DNA from: a virus
Length of the DNA stretch: 64,000 bases
Virus record (IMG/VR): IMGVR_UViG_3300021964_008599
Location: 2,680 to 66,679 of that record
Reading direction: 5' to 3' (one strand)
The notes below the pieces were generated by a model, which ran no database searches, had not been told where the DNA came from, and worked only from the letters and a program-made list of their open reading frames with translations. The position numbers were made by a program, and so were the translations under genes. This document shows, piece after piece, positions 1 through 64,000 of this stretch. Each line of letters starts with the position of its first letter. The first letter of the stretch is position 1.

Positions 1-3000
1 AGGTGCATAGTCAGTTGGGTCATACATACCATTATCAATGGCTTGTTTCATTGATAAGTGTAGGTCGGTCGTTTGCCAATTTGGATTTTCTTCCGCCATC
101 CAATTTACTGCAGTTGATGACCCTGGAACTGCACCCATAATACCAAATAAGTGAACGGTATGGAAAATATGTTCAAATACCTCAGATATTACAGTATCAC
201 CACTTGTGGAACCACTTTGGTACCATACCATGTCATTAACTGCGTGGGTATCTAAGAATTCTTGATATCCTGTATATCCTGATATACCTTCATCGGTTAA
301 CCAATTAGGGTCATAGTCATCTCCACTACCATATCCAACTCTTTGAGCTGTGGGTAATCCTTCGTGTATTGTACCTACATCACCTCTTAATGTTGCCACT
401 AAATTATTTTGATATGATAGGGTAATTCCCGTGGCTGATGGGTCCATTATTAATTGGAATGAACGAGCAACTTTTTTAGAGAACTCATCAGGTACCGCTG
501 CCTGACCACCAACCGCACCAGCAATGACCTCTAACATACCACTAACGTTAATACTTCTATCGAATACTGCCCCATTACTGGTATCTGCAGTTAAAGGTCC
601 TGCGACATAACAACTAAGAAGAGCTGCGGCGGATGTTGTCGGTGTTGGGGTTACCGAAGTCGTGATTGAAGGTGTTACTGTTGATGTAACATCAGGGGTG
701 ACTGATGGGGTGACTGATGGAGTTGGGGTAATGGTCGGTGTTGAACTAGTACTAATAGAAGGTGTAACGGTAGTTGTTACCGATGGAGTTGGTGTTGGTG
801 TTATACTTGGACATGTTATAGTTTCAACACTAATATAAACAATGTCACCAATCACCCATTGTGTTGATGCTGATTGAACTAACTGTATTTGATTATTTCC
901 ATCACCTCTAAAGTAATATCCCGTTCCTTCAGTACCTCCTGTCCATCCTCCGTATGGTAAACCTGCACCTCCGACATCCTCTAACGTTCCGTCATATATC
1001 GCGGTACTACCATTTTGAGAAATCGTCAAACGAACACAATTACCCACAAAAGACGAATAGTAAGAATCTCTATCTACACCATCCTTATCGATTGCATTCC
1101 AATATATTCCATCCATCTGAGGACCATCATTGAATGAGTTTGGATTAGTAGAACCACTAGCTACACCACCGTTACCATTACTAATAATTGTATTACCTGA
1201 AGTTGGAATCTGATATGGTGTTGATACTAAATTATAACCATAACCTGTTGTCGGTACAGGTGATGATGTTACCGAAGGTGTTATTGATGGTGTTATGGTA
1301 TTAGTTGGAGTAACAGTTATTGATGGAGTAGGGGTTACTGTCGATGTAGGTGTATTTGTTGGTGTTGGGGTAGGACATACCCATTGAGATGAAGTGTTAT
1401 TATATAAATTAGTAATTTGTGTTTGTGATAGGGCGGTGTTATAAACCTCAAACGTACCCATTCTACCAACACCATAAGGTTGGCCACTTGTAAAGTTAGT
1501 TTGAGTACCATATGCCAATGCGTAATGTAATTGAGTAGACCCATTATTATATGGTGTTTGTCTGGCAGTTGCAACTGACCCAGCAGGTGAACCATTAACA
1601 TATGCTCTTAAAGTTGTACCATCATAAGTTAAACCTAAGTAATGCCATTGATTTAATGGGGTACTAATAGACGATTGTATTACTGGTGAGGCGGTTGAAC
1701 CAATAGCGTATGGCCACACACTAAAGTAAGCGTTACCTGAAACTATTTGTATCTGAGAATCATACCAACCACTATCAGGAGGAGTTACACTACCTTGTTC
1801 TGAAACAATAACACCATCACCAGTTGGATAGAACCAAGTAAATAATGATATCACTGTTGATGTATTTGCTGGTGATAATTGACTGTTGAGGTCTATATCA
1901 GTTGTAACATAACCATTCGTTCCATTAAATTGTATTGATTGATAACAATCATTAAAAGATGGTGAATTATAAACCGTACCATCAGAATTACCCTCTAAAT
2001 CAAACACTATAGATGACCCACTATACGATGAAGTATCGTTAAAATCATAATACAGTATTCTACTTGAAGGTACATATGTACTTGAGGATGGTGTTACTGT
2101 TATCGTTGGTGTTATGGTATTAGTCGGCGTTATACTTGGAGTAGGAGTAACACTATTAGTTGGTGTTATGGTATTAGTTGGAGTAACAGTTATTGATGGA
2201 GTAGGTGTTATTGTCGATGTAGGAGTATTTGTAGGTGTTGGTGTAGGTGTTGGTAATGGACCTGTAGACATCAATAAATAATCACCATCATTTGTAATTA
2301 TATTATTTCCTAAATTATCCACTAATAAATTTTGTTGTGGTGGAGTGGCAGAAGGTGTCGGTGTTATTGTACTTGTCGGGGTTGGTGTTGGTGTTGGACA
2401 ACCAACATTTATAGACCATTTACCTGATAAATAATTTTCAACAACTGTTAATTCACTAACGGTTAATGCTCGACTATATACTAAAACATCAAAGATAAAT
2501 CCATTATAGTAATATTGTTCAACACCTGAAACGGCATTTGAGTATGAAACACCCATAAATACATAATCCGTTAAGGATGATGTTGTGGCACTTATTGGTG
2601 AATTAAATGATAATGTTTGCTCACAACTATCAATTCTAAATTTAAGTCTGTCAGAATTATTAGTCCCCGAACCACTAAACACAGTTGTTAAAATATGTGT
2701 ATTACCATCAACACCACCACCAGTGGCACTACCAAATGCCGTTCTAATGTCATATGTACCACCACTCTGTCTTATAAAGACTTCGTCTAATCCTGTATTA
2801 CCGTCTTCACCACCTTGTATGTATTGACCTGTCGATGAAGGACTTAATGATTTTGCAACAACAATAATAGTCTGACCTGTAACCGATTGTAAATCAGTTA
2901 GAGGATTAACACTCAGACCGTCAGTGGTACCATTAAAGTATACAGCACCTAAACCATTCTGAACATTTGACCACCATTCAGGTGCAGGTCCACTACCACC

Positions 3001-4713
3001 ACCTATTGGGTTAGCATTATGAGCATTAGCAGATGAATCTTCCCATTGAGTAAACGTGTCCCCACTTGTCGGTGTTGGTGTAAAGTAAGATGATAAATCA
3101 CCTTGATAGTAAATTTCAAGTGTCGGGTCATTGATAGGTATTGGCGGTGTCGATGAAGGTGTAGGTGTGATTGTTACCGATGGAGTAATTGAAACACTTG
3201 GAGTAACTGAAGAAGTAGGTGTAATAGAATTAGTCGGTGTAATAGTTACTGAAGATGTGGGAGTAATAGACACACTAGGAGTTATTGAACTAGTTGGAGT
3301 TATCGTAACTGAAGGAGTAATTGATGGTGTAGGTGTTACTGAACTCGTAGGGGTAATAGAAGTGGTTGGCGTTATCGTAACTGAAGGAGTAATAGAACTA
3401 GTTGGTGTTATTGTTACTGAAGGTGTTACTGAAGGAGTAGGTGTAATAGAACTAGTTGGAGTTATCGTAACTGAAGGAGTAATTGATGGTGTAGGTGTAA
3501 TAGAAATAGTTGGTGTGTTAGTTGGGGTTGGTGTTGGTTGTGGTGGTGCTGGAGTTGGATTACAAATACAATTACCATTTGTGTATGCACCACCTCCACA
3601 ACTTGGGTTTGTATTAACAACACTTAGTGCACAAATTGTGGCACTATCGTATATTCCGACAGTAATCTCCTGATTAAGACCATCGCAATCGACATATGTA
3701 AATGTTGTGCCTGTTGCACAATCCATACCACCATATAAACTCCAAGTATCACAACATGGTGTTGTTGGTGTAACGGATGGTGTCGGTGTAGGCGTTACAG
3801 TTTGTGTTGGAGTTATACTACTTGTCGGTGTAATTGATAATGTAGGTGTAATTGAACTCGTAGGTGTAATACTTGAAGTTGGCGTAATTGATGGTGTTGG
3901 TGTAGTTGACGGTGTTGTACTTACACTTACACCCGCGGTTACTGACGGAGTAGGTGTTACCGTAACACTTGGTGTAACAGACGGTGTTGAAGTAATTGTT
4001 ATACTTGGAGTCGGCGTAATAGTTACTGAAGGTGTAATTGAAGAACTAGGTGTTATACTTGGTGATGGAGTAATTGAAACACTTGGAGTAACTGAAGAAG
4101 TAGGTGTAATAGTTACTGAAGGTGTAACTGAAGATGTGGGTGTAATAGACACACTAGGAGTTACTGATGAAGTGGGTGTTGGGGTAGAATATAGTGTGTT
4201 TGATGGTGTCGGTGTTATAGTGTTTGTGGGTGTAATAGATGGGGTTACAGTTACCGATGGAGTTACTGACGGAGTTACTGAAGGTATAGGGGTTTCTGAA
4301 GGTAAAATTACATCACTATTACCTCTATTTGGTCTACAACATAAATCAGGGATACTTATCGAATCTCTAACGTTTATAAATAATTTTTTTCTTAATGGTA
4401 ATGTAATTTCTCCTTGTTCGTTAGAAATTTTAAACTCAGCGATATAACGACCAGGATTACGGGTTTCATGAGATGTTAATTGATAATAAACATAATACTC
4501 AACTTCAGGACTATCACCTGTAGCCTCTTTTACCATAGTTCTTGCTGCTTTATTTACAACATAGTACCTATTGGTTTCCTCATTCCACATACTAAAAGTA
4601 ATAGTCGAGGTGCTCGTTAAGTTATCAAACTCACGAAAATCAACTCTTCCATCTTTTACTACCTGTACCTTTATAATTGGTAGTGTACTATTTTTCCTTA
4701 TAAAAAACTCCAT
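1..4713 (-). CDS. Giant virion-associated adhesin/fibre-like protein (>1571 aa, runs off left edge): N-terminal attachment domain, Pro/Thr/Ser repeat linkers, LamG/concanavalin-like domains, zincin-like region
   Basis: Not in the ORF track because there is no stop in the window. ATG at 4713 overlaps the upstream TAA (TAATG). Translates [23 protein letters not shown]..., then many TPTPSITPT repeats, LamG signature [20 protein letters not shown] (~1590-1650) and [11 protein letters not shown] (151-183), in the same frame as positions 1-3. Confidence 0.85.
3140..4300 (-). repeat. Degenerate tandem repeats encoding Pro/Thr/Ser-rich mucin-like linkers ([11 protein letters not shown]); shorter tracts at ~630-810, 1250-1375, 2085-2255 and 2340-2400
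   Basis: Recurrent ggtgtaat/ggagttac/gaaggt units on the + strand, e.g. gaactagttggagttatcgtaactgaaggagtaattgatggtgtaggtgt occurs twice. Confidence 0.9.
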
Positions 4714-6785
4714 TACGTAATTATATCAAAATTAGGGTTACAATCAGGTTCTGAAATATTAAAACCAAAATCACAAGTTATTTCATTGGATACAAAATCA
4801 AAGTTACATGCAGCCTCTTCAATATTAAAGTTAAAGAAACAACCCAATAAACATGGGTAACAATTTGAACACCAAAAATCATATAAATCAAATTTACCTT
4901 TTAGGATTCTTGCATTGTGTTGTATCTGTGGTGTACTTAAAGGTTCGGTATACATCCTAAATTGAGATATACCACCCATGAATGTCCCTCCAAAATTTGG
5001 TTCCAATAAAATATCGGTAGTTAATCCTGAAAGTGAAGTTCCTGATAAAACCTCATTCGGCATTGATTCAGGGTCTTGAATATATGGACCTTCAGTTGCA
5101 CTACAACCACTAAACATTAAACTTTCTCTAAGACCTTGTGTTCCTCCACCCCAACTAACATTAAAAGGGACCCCTAACTGCTTTTCTTTTTGAGTGTTTA
5201 ACTCACGAGGTATAATTTCTTCAAAGTCTTCAATAACCATAAAGAGATAACCATTAACATATAATTTTAACAATCCTTTTCTCTTATCTCTTTCTCTTAA
5301 CCATTTACGGTTAAGTTCGGTAATGTTTGTTAATTTTTCCTTTGTAGAACCTGGATGTGTTTGTGGTGGCATAATTAGATTCGGTGAAGCACCATTAATT
5401 GATGACGGATATAACAGTTCTCGTATATCACCTAACCCACCCCAATTAATTAAATCACAATCTTCAAGGGTCTCATATCTTTCAAAAACTGCTGATATGG
5501 TTACCCACCTTTCTTCTGTGTTTGCTGTTAAACACACTAAACTATCATAACCACAATCGCCATATATACCTCTTACTGAACATATTTCATTCACACAATA
5601 CCCTGACGAGTATGTTAATCCTGTGGTACCACAACTACCCGTTGTAACACAATCACCTGTTAATTTTATGTATTTAACACAAAGGTGTGGATTTTTAGGG
5701 TCACCACTTAACCTAATCGCCATCGCATTTGAAAACACATCTTTACCTGGGTCTACAGGTGGATTGGTAACTTTACTGTTGTAACTATTACAATTACCAA
5801 TATTATGTTGAACTGTTGTAGCTGTTGTAGGAAATACATTAAAACAATTTGAATTGGTTACTCCTGTGTCTGAACATGCACAAGTTTTAATACAATTAGT
5901 TAAACCTGATGTCACTCTATCATAAGTCCAACCTGTTACTTCACCAATCACATCAATACCAAAATCACATTTAAATGTGTTAATACTTTGTACATCACCT
6001 GATGCGGGATGGTAATACTTATTTTCAGCCCTCGCACCAAAGAAAAAGAACATACCTGAATTATCAGGATATACATCATTCAAATAAACCTCAGAAGGTT
6101 GAATTTCATACTCTTCCCTTTGTCTAGGTTTTATGACAGTTTCCATGGTCCATCCTTTATTCACTCTTTCAGGAAAAACTTCATAATCGTACCCATATAA
6201 TTTGTAGAACCCTTGATAGAATCCTCCGTACAATTCGTTATAGTAACCTACATTGTCATCATTTTTTGAAACAATATTGTATATCGTTTTTGAATTCCCT
6301 GAAAACCTATGGTTAGGGTAATCGGCATATGACGTAACTGGATGAAATTTCATTCTCCTATCGTAGTAGTGAGGGTTAAATTTTTCAAAGTCATTAATAC
6401 CCATAGTAAATGTAATGGATTCACCCGTCATTTTGTTGTATAAACCGTTGTCAGTAGCGGTAAGACCTATATCACATAATGTAGTTGCCGTATAACAACT
6501 TAAGTCGTCATTATTTGGGTTATAATAATTTTTTGATACTAAGGTGTTACCAGTGTAATTGACATTCCATAATAAATCTAATTTTTGATTAGATAAGTAA
6601 GAATTTAAGTCGACATTAACAGGTAATCTGTTACCGTCATTAACCGCAATAATATTTGTTGAGAATACAACTTCTTCATCATAGTCTCTTTCATCTGACG
6701 CTAATGTAAGGTCAAAATAACTACTATAATCTAGCTTAATGTCGTATCTGTTAAAATAATAATTATTGATATTCTGACTCGGCAT
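4713..6785 (-). CDS. Putative virion structural protein, Cys-rich, with a LamG-like split domain
   Basis: 690 aa ORF; LKLYVNG and [23 protein letters not shown] are LamG-like; coupled to the giant repeat gene; TATTTAT motif upstream. Confidence 0.6.
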
Positions 6786-6840
6786 ACTTGTTTTTATAGA
6801 TAAATACTTTGTTTGCAGTATTTATAGTAAAAAAGAATCT

Positions 6841-7593
6841 ATGAAGTCATATCTTTATAAAACAGAAGAGGGTGCAAAGAACGCAACAAAAGAGTTGGGT
6901 TGTAAAGGTTTTCACAAACACAAAAGGAAAACTTTTATGCCCTGTGATTCACATGAAGTATTTTTGAAAAAAACAAAAAAAGAAACACCTGAAGGTGAGT
7001 TGGATGAACTAATCGACTACGATGGTACAATGTTAAACTCTAAAGTTCCTATTTTGGACCCTAAAGTAACTGCTAAGGGTGACGAGACTATGGATAAAAC
7101 AGTGGCCATGACTCGTATCACTCAAGACCCACTTATGAGAGGTTATCGAGTATATTATGGAGAAGGTGTTGAACCTAAGTTTATTTCTGAAGAAGATATG
7201 GAAGACGCTTTTGGATTTGAAGAAACAAAGTATATGGATGCCGAAGAAACTATCGAATACTTTATGGACCAATTAGGGTTTGAAGAAATCGATGCCGAAG
7301 GTAGAGCAGAAGAAATGGGTAAGGACCCTGAATTAGATGAAACATCACCCTACAAAAAGAAAAAGAATTTTGTCGGTAAGTTAAGGTTAACAGAAAAAGG
7401 TAGAGAACTTAGTAAAGAACAAATATTAAAAATGGCTGAAGATTCTTTAGTATTGAAGTCAGACGATAAAGATTTAAAAACTGAAAAAGATGTTTCACCT
7501 ATTTTACAAAGAAACATTAAAGCATTAAAAAAATTGGCGGTTATGGACGGTGTGTCCACAAACGAATTAATTAAAATGTTAAAAAATGAATAA
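6841..7593 (+). CDS. Hypothetical phage protein (late)
   Basis: 250 aa ORF; N-terminal GCKGFHKH..FMPC microdomain; TATTTAT motif upstream. Confidence 0.75.
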   Translation: MKSYLYKTEEGAKNATKELGCKGFHKHKRKTFMPCDSHEVFLKKTKKETPEGELDELIDYDGTMLNSKVPILDPKVTAKGDETMDKTVAMTRITQDPLMRGYRVYYGEGVEPKFISEEDMEDAFGFEETKYMDAEETIEYFMDQLGFEEIDAEGRAEEMGKDPELDETSPYKKKKNFVGKLRLTEKGRELSKEQILKMAEDSLVLKSDDKDLKTEKDVSPILQRNIKALKKLAVMDGVSTNELIKMLKNE

Positions 7594-8050
7594 AGACCTT
7601 TACGATAAAAAAGTAAAATTACCTGAATCATTAAAAAACCATTTATCAAAAAGTTTTGAAATGGTTGAAGCTGACAGTAATGTTGAGGGTTACAATCGTA
7701 ATAAAGAATTACGTGAAAAAGGTATTATGACTTATCAACAGTTAAAAAGAGTTAAAAATTGGTTTGATAGTTATGATGGTAATAAAGAAGATACACCCTT
7801 TATTTTAAATGGGGGTGATAGAATGCAAAAATGGTGTGGTCACGTATTAAACCATTGGAGAGATTCTTTAGAAAGTGGTAAGAAAGTAAAAATGGATACA
7901 GGTATGGATAACCAATACATCGATAACCATACAAAAGATGGTATTGTTGTTAATCCAGGTGATAAACACGAAAAAGGTATTAACAAATACGACACAGCCG
8001 TAACGGAACAAATTAAACAAATAAACTCAATAATGAAAACATTACTATAA
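7586..8050 (+). CDS. Hypothetical phage protein
   Basis: 154 aa ORF overlapping its neighbours in an operon; C-terminal VTEQIKQINSIMK. Confidence 0.75.
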   Translation: MNKDLYDKKVKLPESLKNHLSKSFEMVEADSNVEGYNRNKELREKGIMTYQQLKRVKNWFDSYDGNKEDTPFILNGGDRMQKWCGHVLNHWRDSLESGKKVKMDTGMDNQYIDNHTKDGIVVNPGDKHEKGINKYDTAVTEQIKQINSIMKTLL

Positions 8051-8343
8051 TGGCAACTCAAAACGACAAATTACAATTTGACCAACCAGCAAACAGATTA
8101 TCTGATATTGCTGAAGCAGAAAGAGGAAAATTATTCCCAAAAAATGATTTTTCACCTAAGTCTGATTCATACTCACCACAACACCCTGACGCAATGGCTG
8201 ACGGTGACGAGTTAGGTAGAGGTACTGCAAAATTTTTAGATGTTTACAACGAAAACGCAGGAACTTCAACAGATATTCAAGAAAGAATAGGTGATATCAA
8301 AATTAATAAATTTAATTCAAAGAATACCTACCCTAATTTCTAA
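8050..8343 (+). CDS. Hypothetical phage protein
   Basis: 97 aa ORF, TAATG-coupled on both sides. Confidence 0.75.
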   Translation: MATQNDKLQFDQPANRLSDIAEAERGKLFPKNDFSPKSDSYSPQHPDAMADGDELGRGTAKFLDVYNENAGTSTDIQERIGDIKINKFNSKNTYPNF

Positions 8344-8741
8344 TGAAACTTTTAGAAACATTCAAAGGACTCATCAATGAGGTTGCATCCCTTAACGATA
8401 TTCAAAAATCGATAAGGGATAAGAATGTTACTATTATATATTATGACGGGGACAACCCTGGAGGTACAGGTGTGAGAGAAATTGAACCTGTTTGTGTAGG
8501 ATACAGTAAAGCAGGAAACTTGGTTTTAAGGGCTTGGGACCGTGAAGGTGCGTCCCATACTGCGACAATCGGAGAGAAACCTCTACCAGGGTGGAGACTA
8601 TTCAGAGTGGATAAAATCTTTACTTATAAACCAACATTAGATAATTTTACACAAGAACAACCAGGTTACAACCCTAACGGTGATAAAAGTATGACGAGAG
8701 TTATTCTAAACGCACAATTTAATACAGAAGAGAATGAGTGA
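8343..8741 (+). CDS. WYL-domain protein
   Basis: IIYY...REIEPVCVG...LRAW...WRLFRVDKI matches the WYL fold pattern. Confidence 0.75.
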   Translation: MKLLETFKGLINEVASLNDIQKSIRDKNVTIIYYDGDNPGGTGVREIEPVCVGYSKAGNLVLRAWDREGASHTATIGEKPLPGWRLFRVDKIFTYKPTLDNFTQEQPGYNPNGDKSMTRVILNAQFNTEENE

Positions 8742-9318
8742 TTTAATGCAAAAATTAGCGATATCTAAACAAATAATGGACAAACACAATCAAGTACCTA
8801 GAGGCTCGGCTTCAGGTAACTTACCGATGAGTGAAAATGTAAACGCAACATATAATATACCGAATGAGGTATTACAAGAATCTGTACCACAACAACCAGT
8901 GGTTAAACAATCAGTACAGATAAACCAACCCGCAACTGCCGATGCTATTAAAAATTCTAAATTACCTGATGAAATTAAACAACTGATGATTGAAAATCCA
9001 ATATCACAACCACAAATGGCTGGACCTGTTTTATCAGATGATATTATTGAGGGAGCATCAAGACTTATGAATTCTTCACCTAAACAACAGGTTATTGAGT
9101 CCACACCAAATACCGTATCAACACCTAACAATAGTGATTTAAAACAAATGATTAGAGATGTTGTTCGTGATACAGTGAGAGATGTAGTAAAAGAAGAATT
9201 ACAAAATGCTGGTTTATTATCTGAATCATCACAAAAAGCAAATGAAATGCTATCCTTAAGAGTGGGTAAACATATCTTTGAAGGTAAGGTGTTGAAGATT
9301 AAAAAAGTAAAACAGTAA
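8734..9318 (+). CDS. Hypothetical phage protein
   Basis: 194 aa ORF in the operon. Confidence 0.75.
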   Translation: MSDLMQKLAISKQIMDKHNQVPRGSASGNLPMSENVNATYNIPNEVLQESVPQQPVVKQSVQINQPATADAIKNSKLPDEIKQLMIENPISQPQMAGPVLSDDIIEGASRLMNSSPKQQVIESTPNTVSTPNNSDLKQMIRDVVRDTVRDVVKEELQNAGLLSESSQKANEMLSLRVGKHIFEGKVLKIKKVKQ

Positions 9319-9373
9319 TCATCACTTTTCTTATTCCTTAAGTTTTATTATACTTTGTCTAAAAGTAATATAT

Positions 9374-10582
9374 ATGGCAAAGATAAGAGTACTCGTGTTA
9401 CCCTCTGACAGAACAGGGGTAGGTAAGTTCCGTTCTGTGGAACCACACATTTTCCTACAAAACAAATATCCTGAAGATTTTCATGTGGATATTGACTACG
9501 AACCAAAAATTAATGATGATAACTATTGGAAAAACTACGACATAGTACACTTCCATAGAACAATTACCAAAGATTATGTAAACACTCCAAAATTAATCGA
9601 GAAGTTACATAAGATGGGTATTGTAACCATTGCAGATATCGATGACTATTGGTTACCAACAAGAGAACATCCTGCACATGCAATGATTATGAATAACAAA
9701 CTCCATGAAAAAATCATAGATAATTTACGTGCAGCACAATACGTAACAACCACAACAAAAATATTTGCACAGGAAATAAAAAAACTAAATAAAAATGTTT
9801 TTGTCCTACCAAATTCAATCAACCCTAAAGAACCACAGTTCATGGAAAAGACTTTACCTTCAGATAAATTGAGATTTGGATGGTTGGGTGGTTCATCACA
9901 CTTGCACGACTTAAAATTATTGGAGGGTAACTTCTCTAAGATTTCTAATCTAAAAGACCAATACGATTTATATTTATGTGGTTTCGATGTTCGTGGCACT
10001 GTCACAGAAATTGACCAACGAACAGGACAACAAAAACAAAGACCTATCAAACCTGAAGAAACGGTATGGGCTGCGTATGAAAAGATTTTTACCGACAACT
10101 ATAAGTTTGTCTCTGAAGATTACAAAAAATATCTTTTGAATTATAAACCTGAGTCTTATGACGATGAAAACTTTTATCATAGAGTTTGGACTTTACCTGT
10201 AACGTCATACGCAAAAAACTACTCAAAGTTTGATGTTTCATTGGCACCTATTAAGAATCACATTTTTAATAGAATGAAATCACAACTTAAGGTTATTGAA
10301 GCAGGGTTTTATAAAAAGGCAATTATTGCATCAGAAGTGGGTCCTTACACTATCGACTTGAAACATTCACTTGAAAATGGTAATTTTGTGGACGGTAACT
10401 CTCTTTTGGTTAAGGAACACAGAAACCACGGTGATTGGTCTAAGTTTATGAAAAAACTGATTCAAAACCCTTCATGGGCCGAAGACTTAGGTGAGAGACT
10501 ATACGAGACAGTAAAAGACACATATGATTTAAATAACGTAACAGATACAAGAGCACAAATTTATAAATCTTTAGTACAATGA
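9374..10582 (+). CDS. Glycosyltransferase (GT-B/GT4-like)
   Basis: DIDDYW, GWLGGSSHLHDL, DVSLAPI..FNRMKSQLKVIEAG, IIASEVGPY motifs. Confidence 0.85.
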   Translation: MAKIRVLVLPSDRTGVGKFRSVEPHIFLQNKYPEDFHVDIDYEPKINDDNYWKNYDIVHFHRTITKDYVNTPKLIEKLHKMGIVTIADIDDYWLPTREHPAHAMIMNNKLHEKIIDNLRAAQYVTTTTKIFAQEIKKLNKNVFVLPNSINPKEPQFMEKTLPSDKLRFGWLGGSSHLHDLKLLEGNFSKISNLKDQYDLYLCGFDVRGTVTEIDQRTGQQKQRPIKPEETVWAAYEKIFTDNYKFVSEDYKKYLLNYKPESYDDENFYHRVWTLPVTSYAKNYSKFDVSLAPIKNHIFNRMKSQLKVIEAGFYKKAIIASEVGPYTIDLKHSLENGNFVDGNSLLVKEHRNHGDWSKFMKKLIQNPSWAEDLGERLYETVKDTYDLNNVTDTRAQIYKSLVQ

Positions 10583-11280
10583 TAGATATACCCTTAAATA
10601 AACTTTTATTTTTTGATTTGGAAACTGTTGGTATTGAAAAAGACTTACCAACACTTAAAAAGAACAGACCTGAACTTGCAAGACTATTTGAAAGTTATTT
10701 GGACTGGTTTGTTAAGAAATATCCTGACCAAGAAGGTAAGTCACCTGAAGAAATTTTTGTTAACAAAGCCGCGTTAGTTGCTGAATTTTCAAAAATTATT
10801 GTAGCATCATTTTCATTTATCACACCAAAAAATGATATTCATACACAAACCATTGCGGAAGATGATGAAAGAGAATTACTACTACAGGTTAGAGATTTAT
10901 TAAGAAAGGTTGAAAAATTAGATTTTTATTTATGTGGTCACAATATAAAATTCTTCGATATACCGACATTAGGTAAGAGATTTTTATCTCATAGAATACT
11001 ACCACCAAAAATATTACCGAGTTATGAAACAAAACCGTGGGAAATAAAAGCGGTGGACACCAAAGAGGTGTGGCAGTTCGGTAACAATTTTGGTATCTCA
11101 TCATTGGACCTAATGTGTGTTTCTATGGGTGTTGATAGTCCAAAGACGGGTGAAGTATCAGGAAACTTAGTACACGACACCTATTGGAATGCAAATGGAT
11201 TAACACCTATCGCTGACTATTGTGAGAAAGATGTTTCCGTTTTGGTTGAATTAATGAAGAAAATTTATAATTTAAAATAA
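10579..11280 (+). CDS. 3'-5' exonuclease, PolB/DnaQ-like
   Basis: FFDLET (ExoI), GHNIKFFDIP (ExoII), YCEKDV (ExoIII). Confidence 0.9.
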   Translation: MIDIPLNKLLFFDLETVGIEKDLPTLKKNRPELARLFESYLDWFVKKYPDQEGKSPEEIFVNKAALVAEFSKIIVASFSFITPKNDIHTQTIAEDDERELLLQVRDLLRKVEKLDFYLCGHNIKFFDIPTLGKRFLSHRILPPKILPSYETKPWEIKAVDTKEVWQFGNNFGISSLDLMCVSMGVDSPKTGEVSGNLVHDTYWNANGLTPIADYCEKDVSVLVELMKKIYNLK

Positions 11281-11283
11281 GAT

Positions 11284-11883
11284 ATGTTTAACAAGTTTAA
11301 AAATTTAAAAGATAGTTTTTCACAATTAAGTGAACTACAAGAGAGTTTAAAAAATATGGATTCTACTGACCCTCAATCATTTTTGAATTCAATGGGAATT
11401 GATTATGAAGAATTGGAGAAAGGGTTTAATTCAGAATATTATAAAACACCTGAAATTGAATATGTTTATAAATCTGTAAATCCTGAACCTAAGTACCACT
11501 ATGGTAGTGATTCAGGTTTTGATTTAAGAGCAAATGAAAAGGTAACATTAAAACCTTTTGAACGTGCAATGGTACCCACAGGGTTACACATTAACGTACC
11601 CACAAGACACGAAGTACAAGTTAGACCCAAAAGTGGGTTAGCGTTTAAAAAAGGTCTTACAGTCCTTAATACACCAGGAACTGTCGATGAAGGATATACA
11701 GGTGAGATTAAAGTCATCTTAATAAACCTAAGTCAAGAAACTCAGGTAATTGAATTTGGTGATAAGATAGCACAAGCGGTTATTTGTCCTGTAGTACAAG
11801 GAAGAGATGTTATTCTCAAAAGGGTACAAGAAATAAAAGATAAAGACCGAAATGAAAATGGATTTGGTTCAACAGGAAACTAA
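11284..11883 (+). CDS. dut: dUTPase with N-terminal extension
   Basis: SGFDLRA, RPKSGLA, GTVDEGYTGEI, IAQ, RNENGFGSTG motifs. Confidence 0.95.
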   Translation: MFNKFKNLKDSFSQLSELQESLKNMDSTDPQSFLNSMGIDYEELEKGFNSEYYKTPEIEYVYKSVNPEPKYHYGSDSGFDLRANEKVTLKPFERAMVPTGLHINVPTRHEVQVRPKSGLAFKKGLTVLNTPGTVDEGYTGEIKVILINLSQETQVIEFGDKIAQAVICPVVQGRDVILKRVQEIKDKDRNENGFGSTGN

Positions 11884-12262
11884 TACAAGTCCTGTTTTAC
11901 CAAACGGGAGAAAAAATTACTTAATAGACATTGACGGTACAATAACTGATGATGTACCAAATGAAGAACCTAATAGAATGGAAAGTTGTCTTCCGTACAC
12001 GGGGTCCGTTGACATTATAAACGGATGGTATGATGAAGGTCACATAATTACTTTCTTTACCTCAAGGACTGAAGAACACCGTGAGGTGACAGAAAATTGG
12101 TTCAAAAAACATGGTTTTAAATACCATAATTTATTAATGAATAAACCACGTGGTGGTAACTATCATTGGATAGATAATCATATTGTTAGAGGAACTCGTT
12201 ATAATGGTAAATGGACTCCTTTAACAGAAAAAGAAACCACGATACAAGTATTTGACGATTAA
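11852..12262 (+). CDS. HAD-family phosphatase (capsule-biosynthesis type)
   Basis: DIDGTI, FFTSR, LLMNKP, WID motifs. Confidence 0.8.
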   Translation: MKMDLVQQETNTSPVLPNGRKNYLIDIDGTITDDVPNEEPNRMESCLPYTGSVDIINGWYDEGHIITFFTSRTEEHREVTENWFKKHGFKYHNLLMNKPRGGNYHWIDNHIVRGTRYNGKWTPLTEKETTIQVFDD

Positions 12263-13650
12263 TGATTACAATAGGATATAGCACAAAGAAAATAGACCCT
12301 GAATTCAGAGATTATATTGAAAAGTCTTGCGGATTACGTAACGTTGAAGTAATCCCATTCGAGAATCCAGGTACCCACTCATTAACTGAAGCCTACAACA
12401 TTATCTTAGAACAGGCAAGCAATGATATTGTTGTTTTATGTCATGATGACATTTATTTTGAAAAAGGTAATTGGGGTAATAAAGTTATTAAACATTTTAA
12501 AAGAAATCCTGATTACGGCATTATAGGGGTTGCTGGTTCCAAATATATGCCAAAAACAGGTATGTGGTGGGAAGTTCAAACTGAAATGATTGGGATTGTA
12601 AATCATGAACATGAAGGTAAAAAATGGACATCAAAATACAGTGAGTCTAAAGGTAATAAATTAGATGATACAGTTATTGTTGATGGTCTTTTTATGGTGG
12701 TTAACAAACCAAATCTAAAAACAAATTTTAATGAGGAAGTAAAAGGATTTCACTTTTATGAGGTAGATTTTTGTTTTAGAAACTTTTTAGAGGGTGTTAA
12801 AGTAGGTGTTTTTTATGACGTTAGGATTACTCATAAATCTATCGGTATGACTAATGAGCAATGGGAAAAGAACAGACAGCAATTTGCGGAAACGTATAAA
12901 GAAAATCTACCCATCTTATTACCAACAACATTTACAAAAAAAGATGTTAAAAAGAATGAGCCTTTAGTAACATTAGCAATGCCAATTTACAATTACGCAA
13001 AAAGATTAAACCCAACCCTACATTCAGTTTTTAATCAAGATTATACCAATTTTGAAATCACGTTGGTAAATGATGGTTCTGATGATGAATATTGTTTAAT
13101 GAAGTTGGATTCTTTAAAAGACCATGATTCAATTCGAGTTATACATAAAGAAAATACAGGAGTATCAGATACTCGTAACCGAGCAGTTAAAGAAGGTAAA
13201 GGGGAATATGTTTTACCTCTTGATGCTGATGATATGATATTACCAGGTTATCTTAAAACTGCAGTAAACATAATTAAAAACAATCCAAAGATTAGTCCAG
13301 TATATTGTGATACAATACATATCGGGGAAATGCAAGGATTGGAGAAAAGACCTGAGTGGTCAAAAGAAAGACTTTTATCGGGACCTTTTATAGTTAATAG
13401 TTCAATGTATTCTCGTGAAGCATACGAGTCCACAGAGGGTTATAATACGGAAATGAAAGGGTGGGTTGATTATGACCTTTGGGTTCAAATGATGGATGCG
13501 GGTTATGAAGGTAAAAGAATACCAAAAGGATTATTTGTTTATTTTCATCACGAAAGTGAAGGTAAAGGTTCGGTATCTACGAGCGCCAGAAACAATATGC
13601 AAGAGTTACATAAAACTATTTTAGATAGACATGAAAATAGAAGCGTTTGA
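12262..13650 (+). CDS. Two-domain glycosyltransferase (GT2-like + GT2)
   Basis: N domain VLCHDD...VDGLF...FHFYEVDF; C domain VNDGSDD, ENTGVSDTRN, PLDADD, DYDLW. Confidence 0.9.
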   Translation: MITIGYSTKKIDPEFRDYIEKSCGLRNVEVIPFENPGTHSLTEAYNIILEQASNDIVVLCHDDIYFEKGNWGNKVIKHFKRNPDYGIIGVAGSKYMPKTGMWWEVQTEMIGIVNHEHEGKKWTSKYSESKGNKLDDTVIVDGLFMVVNKPNLKTNFNEEVKGFHFYEVDFCFRNFLEGVKVGVFYDVRITHKSIGMTNEQWEKNRQQFAETYKENLPILLPTTFTKKDVKKNEPLVTLAMPIYNYAKRLNPTLHSVFNQDYTNFEITLVNDGSDDEYCLMKLDSLKDHDSIRVIHKENTGVSDTRNRAVKEGKGEYVLPLDADDMILPGYLKTAVNIIKNNPKISPVYCDTIHIGEMQGLEKRPEWSKERLLSGPFIVNSSMYSREAYESTEGYNTEMKGWVDYDLWVQMMDAGYEGKRIPKGLFVYFHHESEGKGSVSTSARNNMQELHKTILDRHENRSV

Positions 13651-14452
13651 TGAATTTGGATATATACTTTGGTACTACGCACCAATATCTTACGACGCAT
13701 TTCTTAAAGGAAAGTTAATTTCCACTAAAAGTAAAATTGGGACTAAACCTGTATTTTATTTCTCTGAAAATCATACAGAAGATGAGATACATTACGACCC
13801 ACCCAGACTTAAAAAAACATTACAACCTATAGAACATTTCACATCTTGTTATAAAATAGAAGGTCCTTTATTTATCAAAGATAATTGGACACCACCACCA
13901 TACAAAAAAATATTTAAAAATGATGTTTATGTGTATGATAAACCCATACTAACCATTAATAATAAAAACACAAAAGAATGGGGGCAACATCCTCATAATT
14001 ATTTTAATTCTGATTTTTTAGATAAGATTTTTACCGAATTAAAAAGTAAGTATCAAATAATTTATATTAGACCACCAGATAAATCTGAAAATTTTAAATT
14101 ACAAAAAGACACTAATCAAATAAGTTTGGATATTGGTGATAAAGAAATTTTAGCAAAACATCCTGAAGTTATAGATATTGAGACCTTACTACTAAAAAGT
14201 GATAAAGTATATAATGAGGTTCAGTTTATGATATTGTCAAATTCAGATTACCATATAACACCTGCAGGAGATGCGGTTGTTCCTTCTTATTTTGGTGGAG
14301 AAGTTTTAATTTATAACTGTCCTAATTGTAATTCGTCTAATAGAGGTGTATGGAAAACGGGTTCTTGGATGGAAAAATTATCAGGGTCCAAAATATATGG
14401 ATTTAATAATTACGATAATTTACTTAATTACGTTAAAACTAACTGGTTATAA
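13631..14452 (+). CDS. Hypothetical protein, possibly glycosyltransferase-like
   Basis: 273 aa ORF within the glycan cluster; function inferred from context only. Confidence 0.6.
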   Translation: MKIEAFDEFGYILWYYAPISYDAFLKGKLISTKSKIGTKPVFYFSENHTEDEIHYDPPRLKKTLQPIEHFTSCYKIEGPLFIKDNWTPPPYKKIFKNDVYVYDKPILTINNKNTKEWGQHPHNYFNSDFLDKIFTELKSKYQIIYIRPPDKSENFKLQKDTNQISLDIGDKEILAKHPEVIDIETLLLKSDKVYNEVQFMILSNSDYHITPAGDAVVPSYFGGEVLIYNCPNCNSSNRGVWKTGSWMEKLSGSKIYGFNNYDNLLNYVKTNWL

Positions 14453-14453
14453 T

Positions 14454-15164
14454 TTATCTTAGATGTAGTGACATATCATAATAATTAGGTTTACATTGTC
14501 CTAACCACCATTGCATTTCAGAAAAACTACTCATATTTGTACCATAAATGTCCGTAGATAAACTACCTAAGTATTGGTCTATTAATATGTCTTGCATACC
14601 TTCTACAGTAGTAAAATCTCCAAATTTTGTTCTTTTAGGTGTGGTATAAACATCGTACTTTTCTTTAATTAAATTTGTCGTTTCAGTGTCATCACAGGTT
14701 AATAAAATTTTACCTTCAATTTTATCCATTACCTTAAAAAGGTTATTTATTTTAAAATGTCTACCCCATGAGTTATATTCCGAAGGAAAACTTCTAAAAG
14801 TTCTAACGCTAACTGCACTATATTCACCTAACTTTTCTTTCTCTTCTTTAATTTTATTTGAAATATAATCGATAGGTTCTAAAGTTTTGATAACTTCAAT
14901 ATATCTTTTTTTAAGGTTAATAGGTAACTTATCTTTACTTCCTTCATTATGTGTATTCATTTTAGGATGAATAAATTTGCAGTCAGATACACTACTTATG
15001 GCATTACCATTATAAATATTTTTATATAAATCATTAAACTTACATCCAACACCACTACTTGTTGTTATATCCCACATTAAATTAATATTTCCATATTCTA
15101 CGATTGAAGATATTATACACTTCATTCGATTGGAAATTCCACCGTATGGTCTGCAATTAATCAT
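14454..15164 (-). CDS. Putative fucosyltransferase-like (NodZ/O-FucT fold) glycosyltransferase
   Basis: GGISNRMK, AVSVR, LTCDD, IDQYL..GTNMSSFS pattern. Confidence 0.6.
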   Translation of the reverse strand: MINCRPYGGISNRMKCIISSIVEYGNINLMWDITTSSGVGCKFNDLYKNIYNGNAISSVSDCKFIHPKMNTHNEGSKDKLPINLKKRYIEVIKTLEPIDYISNKIKEEKEKLGEYSAVSVRTFRSFPSEYNSWGRHFKINNLFKVMDKIEGKILLTCDDTETTNLIKEKYDVYTTPKRTKFGDFTTVEGMQDILIDQYLGSLSTDIYGTNMSSFSEMQWWLGQCKPNYYDMSLHLR

Positions 15165-15844
15165 ATTTCTAATTGTTTATAATCTCTATGGTAAGACCTA
15201 CTTATTACCCCAATAAAGGGGTCCCATATTGAACCAAAATCAATCATGGTACATCTATCTCCAATGACATCATATAACTCATCTACGATAACATTTGTTG
15301 CCATAGAAGATGATAATCCAAATACAACATCATCATATTTTTCTGTCATTTTTATCATATCATTTTTAATTCTATCTTTATCTAAAAAACAATTTTTAGA
15401 TGGTATACTAACAAAGTCAGTGTATTTAATATCTATTTTTTTTAGGTTATCATTTGACACAATAATAAAGTTTCTTTTTTCTAATGCTTCAACTAATACC
15501 TTTAATTGTCCGTTTAATGCGGCATCTTCCCATATACCAGCATTAACCCAATTTATATTTATATTATTCTTTGATAAAAAAGGTAATAATCTATTTAAAA
15601 TATTACGAATCTGACCGTGGTCTATATTCCAAATAGCTTTATAATAACCTTTATTGTTTTTTAGCGCAGTATTAAGACCATTTTTTAATTCAGGAAAATA
15701 TTTGTGATGGTCACAATTTTGACCTTTTAACCCCATAGCACAGAACCACTCACCATCACCCCATCGAGTAAAAGAAAAATTCTCATTATTACGAATTTTT
15801 TTTATATAATATTCTATTGGATTATTTTTAATATCAATATTCAT
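15161..15844 (-). CDS. GT-D fold (DUF1792-like) glycosyltransferase domain protein
   Basis: FSFTRWGDGE and IDFGSIWD motifs. Confidence 0.7.
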   Translation of the reverse strand: MNIDIKNNPIEYYIKKIRNNENFSFTRWGDGEWFCAMGLKGQNCDHHKYFPELKNGLNTALKNNKGYYKAIWNIDHGQIRNILNRLLPFLSKNNININWVNAGIWEDAALNGQLKVLVEALEKRNFIIVSNDNLKKIDIKYTDFVSIPSKNCFLDKDRIKNDMIKMTEKYDDVVFGLSSSMATNVIVDELYDVIGDRCTMIDFGSIWDPFIGVISRSYHRDYKQLEI

Positions 15845-16290
15845 ATGTCTAATTTCATTTTAATTGTATTGTCAACATTGTCATGAGGTTTTACACTTAT
15901 TATAGTAAAATCTAATTTATTATAGATATTAATTGCCCGTTTATTAGAACTCAAAACCTCTAAAAAAATTGTTTTAATATTAAACTCTTCTTTTAAATGT
16001 TTCATAAACTTTAAATATGATGGTTTAGCGTAACCTAATCCCCTATACTTTTTATGTATATCCATTCCAATATATAAGGTATTATTATTCCAGTTAGAGG
16101 TTCTAAAATACCCTATATCTTCATTTAATATTTCAACTATAAAAAATGGAGACTCCAAACTTTTAAACCACTTGACATTATCTTCTAATGTGTAATTATT
16201 TTTATCGTGTAAAAACATACTACTATGACTTCTAACCTCATTAAAAAAAGGTAAGTCAGATTCAACCATTCTTCGTATTTTTATGTCCAT
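15841..16290 (-). CDS. GNAT N-acetyltransferase (PseH-like)
   Basis: YRGLGYA, LEVLSSNKRAINIYNKLDF. Confidence 0.85.
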   Translation of the reverse strand: MDIKIRRMVESDLPFFNEVRSHSSMFLHDKNNYTLEDNVKWFKSLESPFFIVEILNEDIGYFRTSNWNNNTLYIGMDIHKKYRGLGYAKPSYLKFMKHLKEEFNIKTIFLEVLSSNKRAINIYNKLDFTIISVKPHDNVDNTIKMKLDI

Positions 16291-16756
16291 ATTTTTCTAA
16301 AATTTGTTTTGCCGCATTTTTTTGAGTAGAGACGTTAGTGGCAAGAATACTATTGGGTAATTTTTTAAATTCATTTAATGCGTCTAAATTTGTGATTTCC
16401 TTTTCCCACGCAACGGGTATAAGATTATATTCACCTAACCTCTCTACTCTTTTATTAAAATTATCAAGAACTGTTTTATTATCTTTATGGTGAATAAAAT
16501 GAAAATTAACATCATCCAATCTCATAATTGGATATGTTTTTGAAATTGAGTCGTGTTTTAGATATCTACCATTTTTTAAATCTTCATCAATAAACAATGG
16601 TTGTTGAGAAATATAATGGTCAAATTTCTTACACACTTTAATAAAATCACTATCGTCTAAAATTAAATGCCATATAAAAGGATTATTATATTTTATTTCC
16701 TTAAGGTGATACAACCAACCTGAAACACAGCTATTACCCAAAAAAGTATCATTCAT
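16262..16756 (-). CDS. DUF1919-like polysaccharide-locus protein
   Basis: NSCVSGWLY..YNNPF..YPIMRLDDVNFHFIH..FNKRVER. Confidence 0.65.
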   Translation of the reverse strand: MNDTFLGNSCVSGWLYHLKEIKYNNPFIWHLILDDSDFIKVCKKFDHYISQQPLFIDEDLKNGRYLKHDSISKTYPIMRLDDVNFHFIHHKDNKTVLDNFNKRVERLGEYNLIPVAWEKEITNLDALNEFKKLPNSILATNVSTQKNAAKQILEKYGHKNTKNG

Positions 16757-16757
16757 T

Positions 16758-17939
16758 TTACCAACCTTTTTTAATACAATCTACAATATACTCTCTTTGT
16801 TCTTTAGTAACCCACCATCCTACAGGTATTGAAACAATTTTTCCTATTGTTTTATCTAATGATGGTAATGCGGTTTTAAATTCTTGAACACATGTATGTT
16901 TATCATTTCTTTCATGTACTTGTGATACAGCAATACCACATTCATCCATCCACTTATAAAAACCATCTCTATTATCAACCAACATAGAATAAATCCAAAA
17001 CGCCGAATCAAAATCTTTTTCTCTTTTTAATAAAGTAACACCTTTTACGTTAACCAAATTTTCATCATAAAATTTTGCGTTTTCTTTATGTTTACCAACA
17101 ATTTCTTTAAAATGTTTTAAATTTTCTATACCAACTGTTGCACATACATCATTCATGTGAAATTTAAAACCCCATTCTTCAACGTCTGCCTCACATCTAA
17201 AATCTTTTCGGTCACCATCTCTGTCAATACCATACCATCTTAATAATTTCCCTCTTTGGTGAAGTTCTTTATGTGGTGATATAAGTATTCCACCATCTAT
17301 TGATGTAATATGTTTAATTGCTTGTAATGAGAACATTGTTAAATTACCATGACTACCAATTTTTTTACCTTTATATTCAGAACCAAAAGAATGTGCACCA
17401 TCTTCAATAACCGCAGGTTTAAACCCGAAACGTAAATAAGCATCTTGTTGAATTTTTTTAATCTTATCTAAATCATTTGGATAACCACCCCAATGGACTA
17501 ACATAATCACTTTTGTTTTTGAGGTGATTTTTCTTGCCAAATCATCCAAATCCATATTTAATGTGGTTGGGTCAATGTCCACCCATTTTATTTTTAATCC
17601 GTTGGCTAAAATTGGCCAATTAGATGCGGTACATGTCATTGGAGTTGCAAGTACTTCATCTCCATCTTCTAAACCTGGCCAAAAAGAGTTAAATGATGCC
17701 ACTCCATCAAAAACTTTTGAGCTCTGATTTGGTTTTTTCAATAGATGTAAAGCTAAATGTAAACCCGAAGTTCCTGCGTTTAGGGTTGATACATAATCAT
17801 GTTTGAAGAAATTTTTTAAATTACTTTCAAACTCTTCAACTTTAGGTCCCTGACCAATGTACCCACTATTTAAAACTTTAGTTACCTCTTCTGAGGCTGT
17901 TGGTGACATAAATACTCTGAATAAATCTATTTTTTTCAT
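16758..17939 (-). CDS. DegT/DnrJ/EryC1/StrS PLP-dependent sugar aminotransferase
   Basis: GPKVEEFE, VHWGG, IEDGAHSFG, FSLQAIKHITSIDGG. Confidence 0.95.
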   Translation of the reverse strand: MKKIDLFRVFMSPTASEEVTKVLNSGYIGQGPKVEEFESNLKNFFKHDYVSTLNAGTSGLHLALHLLKKPNQSSKVFDGVASFNSFWPGLEDGDEVLATPMTCTASNWPILANGLKIKWVDIDPTTLNMDLDDLARKITSKTKVIMLVHWGGYPNDLDKIKKIQQDAYLRFGFKPAVIEDGAHSFGSEYKGKKIGSHGNLTMFSLQAIKHITSIDGGILISPHKELHQRGKLLRWYGIDRDGDRKDFRCEADVEEWGFKFHMNDVCATVGIENLKHFKEIVGKHKENAKFYDENLVNVKGVTLLKREKDFDSAFWIYSMLVDNRDGFYKWMDECGIAVSQVHERNDKHTCVQEFKTALPSLDKTIGKIVSIPVGWWVTKEQREYIVDCIKKGW

Positions 17940-18020
17940 ATTGATAATTTTTTATATGAAACATAAGAATCTATTTAGAAAATTAAATTATATTCTAAAA
18001 TATATTACAAAAAGAAAGCG

Positions 18021-18839
18021 ATGGTAGTAGGAATTATTGGAAATGGTTTTGTTGGTGAATCTCAAGCATTCGCATTTTCACCAACTAATGAAATAAGAAT
18101 ATATGATGTTGACCCACTAAGAGCAACACATACAAAAGAAGAGACACATGAGTCTGACTTTGTTTTTGTCTGTGTACCAACACCAATGGATATGGGTGGA
18201 AAACAAGACTTATCGTATATTGAAAGAGTTTTTGAGGACGCTAAAGAAGGTCCGATTTATATTATTAAATCTACGGTATTACCTGGTACCACCGAAATGT
18301 TACAAAGACAATATCCTCACCTTAACATTATATTTTCACCTGAGTTTTTAACTGAAAGAACTGCAAAGTTGGATATGTTAACACAAGCAAGAGTAATCTT
18401 TGGTGGTGATAAGTTATTAACTGAGAAAGTCGAAGAAATGTTTTCAAAACGATTTATGAATAGACATTTCATACATACCGACTCGATAACTGCTGAGTTT
18501 ATCAAATACATGAATAATACCTTCTTCGCCACTAAGGTTTCTTTGATGAATGAATACTACAGACTTGCACAATTAGTTGGTGTTAATTGGGATGATGCAT
18601 TATACGGATTTGCTTCTGATGGTCGAGTTGGTGACTCACATTTACACGTACCAGGTCCTGACGGTAAAGTTGGTTTTGGAGGGACGTGCTTCCCAAAAGA
18701 TATAAACGCACTTATGAACATGGCAAAAGATGTGGGTGTAAATATGAATGTTTTGGAATCCGCTTGGAAAACTAATCTTGAAGTTAGACCTGAACAAGAT
18801 TGGAATAAATTAAAAGGTAGGGCAATATCGGACAAATGA
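18021..18839 (+). CDS. UDP-glucose/GDP-mannose dehydrogenase family (short, lacks C-terminal domain)
   Basis: GNGFVG, CVPTP, KSTVLPG, SPEFL, GFGGTCFPKD. Confidence 0.9.
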   Translation: MVVGIIGNGFVGESQAFAFSPTNEIRIYDVDPLRATHTKEETHESDFVFVCVPTPMDMGGKQDLSYIERVFEDAKEGPIYIIKSTVLPGTTEMLQRQYPHLNIIFSPEFLTERTAKLDMLTQARVIFGGDKLLTEKVEEMFSKRFMNRHFIHTDSITAEFIKYMNNTFFATKVSLMNEYYRLAQLVGVNWDDALYGFASDGRVGDSHLHVPGPDGKVGFGGTCFPKDINALMNMAKDVGVNMNVLESAWKTNLEVRPEQDWNKLKGRAISDK

Positions 18840-19996
18840 AAAAGATAGGTATTATTGGAATTGGTAAACTAGGTTTATCATTTGCTCTATTAGTTGAACA
18901 AAAAGGGTTCGAAGTATGGGGTTCAGATATTAGTGAAACCTATATACAATCTTTACGTGATAAATCTTTTAAGAGTAGTGAACCTTATATTGAAGACTAC
19001 TTAACAAACTCAAAAAACTTTCATGTAACCACCAGTAACATTGATGTTATTGAAAATTGTGATATCATTTTCACTTTTGTACCGACACCATCATTAGAGT
19101 CAGGTGAATACGACCACCAATATATTGAAAGTGTTATTGATGATTTTGACGCAATGTATCAAACAGGATTTGATTTATCAAGTAAAATGTTTGTTGTTAG
19201 TTGTACCACTAACCCTGGTTACACTGATACAGTAGCAGAAAGATTCTCACAATACGGTATAGACGTTTGTTACAACCCTGAGTTTATCGCCCAAGGTAAT
19301 ATTGTGAACGGATTAAAATATGCTGATATGGTATTGATTGGTACATCCTCAATGGAGGAAGTTGATAGAATTAAGGATATCTATACTGAGATAATGGATG
19401 AACCTAATTTTAACATTCTTTCTAATACTGCTGCAGAAATTACAAAAATATCAGTAAACTGTTACTTAACAACCAAAATTTCATTTGCCAACATGATTGG
19501 TGAAATATGTCACAACACAGGTATCGGTGATGAAGTTGATAACGTATTATCATCAATCGGTAGTGACACCCGTATCGGTAAAAAATACCTTAATTATGGT
19601 TTTGGTTTTGGAGGACCTTGTTTACCACGAGATAATAGAGCGTTGGGTGTACATGCCGAAAAAGTAGGTCTTGAGGTAAATCTACCCTTAGAAGTTGACA
19701 AATTTAACATTGAACATCACAAATATTTGGTAAATAAATTGGTGTCTGAAAATCCAAACAGAGATACTAATTTTATCTTTGACTCAGTAACCTATAAAAA
19801 AGGTACCGATTTATTAACAGAGTCACAACAATTAAATCTACTACTATCATTATTAGCTGAAGGATATACTTGTACTGTAGTTGATAATGACAATATTAGA
19901 CATATTATAGAGAAGGACCTTAAAAATTTATATAACGATAAGTTTAATTTTATTCAAAATGATACTATTATTGAAGGTATAAGAATAAAATTATGA
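18836..19996 (+). CDS. UDP-glucose/GDP-mannose dehydrogenase family
   Basis: GIGKLG, VPTP, NPEFIAQG, GFGGPCLPRD. Confidence 0.9.
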   Translation: MKKIGIIGIGKLGLSFALLVEQKGFEVWGSDISETYIQSLRDKSFKSSEPYIEDYLTNSKNFHVTTSNIDVIENCDIIFTFVPTPSLESGEYDHQYIESVIDDFDAMYQTGFDLSSKMFVVSCTTNPGYTDTVAERFSQYGIDVCYNPEFIAQGNIVNGLKYADMVLIGTSSMEEVDRIKDIYTEIMDEPNFNILSNTAAEITKISVNCYLTTKISFANMIGEICHNTGIGDEVDNVLSSIGSDTRIGKKYLNYGFGFGGPCLPRDNRALGVHAEKVGLEVNLPLEVDKFNIEHHKYLVNKLVSENPNRDTNFIFDSVTYKKGTDLLTESQQLNLLLSLLAEGYTCTVVDNDNIRHIIEKDLKNLYNDKFNFIQNDTIIEGIRIKL

Positions 19997-21081
19997 AAAA
20001 GGTAGTAGTACTTGGAGGAGGAGGATTTATCGGTGGACATCTATCAAAAAGATTAAAAGATAGTGGTCACCACGTAACCATATGTGATATTAAAAATCAC
20101 GAATATTGGAATCATAAAGACATATGTAATAAGTTCATCAAAGGGGACCTAAGAGACCCTAAAATCGTTTCTGATGTTATCTCAGAAGGTGTTGATGAAG
20201 TATATCAGTTAGCTGCAGATATGGGTGGTGCAGGTTATATCTTCACTGGTGATAACGACGCCAACGTAATGCACAACTCGGCACTTATTAACCTTAATGT
20301 TGTTCACGAATGTACCAAAAAGAAGGTGGGTAAAGTATTTTACTCATCATCCGCATGTATGTATCCTGAACACAATCAATTAGACCCTGATAATCCAAAC
20401 TGTAAAGAGTCCTCAGCATATCCCGCAAATCCTGATTCTGAATACGGTTGGGAAAAACTATTTTCTGAAAGATTATTCTTGGCGTTTAACCGCAACTACG
20501 GATTGGACGTAAGAATTGCTCGCTTCCATAACATCTTTGGACCTATGGGTACATGGACAGGTGGTAAAGAAAAAGCACCAGCGGCTATGTGTAGAAAAGT
20601 CGCGGAATCACAAGATGAAATTGAAGTGTGGGGTGACGGTCAACAGACTCGTTCGTTTCTTTATGTTGATGAGTGTGTCGAAGCGGTTTTAAGATTAATG
20701 GAATCAGACTTTTTAGGACCTGTTAATATTGGTTCAGAAGAAATGATTACCATAAATGGACTTGCACAGATGGCTATTGATATCTCAGGAAAAACAATTA
20801 AAATTAAGAATATAGAAGGTCAAGATTTTATCGACAAATACGGTTTTACTTGTCCTGTAGGAGTCAGAGGTAGAAACTCTGACAATAAACTTTATAAAGA
20901 CAAAATAGGTTGGGAAGTATCTCAACCATTACGAGTAGGTATGGAAAAAACATATAATTGGATTAATGAACAAGTAGAAGAAAGTAAAAAGACTTATATC
21001 TATGAAAGTCCTGATGGTGGTAAAACAGTATACAGGAGAGGTTTTGGAGAACCTCACGAAACACGTGAATTAATTAAATAA
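19993..21081 (+). CDS. NAD-dependent epimerase, GDP-mannose 3,5-epimerase-like
   Basis: GGGGFIG, LAADMGGAG, SSACMYP, YGWEK, RFHNIFGP, EKAPAAMCRK, GVRGRNSDN. Confidence 0.9.
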   Translation: MKKVVVLGGGGFIGGHLSKRLKDSGHHVTICDIKNHEYWNHKDICNKFIKGDLRDPKIVSDVISEGVDEVYQLAADMGGAGYIFTGDNDANVMHNSALINLNVVHECTKKKVGKVFYSSSACMYPEHNQLDPDNPNCKESSAYPANPDSEYGWEKLFSERLFLAFNRNYGLDVRIARFHNIFGPMGTWTGGKEKAPAAMCRKVAESQDEIEVWGDGQQTRSFLYVDECVEAVLRLMESDFLGPVNIGSEEMITINGLAQMAIDISGKTIKIKNIEGQDFIDKYGFTCPVGVRGRNSDNKLYKDKIGWEVSQPLRVGMEKTYNWINEQVEESKKTYIYESPDGGKTVYRRGFGEPHETRELIK

Positions 21082-21098
21082 TTTCAATGAAACTATAA

Positions 21099-21812
21099 AT
21101 GTCAAATAGAAATAGAAAAAACGAGGACAACTCAAAGATGACTAAAAAAGAATTAATTAACGCTATTATTGGTAAAAAACCAAGAAAAAAATTCTTATCT
21201 GAAAGTCAAAAAGAATATTACGATGTTCTAACTAATAGTGAAATAACAGTTTGTACAGGACCTGCAGGTGTTGGTAAATCATATATCGCAATGAAGGCCG
21301 CTGTTGAACTACTAATGGATAATAACAACTCTTACGAGAAAATTATAATTGTAAGACCCGCAGTTGAGGCTGAGGAAAAGTTAGGTTCATTACCAGGTAA
21401 CTTAGAGGAAAAATTAGACCCATATATTTTTCCATCGTATTACCTTTTAAATAAAATTATAGGGAAGGAAGCTAGAGAAAAACTAAAAGATAATGATATT
21501 ATTGAGGTTTTTGCACTGGCATATATGAGAGGTATGAATATTGATAACTCAATATTAATTTTTGAAGAAGCTCAAAATTCAACACCTTCACAAATGAAAC
21601 TCTTATTAACAAGAATTGGGTTCAATAGTAAGTTTTTCATTTCAGGAGATATTGAACAAACCGACCGTTACAAAGATAAGACACAATCAGGTCTATATGA
21701 TGCGGTAAATAGGTTTCAAGATATGGATGGTGTTGGAACGTATTCTTTTGAAACTAAAGATGTTATCCGTAACCCATTAATTACTAAAATATTAAAAAGA
21801 TACGAAGTATGA
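21099..21812 (+). CDS. phoH: PhoH-family ATPase
   Basis: GPAGVGKS, RPAVE, LGSLPG, YMRG, EEAQN, GDIEQTD, RNPL. Confidence 0.95.
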   Translation: MSNRNRKNEDNSKMTKKELINAIIGKKPRKKFLSESQKEYYDVLTNSEITVCTGPAGVGKSYIAMKAAVELLMDNNNSYEKIIIVRPAVEAEEKLGSLPGNLEEKLDPYIFPSYYLLNKIIGKEAREKLKDNDIIEVFALAYMRGMNIDNSILIFEEAQNSTPSQMKLLLTRIGFNSKFFISGDIEQTDRYKDKTQSGLYDAVNRFQDMDGVGTYSFETKDVIRNPLITKILKRYEV

Positions 21813-22459
21813 GAATAGCTTTTGACATTAACGGAGTATTAAGAGATACTTTTTTAAAGGCAGAACAACTTTATCAGAAGTTTTACATTGATGAGTTTGA
21901 AGAAGAAAAAACGTCATCATATAATGAAGAAACTGAAGAATTTACTGAAGAAATTGTTAAAGATGATTTTAAGTATGAGTTGAATTTACCTGTTAAGTCA
22001 TTAGATAATTTAGAGGAGTATTTTAGATTTAAGGATAAAGAAGACCTATTTAACTTCTTTTATGTCGATTTTCCAATGCAAATATTTGGACATGCACCAT
22101 CAATAAGTGGAAACACATTTAATGTGTTGAATGACATCTATGAAGAGTTAAGAGACGAACATGAACTATTAATTGTTTCTGATGAAATACAAAAATCAAA
22201 ACCAGCTAGTTTATTTTTCTTATCAAAATACGGTTCTTTAATTGAAAAAATTAAATTTTATTCTAACATTACAATAGACAGTATGTGGGATGAGGTTGAT
22301 ATATTAGTAACCGCAAACCCTAACCATATTCTTAATTCACCAGAAGGTAAAATAATCATAAAATATAAAACAACATATAACGAAGATATTGACTCAAAGT
22401 TTACTATAGAAAATCTTGAGGATTTTAAAGAGTTATATAATCAAATACAATTAAAATAA
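21809..22459 (+). CDS. HAD-like / 5'(3')-nucleotidase-like protein
   Basis: N-terminal IAFDINGVLRD motif. Confidence 0.55.
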   Translation: MRIAFDINGVLRDTFLKAEQLYQKFYIDEFEEEKTSSYNEETEEFTEEIVKDDFKYELNLPVKSLDNLEEYFRFKDKEDLFNFFYVDFPMQIFGHAPSISGNTFNVLNDIYEELRDEHELLIVSDEIQKSKPASLFFLSKYGSLIEKIKFYSNITIDSMWDEVDILVTANPNHILNSPEGKIIIKYKTTYNEDIDSKFTIENLEDFKELYNQIQLK

Positions 22460-22758
22460 TGTTAGAAGTATTAGGTGAAACTTATTATGTTGATTTTCTT
22501 CAGTTAGAAGAAAACATTAACATACCAAAATCAGACGTTAATACTGTAAAAGGTGAAAGCGATGAATTAGTAGATGACGATACACAACATATCAGTATTG
22601 TTAAATATGAAACAATAAAAATGATGTTAGAGGTTATCTTAACAGAAAGGGATGATATGGATGAAAATTTGGGTATCCATAACGCAAAAAAATTAAGTCT
22701 TCCCTTTAAGATTGCATTTAATACATTATTAAGACATGGAATTATAAAACATTTTTAA
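22459..22758 (+). CDS. Hypothetical phage protein
   Basis: 99 aa ORF coupled to the upstream gene. Confidence 0.75.
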   Translation: MLEVLGETYYVDFLQLEENINIPKSDVNTVKGESDELVDDDTQHISIVKYETIKMMLEVILTERDDMDENLGIHNAKKLSLPFKIAFNTLLRHGIIKHF

Positions 22759-22761
22759 ATT

Positions 22762-23826
22762 ATGAGTACAGAATTATTACAAAAAGTCGAAGAATCGGTA
22801 CAAAAATTAGAAGATAAATCTGTAAGGATTTATTTTTTAGTACAAGATACTAAGGGTAATGCTAAGGCAGGTGTTAGACACATCTATCAAATTGCAATGT
22901 CCTTAAAAAATAATGGGTTTAACCCAATCATTATTCATGAAGATGCTGAATATGTTGGAGTTGCTGAGTGGTTAGGTCCTGAATATATGGAATTACCACA
23001 TGAACCAATCAATGGTCAAAACTTAAAAATCTCACCTGAAGATTTTATTGTGGTACCTGAAGTTTACGGTCATGTATTAGAACAAGTATCTAATTTACCT
23101 TGTGGTAAAATTGTTATTTGTCAAGCATATGACCACATGTTAGAAACTTTACAACCTGGTACAACATGGTCACAGTATGGATTTTTAAAGGTTATCACTA
23201 CAAATGAAAAACAAATGGAATTTGTAAAAGGTATTATGAAAAATGTCACTTTTGATATTATTGAACCTTTCATTCCTGAAACCTTCACGACAAAAGAAAA
23301 ACCGTCAAAACCAATCATTTCTATTCACACTCGTGACCAAAGAGATACAATGAAAATTATTAAAACTTTTTACCTAAAGTTCCCTCAATTTAGATGGGTT
23401 ACATTTAGAGATATGAGAGGACTAAACCAAGATGAATTTTCAAACTACCTAAAAGATTCTTTTGTTTCTGTATGGGTTGATGATACCTCAGGTTTCGGTA
23501 CGTTCCCGATTGAGTCGATGGCGTGTAGAACACCTGTAATTGGTAAGGTACCAAATATGAAACCTGATTGGATGTTAGATAACAATGGTGTATGGACTTA
23601 TGAAGTTAATCAAATGCCAGATATCATTGCTGAGTTCACTCAGAATTGGTTGGAAGATAACATTTCTGAAGGTCTTTATGAAGAAGGTCTTAACACTGCA
23701 TCTAAATTCAAAAATGAAGAAGAATTTTCAAGTAGTGTCGTATCAACATTTGAGTCTTACTTAAGTGTTAGAAAAGAAACGTTTGAGGTTCAATTAGATA
23801 AACTTAAAGTAGAAGAAGAAAATTAA
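22762..23826 (+). CDS. Glycosyltransferase (GT-B-like)
   Basis: VVPEVY and SGFGTFPIESMACRTPVIG (GT4-like E-x-M-A motif). Confidence 0.75.
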   Translation: MSTELLQKVEESVQKLEDKSVRIYFLVQDTKGNAKAGVRHIYQIAMSLKNNGFNPIIIHEDAEYVGVAEWLGPEYMELPHEPINGQNLKISPEDFIVVPEVYGHVLEQVSNLPCGKIVICQAYDHMLETLQPGTTWSQYGFLKVITTNEKQMEFVKGIMKNVTFDIIEPFIPETFTTKEKPSKPIISIHTRDQRDTMKIIKTFYLKFPQFRWVTFRDMRGLNQDEFSNYLKDSFVSVWVDDTSGFGTFPIESMACRTPVIGKVPNMKPDWMLDNNGVWTYEVNQMPDIIAEFTQNWLEDNISEGLYEEGLNTASKFKNEEEFSSSVVSTFESYLSVRKETFEVQLDKLKVEEEN

Positions 23827-23830
23827 TATT

Positions 23831-24637
23831 ATGGAAAGTACATTAAACGTATCAGTAATCTTACCAATCAGTTCTTCAAAAGCAAAGAATTTTGAAGAGT
23901 TGTTCGATGGATGTATCACATCTATTCAAAATCAAACCACTAAAATTGACGAATTAGTTATTGTTCACAGTGATGAAGAATCTTTAGTAGGTTACCTATC
24001 AAACTATAACTTTAGCGGATTATCTGTTAATATGGTTGTTAACACTGGTGACATTGATTTTTCTTCACAGGTTAATTTAGGTGTTGAAAACGCAAAAAAC
24101 GAATGGATTTCTATTTTAGAATTTGACGATGAATATGCATCTATTTGGTTTAAAAACGTAAAAAGATATATTGAATCATATCCTGAAGTATCAGGATTTT
24201 TACCTCTTGTTATTGATGTTGACGACAAAGGGGTATTTGCAGGGTTTACAAATGAGGCAACCTTCGCAGCAAATATGAATACCGAAATTGGTTACTTAAC
24301 TAATGAAGTATTATTAAACTACCAAAACTTCCAATCAAGTGGTATGGTTCTTAAAAAAGAAGTGTTCCAACAATATGGAGGTTTAAAGAAGTCTATGAAG
24401 CTTACTTTTGTTTATGAGTTCCTATTGAGACTAAGTTATAATTCAGTAATGATTATGACCATCCCAAGAATAGGTTATAAGCATATGAATATGAGAGAGG
24501 GTTCCATTTTCTGGAACTACAAATTTGGTGAGAATAAGATAACTGAGGATGAAGTTGCTTTTTGGATTGATTCGGCTAAAAAAGAACATTTCTTTACGGA
24601 AGATAGGAACATAAATTATCAACCACAAGATGTTTAA
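23831..24637 (+). CDS. Glycosyltransferase family 2-like
   Basis: VSVILPI, VNLGVENAKNEWISILEFDD, EFLLRL. Confidence 0.8.
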   Translation: MESTLNVSVILPISSSKAKNFEELFDGCITSIQNQTTKIDELVIVHSDEESLVGYLSNYNFSGLSVNMVVNTGDIDFSSQVNLGVENAKNEWISILEFDDEYASIWFKNVKRYIESYPEVSGFLPLVIDVDDKGVFAGFTNEATFAANMNTEIGYLTNEVLLNYQNFQSSGMVLKKEVFQQYGGLKKSMKLTFVYEFLLRLSYNSVMIMTIPRIGYKHMNMREGSIFWNYKFGENKITEDEVAFWIDSAKKEHFFTEDRNINYQPQDV

Positions 24638-25398
24638 TGTTTTTAGAATCTCTAAGTGCAACTTCTTCTAATTCTGAATCGGTAGAAAAAAAGAAAAGAG
24701 GGAGAAAACCAAAATCAAACAATTATTTTGATGTTCGTGAGGAGACGGCTGTTAGGATGTTCTTAACAGCGTCTACCTACACGGAAAAAAACAAAATATA
24801 TGATGAATATTTACGTGCTCCGTTAGATAAAATGATTGAGTCAATTATACGTAGATATAAATTATATAGAAAAGATATGGATTTTAGAGAAATTCATCAC
24901 GATACACATTCATTTTTAATTACTAAGGTTGATAAGTTTAAACCAGCTAAAGGTAAAAAGGCTTATTCATATTTTGGTACCATCTGTAAAAACTATTTGA
25001 TGGGACAAATCATCAAAGACCAAAAAGAACAAAATAGAAAAATATCATATGAGGACATAACCACTAAGTTAGAGAATCGACCTGATATGATATATTATAT
25101 CGAAAACGAAAAAATAGAACCTTCTGAAATAATCAAAAAATTTGTACAAGAGTTAGAAGAATTTATTGAAAAAAATAATTTAAATAACAACGAATTAAAA
25201 TTAGGGTATGCCCTTATAGAATTATTTGAAAATTACAATGACATATTCATTGGTACTGATAACAACAAATTTAATAAAAATATCATTTTATTATCTCTAA
25301 GGGAAATGACAAATATGTCAACAAAAGAAATCAGAACTTCGATGAGGAAGTTTAAAAAATTATATTACGATTTAATAACAAGACTAAACAACATATAA
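24637..25398 (+). CDS. Putative late-transcription sigma factor (T4 gp55-like)
   Basis: NNYF...KVDKFKPAKGKKAYSYFGTICKNYL resembles the sigma region 2 of gp55 (FDP..K.PFAYFTQIC.N). Confidence 0.6.
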   Translation: MFLESLSATSSNSESVEKKKRGRKPKSNNYFDVREETAVRMFLTASTYTEKNKIYDEYLRAPLDKMIESIIRRYKLYRKDMDFREIHHDTHSFLITKVDKFKPAKGKKAYSYFGTICKNYLMGQIIKDQKEQNRKISYEDITTKLENRPDMIYYIENEKIEPSEIIKKFVQELEEFIEKNNLNNNELKLGYALIELFENYNDIFIGTDNNKFNKNIILLSLREMTNMSTKEIRTSMRKFKKLYYDLITRLNNI

Positions 25399-25427
25399 AA
25401 ACTTGTTCAACAAATATTTATAGTATT

Positions 25428-25802
25428 ATGGCAAGACCAAAGAAAAAAGAAATAGTACTAAGTAAGGATTCTGTTTTATCGCTTATGCAAGAAATCTACA
25501 ACGAACTTGTGGAACAGAGAGCAACTGCTGTAAGGATACAAAACAAGATGTTAGCCATGTTGAAGGACCCCGAAGATATGACTGTTATTGGTCCCGTCAT
25601 TAAAGAACAACAAAAAATAATAAATGATACCATAGAAAAGAAGCTATCATTATCTAAGTTACAATCAACTATTTGGGAAAAGTCAAACAACAATACTGAA
25701 GAGAATTTTAGTCTTTCAGAGATTGACGATGATACCTTACAGACATTAATACAAAAAGATATAGATAATGATGATAAAAAAGATGGTTATAAACTAGATT
25801 AA
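25428..25802 (+). CDS. Hypothetical phage protein (helical)
   Basis: 124 aa ORF with TATTTAT motif upstream. Confidence 0.75.
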   Translation: MARPKKKEIVLSKDSVLSLMQEIYNELVEQRATAVRIQNKMLAMLKDPEDMTVIGPVIKEQQKIINDTIEKKLSLSKLQSTIWEKSNNNTEENFSLSEIDDDTLQTLIQKDIDNDDKKDGYKLD

Positions 25803-25813
25803 ATTTAACCATA

Positions 25814-27766
25814 ATGTCATCAAATAAAGAAGGTTGGAGAAGTATTAATAGTCAGGTATCCGCTTACAAAACCACTATACAGACAAACGCAAACGAAACA
25901 AAGTTTAAAAAAGATTCTTTGGGTGATAACTTTGCTCAATCAAAGAGTGAGGCTATGAAGCAACTTAACTCTATGGGTGATATTAAACAAAGAGCCCAAC
26001 AAGAGATAAGAACCACTTTTGATGAACTTGTGGATGTTTTTAAAAAGACAATGCCAAACCCAAAAAATACGGGTTCAAGTACTGTAGACTTTTTAATCAA
26101 ACAAATATTAACAGCCAGTGAGTCGACAAAATCAAGAATGAGTGAGATTGTCACTGATGAAGTACTTAGTGTCGCGGGGTGTTCTGAAGAACAAACGTTT
26201 GACCCTCAAGAAAAAATTTACATTAATGTAGAATCAATTGACTTACGAGAATTATTAAAGAATAGTCCTGATAGTGAACCATGGTCTCTTAGATATGAAA
26301 AAGACACCATCAATGTGGGTAACACACCATTCTCAATGGACAAGGAGTTATACCATAGACTACAAAATGAAGGTCTTTCTTTTAATCAAGAGTACGGTAC
26401 GGATTATATTGGAGCATCAGGTGGTGGTATTTTCGATATAAAGTACGTTACCAGTTATACTAAAAATGGTAATACTTTTTTTGGCGATTTCTATGAAGTT
26501 AGTTTAAAAAATAGAATCAAAGGAAATAATTTAGGAGACTTCTTAAGAGATTATTATGGTTCTATAGACCTAATTAATTTCAATATGATTTCAGTTGAAA
26601 TCATGAATATGTTAACAAACTTTATTGATATATCAGGTGGTTTATCAATTGGTCAGAAAGAAGTGCAGACTAAATGGGCCATTATACTACAAAGAATATT
26701 AGGTTTATGTTTTGATAGTACTAAAGAAATAGACGTTCAAGGAACAGCTAAAGTTGGTCAGTTGGATAATATTGATGAATCGTTTTTTGAGATGTCTTCT
26801 GCTGATTTACGTAATATTGAAAATGATGTTAATAATATGGTTCAAGGTATTACTGAATTTACCGATTGTGATAATCTAAAGTTACCTGTCGACACTCAAT
26901 CAATTATCAGTTCAATGAAAAGGGTAAGAGACTTAGATAGTGACAATCCGAAAGAACAAATTGATGAATTTATTAAAACTGTTAATGATTTATCAAAAAA
27001 CCAAAATTGGTCTTTTAACATCCCTAACAGTATCAATCTTAACCTTGATATCGCCATCAACTTAGACCTACTAAGGATTATACCAAAAGGTGCTATGTTA
27101 ACCATATTAAGCCCAAAAATGTTATTGGGTCTGTTTATTGTTTTAAAATCAATAAACCCTAATTTTTCAGGTATTATTGACGGATTACAGTCTTTTATAA
27201 AAGAGTTTGGAAAATTCATTGTTAATATGATGAGTAAGATTGCCGCGATTTTTGTTGAGGAACTCTTTAAATTATTAAAGAAAAATCTTAGACTATTAGT
27301 TGAGACCTTATTAATTGAGATAGTTAAAGAAGCCAAAGATAAAAGAGCGGTTATTATAAGTTCAATAATCTTTATTTTAATACAAACAATTTCAGGTATA
27401 ATTGACTATCGAGAATGTAAGAGTCTTGTGGATGAGATACTAAACCTATTAAATTTAGGTGCCGCAGTATTAGGTGTGTCTATACCTTCGTTTGCGTTGG
27501 CTGCGAGTTCTTTGTTGGGAGGTTTTTCACCAACACGAGCAATGGCTGAGATAACTGAGAGGTTAGAAGAATTAGGTATACCAACAGGAGACTTACCGAG
27601 TGGGGCACCAAATGTGGCATTACCAGCAATCGCGGCACAAATTAAAGGTAGTTATCAAGAACAATTAAAAAATGGTAAGGTTGAGGTTTGGATACCACCA
27701 TTGGCGGTACCACCTGTTGTTGCAGGTGCTACTGTACCGAGTAGAGCATCTGGAAAAGCATTTTAA
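25814..27766 (+). CDS. Hypothetical structural protein (baseplate region)
   Basis: 650 aa ORF upstream of a gp5-like gene; hydrophobic C-terminal helices. Confidence 0.6.
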   Translation: MSSNKEGWRSINSQVSAYKTTIQTNANETKFKKDSLGDNFAQSKSEAMKQLNSMGDIKQRAQQEIRTTFDELVDVFKKTMPNPKNTGSSTVDFLIKQILTASESTKSRMSEIVTDEVLSVAGCSEEQTFDPQEKIYINVESIDLRELLKNSPDSEPWSLRYEKDTINVGNTPFSMDKELYHRLQNEGLSFNQEYGTDYIGASGGGIFDIKYVTSYTKNGNTFFGDFYEVSLKNRIKGNNLGDFLRDYYGSIDLINFNMISVEIMNMLTNFIDISGGLSIGQKEVQTKWAIILQRILGLCFDSTKEIDVQGTAKVGQLDNIDESFFEMSSADLRNIENDVNNMVQGITEFTDCDNLKLPVDTQSIISSMKRVRDLDSDNPKEQIDEFIKTVNDLSKNQNWSFNIPNSINLNLDIAINLDLLRIIPKGAMLTILSPKMLLGLFIVLKSINPNFSGIIDGLQSFIKEFGKFIVNMMSKIAAIFVEELFKLLKKNLRLLVETLLIEIVKEAKDKRAVIISSIIFILIQTISGIIDYRECKSLVDEILNLLNLGAAVLGVSIPSFALAASSLLGGFSPTRAMAEITERLEELGIPTGDLPSGAPNVALPAIAAQIKGSYQEQLKNGKVEVWIPPLAVPPVVAGATVPSRASGKAF

Positions 27767-27768
27767 AA

Positions 27769-27966
27769 ATGGATAAATCGAAATTACAAAATATAATAGT
27801 TGAGTATCAATCAAAACCTAATAAGGATTTGATTGAAGCGATGGATTTCCTACAAAATGATTTTGAGGAAACTAAAAAGTTAATTATTAAACTCACCAAA
27901 CATTTAGACGGTACTGAATTGGTGTATAATAAAATCTTAAAAGAGTACAAAAAAAGAACTAAGTAA
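27769..27966 (+). CDS. Hypothetical protein
   Basis: 65 aa ORF coupled to the next gene. Confidence 0.7.
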   Translation: MDKSKLQNIIVEYQSKPNKDLIEAMDFLQNDFEETKKLIIKLTKHLDGTELVYNKILKEYKKRTK

Positions 27967-29573
27967 TGGGAGACCCTAAGTATAACAATAGAATTATTTA
28001 TATCGGTGAATGTATTGACAATAGAGACCCAATGGGTTTGGGTAGGATACGTGCGATTTTAAAGACGGAGAACACCTCAGACCGAGAAAAAAGTGCCAAT
28101 GCAAACAATAGACAAGAAGCCGAAAATTACAAAGGTAAATGGTCGGATAAAGACCCATTTGTAATTAAACCGTTACTTCCTGTGTTTTTAAATACGGTTC
28201 CCAAAACTAATGAAAATAAAAATGGTGGAGAATATATTCACATATTTTATTCAAATCCTGACGATAAGGCTAATAAAGATAAATTTTATGTTGGTGGTGT
28301 ATTTTCATCATTAACAAAATTAAAAATGCAACCTTATTCCGATGCTGTACAAGATTTAAATCAGGGAAGTAGGAATAAAAAAGATAAATCTCTTCGTGAC
28401 CCTGAAACATTAAAATGTTATGAAGCAATTAATGAGGGGGTCTACTCACTACCTGATGATGTATCTATCGATGGTAGAGGAAGTGCCGATTTAGTTTTAA
28501 GAGATAATCACGTTATTTTAAGAGCTGGTAAATATGTCGGTGACCCACAACCTAACACTTATCCTGTTGCCAACCCTAATCGTGCCTTCGTACAGTTAAG
28601 TAAATTTAAGACAAAATCAGAATATGGTTTACCTGAAAAATTTTATAGGTTTGAATTTAAACATAAACCAATTAACCTATTAATTGAATACACATTAACT
28701 AACCCTGATAATACCAGAAACAAATTATCAGGAGCAATATATATTTACCAACTTAACCCATTAAAAAACACATCAACAGCGTCAAAAACAAACACAGAAA
28801 GCTTTAACATTAAAACTGAATTAGTAGATGTTGAAGATAAAGCGTTGTTAAAACAATTTATCTTTAGAGGATTATCTAATTTTGAATTAACTAATACAAT
28901 TAATAAATTCATACAAGGTGTTGTTGATGGTGAAATACCTTATTTACAAAACCTAGAACCTTTAGGTCCTTTTAAATTATCTTCGTTTGTCAATCCTAAT
29001 AATAGATTTCCAATATATTTTAGACCACAAACTAGTTTATATGAAAAGTTAACTTCACAAGATTCACAAACACAAGAAAAATTAAATATTGGTAACCTAA
29101 TGTCAGGTATTAAAGCTATTGATAGTGATGGGACACCTGGATATGGTTTAATTTATGATGACAGTAAAAGAGGAACTGTGCCGTTTAAACCTAAAGAAGA
29201 AACGAGAATAGACAAAAATATTAAATTGGTTAACAATACTGCAGCCATAATGGGTGGTGATGAAATTTATTTGTTATCACATAAGTCAGTTAAAAAAGGT
29301 GCAGGTAAAATAGATTTAGGTGGTACACTATACGGTATAGAAGAAAACAAATTATCTGACGATATCGAACCAAAAACATCATCAGTAGTTAGAGGTGAAG
29401 AGTTAATACAATTACTAAACATGATGGTTGACTTCATGGTGAGTCATGTTCACCCTTATCACGGAATGGTTCCCGATTCAAAATCTCAATCAGGAATAAC
29501 CGCTGACAAACTATTAACGGAACTGGAAGCAGCAAAAGAAAAAATATTAAACAAGTATATTCGTATAAACTAA
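27966..29573 (+). CDS. Baseplate hub/central spike protein (gp5/VgrG OB-fold)
   Basis: IGECIDNRDPMGLGRIRA at the N-terminus; C-terminal VRGEEL...HVHPYHG spike-tip HxH motif. Confidence 0.7.
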   Translation: MGDPKYNNRIIYIGECIDNRDPMGLGRIRAILKTENTSDREKSANANNRQEAENYKGKWSDKDPFVIKPLLPVFLNTVPKTNENKNGGEYIHIFYSNPDDKANKDKFYVGGVFSSLTKLKMQPYSDAVQDLNQGSRNKKDKSLRDPETLKCYEAINEGVYSLPDDVSIDGRGSADLVLRDNHVILRAGKYVGDPQPNTYPVANPNRAFVQLSKFKTKSEYGLPEKFYRFEFKHKPINLLIEYTLTNPDNTRNKLSGAIYIYQLNPLKNTSTASKTNTESFNIKTELVDVEDKALLKQFIFRGLSNFELTNTINKFIQGVVDGEIPYLQNLEPLGPFKLSSFVNPNNRFPIYFRPQTSLYEKLTSQDSQTQEKLNIGNLMSGIKAIDSDGTPGYGLIYDDSKRGTVPFKPKEETRIDKNIKLVNNTAAIMGGDEIYLLSHKSVKKGAGKIDLGGTLYGIEENKLSDDIEPKTSSVVRGEELIQLLNMMVDFMVSHVHPYHGMVPDSKSQSGITADKLLTELEAAKEKILNKYIRIN

Positions 29574-29594
29574 GTATTTATATAAAAAGAATAT

Positions 29595-31064
29595 ATGTCA
29601 GTTTACAAATCATATTTTAATAGAAACAATACCTTAGTTTTTAATTCATACACTAACACAGGTAGAAATCCTATTGTTGAATTGTTTTTCGGTAGGGTAG
29701 ATAATGTACTCATACCTAAAGGGTATAGTCGTTTTATCTTCGATATAGACCTATCACAACTTCAGGATAAGATATCTAATGGTGAAATATCTACAGGGTG
29801 TTCAAAAAATATGTCACACATCTTACGTATGACCAATACATCAGCATTTGATGAAGAATTACTAAACGATAAATGGTCAAATGGTAGAAGAAGAGCAACG
29901 TCTTTTGATTTAGTATTATTTAGAATACCTAAAACATCAGGTTCAACAGGTGACTCTCAAGTATGGGATGAAGGTGTGGGATATGATTATTATGATTTTA
30001 GCCAAATTCCAACTGACAAATCTTATTCTAATCGACCGTCAAACTGGTACGAAGCTCAAACAATTAAAAATTGGTCGTTAAATGGGATATACGATAACGA
30101 AAACAATCAAACAATTTCAGGATTAAACTTTAGCGGTTTAACTATTGTAGATACTCAACACTTTGAGTTTGGTAATGAAGATATTGAGTTTGATATGACT
30201 GACGAAATTAACAACATTCTTACAGGTGCAACTACAGGTGTTACAGGATGGGGTGTTGCGTTTTATCCTCAAGTTGAGAATATTACAGGTCTTACTGAAA
30301 ACTATTCAGTAGGTTTCTTCTCTCGTCATACACAAACATTTTACGAACCTTACTTAGAAACAACATATGACGATTTAATTCAAGACGATAGAAATATATT
30401 CTACGCAGAAAAAAACAACAAACTTTACTTATATAGTTACAGTTTTGGTAACCCTCAAAATTTTGATTCAAACCCAACTGTAGATATTTTAGATTTAAAT
30501 GGTAACGTTGTTGATGGATTTACTGATTTACCTACATGTCAGGTTACTAATGGTGTTTACGAAGTTGAAGTTAGTGGTCTTACCGCATCAACAGTACCGT
30601 GTATGTATTATGATGTATGGAAGGGTCTTAGTGTCGATGGTGTTGATTTAAATAATGTTGAAAACGAATTTGTTATTAATGACCTTTCAGGATATTACCA
30701 AATAGGTTCAACAACAAATGAACCTTCATTGTATGGTTTTGACTTTTACGGCATAAAACAGGATGAGAAGATTTTAGGCACTGACACCAGAAAAGTTAAC
30801 GTTGTTTTAAAGAAGGCATATACTACAAATGAAGTGTTGAATAAAGTAGACGCGTATTACAGAATCTATGTTAGAGAAGGTAAAACTGAAGTACAGGTTC
30901 AAGATTGGACAGAATTAAATAGAACACCAGATGGTCATTATTTTATATTACACACGGACGATAAGATACCTAATGAATATTTTATTGATTTAAAAGTGAT
31001 TACCGACCGAGAGGTTAATACTTATAAAAGAGAATTAAAATTCCAAATTGTTAATAGAAAATGA
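29595..31064 (+). CDS. Putative virion structural protein
   Basis: 489 aa beta-rich ORF next to the spike gene; TATTTAT motif upstream. Confidence 0.6.
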   Translation: MSVYKSYFNRNNTLVFNSYTNTGRNPIVELFFGRVDNVLIPKGYSRFIFDIDLSQLQDKISNGEISTGCSKNMSHILRMTNTSAFDEELLNDKWSNGRRRATSFDLVLFRIPKTSGSTGDSQVWDEGVGYDYYDFSQIPTDKSYSNRPSNWYEAQTIKNWSLNGIYDNENNQTISGLNFSGLTIVDTQHFEFGNEDIEFDMTDEINNILTGATTGVTGWGVAFYPQVENITGLTENYSVGFFSRHTQTFYEPYLETTYDDLIQDDRNIFYAEKNNKLYLYSYSFGNPQNFDSNPTVDILDLNGNVVDGFTDLPTCQVTNGVYEVEVSGLTASTVPCMYYDVWKGLSVDGVDLNNVENEFVINDLSGYYQIGSTTNEPSLYGFDFYGIKQDEKILGTDTRKVNVVLKKAYTTNEVLNKVDAYYRIYVREGKTEVQVQDWTELNRTPDGHYFILHTDDKIPNEYFIDLKVITDREVNTYKRELKFQIVNRK

Positions 31065-31324
31065 AAAAGGTAACCATCACAGAGTCAGATTTAATTGAGA
31101 TTATTACAAGAGTAATCAACGAAAAGAAAAAATCCAAAAAGAAAAAAAAGAAGAAAAAGGACACAACATTGTGTTCACGTGGTAAAAACGCTGCAAAGGC
31201 TAAATATGAAGTCTACCCATCGGCATATGCTAATGGTTACGCAGTACAAGTATGTAAAGGTAAGATGCCAGGTCTGGACGGAAAAAAAAGATGTTCAGGA
31301 AAGTATTGTTCAGGTAAAAAATAA
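31061..31324 (+). CDS. Small basic protein with conserved N-terminal leader
   Basis: MKKVTITESDLIEIITRVINE, then a poly-Lys tract and YPSAYANGYAVQVCKG. Confidence 0.75.
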   Translation: MKKVTITESDLIEIITRVINEKKKSKKKKKKKKDTTLCSRGKNAAKAKYEVYPSAYANGYAVQVCKGKMPGLDGKKRCSGKYCSGKK

Positions 31325-31359
31325 TACTTATATTTGTAAAAAGTTTACAACAAAAAAAA

Positions 31360-31551
31360 ATGTCATACAGCACCACTACCTATCAACTGATTAAAAAATC
31401 TAAGGATTTATCAGAAAAAGTCATATTAGAAACAGACGCATCTACAATAGAGAGAGCCATGGATTATTTCTACATGTTAAAACCAAAATCTTACGGAAAT
31501 AAAAAATATTCTATTAGAATTAAAAAGAGAGAAACGACTCTATCTTATTGA
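31360..31551 (+). CDS. Hypothetical protein
   Basis: 63 aa ORF preceded by TATATTTG (31329-31336). Confidence 0.55.
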   Translation: MSYSTTTYQLIKKSKDLSEKVILETDASTIERAMDYFYMLKPKSYGNKKYSIRIKKRETTLSY

Positions 31552-32097
31552 TTTAGATATCACCCACTTGTAACCGATATCACCACCGTGAGTTAACCAA
31601 TCCACATATTCTTTGTGTTGCTCAGGTTTACCTTTAAATGATTCATTAAGACTTACGTTATTTTTCTTTGAGTCAAAAAAGTTTTTTAGATAAGATAATT
31701 CTTCTTCATTAACAACACCTCTTTCAATAATCATAACCATCTTTTTATTAAGTGATTGACCCTTTCTTGAATACATAATACCTTTTTTCATTTCAGAAAT
31801 TACAGGTTTAGGTATCCTAATTAATCCATTATTTTCCATAATAACGATTTTAAGGTCACCAGTACCCTTAAATACTCTGTGGTATGTACCTTTAGGTATG
31901 AAGTATTTTTGACCTTCTTGCAAGTCCTGAGGTATCTCCTCGTCCATTTGTAACTTCCAACCCTTACCTGACTCAACAAAAACAATACGGTCGTATTGGT
32001 CTTTGTGCCATTTTAACTCATCAGTATCTACAGATTCACTGAATACCCTTCTAAATTTATTATATGATATATGTTGATTAGAATAGACCATTACCAA
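31540..32097 (-). CDS. Cupin-like domain protein
   Basis: WHKD...VESGKGW...FIPKGTYHRV cupin motifs. Confidence 0.65.
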   Translation of the reverse strand: MVMVYSNQHISYNKFRRVFSESVDTDELKWHKDQYDRIVFVESGKGWKLQMDEEIPQDLQEGQKYFIPKGTYHRVFKGTGDLKIVIMENNGLIRIPKPVISEMKKGIMYSRKGQSLNKKMVMIIERGVVNEEELSYLKNFFDSKKNNVSLNESFKGKPEQHKEYVDWLTHGGDIGYKWVISKSIR

Positions 32098-33323
32098 AAT
32101 CTTCCTGAAACATTCTTACCGAAATCTTTATGGGCTCTACACGCCCAATAACCTGCCTTAGTTTTATCTTTTTTCTTTGCACATTGGTGTCTTGCTGCGA
32201 ATGACTTACGAGCAGCAGGGTCATTCCACTTGGCAGTCATAACAGGGGAACCGTAACTTACCTTTTTAATCTTACCTGTTTTAGGATTACGTACATAAAC
32301 ATACCACTTCTTAGGACCACCACTCTTAGGTTTACCTAATTCTACTTTCTTACCCTTATACTCCGCCTCCGACAAACCAAATATTTTTTTAGCCATAGGA
32401 TTTAAGTTTGATGGTTTAATAAGTTTTGCTGGGATGGTTTTAGCTTTGGCTCTAAGTGCTTTTTGAGCTCTGTGGTTACCATCAAGTATCCATTGTATTT
32501 TATTTTGCTCGTCCACCATTACTAAAATGGGGTATTGAGTTGAAATTTCTACTTGAGATATTCGTTCAATTTCTTCAGGATTATCATCCCAATTTAAAAC
32601 TATTGGAGCTAATTTTTCTGTAGGTAAGTTTACAATTTTAATATTTTTAGTTAATTCTAAAATATCTTGTAATGTAATAATTTCATTATCAGCACCTATC
32701 CAAGATGTATCTGCCCCTTGCTCATTTACCATTGGGAAATCTAAAGGTAGTCTCTCACCTTCATACATAAAGAACTTACCTCTTTCAGATTCCAATAGTT
32801 CAATATCCTCTTCAGACCAATTACCATAACCCTCATTATAAAGTTTACGTGCTTCATTTATTACGTTAAAATATTTTGGACTACCATATCTGAATAAGTT
32901 TTCATCCAATGAAATTTTATTATCCATGTGATATTGTAATTCTTCAGAAATAACAGATTTGTCATGTTCTAATACCAAATTAACCAATCGGTCAATCGAT
33001 TCATTTTTCTTTTTGTAATTTTTCACTTTAATACGTGTTGGCTTTTGACCTTTACCTGTCTGAGTGTCTTTTTTTTCCTTTTCTCTTTTTCTACGACAAG
33101 CAGAGTCTTTTTCCTTTTGAGACATCTTACCCGCAACACCCGCACCACGACATACAGGATATGCACCTTCATCGGCATCTTTTCTTCCACAAGGAGGGTG
33201 ACCTCCACCTTTCTTTTTCTTACAGATGTTTACCCACGGACCTTTAGGTTGTGAAGAACCTTTCTTTTTTTTCTTTTTACCGAACCATACGGCCAAATCT
33301 TCTGATAAAATATATTCACTCAT
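32091..33323 (-). CDS. Multidomain basic protein with ParB/Srx-like insert and Cys/His microdomains
   Basis: PILV..ILDGNHRAQKA (ParB-N); PCGR..YPVCR; SFAARHQC..AGYWACR. Confidence 0.7.
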   Translation of the reverse strand: MSEYILSEDLAVWFGKKKKKKGSSQPKGPWVNICKKKKGGGHPPCGRKDADEGAYPVCRGAGVAGKMSQKEKDSACRRKREKEKKDTQTGKGQKPTRIKVKNYKKKNESIDRLVNLVLEHDKSVISEELQYHMDNKISLDENLFRYGSPKYFNVINEARKLYNEGYGNWSEEDIELLESERGKFFMYEGERLPLDFPMVNEQGADTSWIGADNEIITLQDILELTKNIKIVNLPTEKLAPIVLNWDDNPEEIERISQVEISTQYPILVMVDEQNKIQWILDGNHRAQKALRAKAKTIPAKLIKPSNLNPMAKKIFGLSEAEYKGKKVELGKPKSGGPKKWYVYVRNPKTGKIKKVSYGSPVMTAKWNDPAARKSFAARHQCAKKKDKTKAGYWACRAHKDFGKNVSGRFW

Positions 33324-33401
33324 GCTTGATTATTGTTATAATTTACTTATCTATTAGATAAATATAACTGAGAATAAACTTTTCACTTAAATAAGAAAAA
33401 A

Positions 33402-33812
33402 ATGGCTAGACCTAAAAAAACAGAGACTACGGCTTCAGAAACAAAAAAGCCAACAACTCGTAAATCAAGAACTAAAAAAACTGAAACTGCACCTGTAGAG
33501 GAGCAAGTAAATGAAGTGTTAGAAGAAACACCTCAAACGGAAGAAACACCTCAAACGGAAGAACCAAAACCAATCGGTACATTGTTCAACGTAATTAACT
33601 ATAATAATGTTGAAGACTTAGACCGTTTCATTCAAAACCTAACTCAAGACCAAGCATTGTACTGTGTTATACAAGCCGCAAGAGCGGGACATCAAAGAAG
33701 TGTATATGGAATGGAAGAGTCAGAAGTTGTTTCAAAAGCAATTAGGGTATTAACTACTCCACCTGCTGAACAACAACAAGAAGTACCTGAACCTGAGGTT
33801 CACAAAGCTTAA
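33402..33812 (+). CDS. Hypothetical protein
   Basis: 136 aa ORF with an 18-bp tandem duplication (EETPQT x2); followed by a terminator. Confidence 0.75.
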   Translation: MARPKKTETTASETKKPTTRKSRTKKTETAPVEEQVNEVLEETPQTEETPQTEEPKPIGTLFNVINYNNVEDLDRFIQNLTQDQALYCVIQAARAGHQRSVYGMEESEVVSKAIRVLTTPPAEQQQEVPEPEVHKA

Positions 33813-33829
33813 CCAATTAAACTTAATTG

Positions 33830-33856
33830 AAGGGGACGTAATTGTCCCCTTTTTTA
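33830..33856 (+). terminator. Rho-independent terminator
   Basis: aaggggac-gtaatt-gtcccctt followed by a T run. Confidence 0.8.
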
Positions 33857-33868
33857 TGCAAAAAAACT

Positions 33869-34060
33869 ATGGATAGAAAAGATGTAAGTTCAAGAATTTG
33901 TAAATTATCAACAGAAGTTACAATCGCAGTAATAAATGGTCATAGACCACACGACCATGATAAGTTTAGAGAACACCGAAGAGAGTTGGCTGAATTAAGA
34001 TGTAAATATTTTGGTGAAGAATCCAAAATATGTAAAACTGAAAGAAAAAACTTTAGGTAG
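33869..34060 (+). CDS. Hypothetical protein
   Basis: MDRKDVSSRIC...; ATG at 33869 after an A-rich leader. Confidence 0.55.
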   Translation: MDRKDVSSRICKLSTEVTIAVINGHRPHDHDKFREHRRELAELRCKYFGEESKICKTERKNFR

Positions 34061-34065
34061 TTAAA

Positions 34066-34096
34066 TAAAAAAAGGGGACCAAATGGTCCCCTTTAA
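34066..34096. terminator. Bidirectional terminator downstream of the major capsid gene
   Basis: aaaggggacc-aaat-ggtccccttt with an A run on the left. Confidence 0.85.
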
Positions 34097-34114
34097 TATA
34101 GATTTTAAGATATA

Positions 34115-35902
34115 TTATCTTAAAGAGTTCAAATCGAATGTACGTACACCGTCAACAACGATTCTACCGTAGAAACGGTTGTTCACCATCTTCTTAGCGT
34201 ATCTAGTCATGATACCCTTGATTGGTGTGAAGTTGAATGGATTGTACATTGTAGGTGTCAACTGTAATGGTACGTATGGTGCGTAAACGTAACCTGTATC
34301 CAATAAAGAAGAACCTTTATGACCCATCAATACAGTGTTAGGTGGGAAGTAAGGGTCACGGTAAACTTGGTATCTACCTGATAACGTACCTACTCTCTCA
34401 ATACCCATGTTGTATTGGTCTTGGTCTGGTGCTGCGTTTGAAACGTGGAAGTACTCCAAGTCATCAAAGATTGCAGAAATTTCAGAAGAAACTACAATCC
34501 AGTTAGCACCACCTCTAAGAGTTGATTTGTGAATTTGAGCTGAGATTTGGTTAATCGCAGTGATTAACGTTTGGTTCCAGTCTTTTTGGTTGTAGTTAAC
34601 TGAACCGTTAGATACTCTCTTCCACCCGTTGTAGTCCCAACGTAATGTCCAAGCTGCACCTTTTCTCAAGTCTCTTAAGATTTCACGGTCAATTTCAGCA
34701 GCCACTTGCTCAGACAATAAAGCTGTCAATTCAGCTTCAGCGTCGATGTTGTGGAATGCAGAAACGTCTTGTGCAAGTTCTGGAGACCATTGTGCTCTTA
34801 ATTTTCTTTCTGTTACAGAAACAGTAACTGCATCAAGGTCGAAAGATACCTCACCGATTTTATCTTCGAATTCCATATCTTGATAAATTCTGTACTTAGC
34901 TTTCAATGTGTTATATAGACCACTATCATCTGCGAAAGTTTGTCCTGTGTAACCATCCAAAGATGTAGTAGAACCGATAGCTGCAGGTTCAGATACGTCT
35001 ACAGATAAGTAAATCTTACCATCAGCAGTACAGATGTCATCATATTTACCACCTGGGAAACCTTGACCTCCACCAGCAATTGATGTGTCACCCACACTTC
35101 CATACTCAACAATACCTTTACCGTATTTCTGAGTTACAACGTTAAAGTTGTAGAATACAGAACCACTGTAAACTTGTAATGAAGATAAGAATTCTTCAGT
35201 ATCCATTTCGTTACCGTTAGGTCCGATTAATTTACCAGCTCCATCAGATTGGAAATCTGACATTTCAACTAATACTTGTCTGAAACCACCTGTTGGTGTT
35301 GTAGACGAACCTGTGTAGTAAGCATTAGCACCAGTGTTAGTCAATGAAGAACCATCCCAAATTACTGGAGTTAATGTAACATTAGTAATTCCTGAGTAAG
35401 CTCCTTTTGAATAATCGAATAAACCTGCTGGGTCTTCGTTTGGTTCAGAACCTTCATAGAAACGGTCATACAAGTTCTTACCTGTATCGTAGTTTGAATC
35501 TGGTGTTGATGGACCATTAGGTGCTCCGAAAGGTGCAACGTGTGTGTTTAATGAGTCCTGATTTCTGTTTTGAATTTTAGGTACGAAGTAGAACAATTTA
35601 CCGATTGGTAAGTTCATAGCTTGTACAGATACGATATCATTAGCTAATAATTTAGAGAAAACTCTTCTAATGATAGGGAAAACAACTGTTTCAAATGAAC
35701 CTGAGTTATCTGAAGCAGATGCTTCGTTGATTAAGTGAGAAGCTTGGTTTTCATACAATTGTGCCATGTTCTCTTTGATGTGACCATTAAGACCTTCTAA
35801 GAATCCTAATTTGTCCCATTTGTTGATTGTGTCTTCTTTGATAACTTTCAAGTGTTTTAAACCGATGTTACCAACAAGACCTGATTCTAATAATGCTCCC
35901 AT
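34115..35902 (-). CDS. Major capsid protein (T4 gp23-like)
   Basis: DIVSVQAMNLPIG, RKLRAQWSPELAQD, EAELTALLSEQVAAEIDREI, YAPYVPL, GIMTRY. Confidence 0.97.
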   Translation of the reverse strand: MGALLESGLVGNIGLKHLKVIKEDTINKWDKLGFLEGLNGHIKENMAQLYENQASHLINEASASDNSGSFETVVFPIIRRVFSKLLANDIVSVQAMNLPIGKLFYFVPKIQNRNQDSLNTHVAPFGAPNGPSTPDSNYDTGKNLYDRFYEGSEPNEDPAGLFDYSKGAYSGITNVTLTPVIWDGSSLTNTGANAYYTGSSTTPTGGFRQVLVEMSDFQSDGAGKLIGPNGNEMDTEEFLSSLQVYSGSVFYNFNVVTQKYGKGIVEYGSVGDTSIAGGGQGFPGGKYDDICTADGKIYLSVDVSEPAAIGSTTSLDGYTGQTFADDSGLYNTLKAKYRIYQDMEFEDKIGEVSFDLDAVTVSVTERKLRAQWSPELAQDVSAFHNIDAEAELTALLSEQVAAEIDREILRDLRKGAAWTLRWDYNGWKRVSNGSVNYNQKDWNQTLITAINQISAQIHKSTLRGGANWIVVSSEISAIFDDLEYFHVSNAAPDQDQYNMGIERVGTLSGRYQVYRDPYFPPNTVLMGHKGSSLLDTGYVYAPYVPLQLTPTMYNPFNFTPIKGIMTRYAKKMVNNRFYGRIVVDGVRTFDLNSLR

Positions 35903-35926
35903 TTTGAGTATTTTTTAATTTAATTT

Positions 35927-37315
35927 TTATTTTTGTAATTTACCCATTAAATCCTTCATTCTTAAGAACTGTGGATTTTCATAAGTTTTACTTTCAATAA
36001 GATTTGTCGCAGAACCTTTAGATGGTGATTTCTGTACTTTAGCAGATACTGATTCAGTAACTACTGTAGTATTTTCCTTACTATCTAAATCTTCTTTGAT
36101 AATCTTGTAAAGACCTTTAGACTCTTTAATTGTTTCTGCCGAGTCAAAACGTCTTAGAATGTTTATTTTTTCTTGCTTTGTTGTCGAATGCTCAGTGAAC
36201 AGTCGAGTAGCATATGCTAAGTTTGAATTGAAAACAGCAACTTCGTTAAGTTTTTCTTTAAAGATGTTAAGTGCCTTACGGTACTCTTCATTCTTTTCTC
36301 TTAACTGAGCAACTTCTTTTTCAAGTGCCTCATTTCTTTGTGCTGGTCTCTTTAAAGACTTAGGGAAACCTTGAGGTTTTTTGTTAGTTGCACGACCATT
36401 AACGTTAGAACGAACAGAAGATTCTTTATATTCACCTTCCATTTCTTCACCTTCTTCCATTTCATAGTCTTTGTAGTGTCCATCAACATCACCTAATTTG
36501 TGACCATCACGTCTCTTATAGTCATGTTTGTTTCCACCCCAATTACCTTCTTTCATTTCCTCTTCGTCAGATTCATCTTCGTCAGATTCATCTTCGTCAG
36601 ATTCATCTTCCATTTCGTCTTCTTCACCAAGTTCAATTTCGTAAACAACTTCGTCTTTTTCTTCCATTTCATAACCTTCTTTGTATTCGCCTTCCATTTT
36701 TTCTTCGTCAGCGATTACCTCTTCTTCTTCGTCACCCTCTGTTTGAATTTGATATTCAACATCAGCTTCCTCGTCTTTTAAGTGAATCTCATCACCGTCT
36801 TGTGTTACCACAATACCGTCTTCTTCACCCATAGCTTTGAAAACCTTAAGGACTTCCTCATCAGAAGCGTCAGTTAGGTCAAGAGGTAAAAGAATTTCTT
36901 CTTCATCGTCTACTTCCATGTCGTCACCTGGTAAATCCATCATACTTAACATTTCATCAGAGTCCATTTCGTCTTCCATATCGTCCATGTCTTCCATGTC
37001 TCCCATTTCATCTTCCATTTCATCTTCTACTTCATCTTCAACATCCATCATGTCAAGCTCTTCTTGTTCTTTCATTTCGTGGTCCATTTTGTCCTCACCT
37101 TCTTCCATTTCTTCGCCTTCCATTTTTTCTGCTGCAGATTCTTCCATTTCAACCTCTTCAACATCTTCTTCAGATAGAGATTCTTTTACTAATTCACTGA
37201 TTTCTTCCTTCATAGTAGAAGCAAGTATTCCTTTTGCATTCTCCGTTACGGCTTCCTCCAAATTCTTCATTTGTAGTAGTGCCTCTTCAACTAAGTTTTG
37301 TTTTTTTTCTGCCAT
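35927..37315 (-). CDS. Prohead core scaffold protein (gp22-like)
   Basis: Very acidic coiled-coil protein between the protease and the capsid gene. Confidence 0.8.
   Translation of the reverse strand: MAEKKQNLVEEALLQMKNLEEAVTENAKGILASTMKEEISELVKESLSEEDVEEVEMEESAAEKMEGEEMEEGEDKMDHEMKEQEELDMMDVEDEVEDEMEDEMGDMEDMDDMEDEMDSDEMLSMMDLPGDDMEVDDEEEILLPLDLTDASDEEVLKVFKAMGEEDGIVVTQDGDEIHLKDEEADVEYQIQTEGDEEEEVIADEEKMEGEYKEGYEMEEKDEVVYEIELGEEDEMEDESDEDESDEDESDEEEMKEGNWGGNKHDYKRRDGHKLGDVDGHYKDYEMEEGEEMEGEYKESSVRSNVNGRATNKKPQGFPKSLKRPAQRNEALEKEVAQLREKNEEYRKALNIFKEKLNEVAVFNSNLAYATRLFTEHSTTKQEKINILRRFDSAETIKESKGLYKIIKEDLDSKENTTVVTESVSAKVQKSPSKGSATNLIESKTYENPQFLRMKDLMGKLQK
36561..36610. repeat. 15-bp tandem repeat (x3.3) within the scaffold gene
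   Basis: tcttcgtcagattca repeated; encodes EDESDEDESDEDESDE. Confidence 0.9.
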
Positions 37316-37404
37316 TGTTTTAATTTTATTGCAAAAGTTTATTATGTAGTTTTCTTAATAAATATGCTGATATTAAAAAAAACACTTTTTTATTAACATT
37401 AGGC

Positions 37405-37433
37405 AAAAAAAAATCGGGTTTTAACCCGATTCT
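37405..37433 (-). terminator. Rho-independent terminator
   Basis: aatcggg-ttttaa-cccgatt with an A run on the left. Confidence 0.75.
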
Positions 37434-37459
37434 TAAAATTATCTGATAAAGAGAAGATA

Positions 37460-37669
37460 TTATTCAAATACCTCATCAATTTTACTTTCAACACACGCGG
37501 TGATTCTCCAATCGTGTGGGAAACCTTCAAAGTTTTTAGTAACCTTAGACTCAACGTCAGTAACGTTTATACCTTTAACTAATTTCTCTTCTCTAATTTT
37601 CTTAATTTTTCCTGAGTTCTCGTCAGGTAAGTCATAACTGATTTTTGCTACAAAATATTTTTCGTCCAT
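37460..37669 (-). CDS. DUF4494-like small protein
   Basis: YFVAKISY...GKIKKIREEKLV...VTDVE...ESKIDEVF resembles Bacteroidota DUF4494. Confidence 0.6.
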   Translation of the reverse strand: MDEKYFVAKISYDLPDENSGKIKKIREEKLVKGINVTDVESKVTKNFEGFPHDWRITACVESKIDEVFE

Positions 37670-37680
37670 AATGATAAAAT

Positions 37681-38403
37681 TTAATACCCTAAATAATCGG
37701 TTAATTTTTTCATTAAGTCAAGTGATTTGTCTAAACCACCTGAAGATTCTGCAGAACCGCTTCTTTGTTTAGTTTCTTCTTCGATGTTCTCATCATATTT
37801 CATACGGTCATCTTTATTCAAGAATAAGTACGCACCAGGTGTTGATGGTGAAGAAACAAGGTCAAAACAAATTAATTCAAAATCTTCTTGAACTTCATTA
37901 CGTTCACCTTTCTTTACTAACGAACCTACACCACGAGATGAAACACCCATAGTTACACCTTGTCTCATAAGGTTGGCTGCTTGGTCACCAGGACACGAAA
38001 CAACACCACCTTGATGGAAACCTGGTGAAGTTAATAATTTAATCTTACCCATTAATACATTACCTTCCCACCACATATCAGTGATAAGGTGTGATACACG
38101 GTCCAAATCAATCAATGATGATTCAGGGTGGTTAAGTTCTGAGATAGATAAACCTTTATCGATAGCTTGAGAATATTTCTCAGCTTCTCTTCTTAATATT
38201 TTTTCAGGGTAGATACGACCGTTTCTGTTTGGTGTGTCGTATTTTTGTAGGACAGCATAAAATTCAAATGGTTTTGAATGGTCTAATTGTCCGTAAGATT
38301 CTTTAATAACTTCGGCGTTTCTTCTATCGTTTGGATTGATAAAACCTGCGTCCCATTCAATCAATATACCTTTACCCGTATCGTTTGGACCTAATATTTT
38401 CAT
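37681..38403 (-). CDS. Prohead core protease (T4 gp21-like)
   Basis: NRNGRIYP, ELNHP, RVSH, GVSSRGVGS, FDLVSSPSTPGA. Confidence 0.95.
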   Translation of the reverse strand: MKILGPNDTGKGILIEWDAGFINPNDRRNAEVIKESYGQLDHSKPFEFYAVLQKYDTPNRNGRIYPEKILRREAEKYSQAIDKGLSISELNHPESSLIDLDRVSHLITDMWWEGNVLMGKIKLLTSPGFHQGGVVSCPGDQAANLMRQGVTMGVSSRGVGSLVKKGERNEVQEDFELICFDLVSSPSTPGAYLFLNKDDRMKYDENIEEETKQRSGSAESSGGLDKSLDLMKKLTDYLGY

Positions 38404-38425
38404 ATCTTTTTATTTTATAAATATC

Positions 38426-38806
38426 TTAGATTCCTAAATGAACGTCCCACTCAGTTATTTTAATTGGTGTAACTCTTAGTAAATTGTTTATTTTATCTAC
38501 GATAGACATTTTATATTTATAAGCCAGTTCACTATCCTCACCTTCACCAGACCAAAAAACATAATTGTTTGCAAATTGAGTTACGTCTTGACCCTCATAT
38601 GTTACTTTACCAATATTTACGGTAACGGTAATGTCTTCATCTTCTATACTACCCTCCATAAAGACTTGGCGTGGTATAATAATTGAATCCTTCCACCCAT
38701 ATTCATATGAAAACTTATTGGGGTCTATCATATTATTAAGGTTATCCAAAAGCGTATTTGCTTCGGATAACCTTTTTAATTGTTTCTCTGTTATTAAGAT
38801 TTTCAC
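38426..38806 (-). CDS. Hypothetical protein with leader (MKILITEKQLKRLSE)
   Basis: 126 aa ORF, GTG start, TATTTAT motif upstream. Confidence 0.7.
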   Translation of the reverse strand: MKILITEKQLKRLSEANTLLDNLNNMIDPNKFSYEYGWKDSIIIPRQVFMEGSIEDEDITVTVNIGKVTYEGQDVTQFANNYVFWSGEGEDSELAYKYKMSIVDKINNLLRVTPIKITEWDVHLGI

Positions 38807-38830
38807 TTTTTACCTTTTAAGATAAATATG

Positions 38831-39268
38831 TTACACTTTTTCTTTTTTTGTTTTGTGTAAAGTAAAGTATTTTGAATTCATAAGAGGATAGGTATAGATT
38901 GTCTTAACGACACTTTTTATTTTTTCTCTTAATAGTATAGATTTGAATTCCATATGTTCTTTTATAAATAAAGTAATCTCTAAATTCATAAAACTACGTT
39001 TACCTATTTGAATACCACTACTTCTTAAGTCTAAATCCACAATATTATGTTTTTCAAATATTAATGGGTCTACTGTTTCTAATAAGTGGTGTTTTATATC
39101 TCTTTCCATCATCCCCGTCACTCTTTTCCAATTTTCCATTTCTTGTGTTGGTTCTACCCAACTTTGTATTACAATGTAGATTGATTTTAATTCTTTGGCA
39201 TCCACAGTACCGTAACTACATTTAGCATTCTCAAAACCTTTCAGTTGTGAGGTTTTACCTTTTTTCAT
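38831..39268 (-). CDS. Hypothetical phage protein
   Basis: Likely start MKKGKTSQLK at 39268. Confidence 0.7.
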   Translation of the reverse strand: MKKGKTSQLKGFENAKCSYGTVDAKELKSIYIVIQSWVEPTQEMENWKRVTGMMERDIKHHLLETVDPLIFEKHNIVDLDLRSSGIQIGKRSFMNLEITLFIKEHMEFKSILLREKIKSVVKTIYTYPLMNSKYFTLHKTKKEKV

Positions 39269-39377
39269 ATATTTTCTATTCTCATATAAGTTTATTTGTA
39301 CAGAAATTATAAACAATAAATGGGTCGTAGTCAAAATATTGACTAATTAAAGATATTTATATATATTAAGGACACAT

Positions 39378-39569
39378 ATGATTATAATAAAAGTAGGAAA
39401 AAACGAGAATATTGAACGAGCATTAAAACGCTATAAGTATAAGGTTTATAAAACCAAACAACTAGAAAATATTCGTGAGAATAGGTATCATGTAAAAGAT
39501 ACGGAAAAAAGAAGAAAACAAAAACAAAAAGCCGAGTATATACAAAAAATAAAGGGTTCAGAAGACTGA
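39378..39569 (+). CDS. rpsU: 30S ribosomal protein bS21 (phage-encoded)
   Basis: IIKV...ENIERALKRYKYKV.KTKQL..IR...K..E.RR...KAEY; Bacteroidota-type, with Tyr54. Confidence 0.92.
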   Translation: MIIIKVGKNENIERALKRYKYKVYKTKQLENIRENRYHVKDTEKRRKQKQKAEYIQKIKGSED

Positions 39570-39579
39570 ACCCTTTTTT
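39551..39579. terminator. Terminator at the end of rpsU (likely bidirectional)
   Basis: aaagggttcag-aaga-ctgaacccttt followed by a T run. Confidence 0.85.
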
Positions 39580-39599
39580 ATTACTTATATATTATATTA

Positions 39600-40334
39600 T
39601 TACAAACCTTGTTCTAACTGTCTTAACTTATATAGTGATACTAAAGATACTTCAGATTCATTAATTTTCTCAATAGTTTTTTCAACCTTTTCAGTAAGTT
39701 CATCATCAGTAGATTCATTTAACTTAGTATTAAGTTTTTCAATAACCACTAATTTAGACTTTTCAATCTCCTCAGTTAATGATTTCTTATCCAATGATAA
39801 AAGAGTTTTTAATTCTTGTTTTTCTTCTTCAGAGATATTTCCAAACTCTCTATTAAATGTGTTTGTTGCAATTTTTAACATAGAACTTAAAGGAATATTA
39901 ACAGATTCAGATACTGTTTTTGCAACTTCTTTTTTTGAAATAGTATTTTTAATTCTGTTTTTACTTTCCAATACTTGCTCTAAATTCTTAACACTTGAAT
40001 TATAAACAACTGAATCGATGTCTTTGTAATTGTTTTCAGATTGGGTTTTTACATTTTCAGAAACCCACATATTAATCTCTTTGATTTTTTCAGTATTTGA
40101 AGAAACAATATTTTTAATAGTTTCAATACTTTCATTTACATAATCATCAACAATGTCTTTAGATAAACCTTTGTTTTTTGATAGTTCATCATAAAGAAAA
40201 TATGCTTCGGCAATTCTCTTGTTTTCAAGAATGTTTTTCTTAAAAGATTTCATATGGTTTTTAAATGATGATTTACCATATGATTCTGTCATTAAAGACT
40301 CTATATTAGATTTTATTTGACCAAACTTATTCAT
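39600..40334 (-). CDS. Hypothetical head-module protein
   Basis: 244 aa helical ORF downstream of portal; TATTTAT motif upstream. Confidence 0.75.
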   Translation of the reverse strand: MNKFGQIKSNIESLMTESYGKSSFKNHMKSFKKNILENKRIAEAYFLYDELSKNKGLSKDIVDDYVNESIETIKNIVSSNTEKIKEINMWVSENVKTQSENNYKDIDSVVYNSSVKNLEQVLESKNRIKNTISKKEVAKTVSESVNIPLSSMLKIATNTFNREFGNISEEEKQELKTLLSLDKKSLTEEIEKSKLVVIEKLNTKLNESTDDELTEKVEKTIEKINESEVSLVSLYKLRQLEQGL

Positions 40335-40354
40335 AATGTTTTTTATTATAAATA

Positions 40355-42241
40355 TTACTCATCTAGTAATGTTTTCAATTTGTCTTCAATTTCACCCAAA
40401 GATTTACGTCCTTTAGATAGGTCCAGTTCAGTTATACCATTAATCATATCATCTTCCAATATTAAATTAAGGTCTTTATCTTTAATACTTTCAGGTGTAA
40501 TATCACCACCCGTATCACCGCCTTCAGGTGCTCCACCAATATCACCACCAGTATCTGCAGCCTCACCACCTAAGTCTCCACCTAAATCACCACCTAAGTC
40601 TCCACCTAAATCACCACCTCCGAAGTCAGAACCTCCACCACCAAATCCAGTGTCAGCAGGTTCAGTAGTTTCTCCTTCAGGTGCACCACCTTCACCAGGT
40701 TTGTTTCCGTATAACTTATCGATGTTTGCAAAGATACCTGTCTTAGAAATAACTTCAGGTGTTTTTTCAAGTTCAGAAGCAACTGCTTTCTCAATACGTT
40801 GTTGTTGTATGTCTAATTTAATTTCTTCATCTGAGAATCCAAGAATGTGTTTCTTAGCCCATGATGATGAAACAGGTTGAATACCGTTTCCTGGGTCAGA
40901 AACCGCATCTCTATATAATTGAATCTTAGTTTGCCATTGCTCAACTTTAAGTAAGTCTGCTTGAGTTGATGGGTTAGTTAATCCTAATGTAAAGTTATTT
41001 AACTCATCTTCAAAACCTAATAAGTATAAGTGAATGATGGCAATCTTATTCAACTCTTGAATCATAGATTTTTGAATTCTATTGATTGTTCGAGCAAAAC
41101 GAATGTCTTGTAACGCCAAGTTTTTACCGTCACCAACAACCTCCTCAAAACCTAAGAATGCCTTTGGTACACGAAGTGCTGTTAATAATTTCTTTTGGAT
41201 ATATTCAATATCTGCAATCTCTGATAAGTTCTGCGCTCCTGGTAAAGTGTCGATAGGGTTTGGAGCGTTAGGGTCACGAACAGGGATAAAGTAATCTTGG
41301 TCTACCGCCATTTGGTTATATCTTAAGTCAATATTACCATTATTTGGGTCAGCAATTTGGTCACGTTTAAACTTATTAGCAACTCTTTGTACATACGGTT
41401 CAACATCTTTATCGTCCATGTTACCCACGAATACTTTAAACACCCTTCTTTCAGGTGCTCTCGATGTTCTATAGATTAACATAGCATCTTCAGAAAGGAT
41501 AAGTTGTTTCCAAATTCTTCTACCTTTCTCCAACATAGATGTACCATAAGGAAGTTTACGGTCATCACCTAATAATCTAAAGTGAGCAACCTCCCACGTA
41601 TTAAATGCCAAATCTTTATTTTGCCATAAAAACTTAAGTGAGTCATTGTCAGTATCAGATGAATTCCTTTCGGGCTTAATCTTCATACCTCTTTCTTGAC
41701 GAGTAATCTCAATGTTTGGTAATTGTTGAGCACCCATCACACCTTTTTCAGGGTCTAATTTGAGGTAGACAAAATTATCCCCATATTTACAAGTATTTCT
41801 TGTCCACATAGGAAGATTAGTAGAGATATCAAGTCTATTGTTGAATAGGTCAGCAAGGACTGATTTAATTCGTTTGCTTTCTGAATAAATTTGTAATACA
41901 TATCCGTCTTCATTTGTTGTTGTTGATTCTTCTGAGTAAATGTCAAGGGCTGCAGAAATCTCAGGAGTATACTCCATACTCTCATAATCATAAAAAGACG
42001 CCAGTCTTGTTGGTTCATAATAAACAGCTTGAGTGTATAAGTTGTTCTCAATCTTCTGCCATTGTTGACCAAGATATAAAGTTTGTTGTGCTTGTAACTT
42101 CTCCCTTTCGTATTCTTGTTTGTTCGGTGTTTTTAAAAGTTCTTTCTTATCAAACTTAAAAACAGGGGCTTGTTGGTCCAATGTTGAATCGGGACCGAAT
42201 ACCTTAGTAAGACGTTGCCATATTGTATAATTTTCTGCCAT
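40355..42241 (-). CDS. Portal protein (T4 gp20-like)
   Basis: PEISAALD, EDAMLIYRTSRAPERRVF, DYFIPVR, IDTLPGAQNL, LRVP; C-terminal GGDL repeats. Confidence 0.96.
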   Translation of the reverse strand: MAENYTIWQRLTKVFGPDSTLDQQAPVFKFDKKELLKTPNKQEYEREKLQAQQTLYLGQQWQKIENNLYTQAVYYEPTRLASFYDYESMEYTPEISAALDIYSEESTTTNEDGYVLQIYSESKRIKSVLADLFNNRLDISTNLPMWTRNTCKYGDNFVYLKLDPEKGVMGAQQLPNIEITRQERGMKIKPERNSSDTDNDSLKFLWQNKDLAFNTWEVAHFRLLGDDRKLPYGTSMLEKGRRIWKQLILSEDAMLIYRTSRAPERRVFKVFVGNMDDKDVEPYVQRVANKFKRDQIADPNNGNIDLRYNQMAVDQDYFIPVRDPNAPNPIDTLPGAQNLSEIADIEYIQKKLLTALRVPKAFLGFEEVVGDGKNLALQDIRFARTINRIQKSMIQELNKIAIIHLYLLGFEDELNNFTLGLTNPSTQADLLKVEQWQTKIQLYRDAVSDPGNGIQPVSSSWAKKHILGFSDEEIKLDIQQQRIEKAVASELEKTPEVISKTGIFANIDKLYGNKPGEGGAPEGETTEPADTGFGGGGSDFGGGDLGGDLGGDLGGDLGGEAADTGGDIGGAPEGGDTGGDITPESIKDKDLNLILEDDMINGITELDLSKGRKSLGEIEDKLKTLLDE

Positions 42242-42289
42242 GCTCCTTTTTTAGATAAATAGTAACATTATTTGAATTAAACTAAATAA

Positions 42290-44062
42290 TTAAAATCTTC
42301 CAAATAACCACGAGTTGTTTTGATAATCCTGTTTCGTGGCTTCACGGTTTATCCTATGGTGATTAACCCCACCAGGTAATACAGGTACACCTGGATTAAA
42401 ATCATTAGATGTATTCTTAACTGGTGTTTCATTAACCATCCAACTTTCCATCATGGCTTTAGTTTGTTCGGTAACTTTCTCTAATTGTGTAAATGAATTT
42501 TCACCCACATAAATTGCCATAGCAATTGCCATGATAAGGTCATCGTGTTGACCCTTTTGGTGGTCAGGTCTACCATTGACATAGACAAAGGTATTTAACT
42601 CGTTTAAAAGTCTCGTAGAACGTATTGCAAAGTTATGTCTTAAGGACTCCTCAAACGCAGCAACAATCTGAACACGTTTACTGTTAAAGTTCAACCCTGG
42701 TATCTTTTCATTTACCTTTGGATTATACTTCCATTTATCAGCAGCATTTACTCCTTCAACATATAAATTTTTATAGTTCATTTCTTGAAGTTTACGTGAT
42801 GTGGAAACACCCATACCACCAGTGATATCAATAACAATAAATGCGTTATACATTGTAGCCCATTTAAATGCAATCTCAGCAACAACGTCAGGTGGTACCT
42901 TACCTAAGTATTCCAATACCTGTTCCCTTTCATCAAAGTCTATAATTGTAAATGTCGTGAAATCCTCACTATCACCACGAGAAACGTCAATACCCATAAT
43001 GTATTTATGACCTTGTACAGGTTCTTTCCATTGCCATAAGGCACCTCCCATAAATTTATTTTCAGGTTTTCTTATAAATTTTTCTTTAATAACTTCAATC
43101 GTTTCATTTGGGATAACGTTATCCCCTGAACCCAAGAAGTTACATTCCAATTCCTGTGCGATTTTTCTTCTATCGAATTTAAGTTTTTTAGCCATACCTT
43201 CGAACCATGAAGAATAAGCTTTGTATCCATCTAATAATTTTTCTTTAATCTCCTCATAGTTCCTTTCACGAGGATGTACGTTAGAATAATCTATAGTAAT
43301 TTCACTGTCGTTATAATCCTCACGGTTTAGTAAATAATGAACTATGTCTTTACACTTAATGAGTTTGAAGTCCTTCGCATAACGAGGGTCACGATACCAA
43401 AACATTTCAGTTATTTTGAAATCGTTCATACCTCTTAAAGCTTGGTCGTAAATGGTATAATAGATAGGGTCAAATCCGTTAGGGGTAGATATTACAATTA
43501 CTTTACCACCCGTAGAAAGTGATGCCATACACGCAGACCAGAAGTCATCATCCGCATCAATAAAGGCTGCCTCATCAAAAATAAGGATTGTAGGGGTATA
43601 ACCACGAAGTGCATCTTTTGATGTCGCAACGGCTTTTACCTCACATCCATTTGATAGTTTGAAATGTCGTTGTGAATTTTTTTCTGCAGAAAATGTGATA
43701 CCAAACCATGCTGGCCATTGGTCAACAAAAGACCTAACCTTATTTGCAAACTCCATTGAGGTATCCAATTTGTTTGCAATGATTAGAATTTTCTCAGGTT
43801 TCTTTTTAGAGGCAGTAACCAACTTTTTAGATGACCACGCAGCGGTAACTGTTGATACACCCGCTTGACGATACTTTAAGGCAATATTTTCCTCATAAGT
43901 GTCGTAATCATTAATAAGATTAATTTGGTCAGGAAATAATTCTAACGGAACGTATTGTGATTGAGTGTTATCGTAAGTTTGTAGATAGGTTTTTAATGCG
44001 TAAGGAGTATCTTTTACACATTTGGCATATTCCAATAAAGCTTGTTCACGTGATAAACCCAT
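42290..44062 (-). CDS. Terminase large subunit (T4 gp17-like)
   Basis: KYRQAGVST, FDEAAF, ISTPNG, QELEC.F, GIDVSRG, HDDLIMA. Confidence 0.96.
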   Translation of the reverse strand: MGLSREQALLEYAKCVKDTPYALKTYLQTYDNTQSQYVPLELFPDQINLINDYDTYEENIALKYRQAGVSTVTAAWSSKKLVTASKKKPEKILIIANKLDTSMEFANKVRSFVDQWPAWFGITFSAEKNSQRHFKLSNGCEVKAVATSKDALRGYTPTILIFDEAAFIDADDDFWSACMASLSTGGKVIVISTPNGFDPIYYTIYDQALRGMNDFKITEMFWYRDPRYAKDFKLIKCKDIVHYLLNREDYNDSEITIDYSNVHPRERNYEEIKEKLLDGYKAYSSWFEGMAKKLKFDRRKIAQELECNFLGSGDNVIPNETIEVIKEKFIRKPENKFMGGALWQWKEPVQGHKYIMGIDVSRGDSEDFTTFTIIDFDEREQVLEYLGKVPPDVVAEIAFKWATMYNAFIVIDITGGMGVSTSRKLQEMNYKNLYVEGVNAADKWKYNPKVNEKIPGLNFNSKRVQIVAAFEESLRHNFAIRSTRLLNELNTFVYVNGRPDHQKGQHDDLIMAIAMAIYVGENSFTQLEKVTEQTKAMMESWMVNETPVKNTSNDFNPGVPVLPGGVNHHRINREATKQDYQNNSWLFGRF

Positions 44063-44082
44063 CTATACATAATAATTCTATT

Positions 44083-45354
44083 TTATGATAAAGAAATACC
44101 TAAATCACCCAAGAAACCTGCAAGACCGTCCTCATCATCATCATCGTCATCATCAAATTGAGACATCGCATCTTCATAATCTTCAGCTTTCAACTCTTCA
44201 ATGATTTCATCAACCATATTGGATACAATCTTCTTTCCTTCATCTGAACCTGATAAAATCATCTTCGCAACCTCAAAAAATTCTTCAGTTGTAAGTGCTG
44301 AAAAACGAGAGAATAAATAATTTTGAATTTCTCTCATATCGTCTTCATATAACTTATCAGGATATGCTTGAGTAAACTTCTCCCAAATAACAGGTCCTAA
44401 ACGTAAATCCCATATCTCATAAGGTAGAGTATCTGTTTGACTCATTACCATATCGGCAGCTTTAGGGTCGTCAGGTAATCCTTGAGTACCCATTACCTCA
44501 TATACACCCTTCACAAGTTCGTGAACCAAAATAGGGAAGAATAATCCCTTGGCTTTAATTGTTGGTGGGTCAGTAGTTTCGTCAACTTCTTCTTTACCTT
44601 CCATACCTTGTCCACTTTGTGCTGCGTTCATAACCATTTGGTCAGGTAAAATCCAATACAATAAATCATTAATAGACATCAACACACCATAAAGATTTAA
44701 TAACTCAGGATTAATGGTATTTAATTGTTCTTCAACTAAGTGGAACATGTAATGTCCTTTTTTAGATGCTCCCTGAATTAGTGAGTTAATAAAACGTCTT
44801 TTAGCTTTTTCTAAATCAAACATTTCAAAAGCTGCCATGAAGTTTTCTAAATCATCTTCAGCTTCATCTTCAGAAACACCAAATTGTTCAACAACATCTT
44901 CATCATCCAATTCTTCTGAGTCTGTTTTCATACCCGACATATCAATTTGTCCAGGCATAGATGTTAACTCCACATCGTATTGGAAGGCATCGTCAGGTAG
45001 TGACATTTCTTGTTTTACTAAATCAACCGCCAATTGTTCCAAATAACCTTCGTTGTTTGATTCAATCTGCTTTACCTTTTGAACCGCTTGCATCATCATC
45101 ATTTGCAAGTTCATAAGTTGATTTTGACTGACCTCTTGAACACCAGTATATCTTTTTACCTTTTCAACAACATCCTTAAATCTTTTAGAAGCAATAAGTT
45201 GTTCAAATGAATTATCAAATTCATCATCATCTTTACGAGGTAATGCAGGGTTGTCAGACATTGGCGTCTCACCCTTCTCTAATTTTGACTGAATTCCTGG
45301 GTCCATTCTTTCAGGACCATCATATTCGATTTGTTCTTTTACGTTCTTACTCAT
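44083..45354 (-). CDS. Hypothetical phage protein
   Basis: 423 aa acidic ORF; contains VHELVKG. Confidence 0.75.
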   Translation of the reverse strand: MSKNVKEQIEYDGPERMDPGIQSKLEKGETPMSDNPALPRKDDDEFDNSFEQLIASKRFKDVVEKVKRYTGVQEVSQNQLMNLQMMMMQAVQKVKQIESNNEGYLEQLAVDLVKQEMSLPDDAFQYDVELTSMPGQIDMSGMKTDSEELDDEDVVEQFGVSEDEAEDDLENFMAAFEMFDLEKAKRRFINSLIQGASKKGHYMFHLVEEQLNTINPELLNLYGVLMSINDLLYWILPDQMVMNAAQSGQGMEGKEEVDETTDPPTIKAKGLFFPILVHELVKGVYEVMGTQGLPDDPKAADMVMSQTDTLPYEIWDLRLGPVIWEKFTQAYPDKLYEDDMREIQNYLFSRFSALTTEEFFEVAKMILSGSDEGKKIVSNMVDEIIEELKAEDYEDAMSQFDDDDDDDEDGLAGFLGDLGISLS

Positions 45355-46585
45355 CTCTAAATGTAATATTTAAGTTGTCAAATTTAAGGAAACTTGGTAT
45401 CTCAACTTCACCACTAGCCTTAGGGGCTGGCTTATGTTTTGGTTTATAAGGACTCTTTCTATCAGGTTTTGTACGTGTAGGTGTTTTAACAGGTGCCTCT
45501 TTAGTACCTGGTGACATTTCCAATAAATCTTTCTTAGTCATAGTAGGTTTCTTGTAATTCTTAATCAAAGATACAATAGTTTCTTCTATTTGTCTAACTT
45601 TTTCTTCTTTACTTTCTTTTTTCACACAGTTAGGAACTCTTTTACCAAACATTGTTTTCATACCTTTCTTTTCGTAACCTTTCCAACATTTAGTACCTTC
45701 ATTAGTTTCTACCTTATCAGGTAACTTACTAAAGTCTTTAGTGTCATCGGCAAATTCACGAGCCCATTCACACCATTTAGATTTTGAACCTTCTTCTTCA
45801 CATTTTGCAAAGAAATATCCTTGTTGTGCTTTTGAACGAAATTTTTCTTTTATCTCATCTTCAAACATACCTAAAGTGGTTATAGGTGTTTTCATTTTTG
45901 ATGGTTTCTTTTTAGATTCATCGATACCCATTCCATCGTTCATAGATTTATCTTTTTTAGGATTAACTCCATAATTTGATGGTCCATCTTCGTTTCCTTC
46001 AGGATTTGGGTCTTCATTAGGGTCAACACCCGCCATTTTATCTAAATCATTAGATATTTGACTTTCACCCAATTCACCATCTAAATCAATATCAACATCG
46101 TAAGGGTCAACATCTCTAACGGGTTCAAACATTCTTACCATAGCAGAATAGTACTCAGGGAAATAACTTCTCAAATATCTTCTTTTTGCATCATCCACTA
46201 AACCATGATAGTCTGATTCGTATTCTTCCCAATCATCCCAATAGAAATCAACTGCCTCTTGAGCCGCGGATTCTAATCTATCATCAAAAGGACTTGGCAT
46301 TGTTTCAGGTTCACCCATATCACGATGAATTGATGCGTTCATAATGTTTTGGTCTGAAGAACCCCATTCATTTAGTTCATCAGTCTCTAACATTTCACTA
46401 GCTTTTTCAAGATTATTTGCTAACATTTCAGAAGCAGCCGCCGCGTCAATAACTTTTTTAGCGGTACCTTGTTCATTTACAACTTTCTTATAAAGGACGT
46501 TAATTTGTTTCTCGTCTAACTTTTTAAGAGTGGTTAACTTAAAACCCTCTTTTAGTAATCCCATTATTTTATTCTTCGTGTCCAT
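45347..46585 (-). CDS. Multidomain hypothetical head-associated protein
   Basis: Microdomains FRSKAQQGYFFAKC..W.REFADDT and CWKGYEKKGMK..GKRVPNCVK. Confidence 0.75.
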   Translation of the reverse strand: MDTKNKIMGLLKEGFKLTTLKKLDEKQINVLYKKVVNEQGTAKKVIDAAAASEMLANNLEKASEMLETDELNEWGSSDQNIMNASIHRDMGEPETMPSPFDDRLESAAQEAVDFYWDDWEEYESDYHGLVDDAKRRYLRSYFPEYYSAMVRMFEPVRDVDPYDVDIDLDGELGESQISNDLDKMAGVDPNEDPNPEGNEDGPSNYGVNPKKDKSMNDGMGIDESKKKPSKMKTPITTLGMFEDEIKEKFRSKAQQGYFFAKCEEEGSKSKWCEWAREFADDTKDFSKLPDKVETNEGTKCWKGYEKKGMKTMFGKRVPNCVKKESKEEKVRQIEETIVSLIKNYKKPTMTKKDLLEMSPGTKEAPVKTPTRTKPDRKSPYKPKHKPAPKASGEVEIPSFLKFDNLNITFRDE

Positions 46586-46985
46586 CTTCTATAAAACTTT
46601 TTTCATAAGACAAAACAATGTCTCTTTCATATATTTTATCTTCAACTGATTTTACACTCTCACCGTAGTGGAAAACCAACCTTGTAAATTTATCATTTAC
46701 AACGGCTTCACTATCTTCATCCTCCCAAGCCAATGCAATAACACGGTCAATTGCATCATACACACCAAAGAAGTCTGAATTTTGTATTAAATGTAATTCA
46801 ATACCTGAATTTCTTAATACACCCACCTTTTTTATAAACTGAATATGGGGTGGTGAAGGGTTACCATTTGCTGGTTGTGCATCCCATTCATCACCCCATA
46901 CATCGTCTACATCTGAAAAGATGAATTCATATATGTTATCACCCTTATAATTGGGTCCTAGTTCATTTACATAAACTAAATTCAT
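46569..46985 (-). CDS. Hypothetical phage protein
   Basis: 138 aa ORF overlapping its neighbours. Confidence 0.75.
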   Translation of the reverse strand: MNLVYVNELGPNYKGDNIYEFIFSDVDDVWGDEWDAQPANGNPSPPHIQFIKKVGVLRNSGIELHLIQNSDFFGVYDAIDRVIALAWEDEDSEAVVNDKFTRLVFHYGESVKSVEDKIYERDIVLSYEKSFIEDGHEE

Positions 46986-48193
46986 AGTAACTCACCGTTT
47001 GGAGATACTTTAAATTGTTTACCATCAGCTTCAAAAACCAAATTGTCTTTATTTGTTTTTCCTAAGAATTTGATGTTATCGTTTTCTTTAACTAAGAACT
47101 CAGAAGTTAATTCTTGTTCGATAGTTTCTGATAGTCTCTTTATTTCTTTTTTAACTGTAATGTTTTTAACTTTTTCAGTTAAGAATTTTTTAATCTTTTT
47201 AGATTCAGTGATTTGTTTTTCTTCTTCAGTTATTACAAAGTATTTTGATAAAACTTTATCTACTTTTGATTCACCAAATAACTCATCAACCATAGTTTTC
47301 ATAGAATCTCCTTCAGCCATTTCACCTTCAGGTTCTTCCATGTCCATATCTAAGTCTAAATCCAAATCTAAATCTTCTTCACCAGCATCTACATCAACGT
47401 CAACGTCTCCGTCCATACCGTAGTCAACTTCTTCCTCTTCAAAATTAGCTAAGATATCTTCTTTATCTTCTTCTGAAAGTTTTTCCAACTCAACGGCAGA
47501 TATAATTGAGTTTAATACATACTTAATATCTTCAGAAGACAAACCTTGATTTTTATCAAACGTTCTTAGTTTTTGACCTAACTTACCTGTTAACTTTTGA
47601 ATTGCTTTAAATGAACCTTCTTCATCGTCACCCATAGGTTCTTCCATGTCCATATCCATGTCCATTTCTTCATCACCCATCGGTTCTTCAGAATCCATGT
47701 CCATATCTAAGTCTAAATCCAACTCTTCATCACCCATTGGTTCTTCAACATCCATATCTACATCCATTTCAGGTGCAGGAGCTGGTGCAGGTGCCGCTTC
47801 AGGTTCAGGTTTTGGTGTTTTAAGAACAAATTTCTTTTGTTCACCAATTAAGTTGATACCTTCTTCATTTTCATGAAGTCTATTTAATTCACCCGCCATC
47901 AAGTTAATTTTCTTCATCGCTTGTGAAAATGATTTATGATATTTACGATTCTTCATTGGTTCCATATAGTCGAACTCAGATTCGTTGATACCTCTTTTTA
48001 CAATGTATCCTGATTTTTCTTTTACGATTCCGTAAAAGTTACCATCCGCCAATTGAATAGAATAATCGGCTGAAGATGATTTACTTTCGTTTACAGTAGA
48101 TGGTTTTGAACCATAATTAGCAATTTCAAGAATTCTTGTAATCTTATCTTGTCCTTGTAATTTTTCACTACCTAAAGGTCTTAAGTCTGCCAT
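46982..48193 (-). CDS. Acidic hypothetical protein (possible core/scaffold accessory)
   Basis: 403 aa; DLDLDMD and EEPMGDE repeats. Confidence 0.75.
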   Translation of the reverse strand: MADLRPLGSEKLQGQDKITRILEIANYGSKPSTVNESKSSSADYSIQLADGNFYGIVKEKSGYIVKRGINESEFDYMEPMKNRKYHKSFSQAMKKINLMAGELNRLHENEEGINLIGEQKKFVLKTPKPEPEAAPAPAPAPEMDVDMDVEEPMGDEELDLDLDMDMDSEEPMGDEEMDMDMDMEEPMGDDEEGSFKAIQKLTGKLGQKLRTFDKNQGLSSEDIKYVLNSIISAVELEKLSEEDKEDILANFEEEEVDYGMDGDVDVDVDAGEEDLDLDLDLDMDMEEPEGEMAEGDSMKTMVDELFGESKVDKVLSKYFVITEEEKQITESKKIKKFLTEKVKNITVKKEIKRLSETIEQELTSEFLVKENDNIKFLGKTNKDNLVFEADGKQFKVSPNGELL

Positions 48194-48218
48194 TTTTATA
48201 TTTTTTAGTTAGTAATTT

Positions 48219-48365
48219 TTAATTATAAAGACCATTACCACCAAGTTTAACTGTATTACACTGAATTGATTCTGTTCCGTCAGCCTCAGTATAAATAGCG
48301 TGTGGAGTCTCAGTTCCACCCGTATAAATTACGTATTCATTGTTTGTACATGCAGTAATAGCCAT
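48219..48365 (-). CDS. Small 48-aa protein not in the ORF track
   Basis: MAITACTNNEYVIYTGGTETPHAIYTEADGTESIQCNTVKLGGNGLYN; TATTTAT motif (48380-48386) and A-rich leader upstream. Confidence 0.7.
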   Translation of the reverse strand: MAITACTNNEYVIYTGGTETPHAIYTEADGTESIQCNTVKLGGNGLYN

Positions 48366-48442
48366 AATAGTTTTTTATAATAAATATATCATAAGTTAAG
48401 AATTTCCGTTTTTTCTTATCTTACAATATAATTATAGTTTAT

Positions 48443-49189
48443 TTATTGGGCTAATGAAAGACGGTCATCCACAAAATTATTTTGGAAATCAAACAATTTT
48501 TGAATGTAGTCACTTCGTCTTAAAAACTTAAAAACTAAATTTTCATACGAATATTCACCCTCCTTTTCTAATCCTGATTGACGGTATTTTTTTAGTCTAT
48601 CTTTTAACTTATCTATCTTTAATAGACCTTCTTCTAAATCTTCATCACCTGATTCGATATCCTCAATAACAGTATCAATCATATCCTGCCATTGTTCTAC
48701 CTTTTCTTTAATAATCTTAGTATCTATTTCTACCTCTTCTTTTGACGGTTCAACTATCCACTCATCATATAATACCGAATAAACACCTGTTGATATATGT
48801 GGTTCATTAGTATCTTGAACATATAGTTCTACCTCATAACCCTTTACTGTGATGTCGTGAGTGGAGTTAAATAATGTTTTCTTTAATTTAAATAAATCTT
48901 GAAATAATTCTTTTTCAGGTCCACTCTCATTAAAATCATACATGATGTGTAAATCAATATCTGAGAATTCAGACCAATTATAATTAGACAGAGAACCTGT
49001 CATCGTAATGTCTTGAATAAAAATATCATATCCTAAAAACTCAATGAACTTATCCGCAATTTCAATAAGACGCAAACGTATATCTTCCTTCATTTTAGCA
49101 TCAGAAGGTGATTCGGGATTTTCCCAAATGGTAGGGTTTAATTCATCCTTAACATTGAAGCTAGATAATATCTTACCAAAGTTTTCCAT
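48443..49189 (-). CDS. Pol-beta-superfamily nucleotidyltransferase
   Basis: TGSLSNYNWSEFSDIDLHI (GS...DxD) plus a distal VELY acidic residue. Confidence 0.8.
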   Translation of the reverse strand: MENFGKILSSFNVKDELNPTIWENPESPSDAKMKEDIRLRLIEIADKFIEFLGYDIFIQDITMTGSLSNYNWSEFSDIDLHIMYDFNESGPEKELFQDLFKLKKTLFNSTHDITVKGYEVELYVQDTNEPHISTGVYSVLYDEWIVEPSKEEVEIDTKIIKEKVEQWQDMIDTVIEDIESGDEDLEEGLLKIDKLKDRLKKYRQSGLEKEGEYSYENLVFKFLRRSDYIQKLFDFQNNFVDDRLSLAQ

Positions 49190-49211
49190 CTATTATAAAT
49201 AGTTAGAAGAT

Positions 49212-49460
49212 TTACTTTGTGATTTTTTTGTATTTGTAATTCTTAGCAATCTCCATGTTAAAGAATTTTCCTTGCGATTCCGCCATTCTAAATTTGGTGT
49301 AAATCTTATGTGGGACTTTTTCATATTCATATTCAACACCACTTTTAAATGTTGCGGTTAATTTTTCTTCACCAGTATCATATACTGTCTTTTTAAGATT
49401 AGAAGATTCAATTTCGTTGATGATTAATTTACCATCGATTTTTTCACTCTTAATAGCCAT
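49212..49460 (-). CDS. KTSC-domain protein
   Basis: SSNL..VYD....L...F.SG..YEY..VP...Y..F..AESQGKFFN..I. Confidence 0.9.
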   Translation of the reverse strand: MAIKSEKIDGKLIINEIESSNLKKTVYDTGEEKLTATFKSGVEYEYEKVPHKIYTKFRMAESQGKFFNMEIAKNYKYKKITK

Positions 49461-49500
49461 AACATATTTTTTAGATAAGTATAAGAATTAATGTAAAATA

Positions 49501-49528
49501 AAAAACCCCTCTTTTTGGGAGGGGTTTC
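49501..49528 (-). terminator. Rho-independent terminator
   Basis: aaacccctc-tttttgg-gaggggttt. Confidence 0.75.
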
Positions 49529-49548
49529 TGTTATTATATATTTTTTAT

Positions 49549-50289
49549 TTAAAATTGGACTTCTTGCCAAAATTTAAGTTCACCGTTCTCACAACTCCAT
49601 TTAAATGGGTTACTTTGTTCACCAGCACCTTTATTTAGATTACCACTACCATTAGTATTAAAACCAAAAACTTTTTTATTACCATTTTCATCTTCTACTA
49701 CTCGTGTAACTTCATAACCTGCCATTTCTTCACCTTGACCTTCAATAGGTTCTCTACCAAGACTCATGTAACATTCGTTTTGATTATTGTTCTCAGTTTC
49801 AGTATCAGTTTCTGACTCAGTTTCAAATAATTTAGCGATTGTATTCTTACCTACTTTACCATCTTTCTTTAAACCATTTTCAACTTGGAAAGCCTCAACT
49901 TTATCTTTAGTATCGTCACCAAAAATACCATCAGGTTCCATTTCTAATTTACATTGGATGACTGCAATGACTTTTTTGGCACCTTCATAACCTGTTCTAT
50001 CATCGTAAACCTGCGTACCCTTTTGTACTACCCATCTGTTAACCTTCAAATTGTCTATCCACTTTTTAACACCCTCATCTTTAAGGTACTCATCTACTTC
50101 ATCACAACTATATGTTTCTTGTGATGATGTTTGGTCAGTAGTAGTTTCTTGAGATGTCTCCTCACCAGCATCGGCTTGGTCAGTTGCGTCATTCTCTTGC
50201 TCCTTAAGATATTGTCTAGAAATGGCTGACTTATGCATCCCTAAAATTCTATCTTTTTCAGATTCGTCTATTCTAAATAATCTTTTCAT
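49549..50289 (-). CDS. Peptidoglycan-binding domain protein with N-terminal leader
   Basis: IQCKL..DGIFGDDTKDKVEAFQVENGLKKDGKVGKNT (PG_binding_1). Confidence 0.8.
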   Translation of the reverse strand: MKRLFRIDESEKDRILGMHKSAISRQYLKEQENDATDQADAGEETSQETTTDQTSSQETYSCDEVDEYLKDEGVKKWIDNLKVNRWVVQKGTQVYDDRTGYEGAKKVIAVIQCKLEMEPDGIFGDDTKDKVEAFQVENGLKKDGKVGKNTIAKLFETESETDTETENNNQNECYMSLGREPIEGQGEEMAGYEVTRVVEDENGNKKVFGFNTNGSGNLNKGAGEQSNPFKWSCENGELKFWQEVQF

Positions 50290-50325
50290 AATTAAATTCT
50301 TTTACATATAAATATATCGTAAAAT

Positions 50326-50352
50326 AAAAAACCCCTCACATGGAGGGGTTAA
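50326..50352 (-). terminator. Rho-independent terminator
   Basis: aacccctc-acatg-gaggggtt with an A run on the left. Confidence 0.75.
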
Positions 50353-50357
50353 ATGAA

Positions 50358-50804
50358 TTAAGATTCAAGATTTTTGATTTGGTCTCTTAATTTAATAGAC
50401 TCTTCAAAGTCTTCATTCTCAATGGACTCTTTAAGTTTTTGTTTTAAATCATCAATCTTTTCTTGGTTTACTTCAAGACTTTTTATCTGGTCTCTTAGTT
50501 CTGCCGCTTTCTCAAACTCTTGAGACTCAACCGCAGTTTCCAATTTAGACTTCAACTGTTGTAGTTTATTGTTTGATTGTTGTGTTTTACCACCATTAGT
50601 ATTGTTTCTAATTAAAGTTGTAACCACATACGTTCCATCATCAGAAACAAAACTTTCTTTTGTCCATTCACCATTACCGTCACTACCAGTTTCTACGTTT
50701 CTTTTACCAGTAACATACTGAGGTGTGTTAAATGCAGAATTAATCTCATTAAATAATGAGTCAAAATCTCCGAACATGTTGTTAAATCTTCTTTTTCCAA
50801 ACAT
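50358..50804 (-). CDS. Tandem UVR (UvrB/UvrC/McsA-type) motif protein, putative Clp adaptor
   Basis: [21 protein letters not shown] and LKESIENEDFEESIKLRDQIK. Confidence 0.8.
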   Translation of the reverse strand: MFGKRRFNNMFGDFDSLFNEINSAFNTPQYVTGKRNVETGSDGNGEWTKESFVSDDGTYVVTTLIRNNTNGGKTQQSNNKLQQLKSKLETAVESQEFEKAAELRDQIKSLEVNQEKIDDLKQKLKESIENEDFEESIKLRDQIKNLES

Positions 50805-50851
50805 TTTTTTAGTTTTTTAAATTTTATTGTTTATCTTTGTACTCAACAAAA

Positions 50852-50868
50852 GGCCAAAAATGTGCCAA
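50852..50868 (-). promoter_or_regulatory. Putative sigma54 (-24/-12) promoter
   Basis: Minus strand TTGGCACATTTTTGGCC = GG-N10-GC. Confidence 0.55.
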
Positions 50869-50958
50869 TCACTAAAATATGTCGTTTTTTCACTTTTTGA
50901 TAATTTGAAAAGACAAAATGTCATGTTGATGATAAATTATATGACATAATGACAAATG

Positions 50959-50989
50959 TTTGATTACTACACAATTTTTGTTATATTTG
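50959..50989 (+). promoter_or_regulatory. Bacteroidota-type -33/-7 promoter for clpC
   Basis: TTTG-N19-TATATTTG. Confidence 0.7.
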
Positions 50990-51012
50990 AAGAATAAAAT
51001 AATAGATAGAAT

Positions 51013-53031
51013 ATGATTGAATCAGTAGACCCTAATGAAAAAGGTGGACGTAAGTCCAAAGGAATGACCGACTCTAAAACACCTGTTTTGGATAACTTTG
51101 CACGTGACTTAATTAAACATGCTGAGGAAGGTAAATTAGACCCTGTGGTAGGTCGTGAGCGTGAGATTAATCGTATCGCACAAATTCTTTCACGTAGAAA
51201 GAAAAATAACCCCATTATTATCGGTGAACCAGGTGCTGGTAAAACAGCCATCGTTGAAGGTTTGGCAATGAAGATTTTTGAAGGTGATTGTCCTCAAAAC
51301 CTATGTGATAAAAGAATCGTATCTTTAGATATGACCTCTATTGTCGCTGGTACCAAATATCGTGGTCAATTTGAGGAACGTTTAAAGGTTATCTTGGATG
51401 AATTGTATGAAAACCCTGATATCATCGTGTTTATCGATGAAATTCATACCATCATCGGAGCTGGTAATTCATCGGGTTCATTAGATGCGTCCAACATCTT
51501 TAAACCAGCACTTGCTCGTGGTGAACTACAATGTATTGGAGCAACAACTCTTGATGAATACCGTGAGAACATCGAAAAAGACGGTGCACTTGAACGTAGG
51601 TTCCAAAAGGTTGTGGTTGATGGTGCAACTCCCGATGAAACGATGGAGATATTACAAAACTTAAAATCACGTTATGAGTCTCACCACAAAGTTTCGTATT
51701 CAGAAGAATCGTTAAAAGCTTGTGTGGCACTTGCTGACCGTTACATCACGGACCGTGAGTTCCCTGATAAAGCGATTGACATTTTGGACGAAGTGGGTGC
51801 ACGTGCACAAATTAATGTCAAACTTCCTGAAGTTATTGAAAAACTAAAAGAAGAGGCAAATCTCATCAAAGATGAAAAACTTAAAGTTGTAAAGTCTCAA
51901 CAGTATGAAAAGGCTGCAGAACTTCGTGATAAGGAAAAGAAGATTCTTAAAAAACTTGAGGACGAAAAGATTAGGTTTGAAGAGGAGAAAGATTCCGTTC
52001 GCAAACCTATCACTGAAGATATGGTCTATGAAGTTGTGGCAACAATGACCAAGATTCCTGTAAACAAATTAAACACAGACGATAAAGAATCTTTGTTGAA
52101 TTTGGAGGAAAACTTAAATAAATCAGTTATTGGTCAAGAACCTGCAGTTCAAGTCATCTCAAAAGCAATCCGTAGAAACCGTGTGGGTATTAAAGACCCT
52201 AACAGACCTATCGGTTCTTTTATCTTCTTAGGTTCAACGGGTATCGGTAAAACTCACTTGGCAAAACAACTGGCAAAAGAAATCTTCGGAGATGAAGACG
52301 CGTTAATCAGAATGGATATGAGTGAATACCAAGAGAAATACACCATGTCTCGTTTGATTGGTTCTCCTCCAGGGTATGTAGGTCACGACCAAGGGGGTCA
52401 ACTTACCGAGGCGGTGAAGAACAAACCTTACTCAGTAGTATTGTTTGACGAAATTGAAAAGGCCAACAAAGACATCTTTTCACTCCTCCTTCAAATGATG
52501 GATGATGGTCACCTAACGGACAGTTTTGGTAGAAAGATTAACTTCAGAAACTGTTTGATTATTATGACATCAAACTTAGGTGTTAAGAAACTTCAAGATT
52601 TTGGTACAGGTGTTGGTTTTGAAACCACAAACCGTATGTCAAATAATGAAGACATGAAAAAAGCACTTCTACAGAAAGAATTAAAGAACCACTTCACACC
52701 TGAGTTCCTTAACCGTGTCGATGAGGTTGTAGTCTTTAACCCACTTAAAGAAAATGAAGTATCACAAATTGTTGATATTGAATTGTTGAAGTTGACATCT
52801 CGTTTAGAGAAGATGAGGTACAACATCACTATTTCAGATAAGGTTAAAGAGTTTATCTCAAAGGTTGGTTTTGATGAGAAATACGGTGCACGTCCAATTA
52901 AAAGAGCGATTCAAGAAAAGATTGAAGACCTTATCTCTGAAGAAGTTTTACGAGGAACCATCACTGAAAATAAGTCTTTCGTTGTAGAGATGAAAGATGA
53001 AGAAGAATTAGAAATAAAAGAGGGGAAATAA
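51013..53031 (+). CDS. clpC: ClpC-like AAA+ unfoldase lacking the N-terminal Clp-repeat domain
   Basis: Two Walker A motifs ([16 protein letters not shown]), FIDEIH, UVR M-domain [24 protein letters not shown] ClpP loop, GARP. Confidence 0.93.
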
Positions 53032-53046
53032 TTTTCCCTTCTTTTT
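53017..53046 (+). terminator. Rho-independent terminator
   Basis: gggaaa-taat-tttccc core with flanking A and T runs. Confidence 0.6.
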
Positions 53047-53074
53047 GGAAATCAAAAATTAATTCTTATATTTG
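53044..53074 (+). promoter_or_regulatory. Bacteroidota-type -33/-7 promoter
   Basis: TTTG-N19-TATATTTG. Confidence 0.7.
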
Positions 53075-53092
53075 TAGACTAATATATAAACA

Positions 53093-54145
53093 ATGGATAA
53101 CAATCAACTCACCCGACTTAAGGAAGTCCTTTCGGTACCAACAAAAACTTACCAAGAGGATAATATGGTACAGTACTTACGCGACGTATTGGATGCAATG
53201 CCCGATGTAGAACACTATACCGATGATATGGGTAACGTATACGCCACGAAAGGTGTTCTTAATGAAGGTGAGTGTTATCCTATGTTTATTGCTCACACCG
53301 ACACTGTTCACGCACTTGTCGATGAAATCGTTGTTCGAGAAGAAACACTTGCCAAACCCAATACCTTTGGTCTAAAATTTGACGACCAAACATTCCTTTC
53401 TTTAAAAGGTTACACCCCTGATGGTGAACCTACAGGTATCGGTGGTGATGACAAGTGTGGGGTCTTCATAGCATTGGAACTTCTACGTACACTATCCAAA
53501 GTAAAAGTAGGGTTATTTGTATCTGAGGAAACAGGGTGTCACGGCTCCAGTAAATGTGACCCCAACTTCTTGAACGATGTGGGCTATGCAATACAATTTG
53601 ATGCACCTGGCAATGCTTTAATTACCGAGCTTTGTTCGGGAGTTCGATTGTATGAAAAAGATGGTGAGTTTATCAATAAACTTAAACCTATCTTTGAGCA
53701 GTCTATGGGTACTGTTTCTGATGAACAATCACACCCATTTACTGACGTATCACAAATTAAAAGGAAGGGAGATTTTAGTTGTATTAATTTCTCATGTGGG
53801 TATTACAACATGCACACAGTACAAGAATTCGTTGTTATTGATGATGTTAAACGAGCTCTTGAATTTGCTGAAAATGCCGTATCGTCTTTGGGTTACGTAA
53901 AATACCCTTACGAATACCAACAACCTACATGGAAGTCGTATGGAGATTTGTTTGATATTGATGACTTTGATGATGACTTTTCAGAAGACAAAATCGACAT
54001 GGAACGACTAATCGTCACCACCTCAGACGAAGGTATGACCATCGAATCAAAATTTAGTGGAGATTTGATTGAGTTGGATGATGAAGAAATGTTGGACATC
54101 TATGAGGCCATTAAAAGCCACCTAATGTCAAAATACACACACTAA
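53093..54145 (+). CDS. M20/M28/M42-family metallopeptidase
   Basis: AHTDTVH, GGDDKCG, SEETGCHGS, QFD, GYYNMHT. Confidence 0.9.
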   Translation: MDNNQLTRLKEVLSVPTKTYQEDNMVQYLRDVLDAMPDVEHYTDDMGNVYATKGVLNEGECYPMFIAHTDTVHALVDEIVVREETLAKPNTFGLKFDDQTFLSLKGYTPDGEPTGIGGDDKCGVFIALELLRTLSKVKVGLFVSEETGCHGSSKCDPNFLNDVGYAIQFDAPGNALITELCSGVRLYEKDGEFINKLKPIFEQSMGTVSDEQSHPFTDVSQIKRKGDFSCINFSCGYYNMHTVQEFVVIDDVKRALEFAENAVSSLGYVKYPYEYQQPTWKSYGDLFDIDDFDDDFSEDKIDMERLIVTTSDEGMTIESKFSGDLIELDDEEMLDIYEAIKSHLMSKYTH

Positions 54146-56046
54146 TCCTCAAAAGGGTCAAACAATTGATAGTTCGACATTAACTGTTGGATTGTCGATA
54201 GTTTGGCCTTTCCTTTTTTAAATCCGTAGTTGTCACCTCTTCGGGTAAGTTCAAAAACTATTTTATTATCGGTAGGGTCTACACTCTTAAACCTTATTTC
54301 CACATTACCGCCAGCAGTTTCAACAGGTATCCTTTCGTCAAATTCATATTTGTTGCTTATGAACGTATAAATTCTTTTATATTCTTCCAAGTCTGAGTAT
54401 TCATCAGAATCTTCAAGTTTCTCTAATAAAGTATCTAATGCAGAATCCATATCTGAATTAAAGTGGTATTCAAATGTTTCATCATCTCTAACCTCATACG
54501 CCATTTCACGAGGTTCACGAATATCAAATGAAACTCTACCAGGTATTACAACGGTTTTTAATAATTGGTCTAAAGTTAAACCTGAAAACGATTCTAAATC
54601 GTCCTCATAAAATTCTATTAGGTTATCTATTGGAATCCTATACGATGAGAAACAATCACCATTTTTTTCCATACCTATGGGTGAATACACTTCACACGCT
54701 TCTTCACTTATTGCGTTTTTAACACCAACTTTCATAGATTCATCCTCAGCTGTGGAATATGCATATGAAAAATCATCAATAAATCTACTATCAAAATTTA
54801 ATAAGTACTTACCTATTTTAGACTCACAACCATCACTAATTTTTAAATTGTAAAGGTCATAAAAATCTTTTTCATCATTACCTTTATGTATGAATTTTTG
54901 TAAATTATCTTTATTCATTTTAGGTATTGTGGCTTTAAAACAATTGATTAATTCACTTCCTGAAAGTTTTATAATTTCTCGTAACTTTTTTAAATGGTCT
55001 TGAGTTAACACATTTAATGGGTAACCTTCACGCATATCATCATCGAAGTTATAAGCATCATAATACATACTATCATAACCATACGGTGTATCGATGGCAT
55101 ATTCAACATCTTTTAATTCGTATTCGTCAACCTCTTCAACAAATAAGCTTAAATAATCCGCAACGTCATCAAATTGGAAATAAACATAATCTTGGTCCAT
55201 CTTATAAAAATAATCGGCAGATAAAACTTGATTCAAATCTTTACGGTTACCTGATTTGGCATTTTTTAGTTTTTCGTAATCATCGTCACCTTTAACCAAC
55301 TTTTTGATGATGTCAGTCAACGGTTCAAAACGTTGTATTAAAGTATCCAAAGACCTGATAGAATCTTTTTGGTCGTAGACTTCAGTGTTTCCATTATGTC
55401 GAACAAACAACGCCATTTTCCCCCATATGTTATCACTACTCTTCTTATCTATAATATAAAATAAAGAGCCTTCTTCACTGTACTTGTCAAAGTATCGGGT
55501 ATCGTCTTTTGTGGTGGTACACCATTTGGTATTTGCTCCATAATAACAAGATGCATTGTGACTGAAAGGACGCAATATTAAAAATCTTTCGTCTTCATAG
55601 ATTTTTTCAACGTCTTTTTTGGCTTCGGTTTCTTTTTCTACCTCAATCTTTCTTTTACGAACACCGTTTAATACCGCTTGTAGTGCCCAAATTGTATCGT
55701 ATTTGTAAATGTCTTTTGGTCCTGACTTAATTCTATCAGGTTTAACTAAACTTGATAACGTGGCAGCATAATCAATATCTTCTGGTGTTATTGATGAAGA
55801 TGTTTTATGAAAATTTTCAATAATCTCAATAAACAGATTTACATTGTCGGCGATAGAATGAGTTAATCGGTCACCCAATCCAATCATTTGTTTAATCATC
55901 CACTCAGAATACTTTTTTGTCGATGAAGGGTCACCGTCAATAAGTTTTTCCAATAAATGAGTTGCGTCTTCAAAGGTGTCTTCATCTTTATATTTGTCGA
56001 TAAGATTTTCCTTTTTACCCTCAAGTAGTAAGTTGATGAATTTCAT
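54142..56046 (-). CDS. Hypothetical large-phage protein (ASCYYGANTKWCT motif)
   Basis: 634 aa ORF; TATTTAT motif upstream. Confidence 0.75.
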   Translation of the reverse strand: MKFINLLLEGKKENLIDKYKDEDTFEDATHLLEKLIDGDPSSTKKYSEWMIKQMIGLGDRLTHSIADNVNLFIEIIENFHKTSSSITPEDIDYAATLSSLVKPDRIKSGPKDIYKYDTIWALQAVLNGVRKRKIEVEKETEAKKDVEKIYEDERFLILRPFSHNASCYYGANTKWCTTTKDDTRYFDKYSEEGSLFYIIDKKSSDNIWGKMALFVRHNGNTEVYDQKDSIRSLDTLIQRFEPLTDIIKKLVKGDDDYEKLKNAKSGNRKDLNQVLSADYFYKMDQDYVYFQFDDVADYLSLFVEEVDEYELKDVEYAIDTPYGYDSMYYDAYNFDDDMREGYPLNVLTQDHLKKLREIIKLSGSELINCFKATIPKMNKDNLQKFIHKGNDEKDFYDLYNLKISDGCESKIGKYLLNFDSRFIDDFSYAYSTAEDESMKVGVKNAISEEACEVYSPIGMEKNGDCFSSYRIPIDNLIEFYEDDLESFSGLTLDQLLKTVVIPGRVSFDIREPREMAYEVRDDETFEYHFNSDMDSALDTLLEKLEDSDEYSDLEEYKRIYTFISNKYEFDERIPVETAGGNVEIRFKSVDPTDNKIVFELTRRGDNYGFKKGKAKLSTIQQLMSNYQLFDPFED

Positions 56047-56051
56047 AAAAA

Positions 56052-56112
56052 CTTTTACTATAAATACTTGACTGTTTGGATAATTAACAAATAAGCCTTA
56101 TATTTGTAGTAT
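56052..56112. repeat. 61-bp direct repeat copy 1 (bidirectional promoter cassette)
   Basis: Identical to 57509-57569. Confidence 0.95.
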
Positions 56113-56140
56113 GAATAAAAATAAACTAATAAAGAACATA

Positions 56141-56347
56141 ATGAAGAATCTATTTTTACCGATGTTAGTGTTATTACTAATTGTTTCTTGTACTACTAAA
56201 AACAACTCGACTATTAGTAAATCGAAAAGTAATGATACCACTAACCAAACCATCATTTTAGTTAATGACACCCCAAGAGTAGTAATTGATACCGTGGCAG
56301 TACTTAATGATGATGGGACTGTTGAATATTTTTATACTTACAAATAG
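56141..56347 (+). CDS. Small lipoprotein
   Basis: MKNLFLPMLVLLLIVS-C lipobox; alternative start at 56111. Confidence 0.7.
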   Translation: MKNLFLPMLVLLLIVSCTTKNNSTISKSKSNDTTNQTIILVNDTPRVVIDTVAVLNDDGTVEYFYTYK

Positions 56348-56356
56348 AAATACAAT

Positions 56357-57499
56357 CTATTTCCCTAATTCGTAATTACCCTGATTAGTTTTTTTGGTTG
56401 CTCTTCCACCTCCAGTGGCCTTTCCATAGTTAACACCGTTTATGTGACCATCCAAACCTCTACCTATCGGTAAATAAGTTTTTGGTTTAACTTGACTTAA
56501 AAACGATTCAGACTTTTCAGGGTAATTTTCATCCAAATATATTTTAATTCGTTTTTTATACTCATCTACGATAAATTTAGCAATATCATTATTAAATTTT
56601 TCATATATTTTTTGATAGTAATTTTCATTATAGTTACCTGATTTTAAATCTGAATTTTTTAATTTTGGTAACTTAGATAAATACGATTGAATCGATTGTG
56701 TATTAATCTCTCCTAATTTTTTTCTATCGTAATCTTTGTCTGCAAAATTTTTGTCTAACGATTCAATAAATTTCACAATACTACCTGCTATTTGTGTACT
56801 ATTTTGACCTATCAATTTTTTGTACATATCATCCTTACTCTTAAAACCAGGATAGTTAGATTTAGAATTAGTAATAATGAAAGATGCAATATATCTAGCA
56901 ATACCGTTAAATGTGGATTGAGTATTGTTAATTTTAGATGGGTTCCAACTAACCATACGACTTTCTCTTTTTTCACTACTCATACTTATAATCACCCTGT
57001 TTGGCATTTTTTCAGTTGTATCTGTTTTCATCGCCCTTGCCAATGCTAATAATCCATTTTGACAACCAATTATTCTTGTGACTTTATAGATAATATCACC
57101 GTCTTTATAATATATGTCAGCATTAATACTTCCAGATTTATTTAGTTTATAAATTTTACTCTTACCCGCACGTTTATCTTTAGTATTTACAGGTGTAACA
57201 TAAAATTGAATAAAATCACCTAATTTAGCATCTGAAGGAGTTGATAATTCAGTAAATAAAGATAAATCTTTTGTTTCTACAAATGTTTTTCTTGCTTTCG
57301 GCCATCCTCTTAATTCCCAAAAATTTTTGTAATTACTTTCATTGGCTTTTAATCCGTATTGTGTTAGTACCTTTGGATTAACTATTCTTTCAGGGCTAGT
57401 ACTACCTTGGATGGTTTCAAACCCACTTTGTTCATTTAAAATATTTCTCACAATTTTCTGAACATCAGATTCAGTCAAACGTATAATTTTCTTTGCCAT
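56357..57499 (-). CDS. Hypothetical protein with conserved N-terminal leader
   Basis: MAKKIIRLTESDVQKIVRNILNEQ... Confidence 0.8.
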   Translation of the reverse strand: MAKKIIRLTESDVQKIVRNILNEQSGFETIQGSTSPERIVNPKVLTQYGLKANESNYKNFWELRGWPKARKTFVETKDLSLFTELSTPSDAKLGDFIQFYVTPVNTKDKRAGKSKIYKLNKSGSINADIYYKDGDIIYKVTRIIGCQNGLLALARAMKTDTTEKMPNRVIISMSSEKRESRMVSWNPSKINNTQSTFNGIARYIASFIITNSKSNYPGFKSKDDMYKKLIGQNSTQIAGSIVKFIESLDKNFADKDYDRKKLGEINTQSIQSYLSKLPKLKNSDLKSGNYNENYYQKIYEKFNNDIAKFIVDEYKKRIKIYLDENYPEKSESFLSQVKPKTYLPIGRGLDGHINGVNYGKATGGGRATKKTNQGNYELGK

Positions 57500-57508
57500 C
57501 TTTAAAAT

Positions 57509-57569
57509 CTTTTACTATAAATACTTGACTGTTTGGATAATTAACAAATAAGCCTTATATTTGTAGTAT
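57509..57569. repeat. 61-bp direct repeat copy 2 (bidirectional promoter cassette)
   Basis: Identical to 56052-56112. Confidence 0.95.
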
Positions 57570-58109
57570 ATGAAACGAATAGTCAACATAATCTTACTGG
57601 TCTTATTATCAACACCTGTTTTTTCTCAGGGTTTTAATGACTCTATTATGAATCATGTTTTATACGATATGGTTGTTGACTACACAATGAAAAGAGATAC
57701 TACTGTAAATTTATACTTTACAGAAGTTGGTGCTGAATTACATAGTAAACATTCTGTAGAATATATGAGAACTAATGGGGTAAGACACATGCCCTCACAC
57801 AGTTACATAGGCAGTTTACCTAATAACGAAGCAATGATGATTTTAAATGATATTGGTTTGGATACCACAGAATTTCGTTATGTTGGTCGGTGTGAGATAT
57901 TAGCCCGAATACCAATACGAGGTGAAACTACTTATCAAAAAGTGGCACAGATAGCTCTTAACGGTTGGTTGAACTCAAATGGTCACATGGGAACGATAAA
58001 AAACATGGGTGTATATAACCATAACTTCGCATTAGGTATAAGTTCAAGTTATAATGAAAAGACACGAAGTATAGATATTGCACTAACAAGTTTTGGTCTA
58101 CATAAATAA
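57570..58109 (+). CDS. Secreted CAP/SCP-like domain protein
   Basis: Signal peptide MKRIVNIILLVLLSTPVFSQ; HS.EYM...H, EIL, GWLNSNGH motifs. Confidence 0.65.
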   Translation: MKRIVNIILLVLLSTPVFSQGFNDSIMNHVLYDMVVDYTMKRDTTVNLYFTEVGAELHSKHSVEYMRTNGVRHMPSHSYIGSLPNNEAMMILNDIGLDTTEFRYVGRCEILARIPIRGETTYQKVAQIALNGWLNSNGHMGTIKNMGVYNHNFALGISSSYNEKTRSIDIALTSFGLHK

Positions 58110-58136
58110 AAAAATCCTCGTTATGAGGATTTTTTA
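58108..58136. terminator. Bidirectional terminator
   Basis: aaaaaatcctc-gttat-gaggatttttt. Confidence 0.85.
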
Positions 58137-59363
58137 TTAGTTTCGTATAGTTTCTGTATACTTTGGAATATTAAAAGTAATTCTTCTGTTTGGTTGAGTG
58201 TCTTTTGGTTTTGTCGGTTTTTCTTTTGACCATGCAGGTCCAAATTTACTTGTCTCACCATGACCCTTACTTTTGATAGTAACATTAATACCAAAACTAT
58301 TAAATATTTCTTGTAAATCCTCAGCAACTTTCTTAGCTCTTTCTTCAGATAGACATAAATTATACTGACCTCTTGTTCCGTCACCATATCCTCTACACCC
58401 ACTGAATTTTCCTTGAACTTTCTCATTAGGGTCATTATCACGAGACGCAAAACCGTTTACTACTAAATTTTGTTTTTGTAAAAATTCTTTAAATCCTTTA
58501 AGACCTGTCAATCCATCATTTAAATCAGATTTGAATTTTACCAAAACTTCTTGATAACCTGAAGGGTCATTCATATCGATAGTATCAAACTTAAATACGT
58601 CAACCAAATCTAATTTAATATTTTCTGATGCAAATTCAGGAGTTACTGTTTCACCTTCATCACCAAAGTTTACAAGACCAACCTCGTCTAAATACAATCC
58701 TATAGAACCCATTTCAATTTCTATAAAGAATCTATTGCGTCCCCAAGCCATTGGATGTCCATTAAAAAAATCCATTAAAGGTATCTTTGTATTAAATCCC
58801 CAAAACTTATCATTGGACTTAAGTTTTTTTCTTCTAGCATTTATACTCTTTTTACCCTTTCTACTTGCATTGGACTTGTCATATTGAAATAACTTAAAAC
58901 TTGGTATACCATCTATATTTTTTAATGGTCCCATTAATAAAGAAATTTTCATATTATCCATTTGGTCTTTTATTTCAGGATGTAACGATATTAATTTCTT
59001 GAAATTAGAATTATTACCAATTATTTCATCATAATAATTCTTTAATTCTACACTCCCAAGGTCAAAAGGACGTTTAACAATAACTAAATTACCTTTATCT
59101 TGATAATAAAGAAATGGTTTATTAAATGTCACATTTCCTTCTTTATCTGTTATCTCTATATTAGGGTTTCCATTTGGACCTGCTACAGGTTGTATAAACA
59201 AATTTTCATTAAAAATCTCTGTTTGTTTTTCTTTCATGAATGATTGTATTTTTTTATTCAATTCATTCAAAACCTCAGTATCGTTCATTCCCTGTTCAGA
59301 AATTATTTTCTTTACAATTTTTTCAATATCGGCTTCTGTTAACCTTATAACTTTCTTTCCCAT
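58137..59363 (-). CDS. Leader-bearing protein with C-terminal OmpA-like domain
   Basis: MGKKVIRLTEADIEKIVKKIISEQ; FKFD, VNGFAS, YNLCLSEERAKKV, GHGET, NRRITF. Confidence 0.8.
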   Translation of the reverse strand: MGKKVIRLTEADIEKIVKKIISEQGMNDTEVLNELNKKIQSFMKEKQTEIFNENLFIQPVAGPNGNPNIEITDKEGNVTFNKPFLYYQDKGNLVIVKRPFDLGSVELKNYYDEIIGNNSNFKKLISLHPEIKDQMDNMKISLLMGPLKNIDGIPSFKLFQYDKSNASRKGKKSINARRKKLKSNDKFWGFNTKIPLMDFFNGHPMAWGRNRFFIEIEMGSIGLYLDEVGLVNFGDEGETVTPEFASENIKLDLVDVFKFDTIDMNDPSGYQEVLVKFKSDLNDGLTGLKGFKEFLQKQNLVVNGFASRDNDPNEKVQGKFSGCRGYGDGTRGQYNLCLSEERAKKVAEDLQEIFNSFGINVTIKSKGHGETSKFGPAWSKEKPTKPKDTQPNRRITFNIPKYTETIRN

Positions 59364-59389
59364 TACAGTAATATTTTTATTATAAATAG

Positions 59390-59420
59390 TTTGACAGAGA
59401 AAAAAAACTATTTATATTTG
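59390..59420 (+). promoter_or_regulatory. Bacteroidota-type -33/-7 promoter for the ncRNA/tmRNA
   Basis: TTTG-N19-TATATTTG. Confidence 0.7.
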
Positions 59421-59513
59421 TATAAGAAATCACGGGTGGCTCCCTTAACAGTCAAGGCTGACCTTGAGCATCTGACCAAAAGTCTATACAGGGGGCGAAA
59501 GTGATTTCTTATA
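59421..59513 (+). ncRNA. Unidentified structured RNA upstream of tmRNA
   Basis: Perfect 13-bp closing stem, inner 7-bp stem and 6-bp hairpin; GC-rich island in an AT-rich intergenic region. Confidence 0.55.
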
Positions 59514-59528
59514 GTTCTTTGAAAATAT

Positions 59529-59922
59529 GGGGGTGAATGGAATTGATTGGCGTAGATAGTCATCGAGGGCACGCAGTGAGACGTTACCTATCACTTTAAT
59601 CTATGGTTGCAAATTTTAGCTGGCGAAACTATCGCAAAACTTCAGGCTGTGGGTCTTATCCGCACTGAAGAAGTAACTGTAGCGTAAGACGCAACAGTGA
59701 AACGGGTCGGTGGACATATAACCTTTGAACAGAAGTCTGTATATGGGAGTCACAGGTCAGAGCTCTCTTAAATAACTCTGAGACCAGGTTGTTTATTGGT
59801 TTGTTTCCCACACACATCAAACCATTTATTTCGGAATGTTGAGAATCAACATTGACCTAAGCGTGTAGTCCTTTATGGGTGATGCGAGCAAGACGCGGGT
59901 TCGAATCCCGCCACCTCCACCA
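59529..59922 (+). ncRNA. ssrA: tmRNA
   Basis: 5' GGGGGTG pairs with 3' CACCTCC-ACCA including G3:U; T-arm GCGGGTTCGAATCCCGC; internal tag ORF 59622-59687. Confidence 0.93.
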
Positions 59923-59925
59923 TTA

Positions 59926-59963
59926 ATGCCGATTAGAATTGATTTTTAATCGGCATTTCTTTT
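59926..59963 (+). terminator. Terminator after tmRNA
   Basis: atgccgatta...taatcggcat followed by a T-rich tail. Confidence 0.8.
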
Positions 59964-60026
59964 GCAGTTTAAAAAAAAGGCTTATCTTTGTATTGTAATC
60001 ATCAGTAAAGTATTAAAAACATCATC

Positions 60027-60776
60027 ATGACAGTAACAGGAATCAACATCGAAGAAAAAGTAAGAAACTACCAAGGAACCAGCAACTTCATCAAAGCCCT
60101 CAAACCAGGTCTTATGAAATGGGGTCGTCTAACACCAAGACAATACCAAGCAGCAGAAAAAGTAATTATGAACGAAGAGCGTCAAAAAGAAATCAACGTA
60201 GAAGAACTACCTGAAAGACTTAAAGCTATTGTTACCTACACAGGTGAGTCTACTTTCGTAAACGACCTTAAAATGAAGTTCAAAAAATACCGCAAGTTGA
60301 CCGACAAACAAGTTGATGCAGGTTTCAAAGCCATCGACCGTGAGATTCAAAAAGACTCTCAGAAAGACATGAACATTAAATTGGTGGGTAACACAATTAA
60401 AATCGGACGTAAAGTGGCGATGGGCATCAAAGAGAACTACAACTTGGAGTTCCACCCAATCTTGGTTGACGTTACTGAAGTGATGGTTATGTCAAACAAA
60501 GCATTCAAGTTGAAGGCAAAACTTACAAAAGAAAACGGTGGCATCTGTCGTTGTTGTGGAAGAACACTTACCGATGAGATGTCTCAAGTGACTGGTATCG
60601 GTCCCGTATGTGCCAAATATGTCGGAGTTGAACACCCAAAATCAAAAGATGATGTTGAACAGTTCAAAGTCGATATCTCAAACAAAATCGATGAAATCGG
60701 GGAGTTTGAGTTTTGGATTCCAAAACGAGCAATCGTAGAATGGAACGGAACCGCAGGGGTGATGATGAGATGGTAA
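60027..60776 (+). CDS. DUF6011-like zinc-finger protein
   Basis: CRCCGRTLTDEMSQVTGIGPVCAK; TTTG-N18-TATCTTTG promoter at 59961-59990. Confidence 0.75.
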   Translation: MTVTGINIEEKVRNYQGTSNFIKALKPGLMKWGRLTPRQYQAAEKVIMNEERQKEINVEELPERLKAIVTYTGESTFVNDLKMKFKKYRKLTDKQVDAGFKAIDREIQKDSQKDMNIKLVGNTIKIGRKVAMGIKENYNLEFHPILVDVTEVMVMSNKAFKLKAKLTKENGGICRCCGRTLTDEMSQVTGIGPVCAKYVGVEHPKSKDDVEQFKVDISNKIDEIGEFEFWIPKRAIVEWNGTAGVMMRW

Positions 60777-60784
60777 AAAGAAGT

Positions 60785-60807
60785 GGGGGTCATTGACCCC
60801 CATTTTT
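60785..60807. terminator. Terminator between convergent genes
   Basis: tgggggtca-t-tgaccccca followed by a T run. Confidence 0.75.
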
Positions 60808-61555
60808 AATTTATATCGTCCTCAGTCGGTTCAGTTAATGAATTTCCTGCACTCATGTACCTTGTCTGATACGTCCAATTGTATTTTGTTGCAATTGGGT
60901 TAATATTAGGGGGGTATAAGACCCTTAAATCTTCTCTGGGGTGTGTGGTTATCACCGCAGATAAAAACTCATCAGAAACGATTATATTGTCTTTTAGGGT
61001 AGGTAAATGGTCTTCCACCAGCTTACGAATCCCTTCCTTTTTTAAAATATAAGTGTGACTGTTATAGAAATAGGTAGGACGAATGAAATGTTCTTTACCG
61101 ATTTCATACGGTGGGTGAATATTATTAAAGTTACTGTGCAATGAATTGTGAGCCATCAAACATAAATCCCAATCGTAACCTTCCATTTCATCAAAGATAC
61201 TCCAATCCAAATCACCTTCAGGTTCGAAGTCATCTTCCAATATCATAATGGTATCATAATCGTTATTATATGCATCTTCCCAACACATAGTATGTGAAAT
61301 CATACCACCTGCTTCACCATAGGTTGTCGGTCTTTCCCACCAATGCCAATCTAAATTTTGGTCAGAGATGTCCCATTTATCATAAAGGGTATATTCCAAA
61401 TCGGTTTCATCCTTTAACCTTTTACCTAAAAACCCTTCAATAATAAAGACAGGTGTGTCGTATGGTAAAGGTATTCTACTTAGTCGGTCAAATAAATCTT
61501 TTATGTATTCTTCAGAATGGTCCAAAGAAATTACATAAACCTGGTCAATTTTCAT
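60806..61555 (-). CDS. Glycosyltransferase family 25-like
   Basis: YVISLD, TYGEAGGMISH, MILEDD, HTYILKKEGIRKL, DEFL. Confidence 0.85.
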   Translation of the reverse strand: MKIDQVYVISLDHSEEYIKDLFDRLSRIPLPYDTPVFIIEGFLGKRLKDETDLEYTLYDKWDISDQNLDWHWWERPTTYGEAGGMISHTMCWEDAYNNDYDTIMILEDDFEPEGDLDWSIFDEMEGYDWDLCLMAHNSLHSNFNNIHPPYEIGKEHFIRPTYFYNSHTYILKKEGIRKLVEDHLPTLKDNIIVSDEFLSAVITTHPREDLRVLYPPNINPIATKYNWTYQTRYMSAGNSLTEPTEDDIN

Positions 61556-61632
61556 AAAAATACTTTTTCTTATAAAATATATCACTTATAATTAAATTCA
61601 ATAATTATAGTAAGAAAAACAACTCAAAACAT

Positions 61633-62124
61633 ATGAGCGTAGTATTGGTGTTAAACTCTGATTACTCACCTTTAAATGTGACAAGCCTACAAAGAGGGTT
61701 TGTCTTGGTCGATAAAGGAAAGGCAGAAGTGATAAAAAAAGGGGAGAATGATATTGTAACCAGTGTGGGTAATTTTGTTAGACCGTTGGTTATTAGATTG
61801 TTAAACTACATTCGATTCAGACCTAAAACCATTAAGGTTAATAGAAAACGTATATTCAAAAGAGACGGTTACAGTTGTCAATATTGTGGGTCAAAAAGAA
61901 ACTTAACTATTGACCACGTTATTCCTCGTTCTCGTGGAGGTACCAATACGTGGAAAAATATGGTGACCTGCTGTTTTAGGTGCAACTCAACAAAGGGGAA
62001 TAAAACACCATCAGAAGCTAACATGAAACTATTGACTCAACCTTATGAGCCGAGTATATTTACGCATATCATTCACGATGATATTGAAACAATTTGGAGT
62101 AATTTCAAAAAATCATTTGTTTAA
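61633..62124 (+). CDS. HNH endonuclease
   Basis: RDGYSCQYCG, TIDHVIPRSRGG, WKNMVTCCFRCNSTKGN. Confidence 0.93.
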   Translation: MSVVLVLNSDYSPLNVTSLQRGFVLVDKGKAEVIKKGENDIVTSVGNFVRPLVIRLLNYIRFRPKTIKVNRKRIFKRDGYSCQYCGSKRNLTIDHVIPRSRGGTNTWKNMVTCCFRCNSTKGNKTPSEANMKLLTQPYEPSIFTHIIHDDIETIWSNFKKSFV

Positions 62125-62160
62125 CAATTTTTTATGTTCTATCTTTGAACTATAAGAAAT

Positions 62161-62246
62161 GCCATAGTGGTGGAATTGGTAGACACGAGGGACTTAAAAT
62201 CCCTTGAACAGTAATGTTCGTGACGGTTCGAGTCCGTCCTGTGGTA
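62161..62246 (+). tRNA. tRNA-Leu (anticodon TAA), CCA not encoded
   Basis: Acceptor GCCATAG/CTGTGGT, anticodon arm AGGGA-CTTAAAA-TCCCT, long variable arm, GACGG-TTCGAGT-CCGTC; promoter TTTG-N20-TATCTTTG at 62116-62147. Confidence 0.93.
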
Positions 62247-62254
62247 CAAAAATA

Positions 62255-62279
62255 AAAGAGGGACGATTGTCCCTCTTTC
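62255..62279. terminator. Bidirectional terminator
   Basis: aaagagggac-gatt-gtccctcttt. Confidence 0.8.
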
Positions 62280-62314
62280 ATTAGATACTTGTACACCCCC
62301 TTCTTTTTGAAAGT

Positions 62315-62920
62315 TTATGAAAGCATATTATCTCTAATACCTTTCAACTTCAACTCCATATTAGAGTTGACATCCCCGATTAAAGGCTCAATTCTTCTTC
62401 TAAGTTCATCTTCCATATTCGATACCATTTGTTGACCTTTTTCAATATTCATTATTGAATACTTACTTCCCATGTCTTCGGTATATGCTTGAACTATTTT
62501 ATTTGCCAAATATTTTGGGTCATTAAATAATTCAGGAATATCATCCATCTCAGTATTTCCAATTGCATTTGTTATAATTTCTTCCTCAACATCTGTCAAT
62601 TGCAATTTAGATTTTAGGTATTCAGCCAATTTTTCTTTTAGTGTATCAATGAAACGTGGACCTTCCTCTGCAAACATTAATGTTAATGCTTGAATCATAT
62701 TTTCATTAATCAGATTTTGACTCACACCCTGAGACTTCAATGATTTGTTCTCAGACAATAACGTATTAAACGCTTTTGTTACTTGTATCTTAGAGTTTTT
62801 ATTTATATTTTTTGGAACCACAGAAAATCTACCCTTAACTATTTTTTCTTCAGTTAAGGTTACTTTTTTTGTCTCCTGTAGGATTTCAAGATTTTTTCTG
62901 ATTGACTTTTTTAAACTCAT
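62315..62920 (-). CDS. Hypothetical phage protein
   Basis: Start MSLKKSIRK overlaps the upstream stop (ATGA). Confidence 0.75.
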   Translation of the reverse strand: MSLKKSIRKNLEILQETKKVTLTEEKIVKGRFSVVPKNINKNSKIQVTKAFNTLLSENKSLKSQGVSQNLINENMIQALTLMFAEEGPRFIDTLKEKLAEYLKSKLQLTDVEEEIITNAIGNTEMDDIPELFNDPKYLANKIVQAYTEDMGSKYSIMNIEKGQQMVSNMEDELRRRIEPLIGDVNSNMELKLKGIRDNMLS

Positions 62921-64000
62921 GATTTCTTCTTCCAAACTTTAAACGACTCAGTGAACTCACTACTCTTTACGTTCTTAACATCGTAATCTGTATCATCAAC
63001 AGGTCTATTAAATAAATATCCACCTTTCTTAAGTTTTTCCAATAATTCTTTTTGTTTTTTTGTCAAATTGTTTGTTAACTCACCATCATTAATTAACGAT
63101 TCCAAACCTTTCTTTTCTTTACCTTTCATAACCACCTCAAAAGGTTCTTCCTTTTTCATTGGTTGTTGAGGTTGAGATTCAGGTTGTGACATCATTTCTT
63201 TTGTTTCCTCATCGAAATCAATATCTTTAATTCGGTCACCAGGTAATATTTTAAAATCTCTATCGTCAGCTGTTGGGTTATTCTCGATGGTAAAGTAATT
63301 AATACCACTATCTAATAATTGACCCAATCCTTTACTGTTGTTTTTAAACGGTAGGTTAATATTTGAATTGTCTCTGTATGAACCGATTCTAACAAATGGT
63401 TGACTTGTCTTATCGTCCATACCTCTACAGTCAACTACTGAACGGATAAAGGCAATATCTTCAGGGTATTTTTCAGACATATCTAAGAAACTATTTTTCA
63501 TAGACTCACGGTCATCATCGGTAAATGAAATCTTTTGTTTTCCTTTTTTAGGGTCAATAGTGTAGAAGTTAAACTCTCTAAGTTTATCATCTATCATTTG
63601 CGGTATATGTTCCATATTTTCTCTTATTATTGATTCTGTAAATTCAGTTTGACCCTCTTTAGGGATTAAGTAATCTTTTGTAAAACTTTTCTCATTCCCA
63701 CCTTCTTTAAAATACCAATCGTATTCTCCACCTACTTCTTTTTTATAAATTTCTATCCATGCATCTGTTTTTACATCACTTTCTTCTCCATAATATTTTA
63801 AAACACCGTCATCAATTTTTAATTGGTTAGGTTGTATGTCGTTAAATAATGGATTACCATCACTATCTTTCATACCATCAGATTTTTTTACGAATTTCTT
63901 ACCTTTACTTTCTGCAAAATCTTCCCATATTGGATTTATTTCATCGGCAATTTTTTCCGTTTCATATTTCAAACACTCTGAACCTGATAATGTCATAATG
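62917..64000 (-). CDS. Hypothetical phage protein (5' end probably outside the window)
   Basis: Frame stays open past 63996 to the window edge. Confidence 0.7.
   Translation of the reverse strand, partial: IMTLSGSECLKYETEKIADEINPIWEDFAESKGKKFVKKSDGMKDSDGNPLFNDIQPNQLKIDDGVLKYYGEESDVKTDAWIEIYKKEVGGEYDWYFKEGGNEKSFTKDYLIPKEGQTEFTESIIRENMEHIPQMIDDKLREFNFYTIDPKKGKQKISFTDDDRESMKNSFLDMSEKYPEDIAFIRSVVDCRGMDDKTSQPFVRIGSYRDNSNINLPFKNNSKGLGQLLDSGINYFTIENNPTADDRDFKILPGDRIKDIDFDEETKEMMSQPESQPQQPMKKEEPFEVVMKGKEKKGLESLINDGELTNNLTKKQKELLEKLKKGGYLFNRPVDDTDYDVKNVKSSEFTESFKVWKKKS

Follow-up and report, generated by a model that had tools for sequence, protein, structure and literature searches.

Exchangeable N-terminal leaders on unrelated proteins of a jumbo phage: candidate tags for capsid targeting and cleavage

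Why should phage proteins that are otherwise unrelated begin with much the same amphipathic stretch, closed by hydrophobic-x-E? The window analysed here is 64,000 nucleotides long and is a fragment of a roughly 300-kb jumbo phage (uncultured) whose head is of the T4 type and whose protease belongs to the S77 (gp21-like) family. An earlier note on this DNA had described one common leader on seven genes and proposed that it is a portable tag for capsid targeting and cleavage. All seven of the N-termini that it quoted are present in the sequence, the gene starting at 38806 having GTG as its start codon. The single-leader picture is wrong in detail, because the window has leaders of three families and a relative has five.

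Leader families and the proteins that carry them

The type A leader (consensus MKK-I-I-RLTESDL-x-RIVKRVI-x-E|Q) is found on the genes starting at 31061 (plus strand), 57499 and 59363 (both minus strand), and these are the only significant matches in a six-frame search of the whole 66.7-kb contig with HMMs of 3 and of 58 sequences. When the N-termini of 72 ORFs were compared all against all, without bias, three clusters exceeded the shuffled maximum, and only one of them, the same trio, is of the leader type; the remainder consists of two tail-fibre-like proteins and one pair at chance level. The leaders of 38806, 50289, 8343 and 56046 are missed by both type A HMMs (E>1). Other families recover two of them: residues 1-17 of the 38806 protein match family C (MKIIITESQYK-x-L-x-E; E=1.3e-7) and residues 1-32 of the 50289 protein match family B (MK-x-LF..E-x-EK-x-RIL-x-MH...LL-x-EQ; E=1.9e-5). 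The family C HMM was built from 15 proteins of a complete relative, G005, whose leader families were found independently. The N-termini of 8343 and 56046 match none of the leader families, therefore five of the seven genes keep their leader. Across the families the leaders are 15-30 residues long.

The type A leader of the 380-aa protein at 56357-57499 (57431-57499, minus strand) is 23 aa long and ends in ILNE|Q (E=1.3e-15; this E-value and those of the other two type A leaders come from the 58-sequence HMM). The cargo that follows (56357-57430, minus strand) has beta-rich and helical domains in its AF2 model (pLDDT 80.6) and a predicted pI of 9.65, and it has no Pfam or PHROG family and no PDB fold match at E<=0.001. 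The 408-aa protein at 58137-59363 also begins with 23 aa of type A (59295-59363, minus strand; IISE|Q, E=1.3e-13) and ends in a peptidoglycan-binding domain of the OmpA-like C-terminal type (58140-58628, minus strand), for which Foldseek gives 4rha (E=8.6e-5), an OmpA C-terminal domain, and also Pal, MotB and TssL. The protein has 13 PDB matches at E<=0.001 and, among those listed, all are OmpA, Pal, YfiB, OprF and TssL/TagL-type domains. The name OmpA-like, given to it in the earlier note, thus holds by fold, though the C-terminus scores 19.3 bits against PF00691 (OmpA), under the gathering cut-off of 27.2; four of its homologs are named 'OmpA-like' by JGI and one carries PF00691.

The third type A leader is divergent (31061-31123, plus strand; 21 aa, VINE|K, E=9.7e-10) and belongs to an 87-aa protein (31061-31324) in which a lysine run and then a Cys-rich domain follow. 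This cargo matches phrog_27331, and in four relatives a Cys-rich domain of the same type is C-terminal on leader-bearing proteins encoded beside the capsid gene. The type C leader (38762-38806, minus strand; 15 aa, LSE|A) opens a 126-aa protein (38426-38806) whose gene lies inside the head module and is missing at that position in 5 relatives. The type B leader (50200-50289, minus strand; 30 aa, YLKE|Q) opens a 246-aa protein (49549-50289) that had been called PG-binding, rightly, as PF01471 (PG_binding_1) matches at 42.2 bits against a cut-off of 23.

The leader is widespread. Among 1.84 billion protein representatives 8,798 clusters match type A at E<=0.001, and it is nearly restricted to viral contigs, with at least 175 loci confirmed in IMG/VR and 9 loci in genomes of 185,579 species. 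It is absent from Pfam and PHROGs, a tblastn search with the leader gave no match in 50,697 GenBank phage records, where no cultured carrier was found, and it is described in none of the papers that were searched. In G005, 59 of 357 ORFs bear a leader of one of the five families. The proteins that serve as cargo are not related to each other and most are without a known Pfam family; their median length is 131 aa (range 54-430 residues), and 58% have a pI>8 vs 29% of background ORFs. Peptidoglycan-binding and lysozyme domains recur, LysM, GNAT and Pterin_4a occur as well, and some cargo is surface- or membrane-like (CarboxypepD_reg with an Ig-like domain; PAP2). Two familiar kinds of leader were considered and rejected: Sec/Tat signal peptides, since charged residues run along the whole leader and a hydrophobic core of ~10 or more residues is lacking, and RiPP leaders, since a cargo of 54-430 residues with folded domains is not a short modified core peptide.

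Position, conservation and the cleavage-like junction

The leader is firmly tied to the protein start. A start codon lies at most 8 residues upstream of the motif core in 78 of 80 IMG/VR loci (MKIKKNGKVI.. is the reading in the remaining two), each of the best 150 database matches has an N-terminal copy, and of the copies of the 8-residue core in G005, 18 lie within the first 35 residues of a protein and 2 elsewhere. The HMM scan of the genome and its relatives that the earlier note had suggested thus gave many N-terminal matches on unrelated cargo, as foreseen, and internal copies too, which were not: there are 55 of these among the best 150 matches. In 33 of the 55 a hydrophobic-x-E lies no more than 12 residues upstream, vs 11.3 +/- 2.7 in control windows, and tandem leader-cargo-leader-cargo arrangements are found within single proteins.

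Judged by its codons, selection on the leader acts at the protein level. The invariant Thr, Ser and Leu positions use 4-6 synonymous codons each, and codon pairs across 58 leaders are synonymous but different in 10,010 cases vs 12,678 identical. All 58 type A leaders end in a terminal Glu ([I/L/V]-x-E), a residue that was not included in the leader search patterns, and Gln follows it in 42 of the 58 leaders and in 115 of 197 copies. The junction stays the same when the leader is exchanged. Among 47 orthologs of the OmpA-like protein M1, E23 and Q24 are invariant, though 9 carry another leader family, and in 6 of 13 aligned relatives of the 57499 protein (12 database homologs and locus L048) the leader is a different one and the LNEQ|SGF junction is kept. 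A motif match alone is weak, since hydrophobic-x-E is also found in residues 9-48 of 181 out of 280 non-leader G005 proteins.

No segment of these proteins is more conserved than the leader, and none is folded with less confidence. Column identity in the 47 OmpA-like orthologs is 0.74 in the leader vs 0.31 in residues 25-245, and in the AF2 models the leader helix of the 57499 protein has a pLDDT of 52-59 vs about 90 for most of the cargo, while the 59363 protein (overall pLDDT 83.9) falls below 50 at residues 1-8 and 14-24. In the predicted models the leader is not packed against the cargo fold.

The head module and the closest known systems

The gene at 37681-38403 (minus strand), taken for the protease in the earlier note, encodes a prohead protease of the Peptidase_S77 (T4 gp21) family: PF03420 matches at 83.4 bits (gathering cut-off 27) over positions 50-188 of the 198 in the profile, and phrog_207 at 1.5e-43. 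We presume that it is the enzyme that removes the leaders. Its own catalytic domain is immediately preceded by VIKE36|S, a conserved hydrophobic-hydrophobic-x-E. All six leader-bearing records that are >=90% complete encode an S77 protease, a co-occurrence that may merely reflect that all carriers belong to a single clade. The major capsid protein (34115-35902, minus strand; T4 gp23-like, phrog_138 2e-67) has an N-terminal propeptide of residues 1-60 that is near-identical across 6 phages and ends in LINE60|A (DNA 35723-35734, minus strand). This motif had been pointed out before, as HLINE|A, and does end at E60, identically in 6/6 related phages. Alignment to T4 gp23 narrows the cleavage site down to residues 56-70 of the capsid protein. 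LINE is the single hydrophobic-x-E of this stretch, and from this we infer the probable specificity of the protease of this phage. Between the protease and capsid genes lies that of an acidic scaffold protein (35927-37315, minus strand) with three blocks conserved in 6 phages; in 3 of 6 aligned rows SL-x-E-Q closes its N-terminal helix, the row of the window reading SLSE|E. By analogy with T4 gp22 the scaffold is the presumed docking partner of the leaders; in hhalign leader and scaffold are not significantly alike (E=0.15).

The leader genes share a promoter-like motif with this module. The earlier note had placed the leaders in TATTTAT-driven late units, and TATTTAT does lie 12-49 nt upstream of every named gene, directly or via the first gene of the operon: at 57517-57523 (minus strand) upstream of 57499, with equivalents at 59382-59388, 50308-50314 and 38822-38828, and at 29575-29581 for the operon containing 31061. 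The protease (38417-38423), scaffold (37358-37364) and portal (42255-42261) genes have it as well, and a further equivalent lies at 40348-40354. In the window 17 of 40 such sites precede an ORF start on their own strand by 12-49 nt, where about 1.4 are expected from the share of the sequence taken up by such positions, and in G005 the motif is upstream of 28/59 leader genes vs 57/298 other ORFs.

It is natural to compare this system with phage T4. According to extracts of PMC9026906, T4 gp21 cleaves after L/I-x-E, and T4 internal proteins, with capsid-targeting propeptides of 10-19 residues, co-purify with gp22. The capsid-targeting sequences (CTS) of IPI, IPII, IPIII and Alt, which gp21 removes, resemble the leaders in that an N-terminal peptide is common to otherwise unrelated, fast-evolving small proteins and ends in hydrophobic-x-Glu, the gp21 cleavage motif (extracts of PMC9026906, PMC5694885 and PMC3012670). 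In both, as far as the extracts go, one head module combines an S77 protease with an acidic scaffold and with a gp23-like capsid whose propeptide is cleavable. The leaders differ in being 15-30 residues long, against the 10-19 given for T4 in those extracts, in having at least five families per genome, in their number (59 tagged ORFs in the complete relative vs a handful in T4), in the tandem leader-cargo repeats within single proteins and in the preference for Gln after the Glu. We use the T4 type as a functional class, which in this phage is recognised from sequence, and make no claim of descent from the T4 CTS; an N-terminal peptide on unrelated proteins, a gp21-type motif at its end and a gp21-family protease of the phage's own are all found here.

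Short portable peptides also direct unrelated cargo into the HK97-fold shells of encapsulins, bacterial nanocompartments and not virions, where the tags usually lie at the C-terminus and are not known to be removed; the leaders here are N-terminal and on phage proteins. Among the giant phages phiKZ, 201phi2-1 and SPN3US, the extracts of PMC5694885 describe ejection and inner-body propeptides cut by gp175/gp245 after S/A-x-E, and SPN3US paralogs gp53 and gp54 that have an identical 15-residue N-terminus at 34% identity overall, a case that the authors compare with CTSs. These too are jumbo phages whose gp21-type protease has diverged and in which many head proteins are processed. Their propeptides, according to the same extracts, are mostly >100 residues and specific to paralog groups, and a single short portable tag on dozens of unrelated proteins does not figure there; the clade of the window, in contrast, has a recognisable T4-type scaffold and capsid.

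What the leaders may do

The tags, their position, conservation, interchangeability and co-occurrence, and the promoter-like motif in common with head genes, are observed directly. Six features fit a portable targeting and cleavage tag: the place at the N-terminus of unrelated cargo, the invariant Glu with a hydrophobic residue two positions before it, the S77 protease in every near-complete relative, the promoter-like motif common to leader and head genes, the different leader types on the same cargo between phages, and the leader left unpacked against the cargo in predicted models. Every test that was run fits such a tag; the single leader of the first proposal does not hold in detail, and two of its examples are unsupported.

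It is possible, if unlikely, that the leader is instead a docking or oligomerisation module that is retained, i.e. a strand and an amphipathic helix that fold on binding and are not cut off, joining many proteins to a common hub or to each other, e.g. in an inner-body-like or other late structure. Such a module would suit the 23 conserved residues with hydrophobic positions spaced i, i+3, i+4, i+7, i+8, the low confidence of the leader models, as expected if folding occurs on binding, and the two or three leader copies per protein in 54 of the best 150 matches, some of these copies being without the strand part. However, it leaves unexplained why the E-Q junction is invariant despite the exchange of leader families and why hydrophobic-x-E precedes internal copies, and its binding partner is hypothetical.

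We consider it rather improbable that the leader serves to anchor accessory domains at the virion surface, as capsid decorations or tail appendages displaying peptidoglycan-binding, Ig-like and other adhesive domains. OmpA-like, PG_binding_1, LysM and CarboxypepD_reg/Ig-like domains do occur in the cargo, and the late promoter-like motif is common to leader and structural genes, but most cargo is small and without a known family, the GNAT, Pterin_4a and lysozyme enzymes would be atypical decorations, an invariant Glu junction is not needed for anchoring, and tandem leader-cargo proteins suit processing better than display.

Still less probable is a tag for a machine other than the capsid, e.g. 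the ClpA/B-like AAA+ ATPase (51013-53031) with its adjoining M42-like peptidase, which would unfold, translocate or degrade the tagged proteins. The ATPase gene stands among the leader genes of the window and is found in 5/5 complete relatives, and a leader variant, KKVIRLTESDLHKIVKESV.., exists outside the phage context, on the chromosome of Prevotellaceae (near GH26, acetyl xylan esterase, IS1595 and SusC-like genes), where 3 of 5 assemblies have neither an S77 nor a gp23-type capsid gene. On the other hand, the ATPase gene has another promoter type (TA..TTTG) than the leader genes, nothing links the tag to AAA+ recognition, and the co-occurrence may merely be clade membership. A nucleic-acid feature (translation-initiation region or recombination cassette) or chance is hardly credible, for although AT-rich genomes favour Lys/Ile/Asn-rich 5' coding ends and 56046 and 57499 are preceded by duplicates of one 67-nt promoter cassette, it is contradicted by the codon usage given above, by the thousands of database matches and by a leader cluster above every shuffled control.

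We return to propeptide address tags of an expanded T4-style system of capsid targeting and cleavage, a reading to which we give about an even chance. The internal copies, the bacterial-chromosome copy and 59 tagged ORFs in one genome are awkward for a simple T4-like tag, and we count against it the surface- or membrane-like nature of some cargo and a conservation of the 23 residues far beyond the needs of a cleavage site. Docking, cleavage, packaging and ejection are steps that we infer. Late in infection, unrelated small proteins would be made with an N-terminal strand-plus-amphipathic-helix peptide (A, B or C in the window), which would dock the cargo to the scaffolding core while the prohead assembles; the S77 protease would then cut after the invariant Glu of the closing hydrophobic-x-E, just as it would cut the capsid propeptide at LINE60|A. 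Once mature, the cargo would remain in the head and exit with the DNA, and the phage may in this way deliver peptidoglycan-binding proteins and a very basic, lysine-rich protein.

Leader families and the head module

Seven otherwise unrelated proteins had been described in the earlier note as sharing one N-terminal leader. All seven N-termini read as quoted there, and five of the seven genes do carry a shared leader, in three families rather than one; the remaining two, at 8343 and 56046, match no family HMM. When 72 window ORFs were compared in an unbiased way by their N-termini, a single leader-type cluster emerged, here called type A (23 residues ending in hydrophobic-x-E), consisting of the proteins starting at 31061 (plus strand), 57499 and 59363 (both minus). 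The same three were the only significant matches in the proposed leader HMM scan of the full contig, run in six frames with a 3-sequence and with a 58-sequence HMM; the proteins at 38806, 50289, 8343 and 56046 fail both. An unbiased comparison was also made for G005, a complete relative (292 kb, 339 ORFs of at least 60 aa), and it contains several separate shared-N-terminus families: A (MKKIIRLTESDL-x-RIVKRVI-x-E), B (MK-x-LF..E-x-EK-x-RIL-x-MH...LL-x-EQ), C (MKIIITESQYK-x-L-x-E), D (M..L.E.IRKILKEE) and E (MNLQENIRRI..MM). HMMs built from these families assign the 38806 protein to family C (residues 1-17, E=1.3e-7) and the PG-binding protein at 50289 to family B (residues 1-32, E=1.9e-5); those of D and E have no match in the window. 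A shared N-terminal module distinct from the leader families, MEFFI(K/R).NS.LPI(L/I)K.QVVKDGR, is common to a giant 1,689-aa tail-fibre-like ORF (1-4713, minus) and a 117-aa ORF upstream of the window (G000:C1 ~1474-1827); G005 has a similar pair (120997-121350 and 190108-190479).

The window takes in 64 kb of a viral contig that measures 66.7 kb. Its G+C content is about 32%, and it contains a T4-type head module on the minus strand: portal (40355-42241), S77 (gp21-like) prohead protease (37681-38403), acidic scaffold (35927-37315) and gp23-like major capsid protein (34115-35902). The protease assignment made earlier is borne out by a PF03420 match of 83.4 bits. Five near-complete IMG/VR records (257-322 kb) have capsid proteins that share 74-77% identity with that of the window, and the nearest GenBank phages by capsid, i.e. 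Flavobacterium phage immuto, Microcystis phage Mel-JY01 and an uncultured 484-kb phage, reach only about 42-45%. Judging from this kinship and from the completeness rating of leader-bearing contigs of similar size (16-30%), the window most likely makes up part of a jumbo phage genome of about 300 kb. Several non-late genes are preceded by TA..TTTG, which we take to be the Bacteroidota -7 promoter consensus, and on this basis the host probably belongs to the Bacteroidota. Promoters of this type also stand before a two-domain ClpA/B-like AAA+ ATPase (51013-53031, plus; AAA_2, ClpB_D2-small), kept in all five complete relatives at 62-71% identity, and before an M42/M20-like peptidase (53093-54145, plus).

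Six phages share the gene order of the head module, with variable inserts. In the relative G004 the protease gene is separated from the next gene upstream by a 138-aa ORF that may be a homing endonuclease (L131 2712-3128, minus); in G002 the scaffold gene is preceded by a type C-led ORF of 318 aa (L133 4805-5761, plus); and the window's own type C gene (38426-38806) adjoins the protease gene. The capsid protein aligns to gp23-type proteins in two pieces (residues ~20-110 and ~330-585), which indicates an insertion of about 200 residues relative to T4 gp23.

Junction, exchange and conservation of the leaders

The Glu at the end of the type A leader, a position outside the search patterns, is invariant (58 out of 58); the second residue before it is hydrophobic, and the next one after it is Gln in 42 of the 58. 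The OmpA-like protein was aligned in 47 orthologs, nine of which have a quite different leader (MKNKLIESEIRKMMNLIDYKVGMTITEQ.. or MEKKLISEINRYREIIGL..IVEQ..), and despite these swaps M1, E23 and Q24 are invariant columns. Likewise, 6 of 13 aligned relatives of the 57499 protein carry a MKNKLIESEIRKMM.. leader with the junction LNEQ|SGF kept. Leaders are thus exchangeable modules, and the constant element across swaps is the hydrophobic-x-E-Q junction. A further candidate swap, on PG-binding cargo, was rejected, as the window protein and the type A-led PG_binding_1 protein of the relative G003 are not orthologs (BLASTP E=0.27).

The capsid protein offers a reference site. The HLINE|A motif noted at residue 60 is indeed there, at the end of the propeptide (1-60), which is near-identical in six phages. 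According to PMC5694885, T4 gp23 is cleaved after residue 65; since window residues 22-55 align with residues 6-42 of full-length gp23 and residues 71-105 with 92-126, the corresponding site falls within window residues 56-70, a stretch with LINE as its single hydrophobic-x-E. A conserved hydrophobic-hydrophobic-x-E is also present in the protease, directly before its catalytic domain.

At invariant Thr, Ser and Leu positions four to six synonymous codons each are in use, and codon pairs that are synonymous but different number 10,010 vs 12,678 identical ones. It is the peptide, rather than the DNA, that is under selection, and an explanation of the shared N-termini at the nucleic acid level is contradicted by this codon use in 58 leaders. 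In the OmpA-like protein, column identity is 0.74 in the leader vs 0.31 in residues 25-245 and 0.61 in the OmpA-like domain. The structural model of this protein (59363) has pLDDT below 50 at residues 1-8 and 14-24, with an average of 83.9 for the model, and in a second model, of the 57499 protein, the leader scores 52-59. The best-conserved part of the OmpA-like protein is thus also the one modelled with least confidence, as would be expected of a segment that takes on its fold only when bound to a partner. The idea that the leader copies a scaffold piece gave no significant likeness (leader residues 13-28 against scaffold residues 38-53, hhalign E=0.15, probability 0.4%); a complex prediction of the leader with the full scaffold, run without controls, scored 0.00 and counts neither for nor against binding.

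Two or three leader copies are found in 54 of the best 150 matches. Hydrophobic-x-E lies within 12 residues upstream of 33 of the 55 internal copies vs 11.3 +/- 2.7 in 2,000 control draws, a pattern that a cut-tag-cut-cargo polyprotein would show.

Spread, cargo and expression

A degenerate-pattern scan of IMG/VR for type A returned more than 582 sites, at least 175 of them confirmed by tblastn; in 78 of the 80 loci kept, a start codon lies at most 8 residues upstream of the motif core, and the other two start MKIKKNGKVI... A 58-leader profile run against 1.84 billion cluster representatives matched 8,798 proteins at E<=0.001 (784 at E<=1e-10). Complete relatives have 7-16 type A ORFs each (five relatives). 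For family C, the IMG/VR pattern matched at least 600 sites with one tblastn confirmation, and its count was estimated to be near chance. Among prokaryotes (one genome per species, 185,579 species) only 9 type A loci were confirmed. Neither the 26-aa leader nor the 408-aa 59363 protein has a tblastn match in GenBank phages, no Pfam or PHROGs model covers the leader, and a full-text literature search did not find the motif string; a word-based homolog search with residues 1-40 returned near-identical proteins only, and a protein atlas gave weak leads (scores <=0.89).

Bacterial assemblies from gut and rumen, of different phyla, hold a leader variant (..KKVIRLTESDLH(K/R)I(V/I)KESV..) followed by a shared ..GDTE(K/R)GQ.ALG.. 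domain, for example in a Bacilli-labelled assembly with 21% G+C (L088 4001-4426) and in a Prevotellaceae assembly (L082 4001-4600). In the latter the variant (..LTESDLHKIVKESV..) has polysaccharide-utilisation genes on one side and an adjoining IS1595 transposase on the other, amid glycan-utilisation genes. Three of the five bacterial assemblies tested have neither an S77 nor a gp23-type gene.

In G005, 59 ORFs (16.5%) are tagged. Within one 75-kb stretch (201-276 kb, loci L105-L108) lie 45 of them, almost all on the minus strand and in same-family runs (D at 243-250 kb, C at 255-259 kb), a clustering which suggests tandem duplication and diversification.

The cargo, i.e. the protein part after the leader, has a median size of 131 aa, and 58% of cargo vs 29% of background ORFs has a pI above 8. 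Most cargo proteins match no known family. In the window there are an OmpA-like domain, a PG_binding_1 domain (also found in relatives) and a lysine run with a Cys-rich domain; the other two are without assignment, and the 57499 cargo has no fold-search match at E<=0.001. Domains in 117 of the best 150 type A matches (33 shorter than 85 aa were dropped) include LysM, GNAT and a few others. For 57 of the 59 G005 leader proteins (two spanning locus boundaries were left out) they are LysM, Phage_lysozyme, PAP2, Pterin_4a, GNAT, EF-hand and CarboxypepD_reg/Ig-like. The Cys-rich C-terminal domain of the 31061-31324 (plus) protein is phrog_27331, which is also C-terminal in leader-bearing proteins of four relatives (L124, L126, L127; G005 149774-150232); their genes adjoin the capsid gene, and they have a ..YMFFSNL.. 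middle domain where the window protein has its lysine run.

TATTTAT, earlier proposed to drive all seven genes, was indeed found before 38806, 50289, 57499, 59363 and 56046, and via operon heads for 31061 and 8343. In the window, 17 of 40 sites are followed at a distance of 12-49 nt by an ORF start on the same strand, and in G005 TATTTAT stands before 28 of the 59 leader genes vs 57 of 298 other ORFs. In the window it also precedes the protease, scaffold and portal genes, which is why the leader genes are called late. A 67-nt intergenic cassette is repeated with 99% identity (56046-56112 and 57503-57569), each copy with TATTTAT facing a minus-strand gene (56046 or 57499) and a TA..TTTG-type motif facing a plus-strand gene (56111-56347 or 57570-58109) whose small product has an N-terminus like a signal peptide or that of a lipoprotein.

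Possible role of the leaders

It is useful to compare the leaders with the T4 system. PMC9026906, PMC3012670 and PMC5694885 state that T4 gp21 cleaves after L/I-x-E and that internal proteins bear a 10-19-residue N-terminal capsid-targeting sequence with affinity for the scaffolding core, which is later removed; reviewers suggest there that it allows T4-like phages to load varied proteins. The window leaders show each of the sequence-readable features of this system. The most likely mechanism, to which we give about an even chance, is that the leader would dock cargo to the prohead core, the S77 protease would remove it after the junction Glu, and the mature cargo would be carried inside the head. 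The most speculative step is that PG-binding cargo would be ejected and act in the cell envelope.

Several points weigh against a cut tag. Hydrophobic-x-E is common, as 181 of 280 untagged G005 proteins have it in residues 9-48, and 59 tagged ORFs are, to our knowledge, far beyond any known cargo set. Conservation over 23 residues and helix-only internal copies suggest a binding role for which cleavage is not required; the leader might then be a retained docking or oligomerisation helix, which would leave the hydrophobic-x-E before internal copies unexplained. Part of the cargo looks like surface or membrane protein. Other rivals are an anchor that displays cargo on the outside of the virion and a tag read by the conserved ClpA/B-like ATPase. 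The Prevotellaceae chromosomal variant and the assemblies lacking S77 and gp23-type genes also count against the cut tag, and all S77-bearing carriers may simply be one clade.

We consider it improbable that the five interchangeable leaders form a sorting code with a dedicated receptor beyond the scaffold, routing about one sixth of the proteome, tandem leader-cargo polyproteins and small enzymes as well as peptidoglycan binders and a lysozyme, to one destination. This could be some late compartment or the capsid interior, where the cargo would amount to a very large arsenal of ejected effectors; the Prevotellaceae copy suggests that such a code may occasionally work outside phages.

To return to prohead loading, the concept is already known from T4 and giant-phage propeptides. 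Without earlier description in the sources searched are the 23-residue tag and its scale, several interchangeable leader families in one genome, leader swapping on orthologous cargo, and tandem tag-cargo proteins. The swapping offers a natural experiment through which the receptor could be sought. If the tags do load the head, every new host would receive from this uncultured clade of ~300-kb phages dozens of proteins that change fast, an injected arsenal far larger and more modular than that of T4. In that case 8,798 otherwise unannotatable protein clusters would become readable as candidate virion cargo, and the tag would serve as a handle for phage-effector discovery in metagenomes and as a means of loading foreign proteins into the capsids of phages of non-model hosts.
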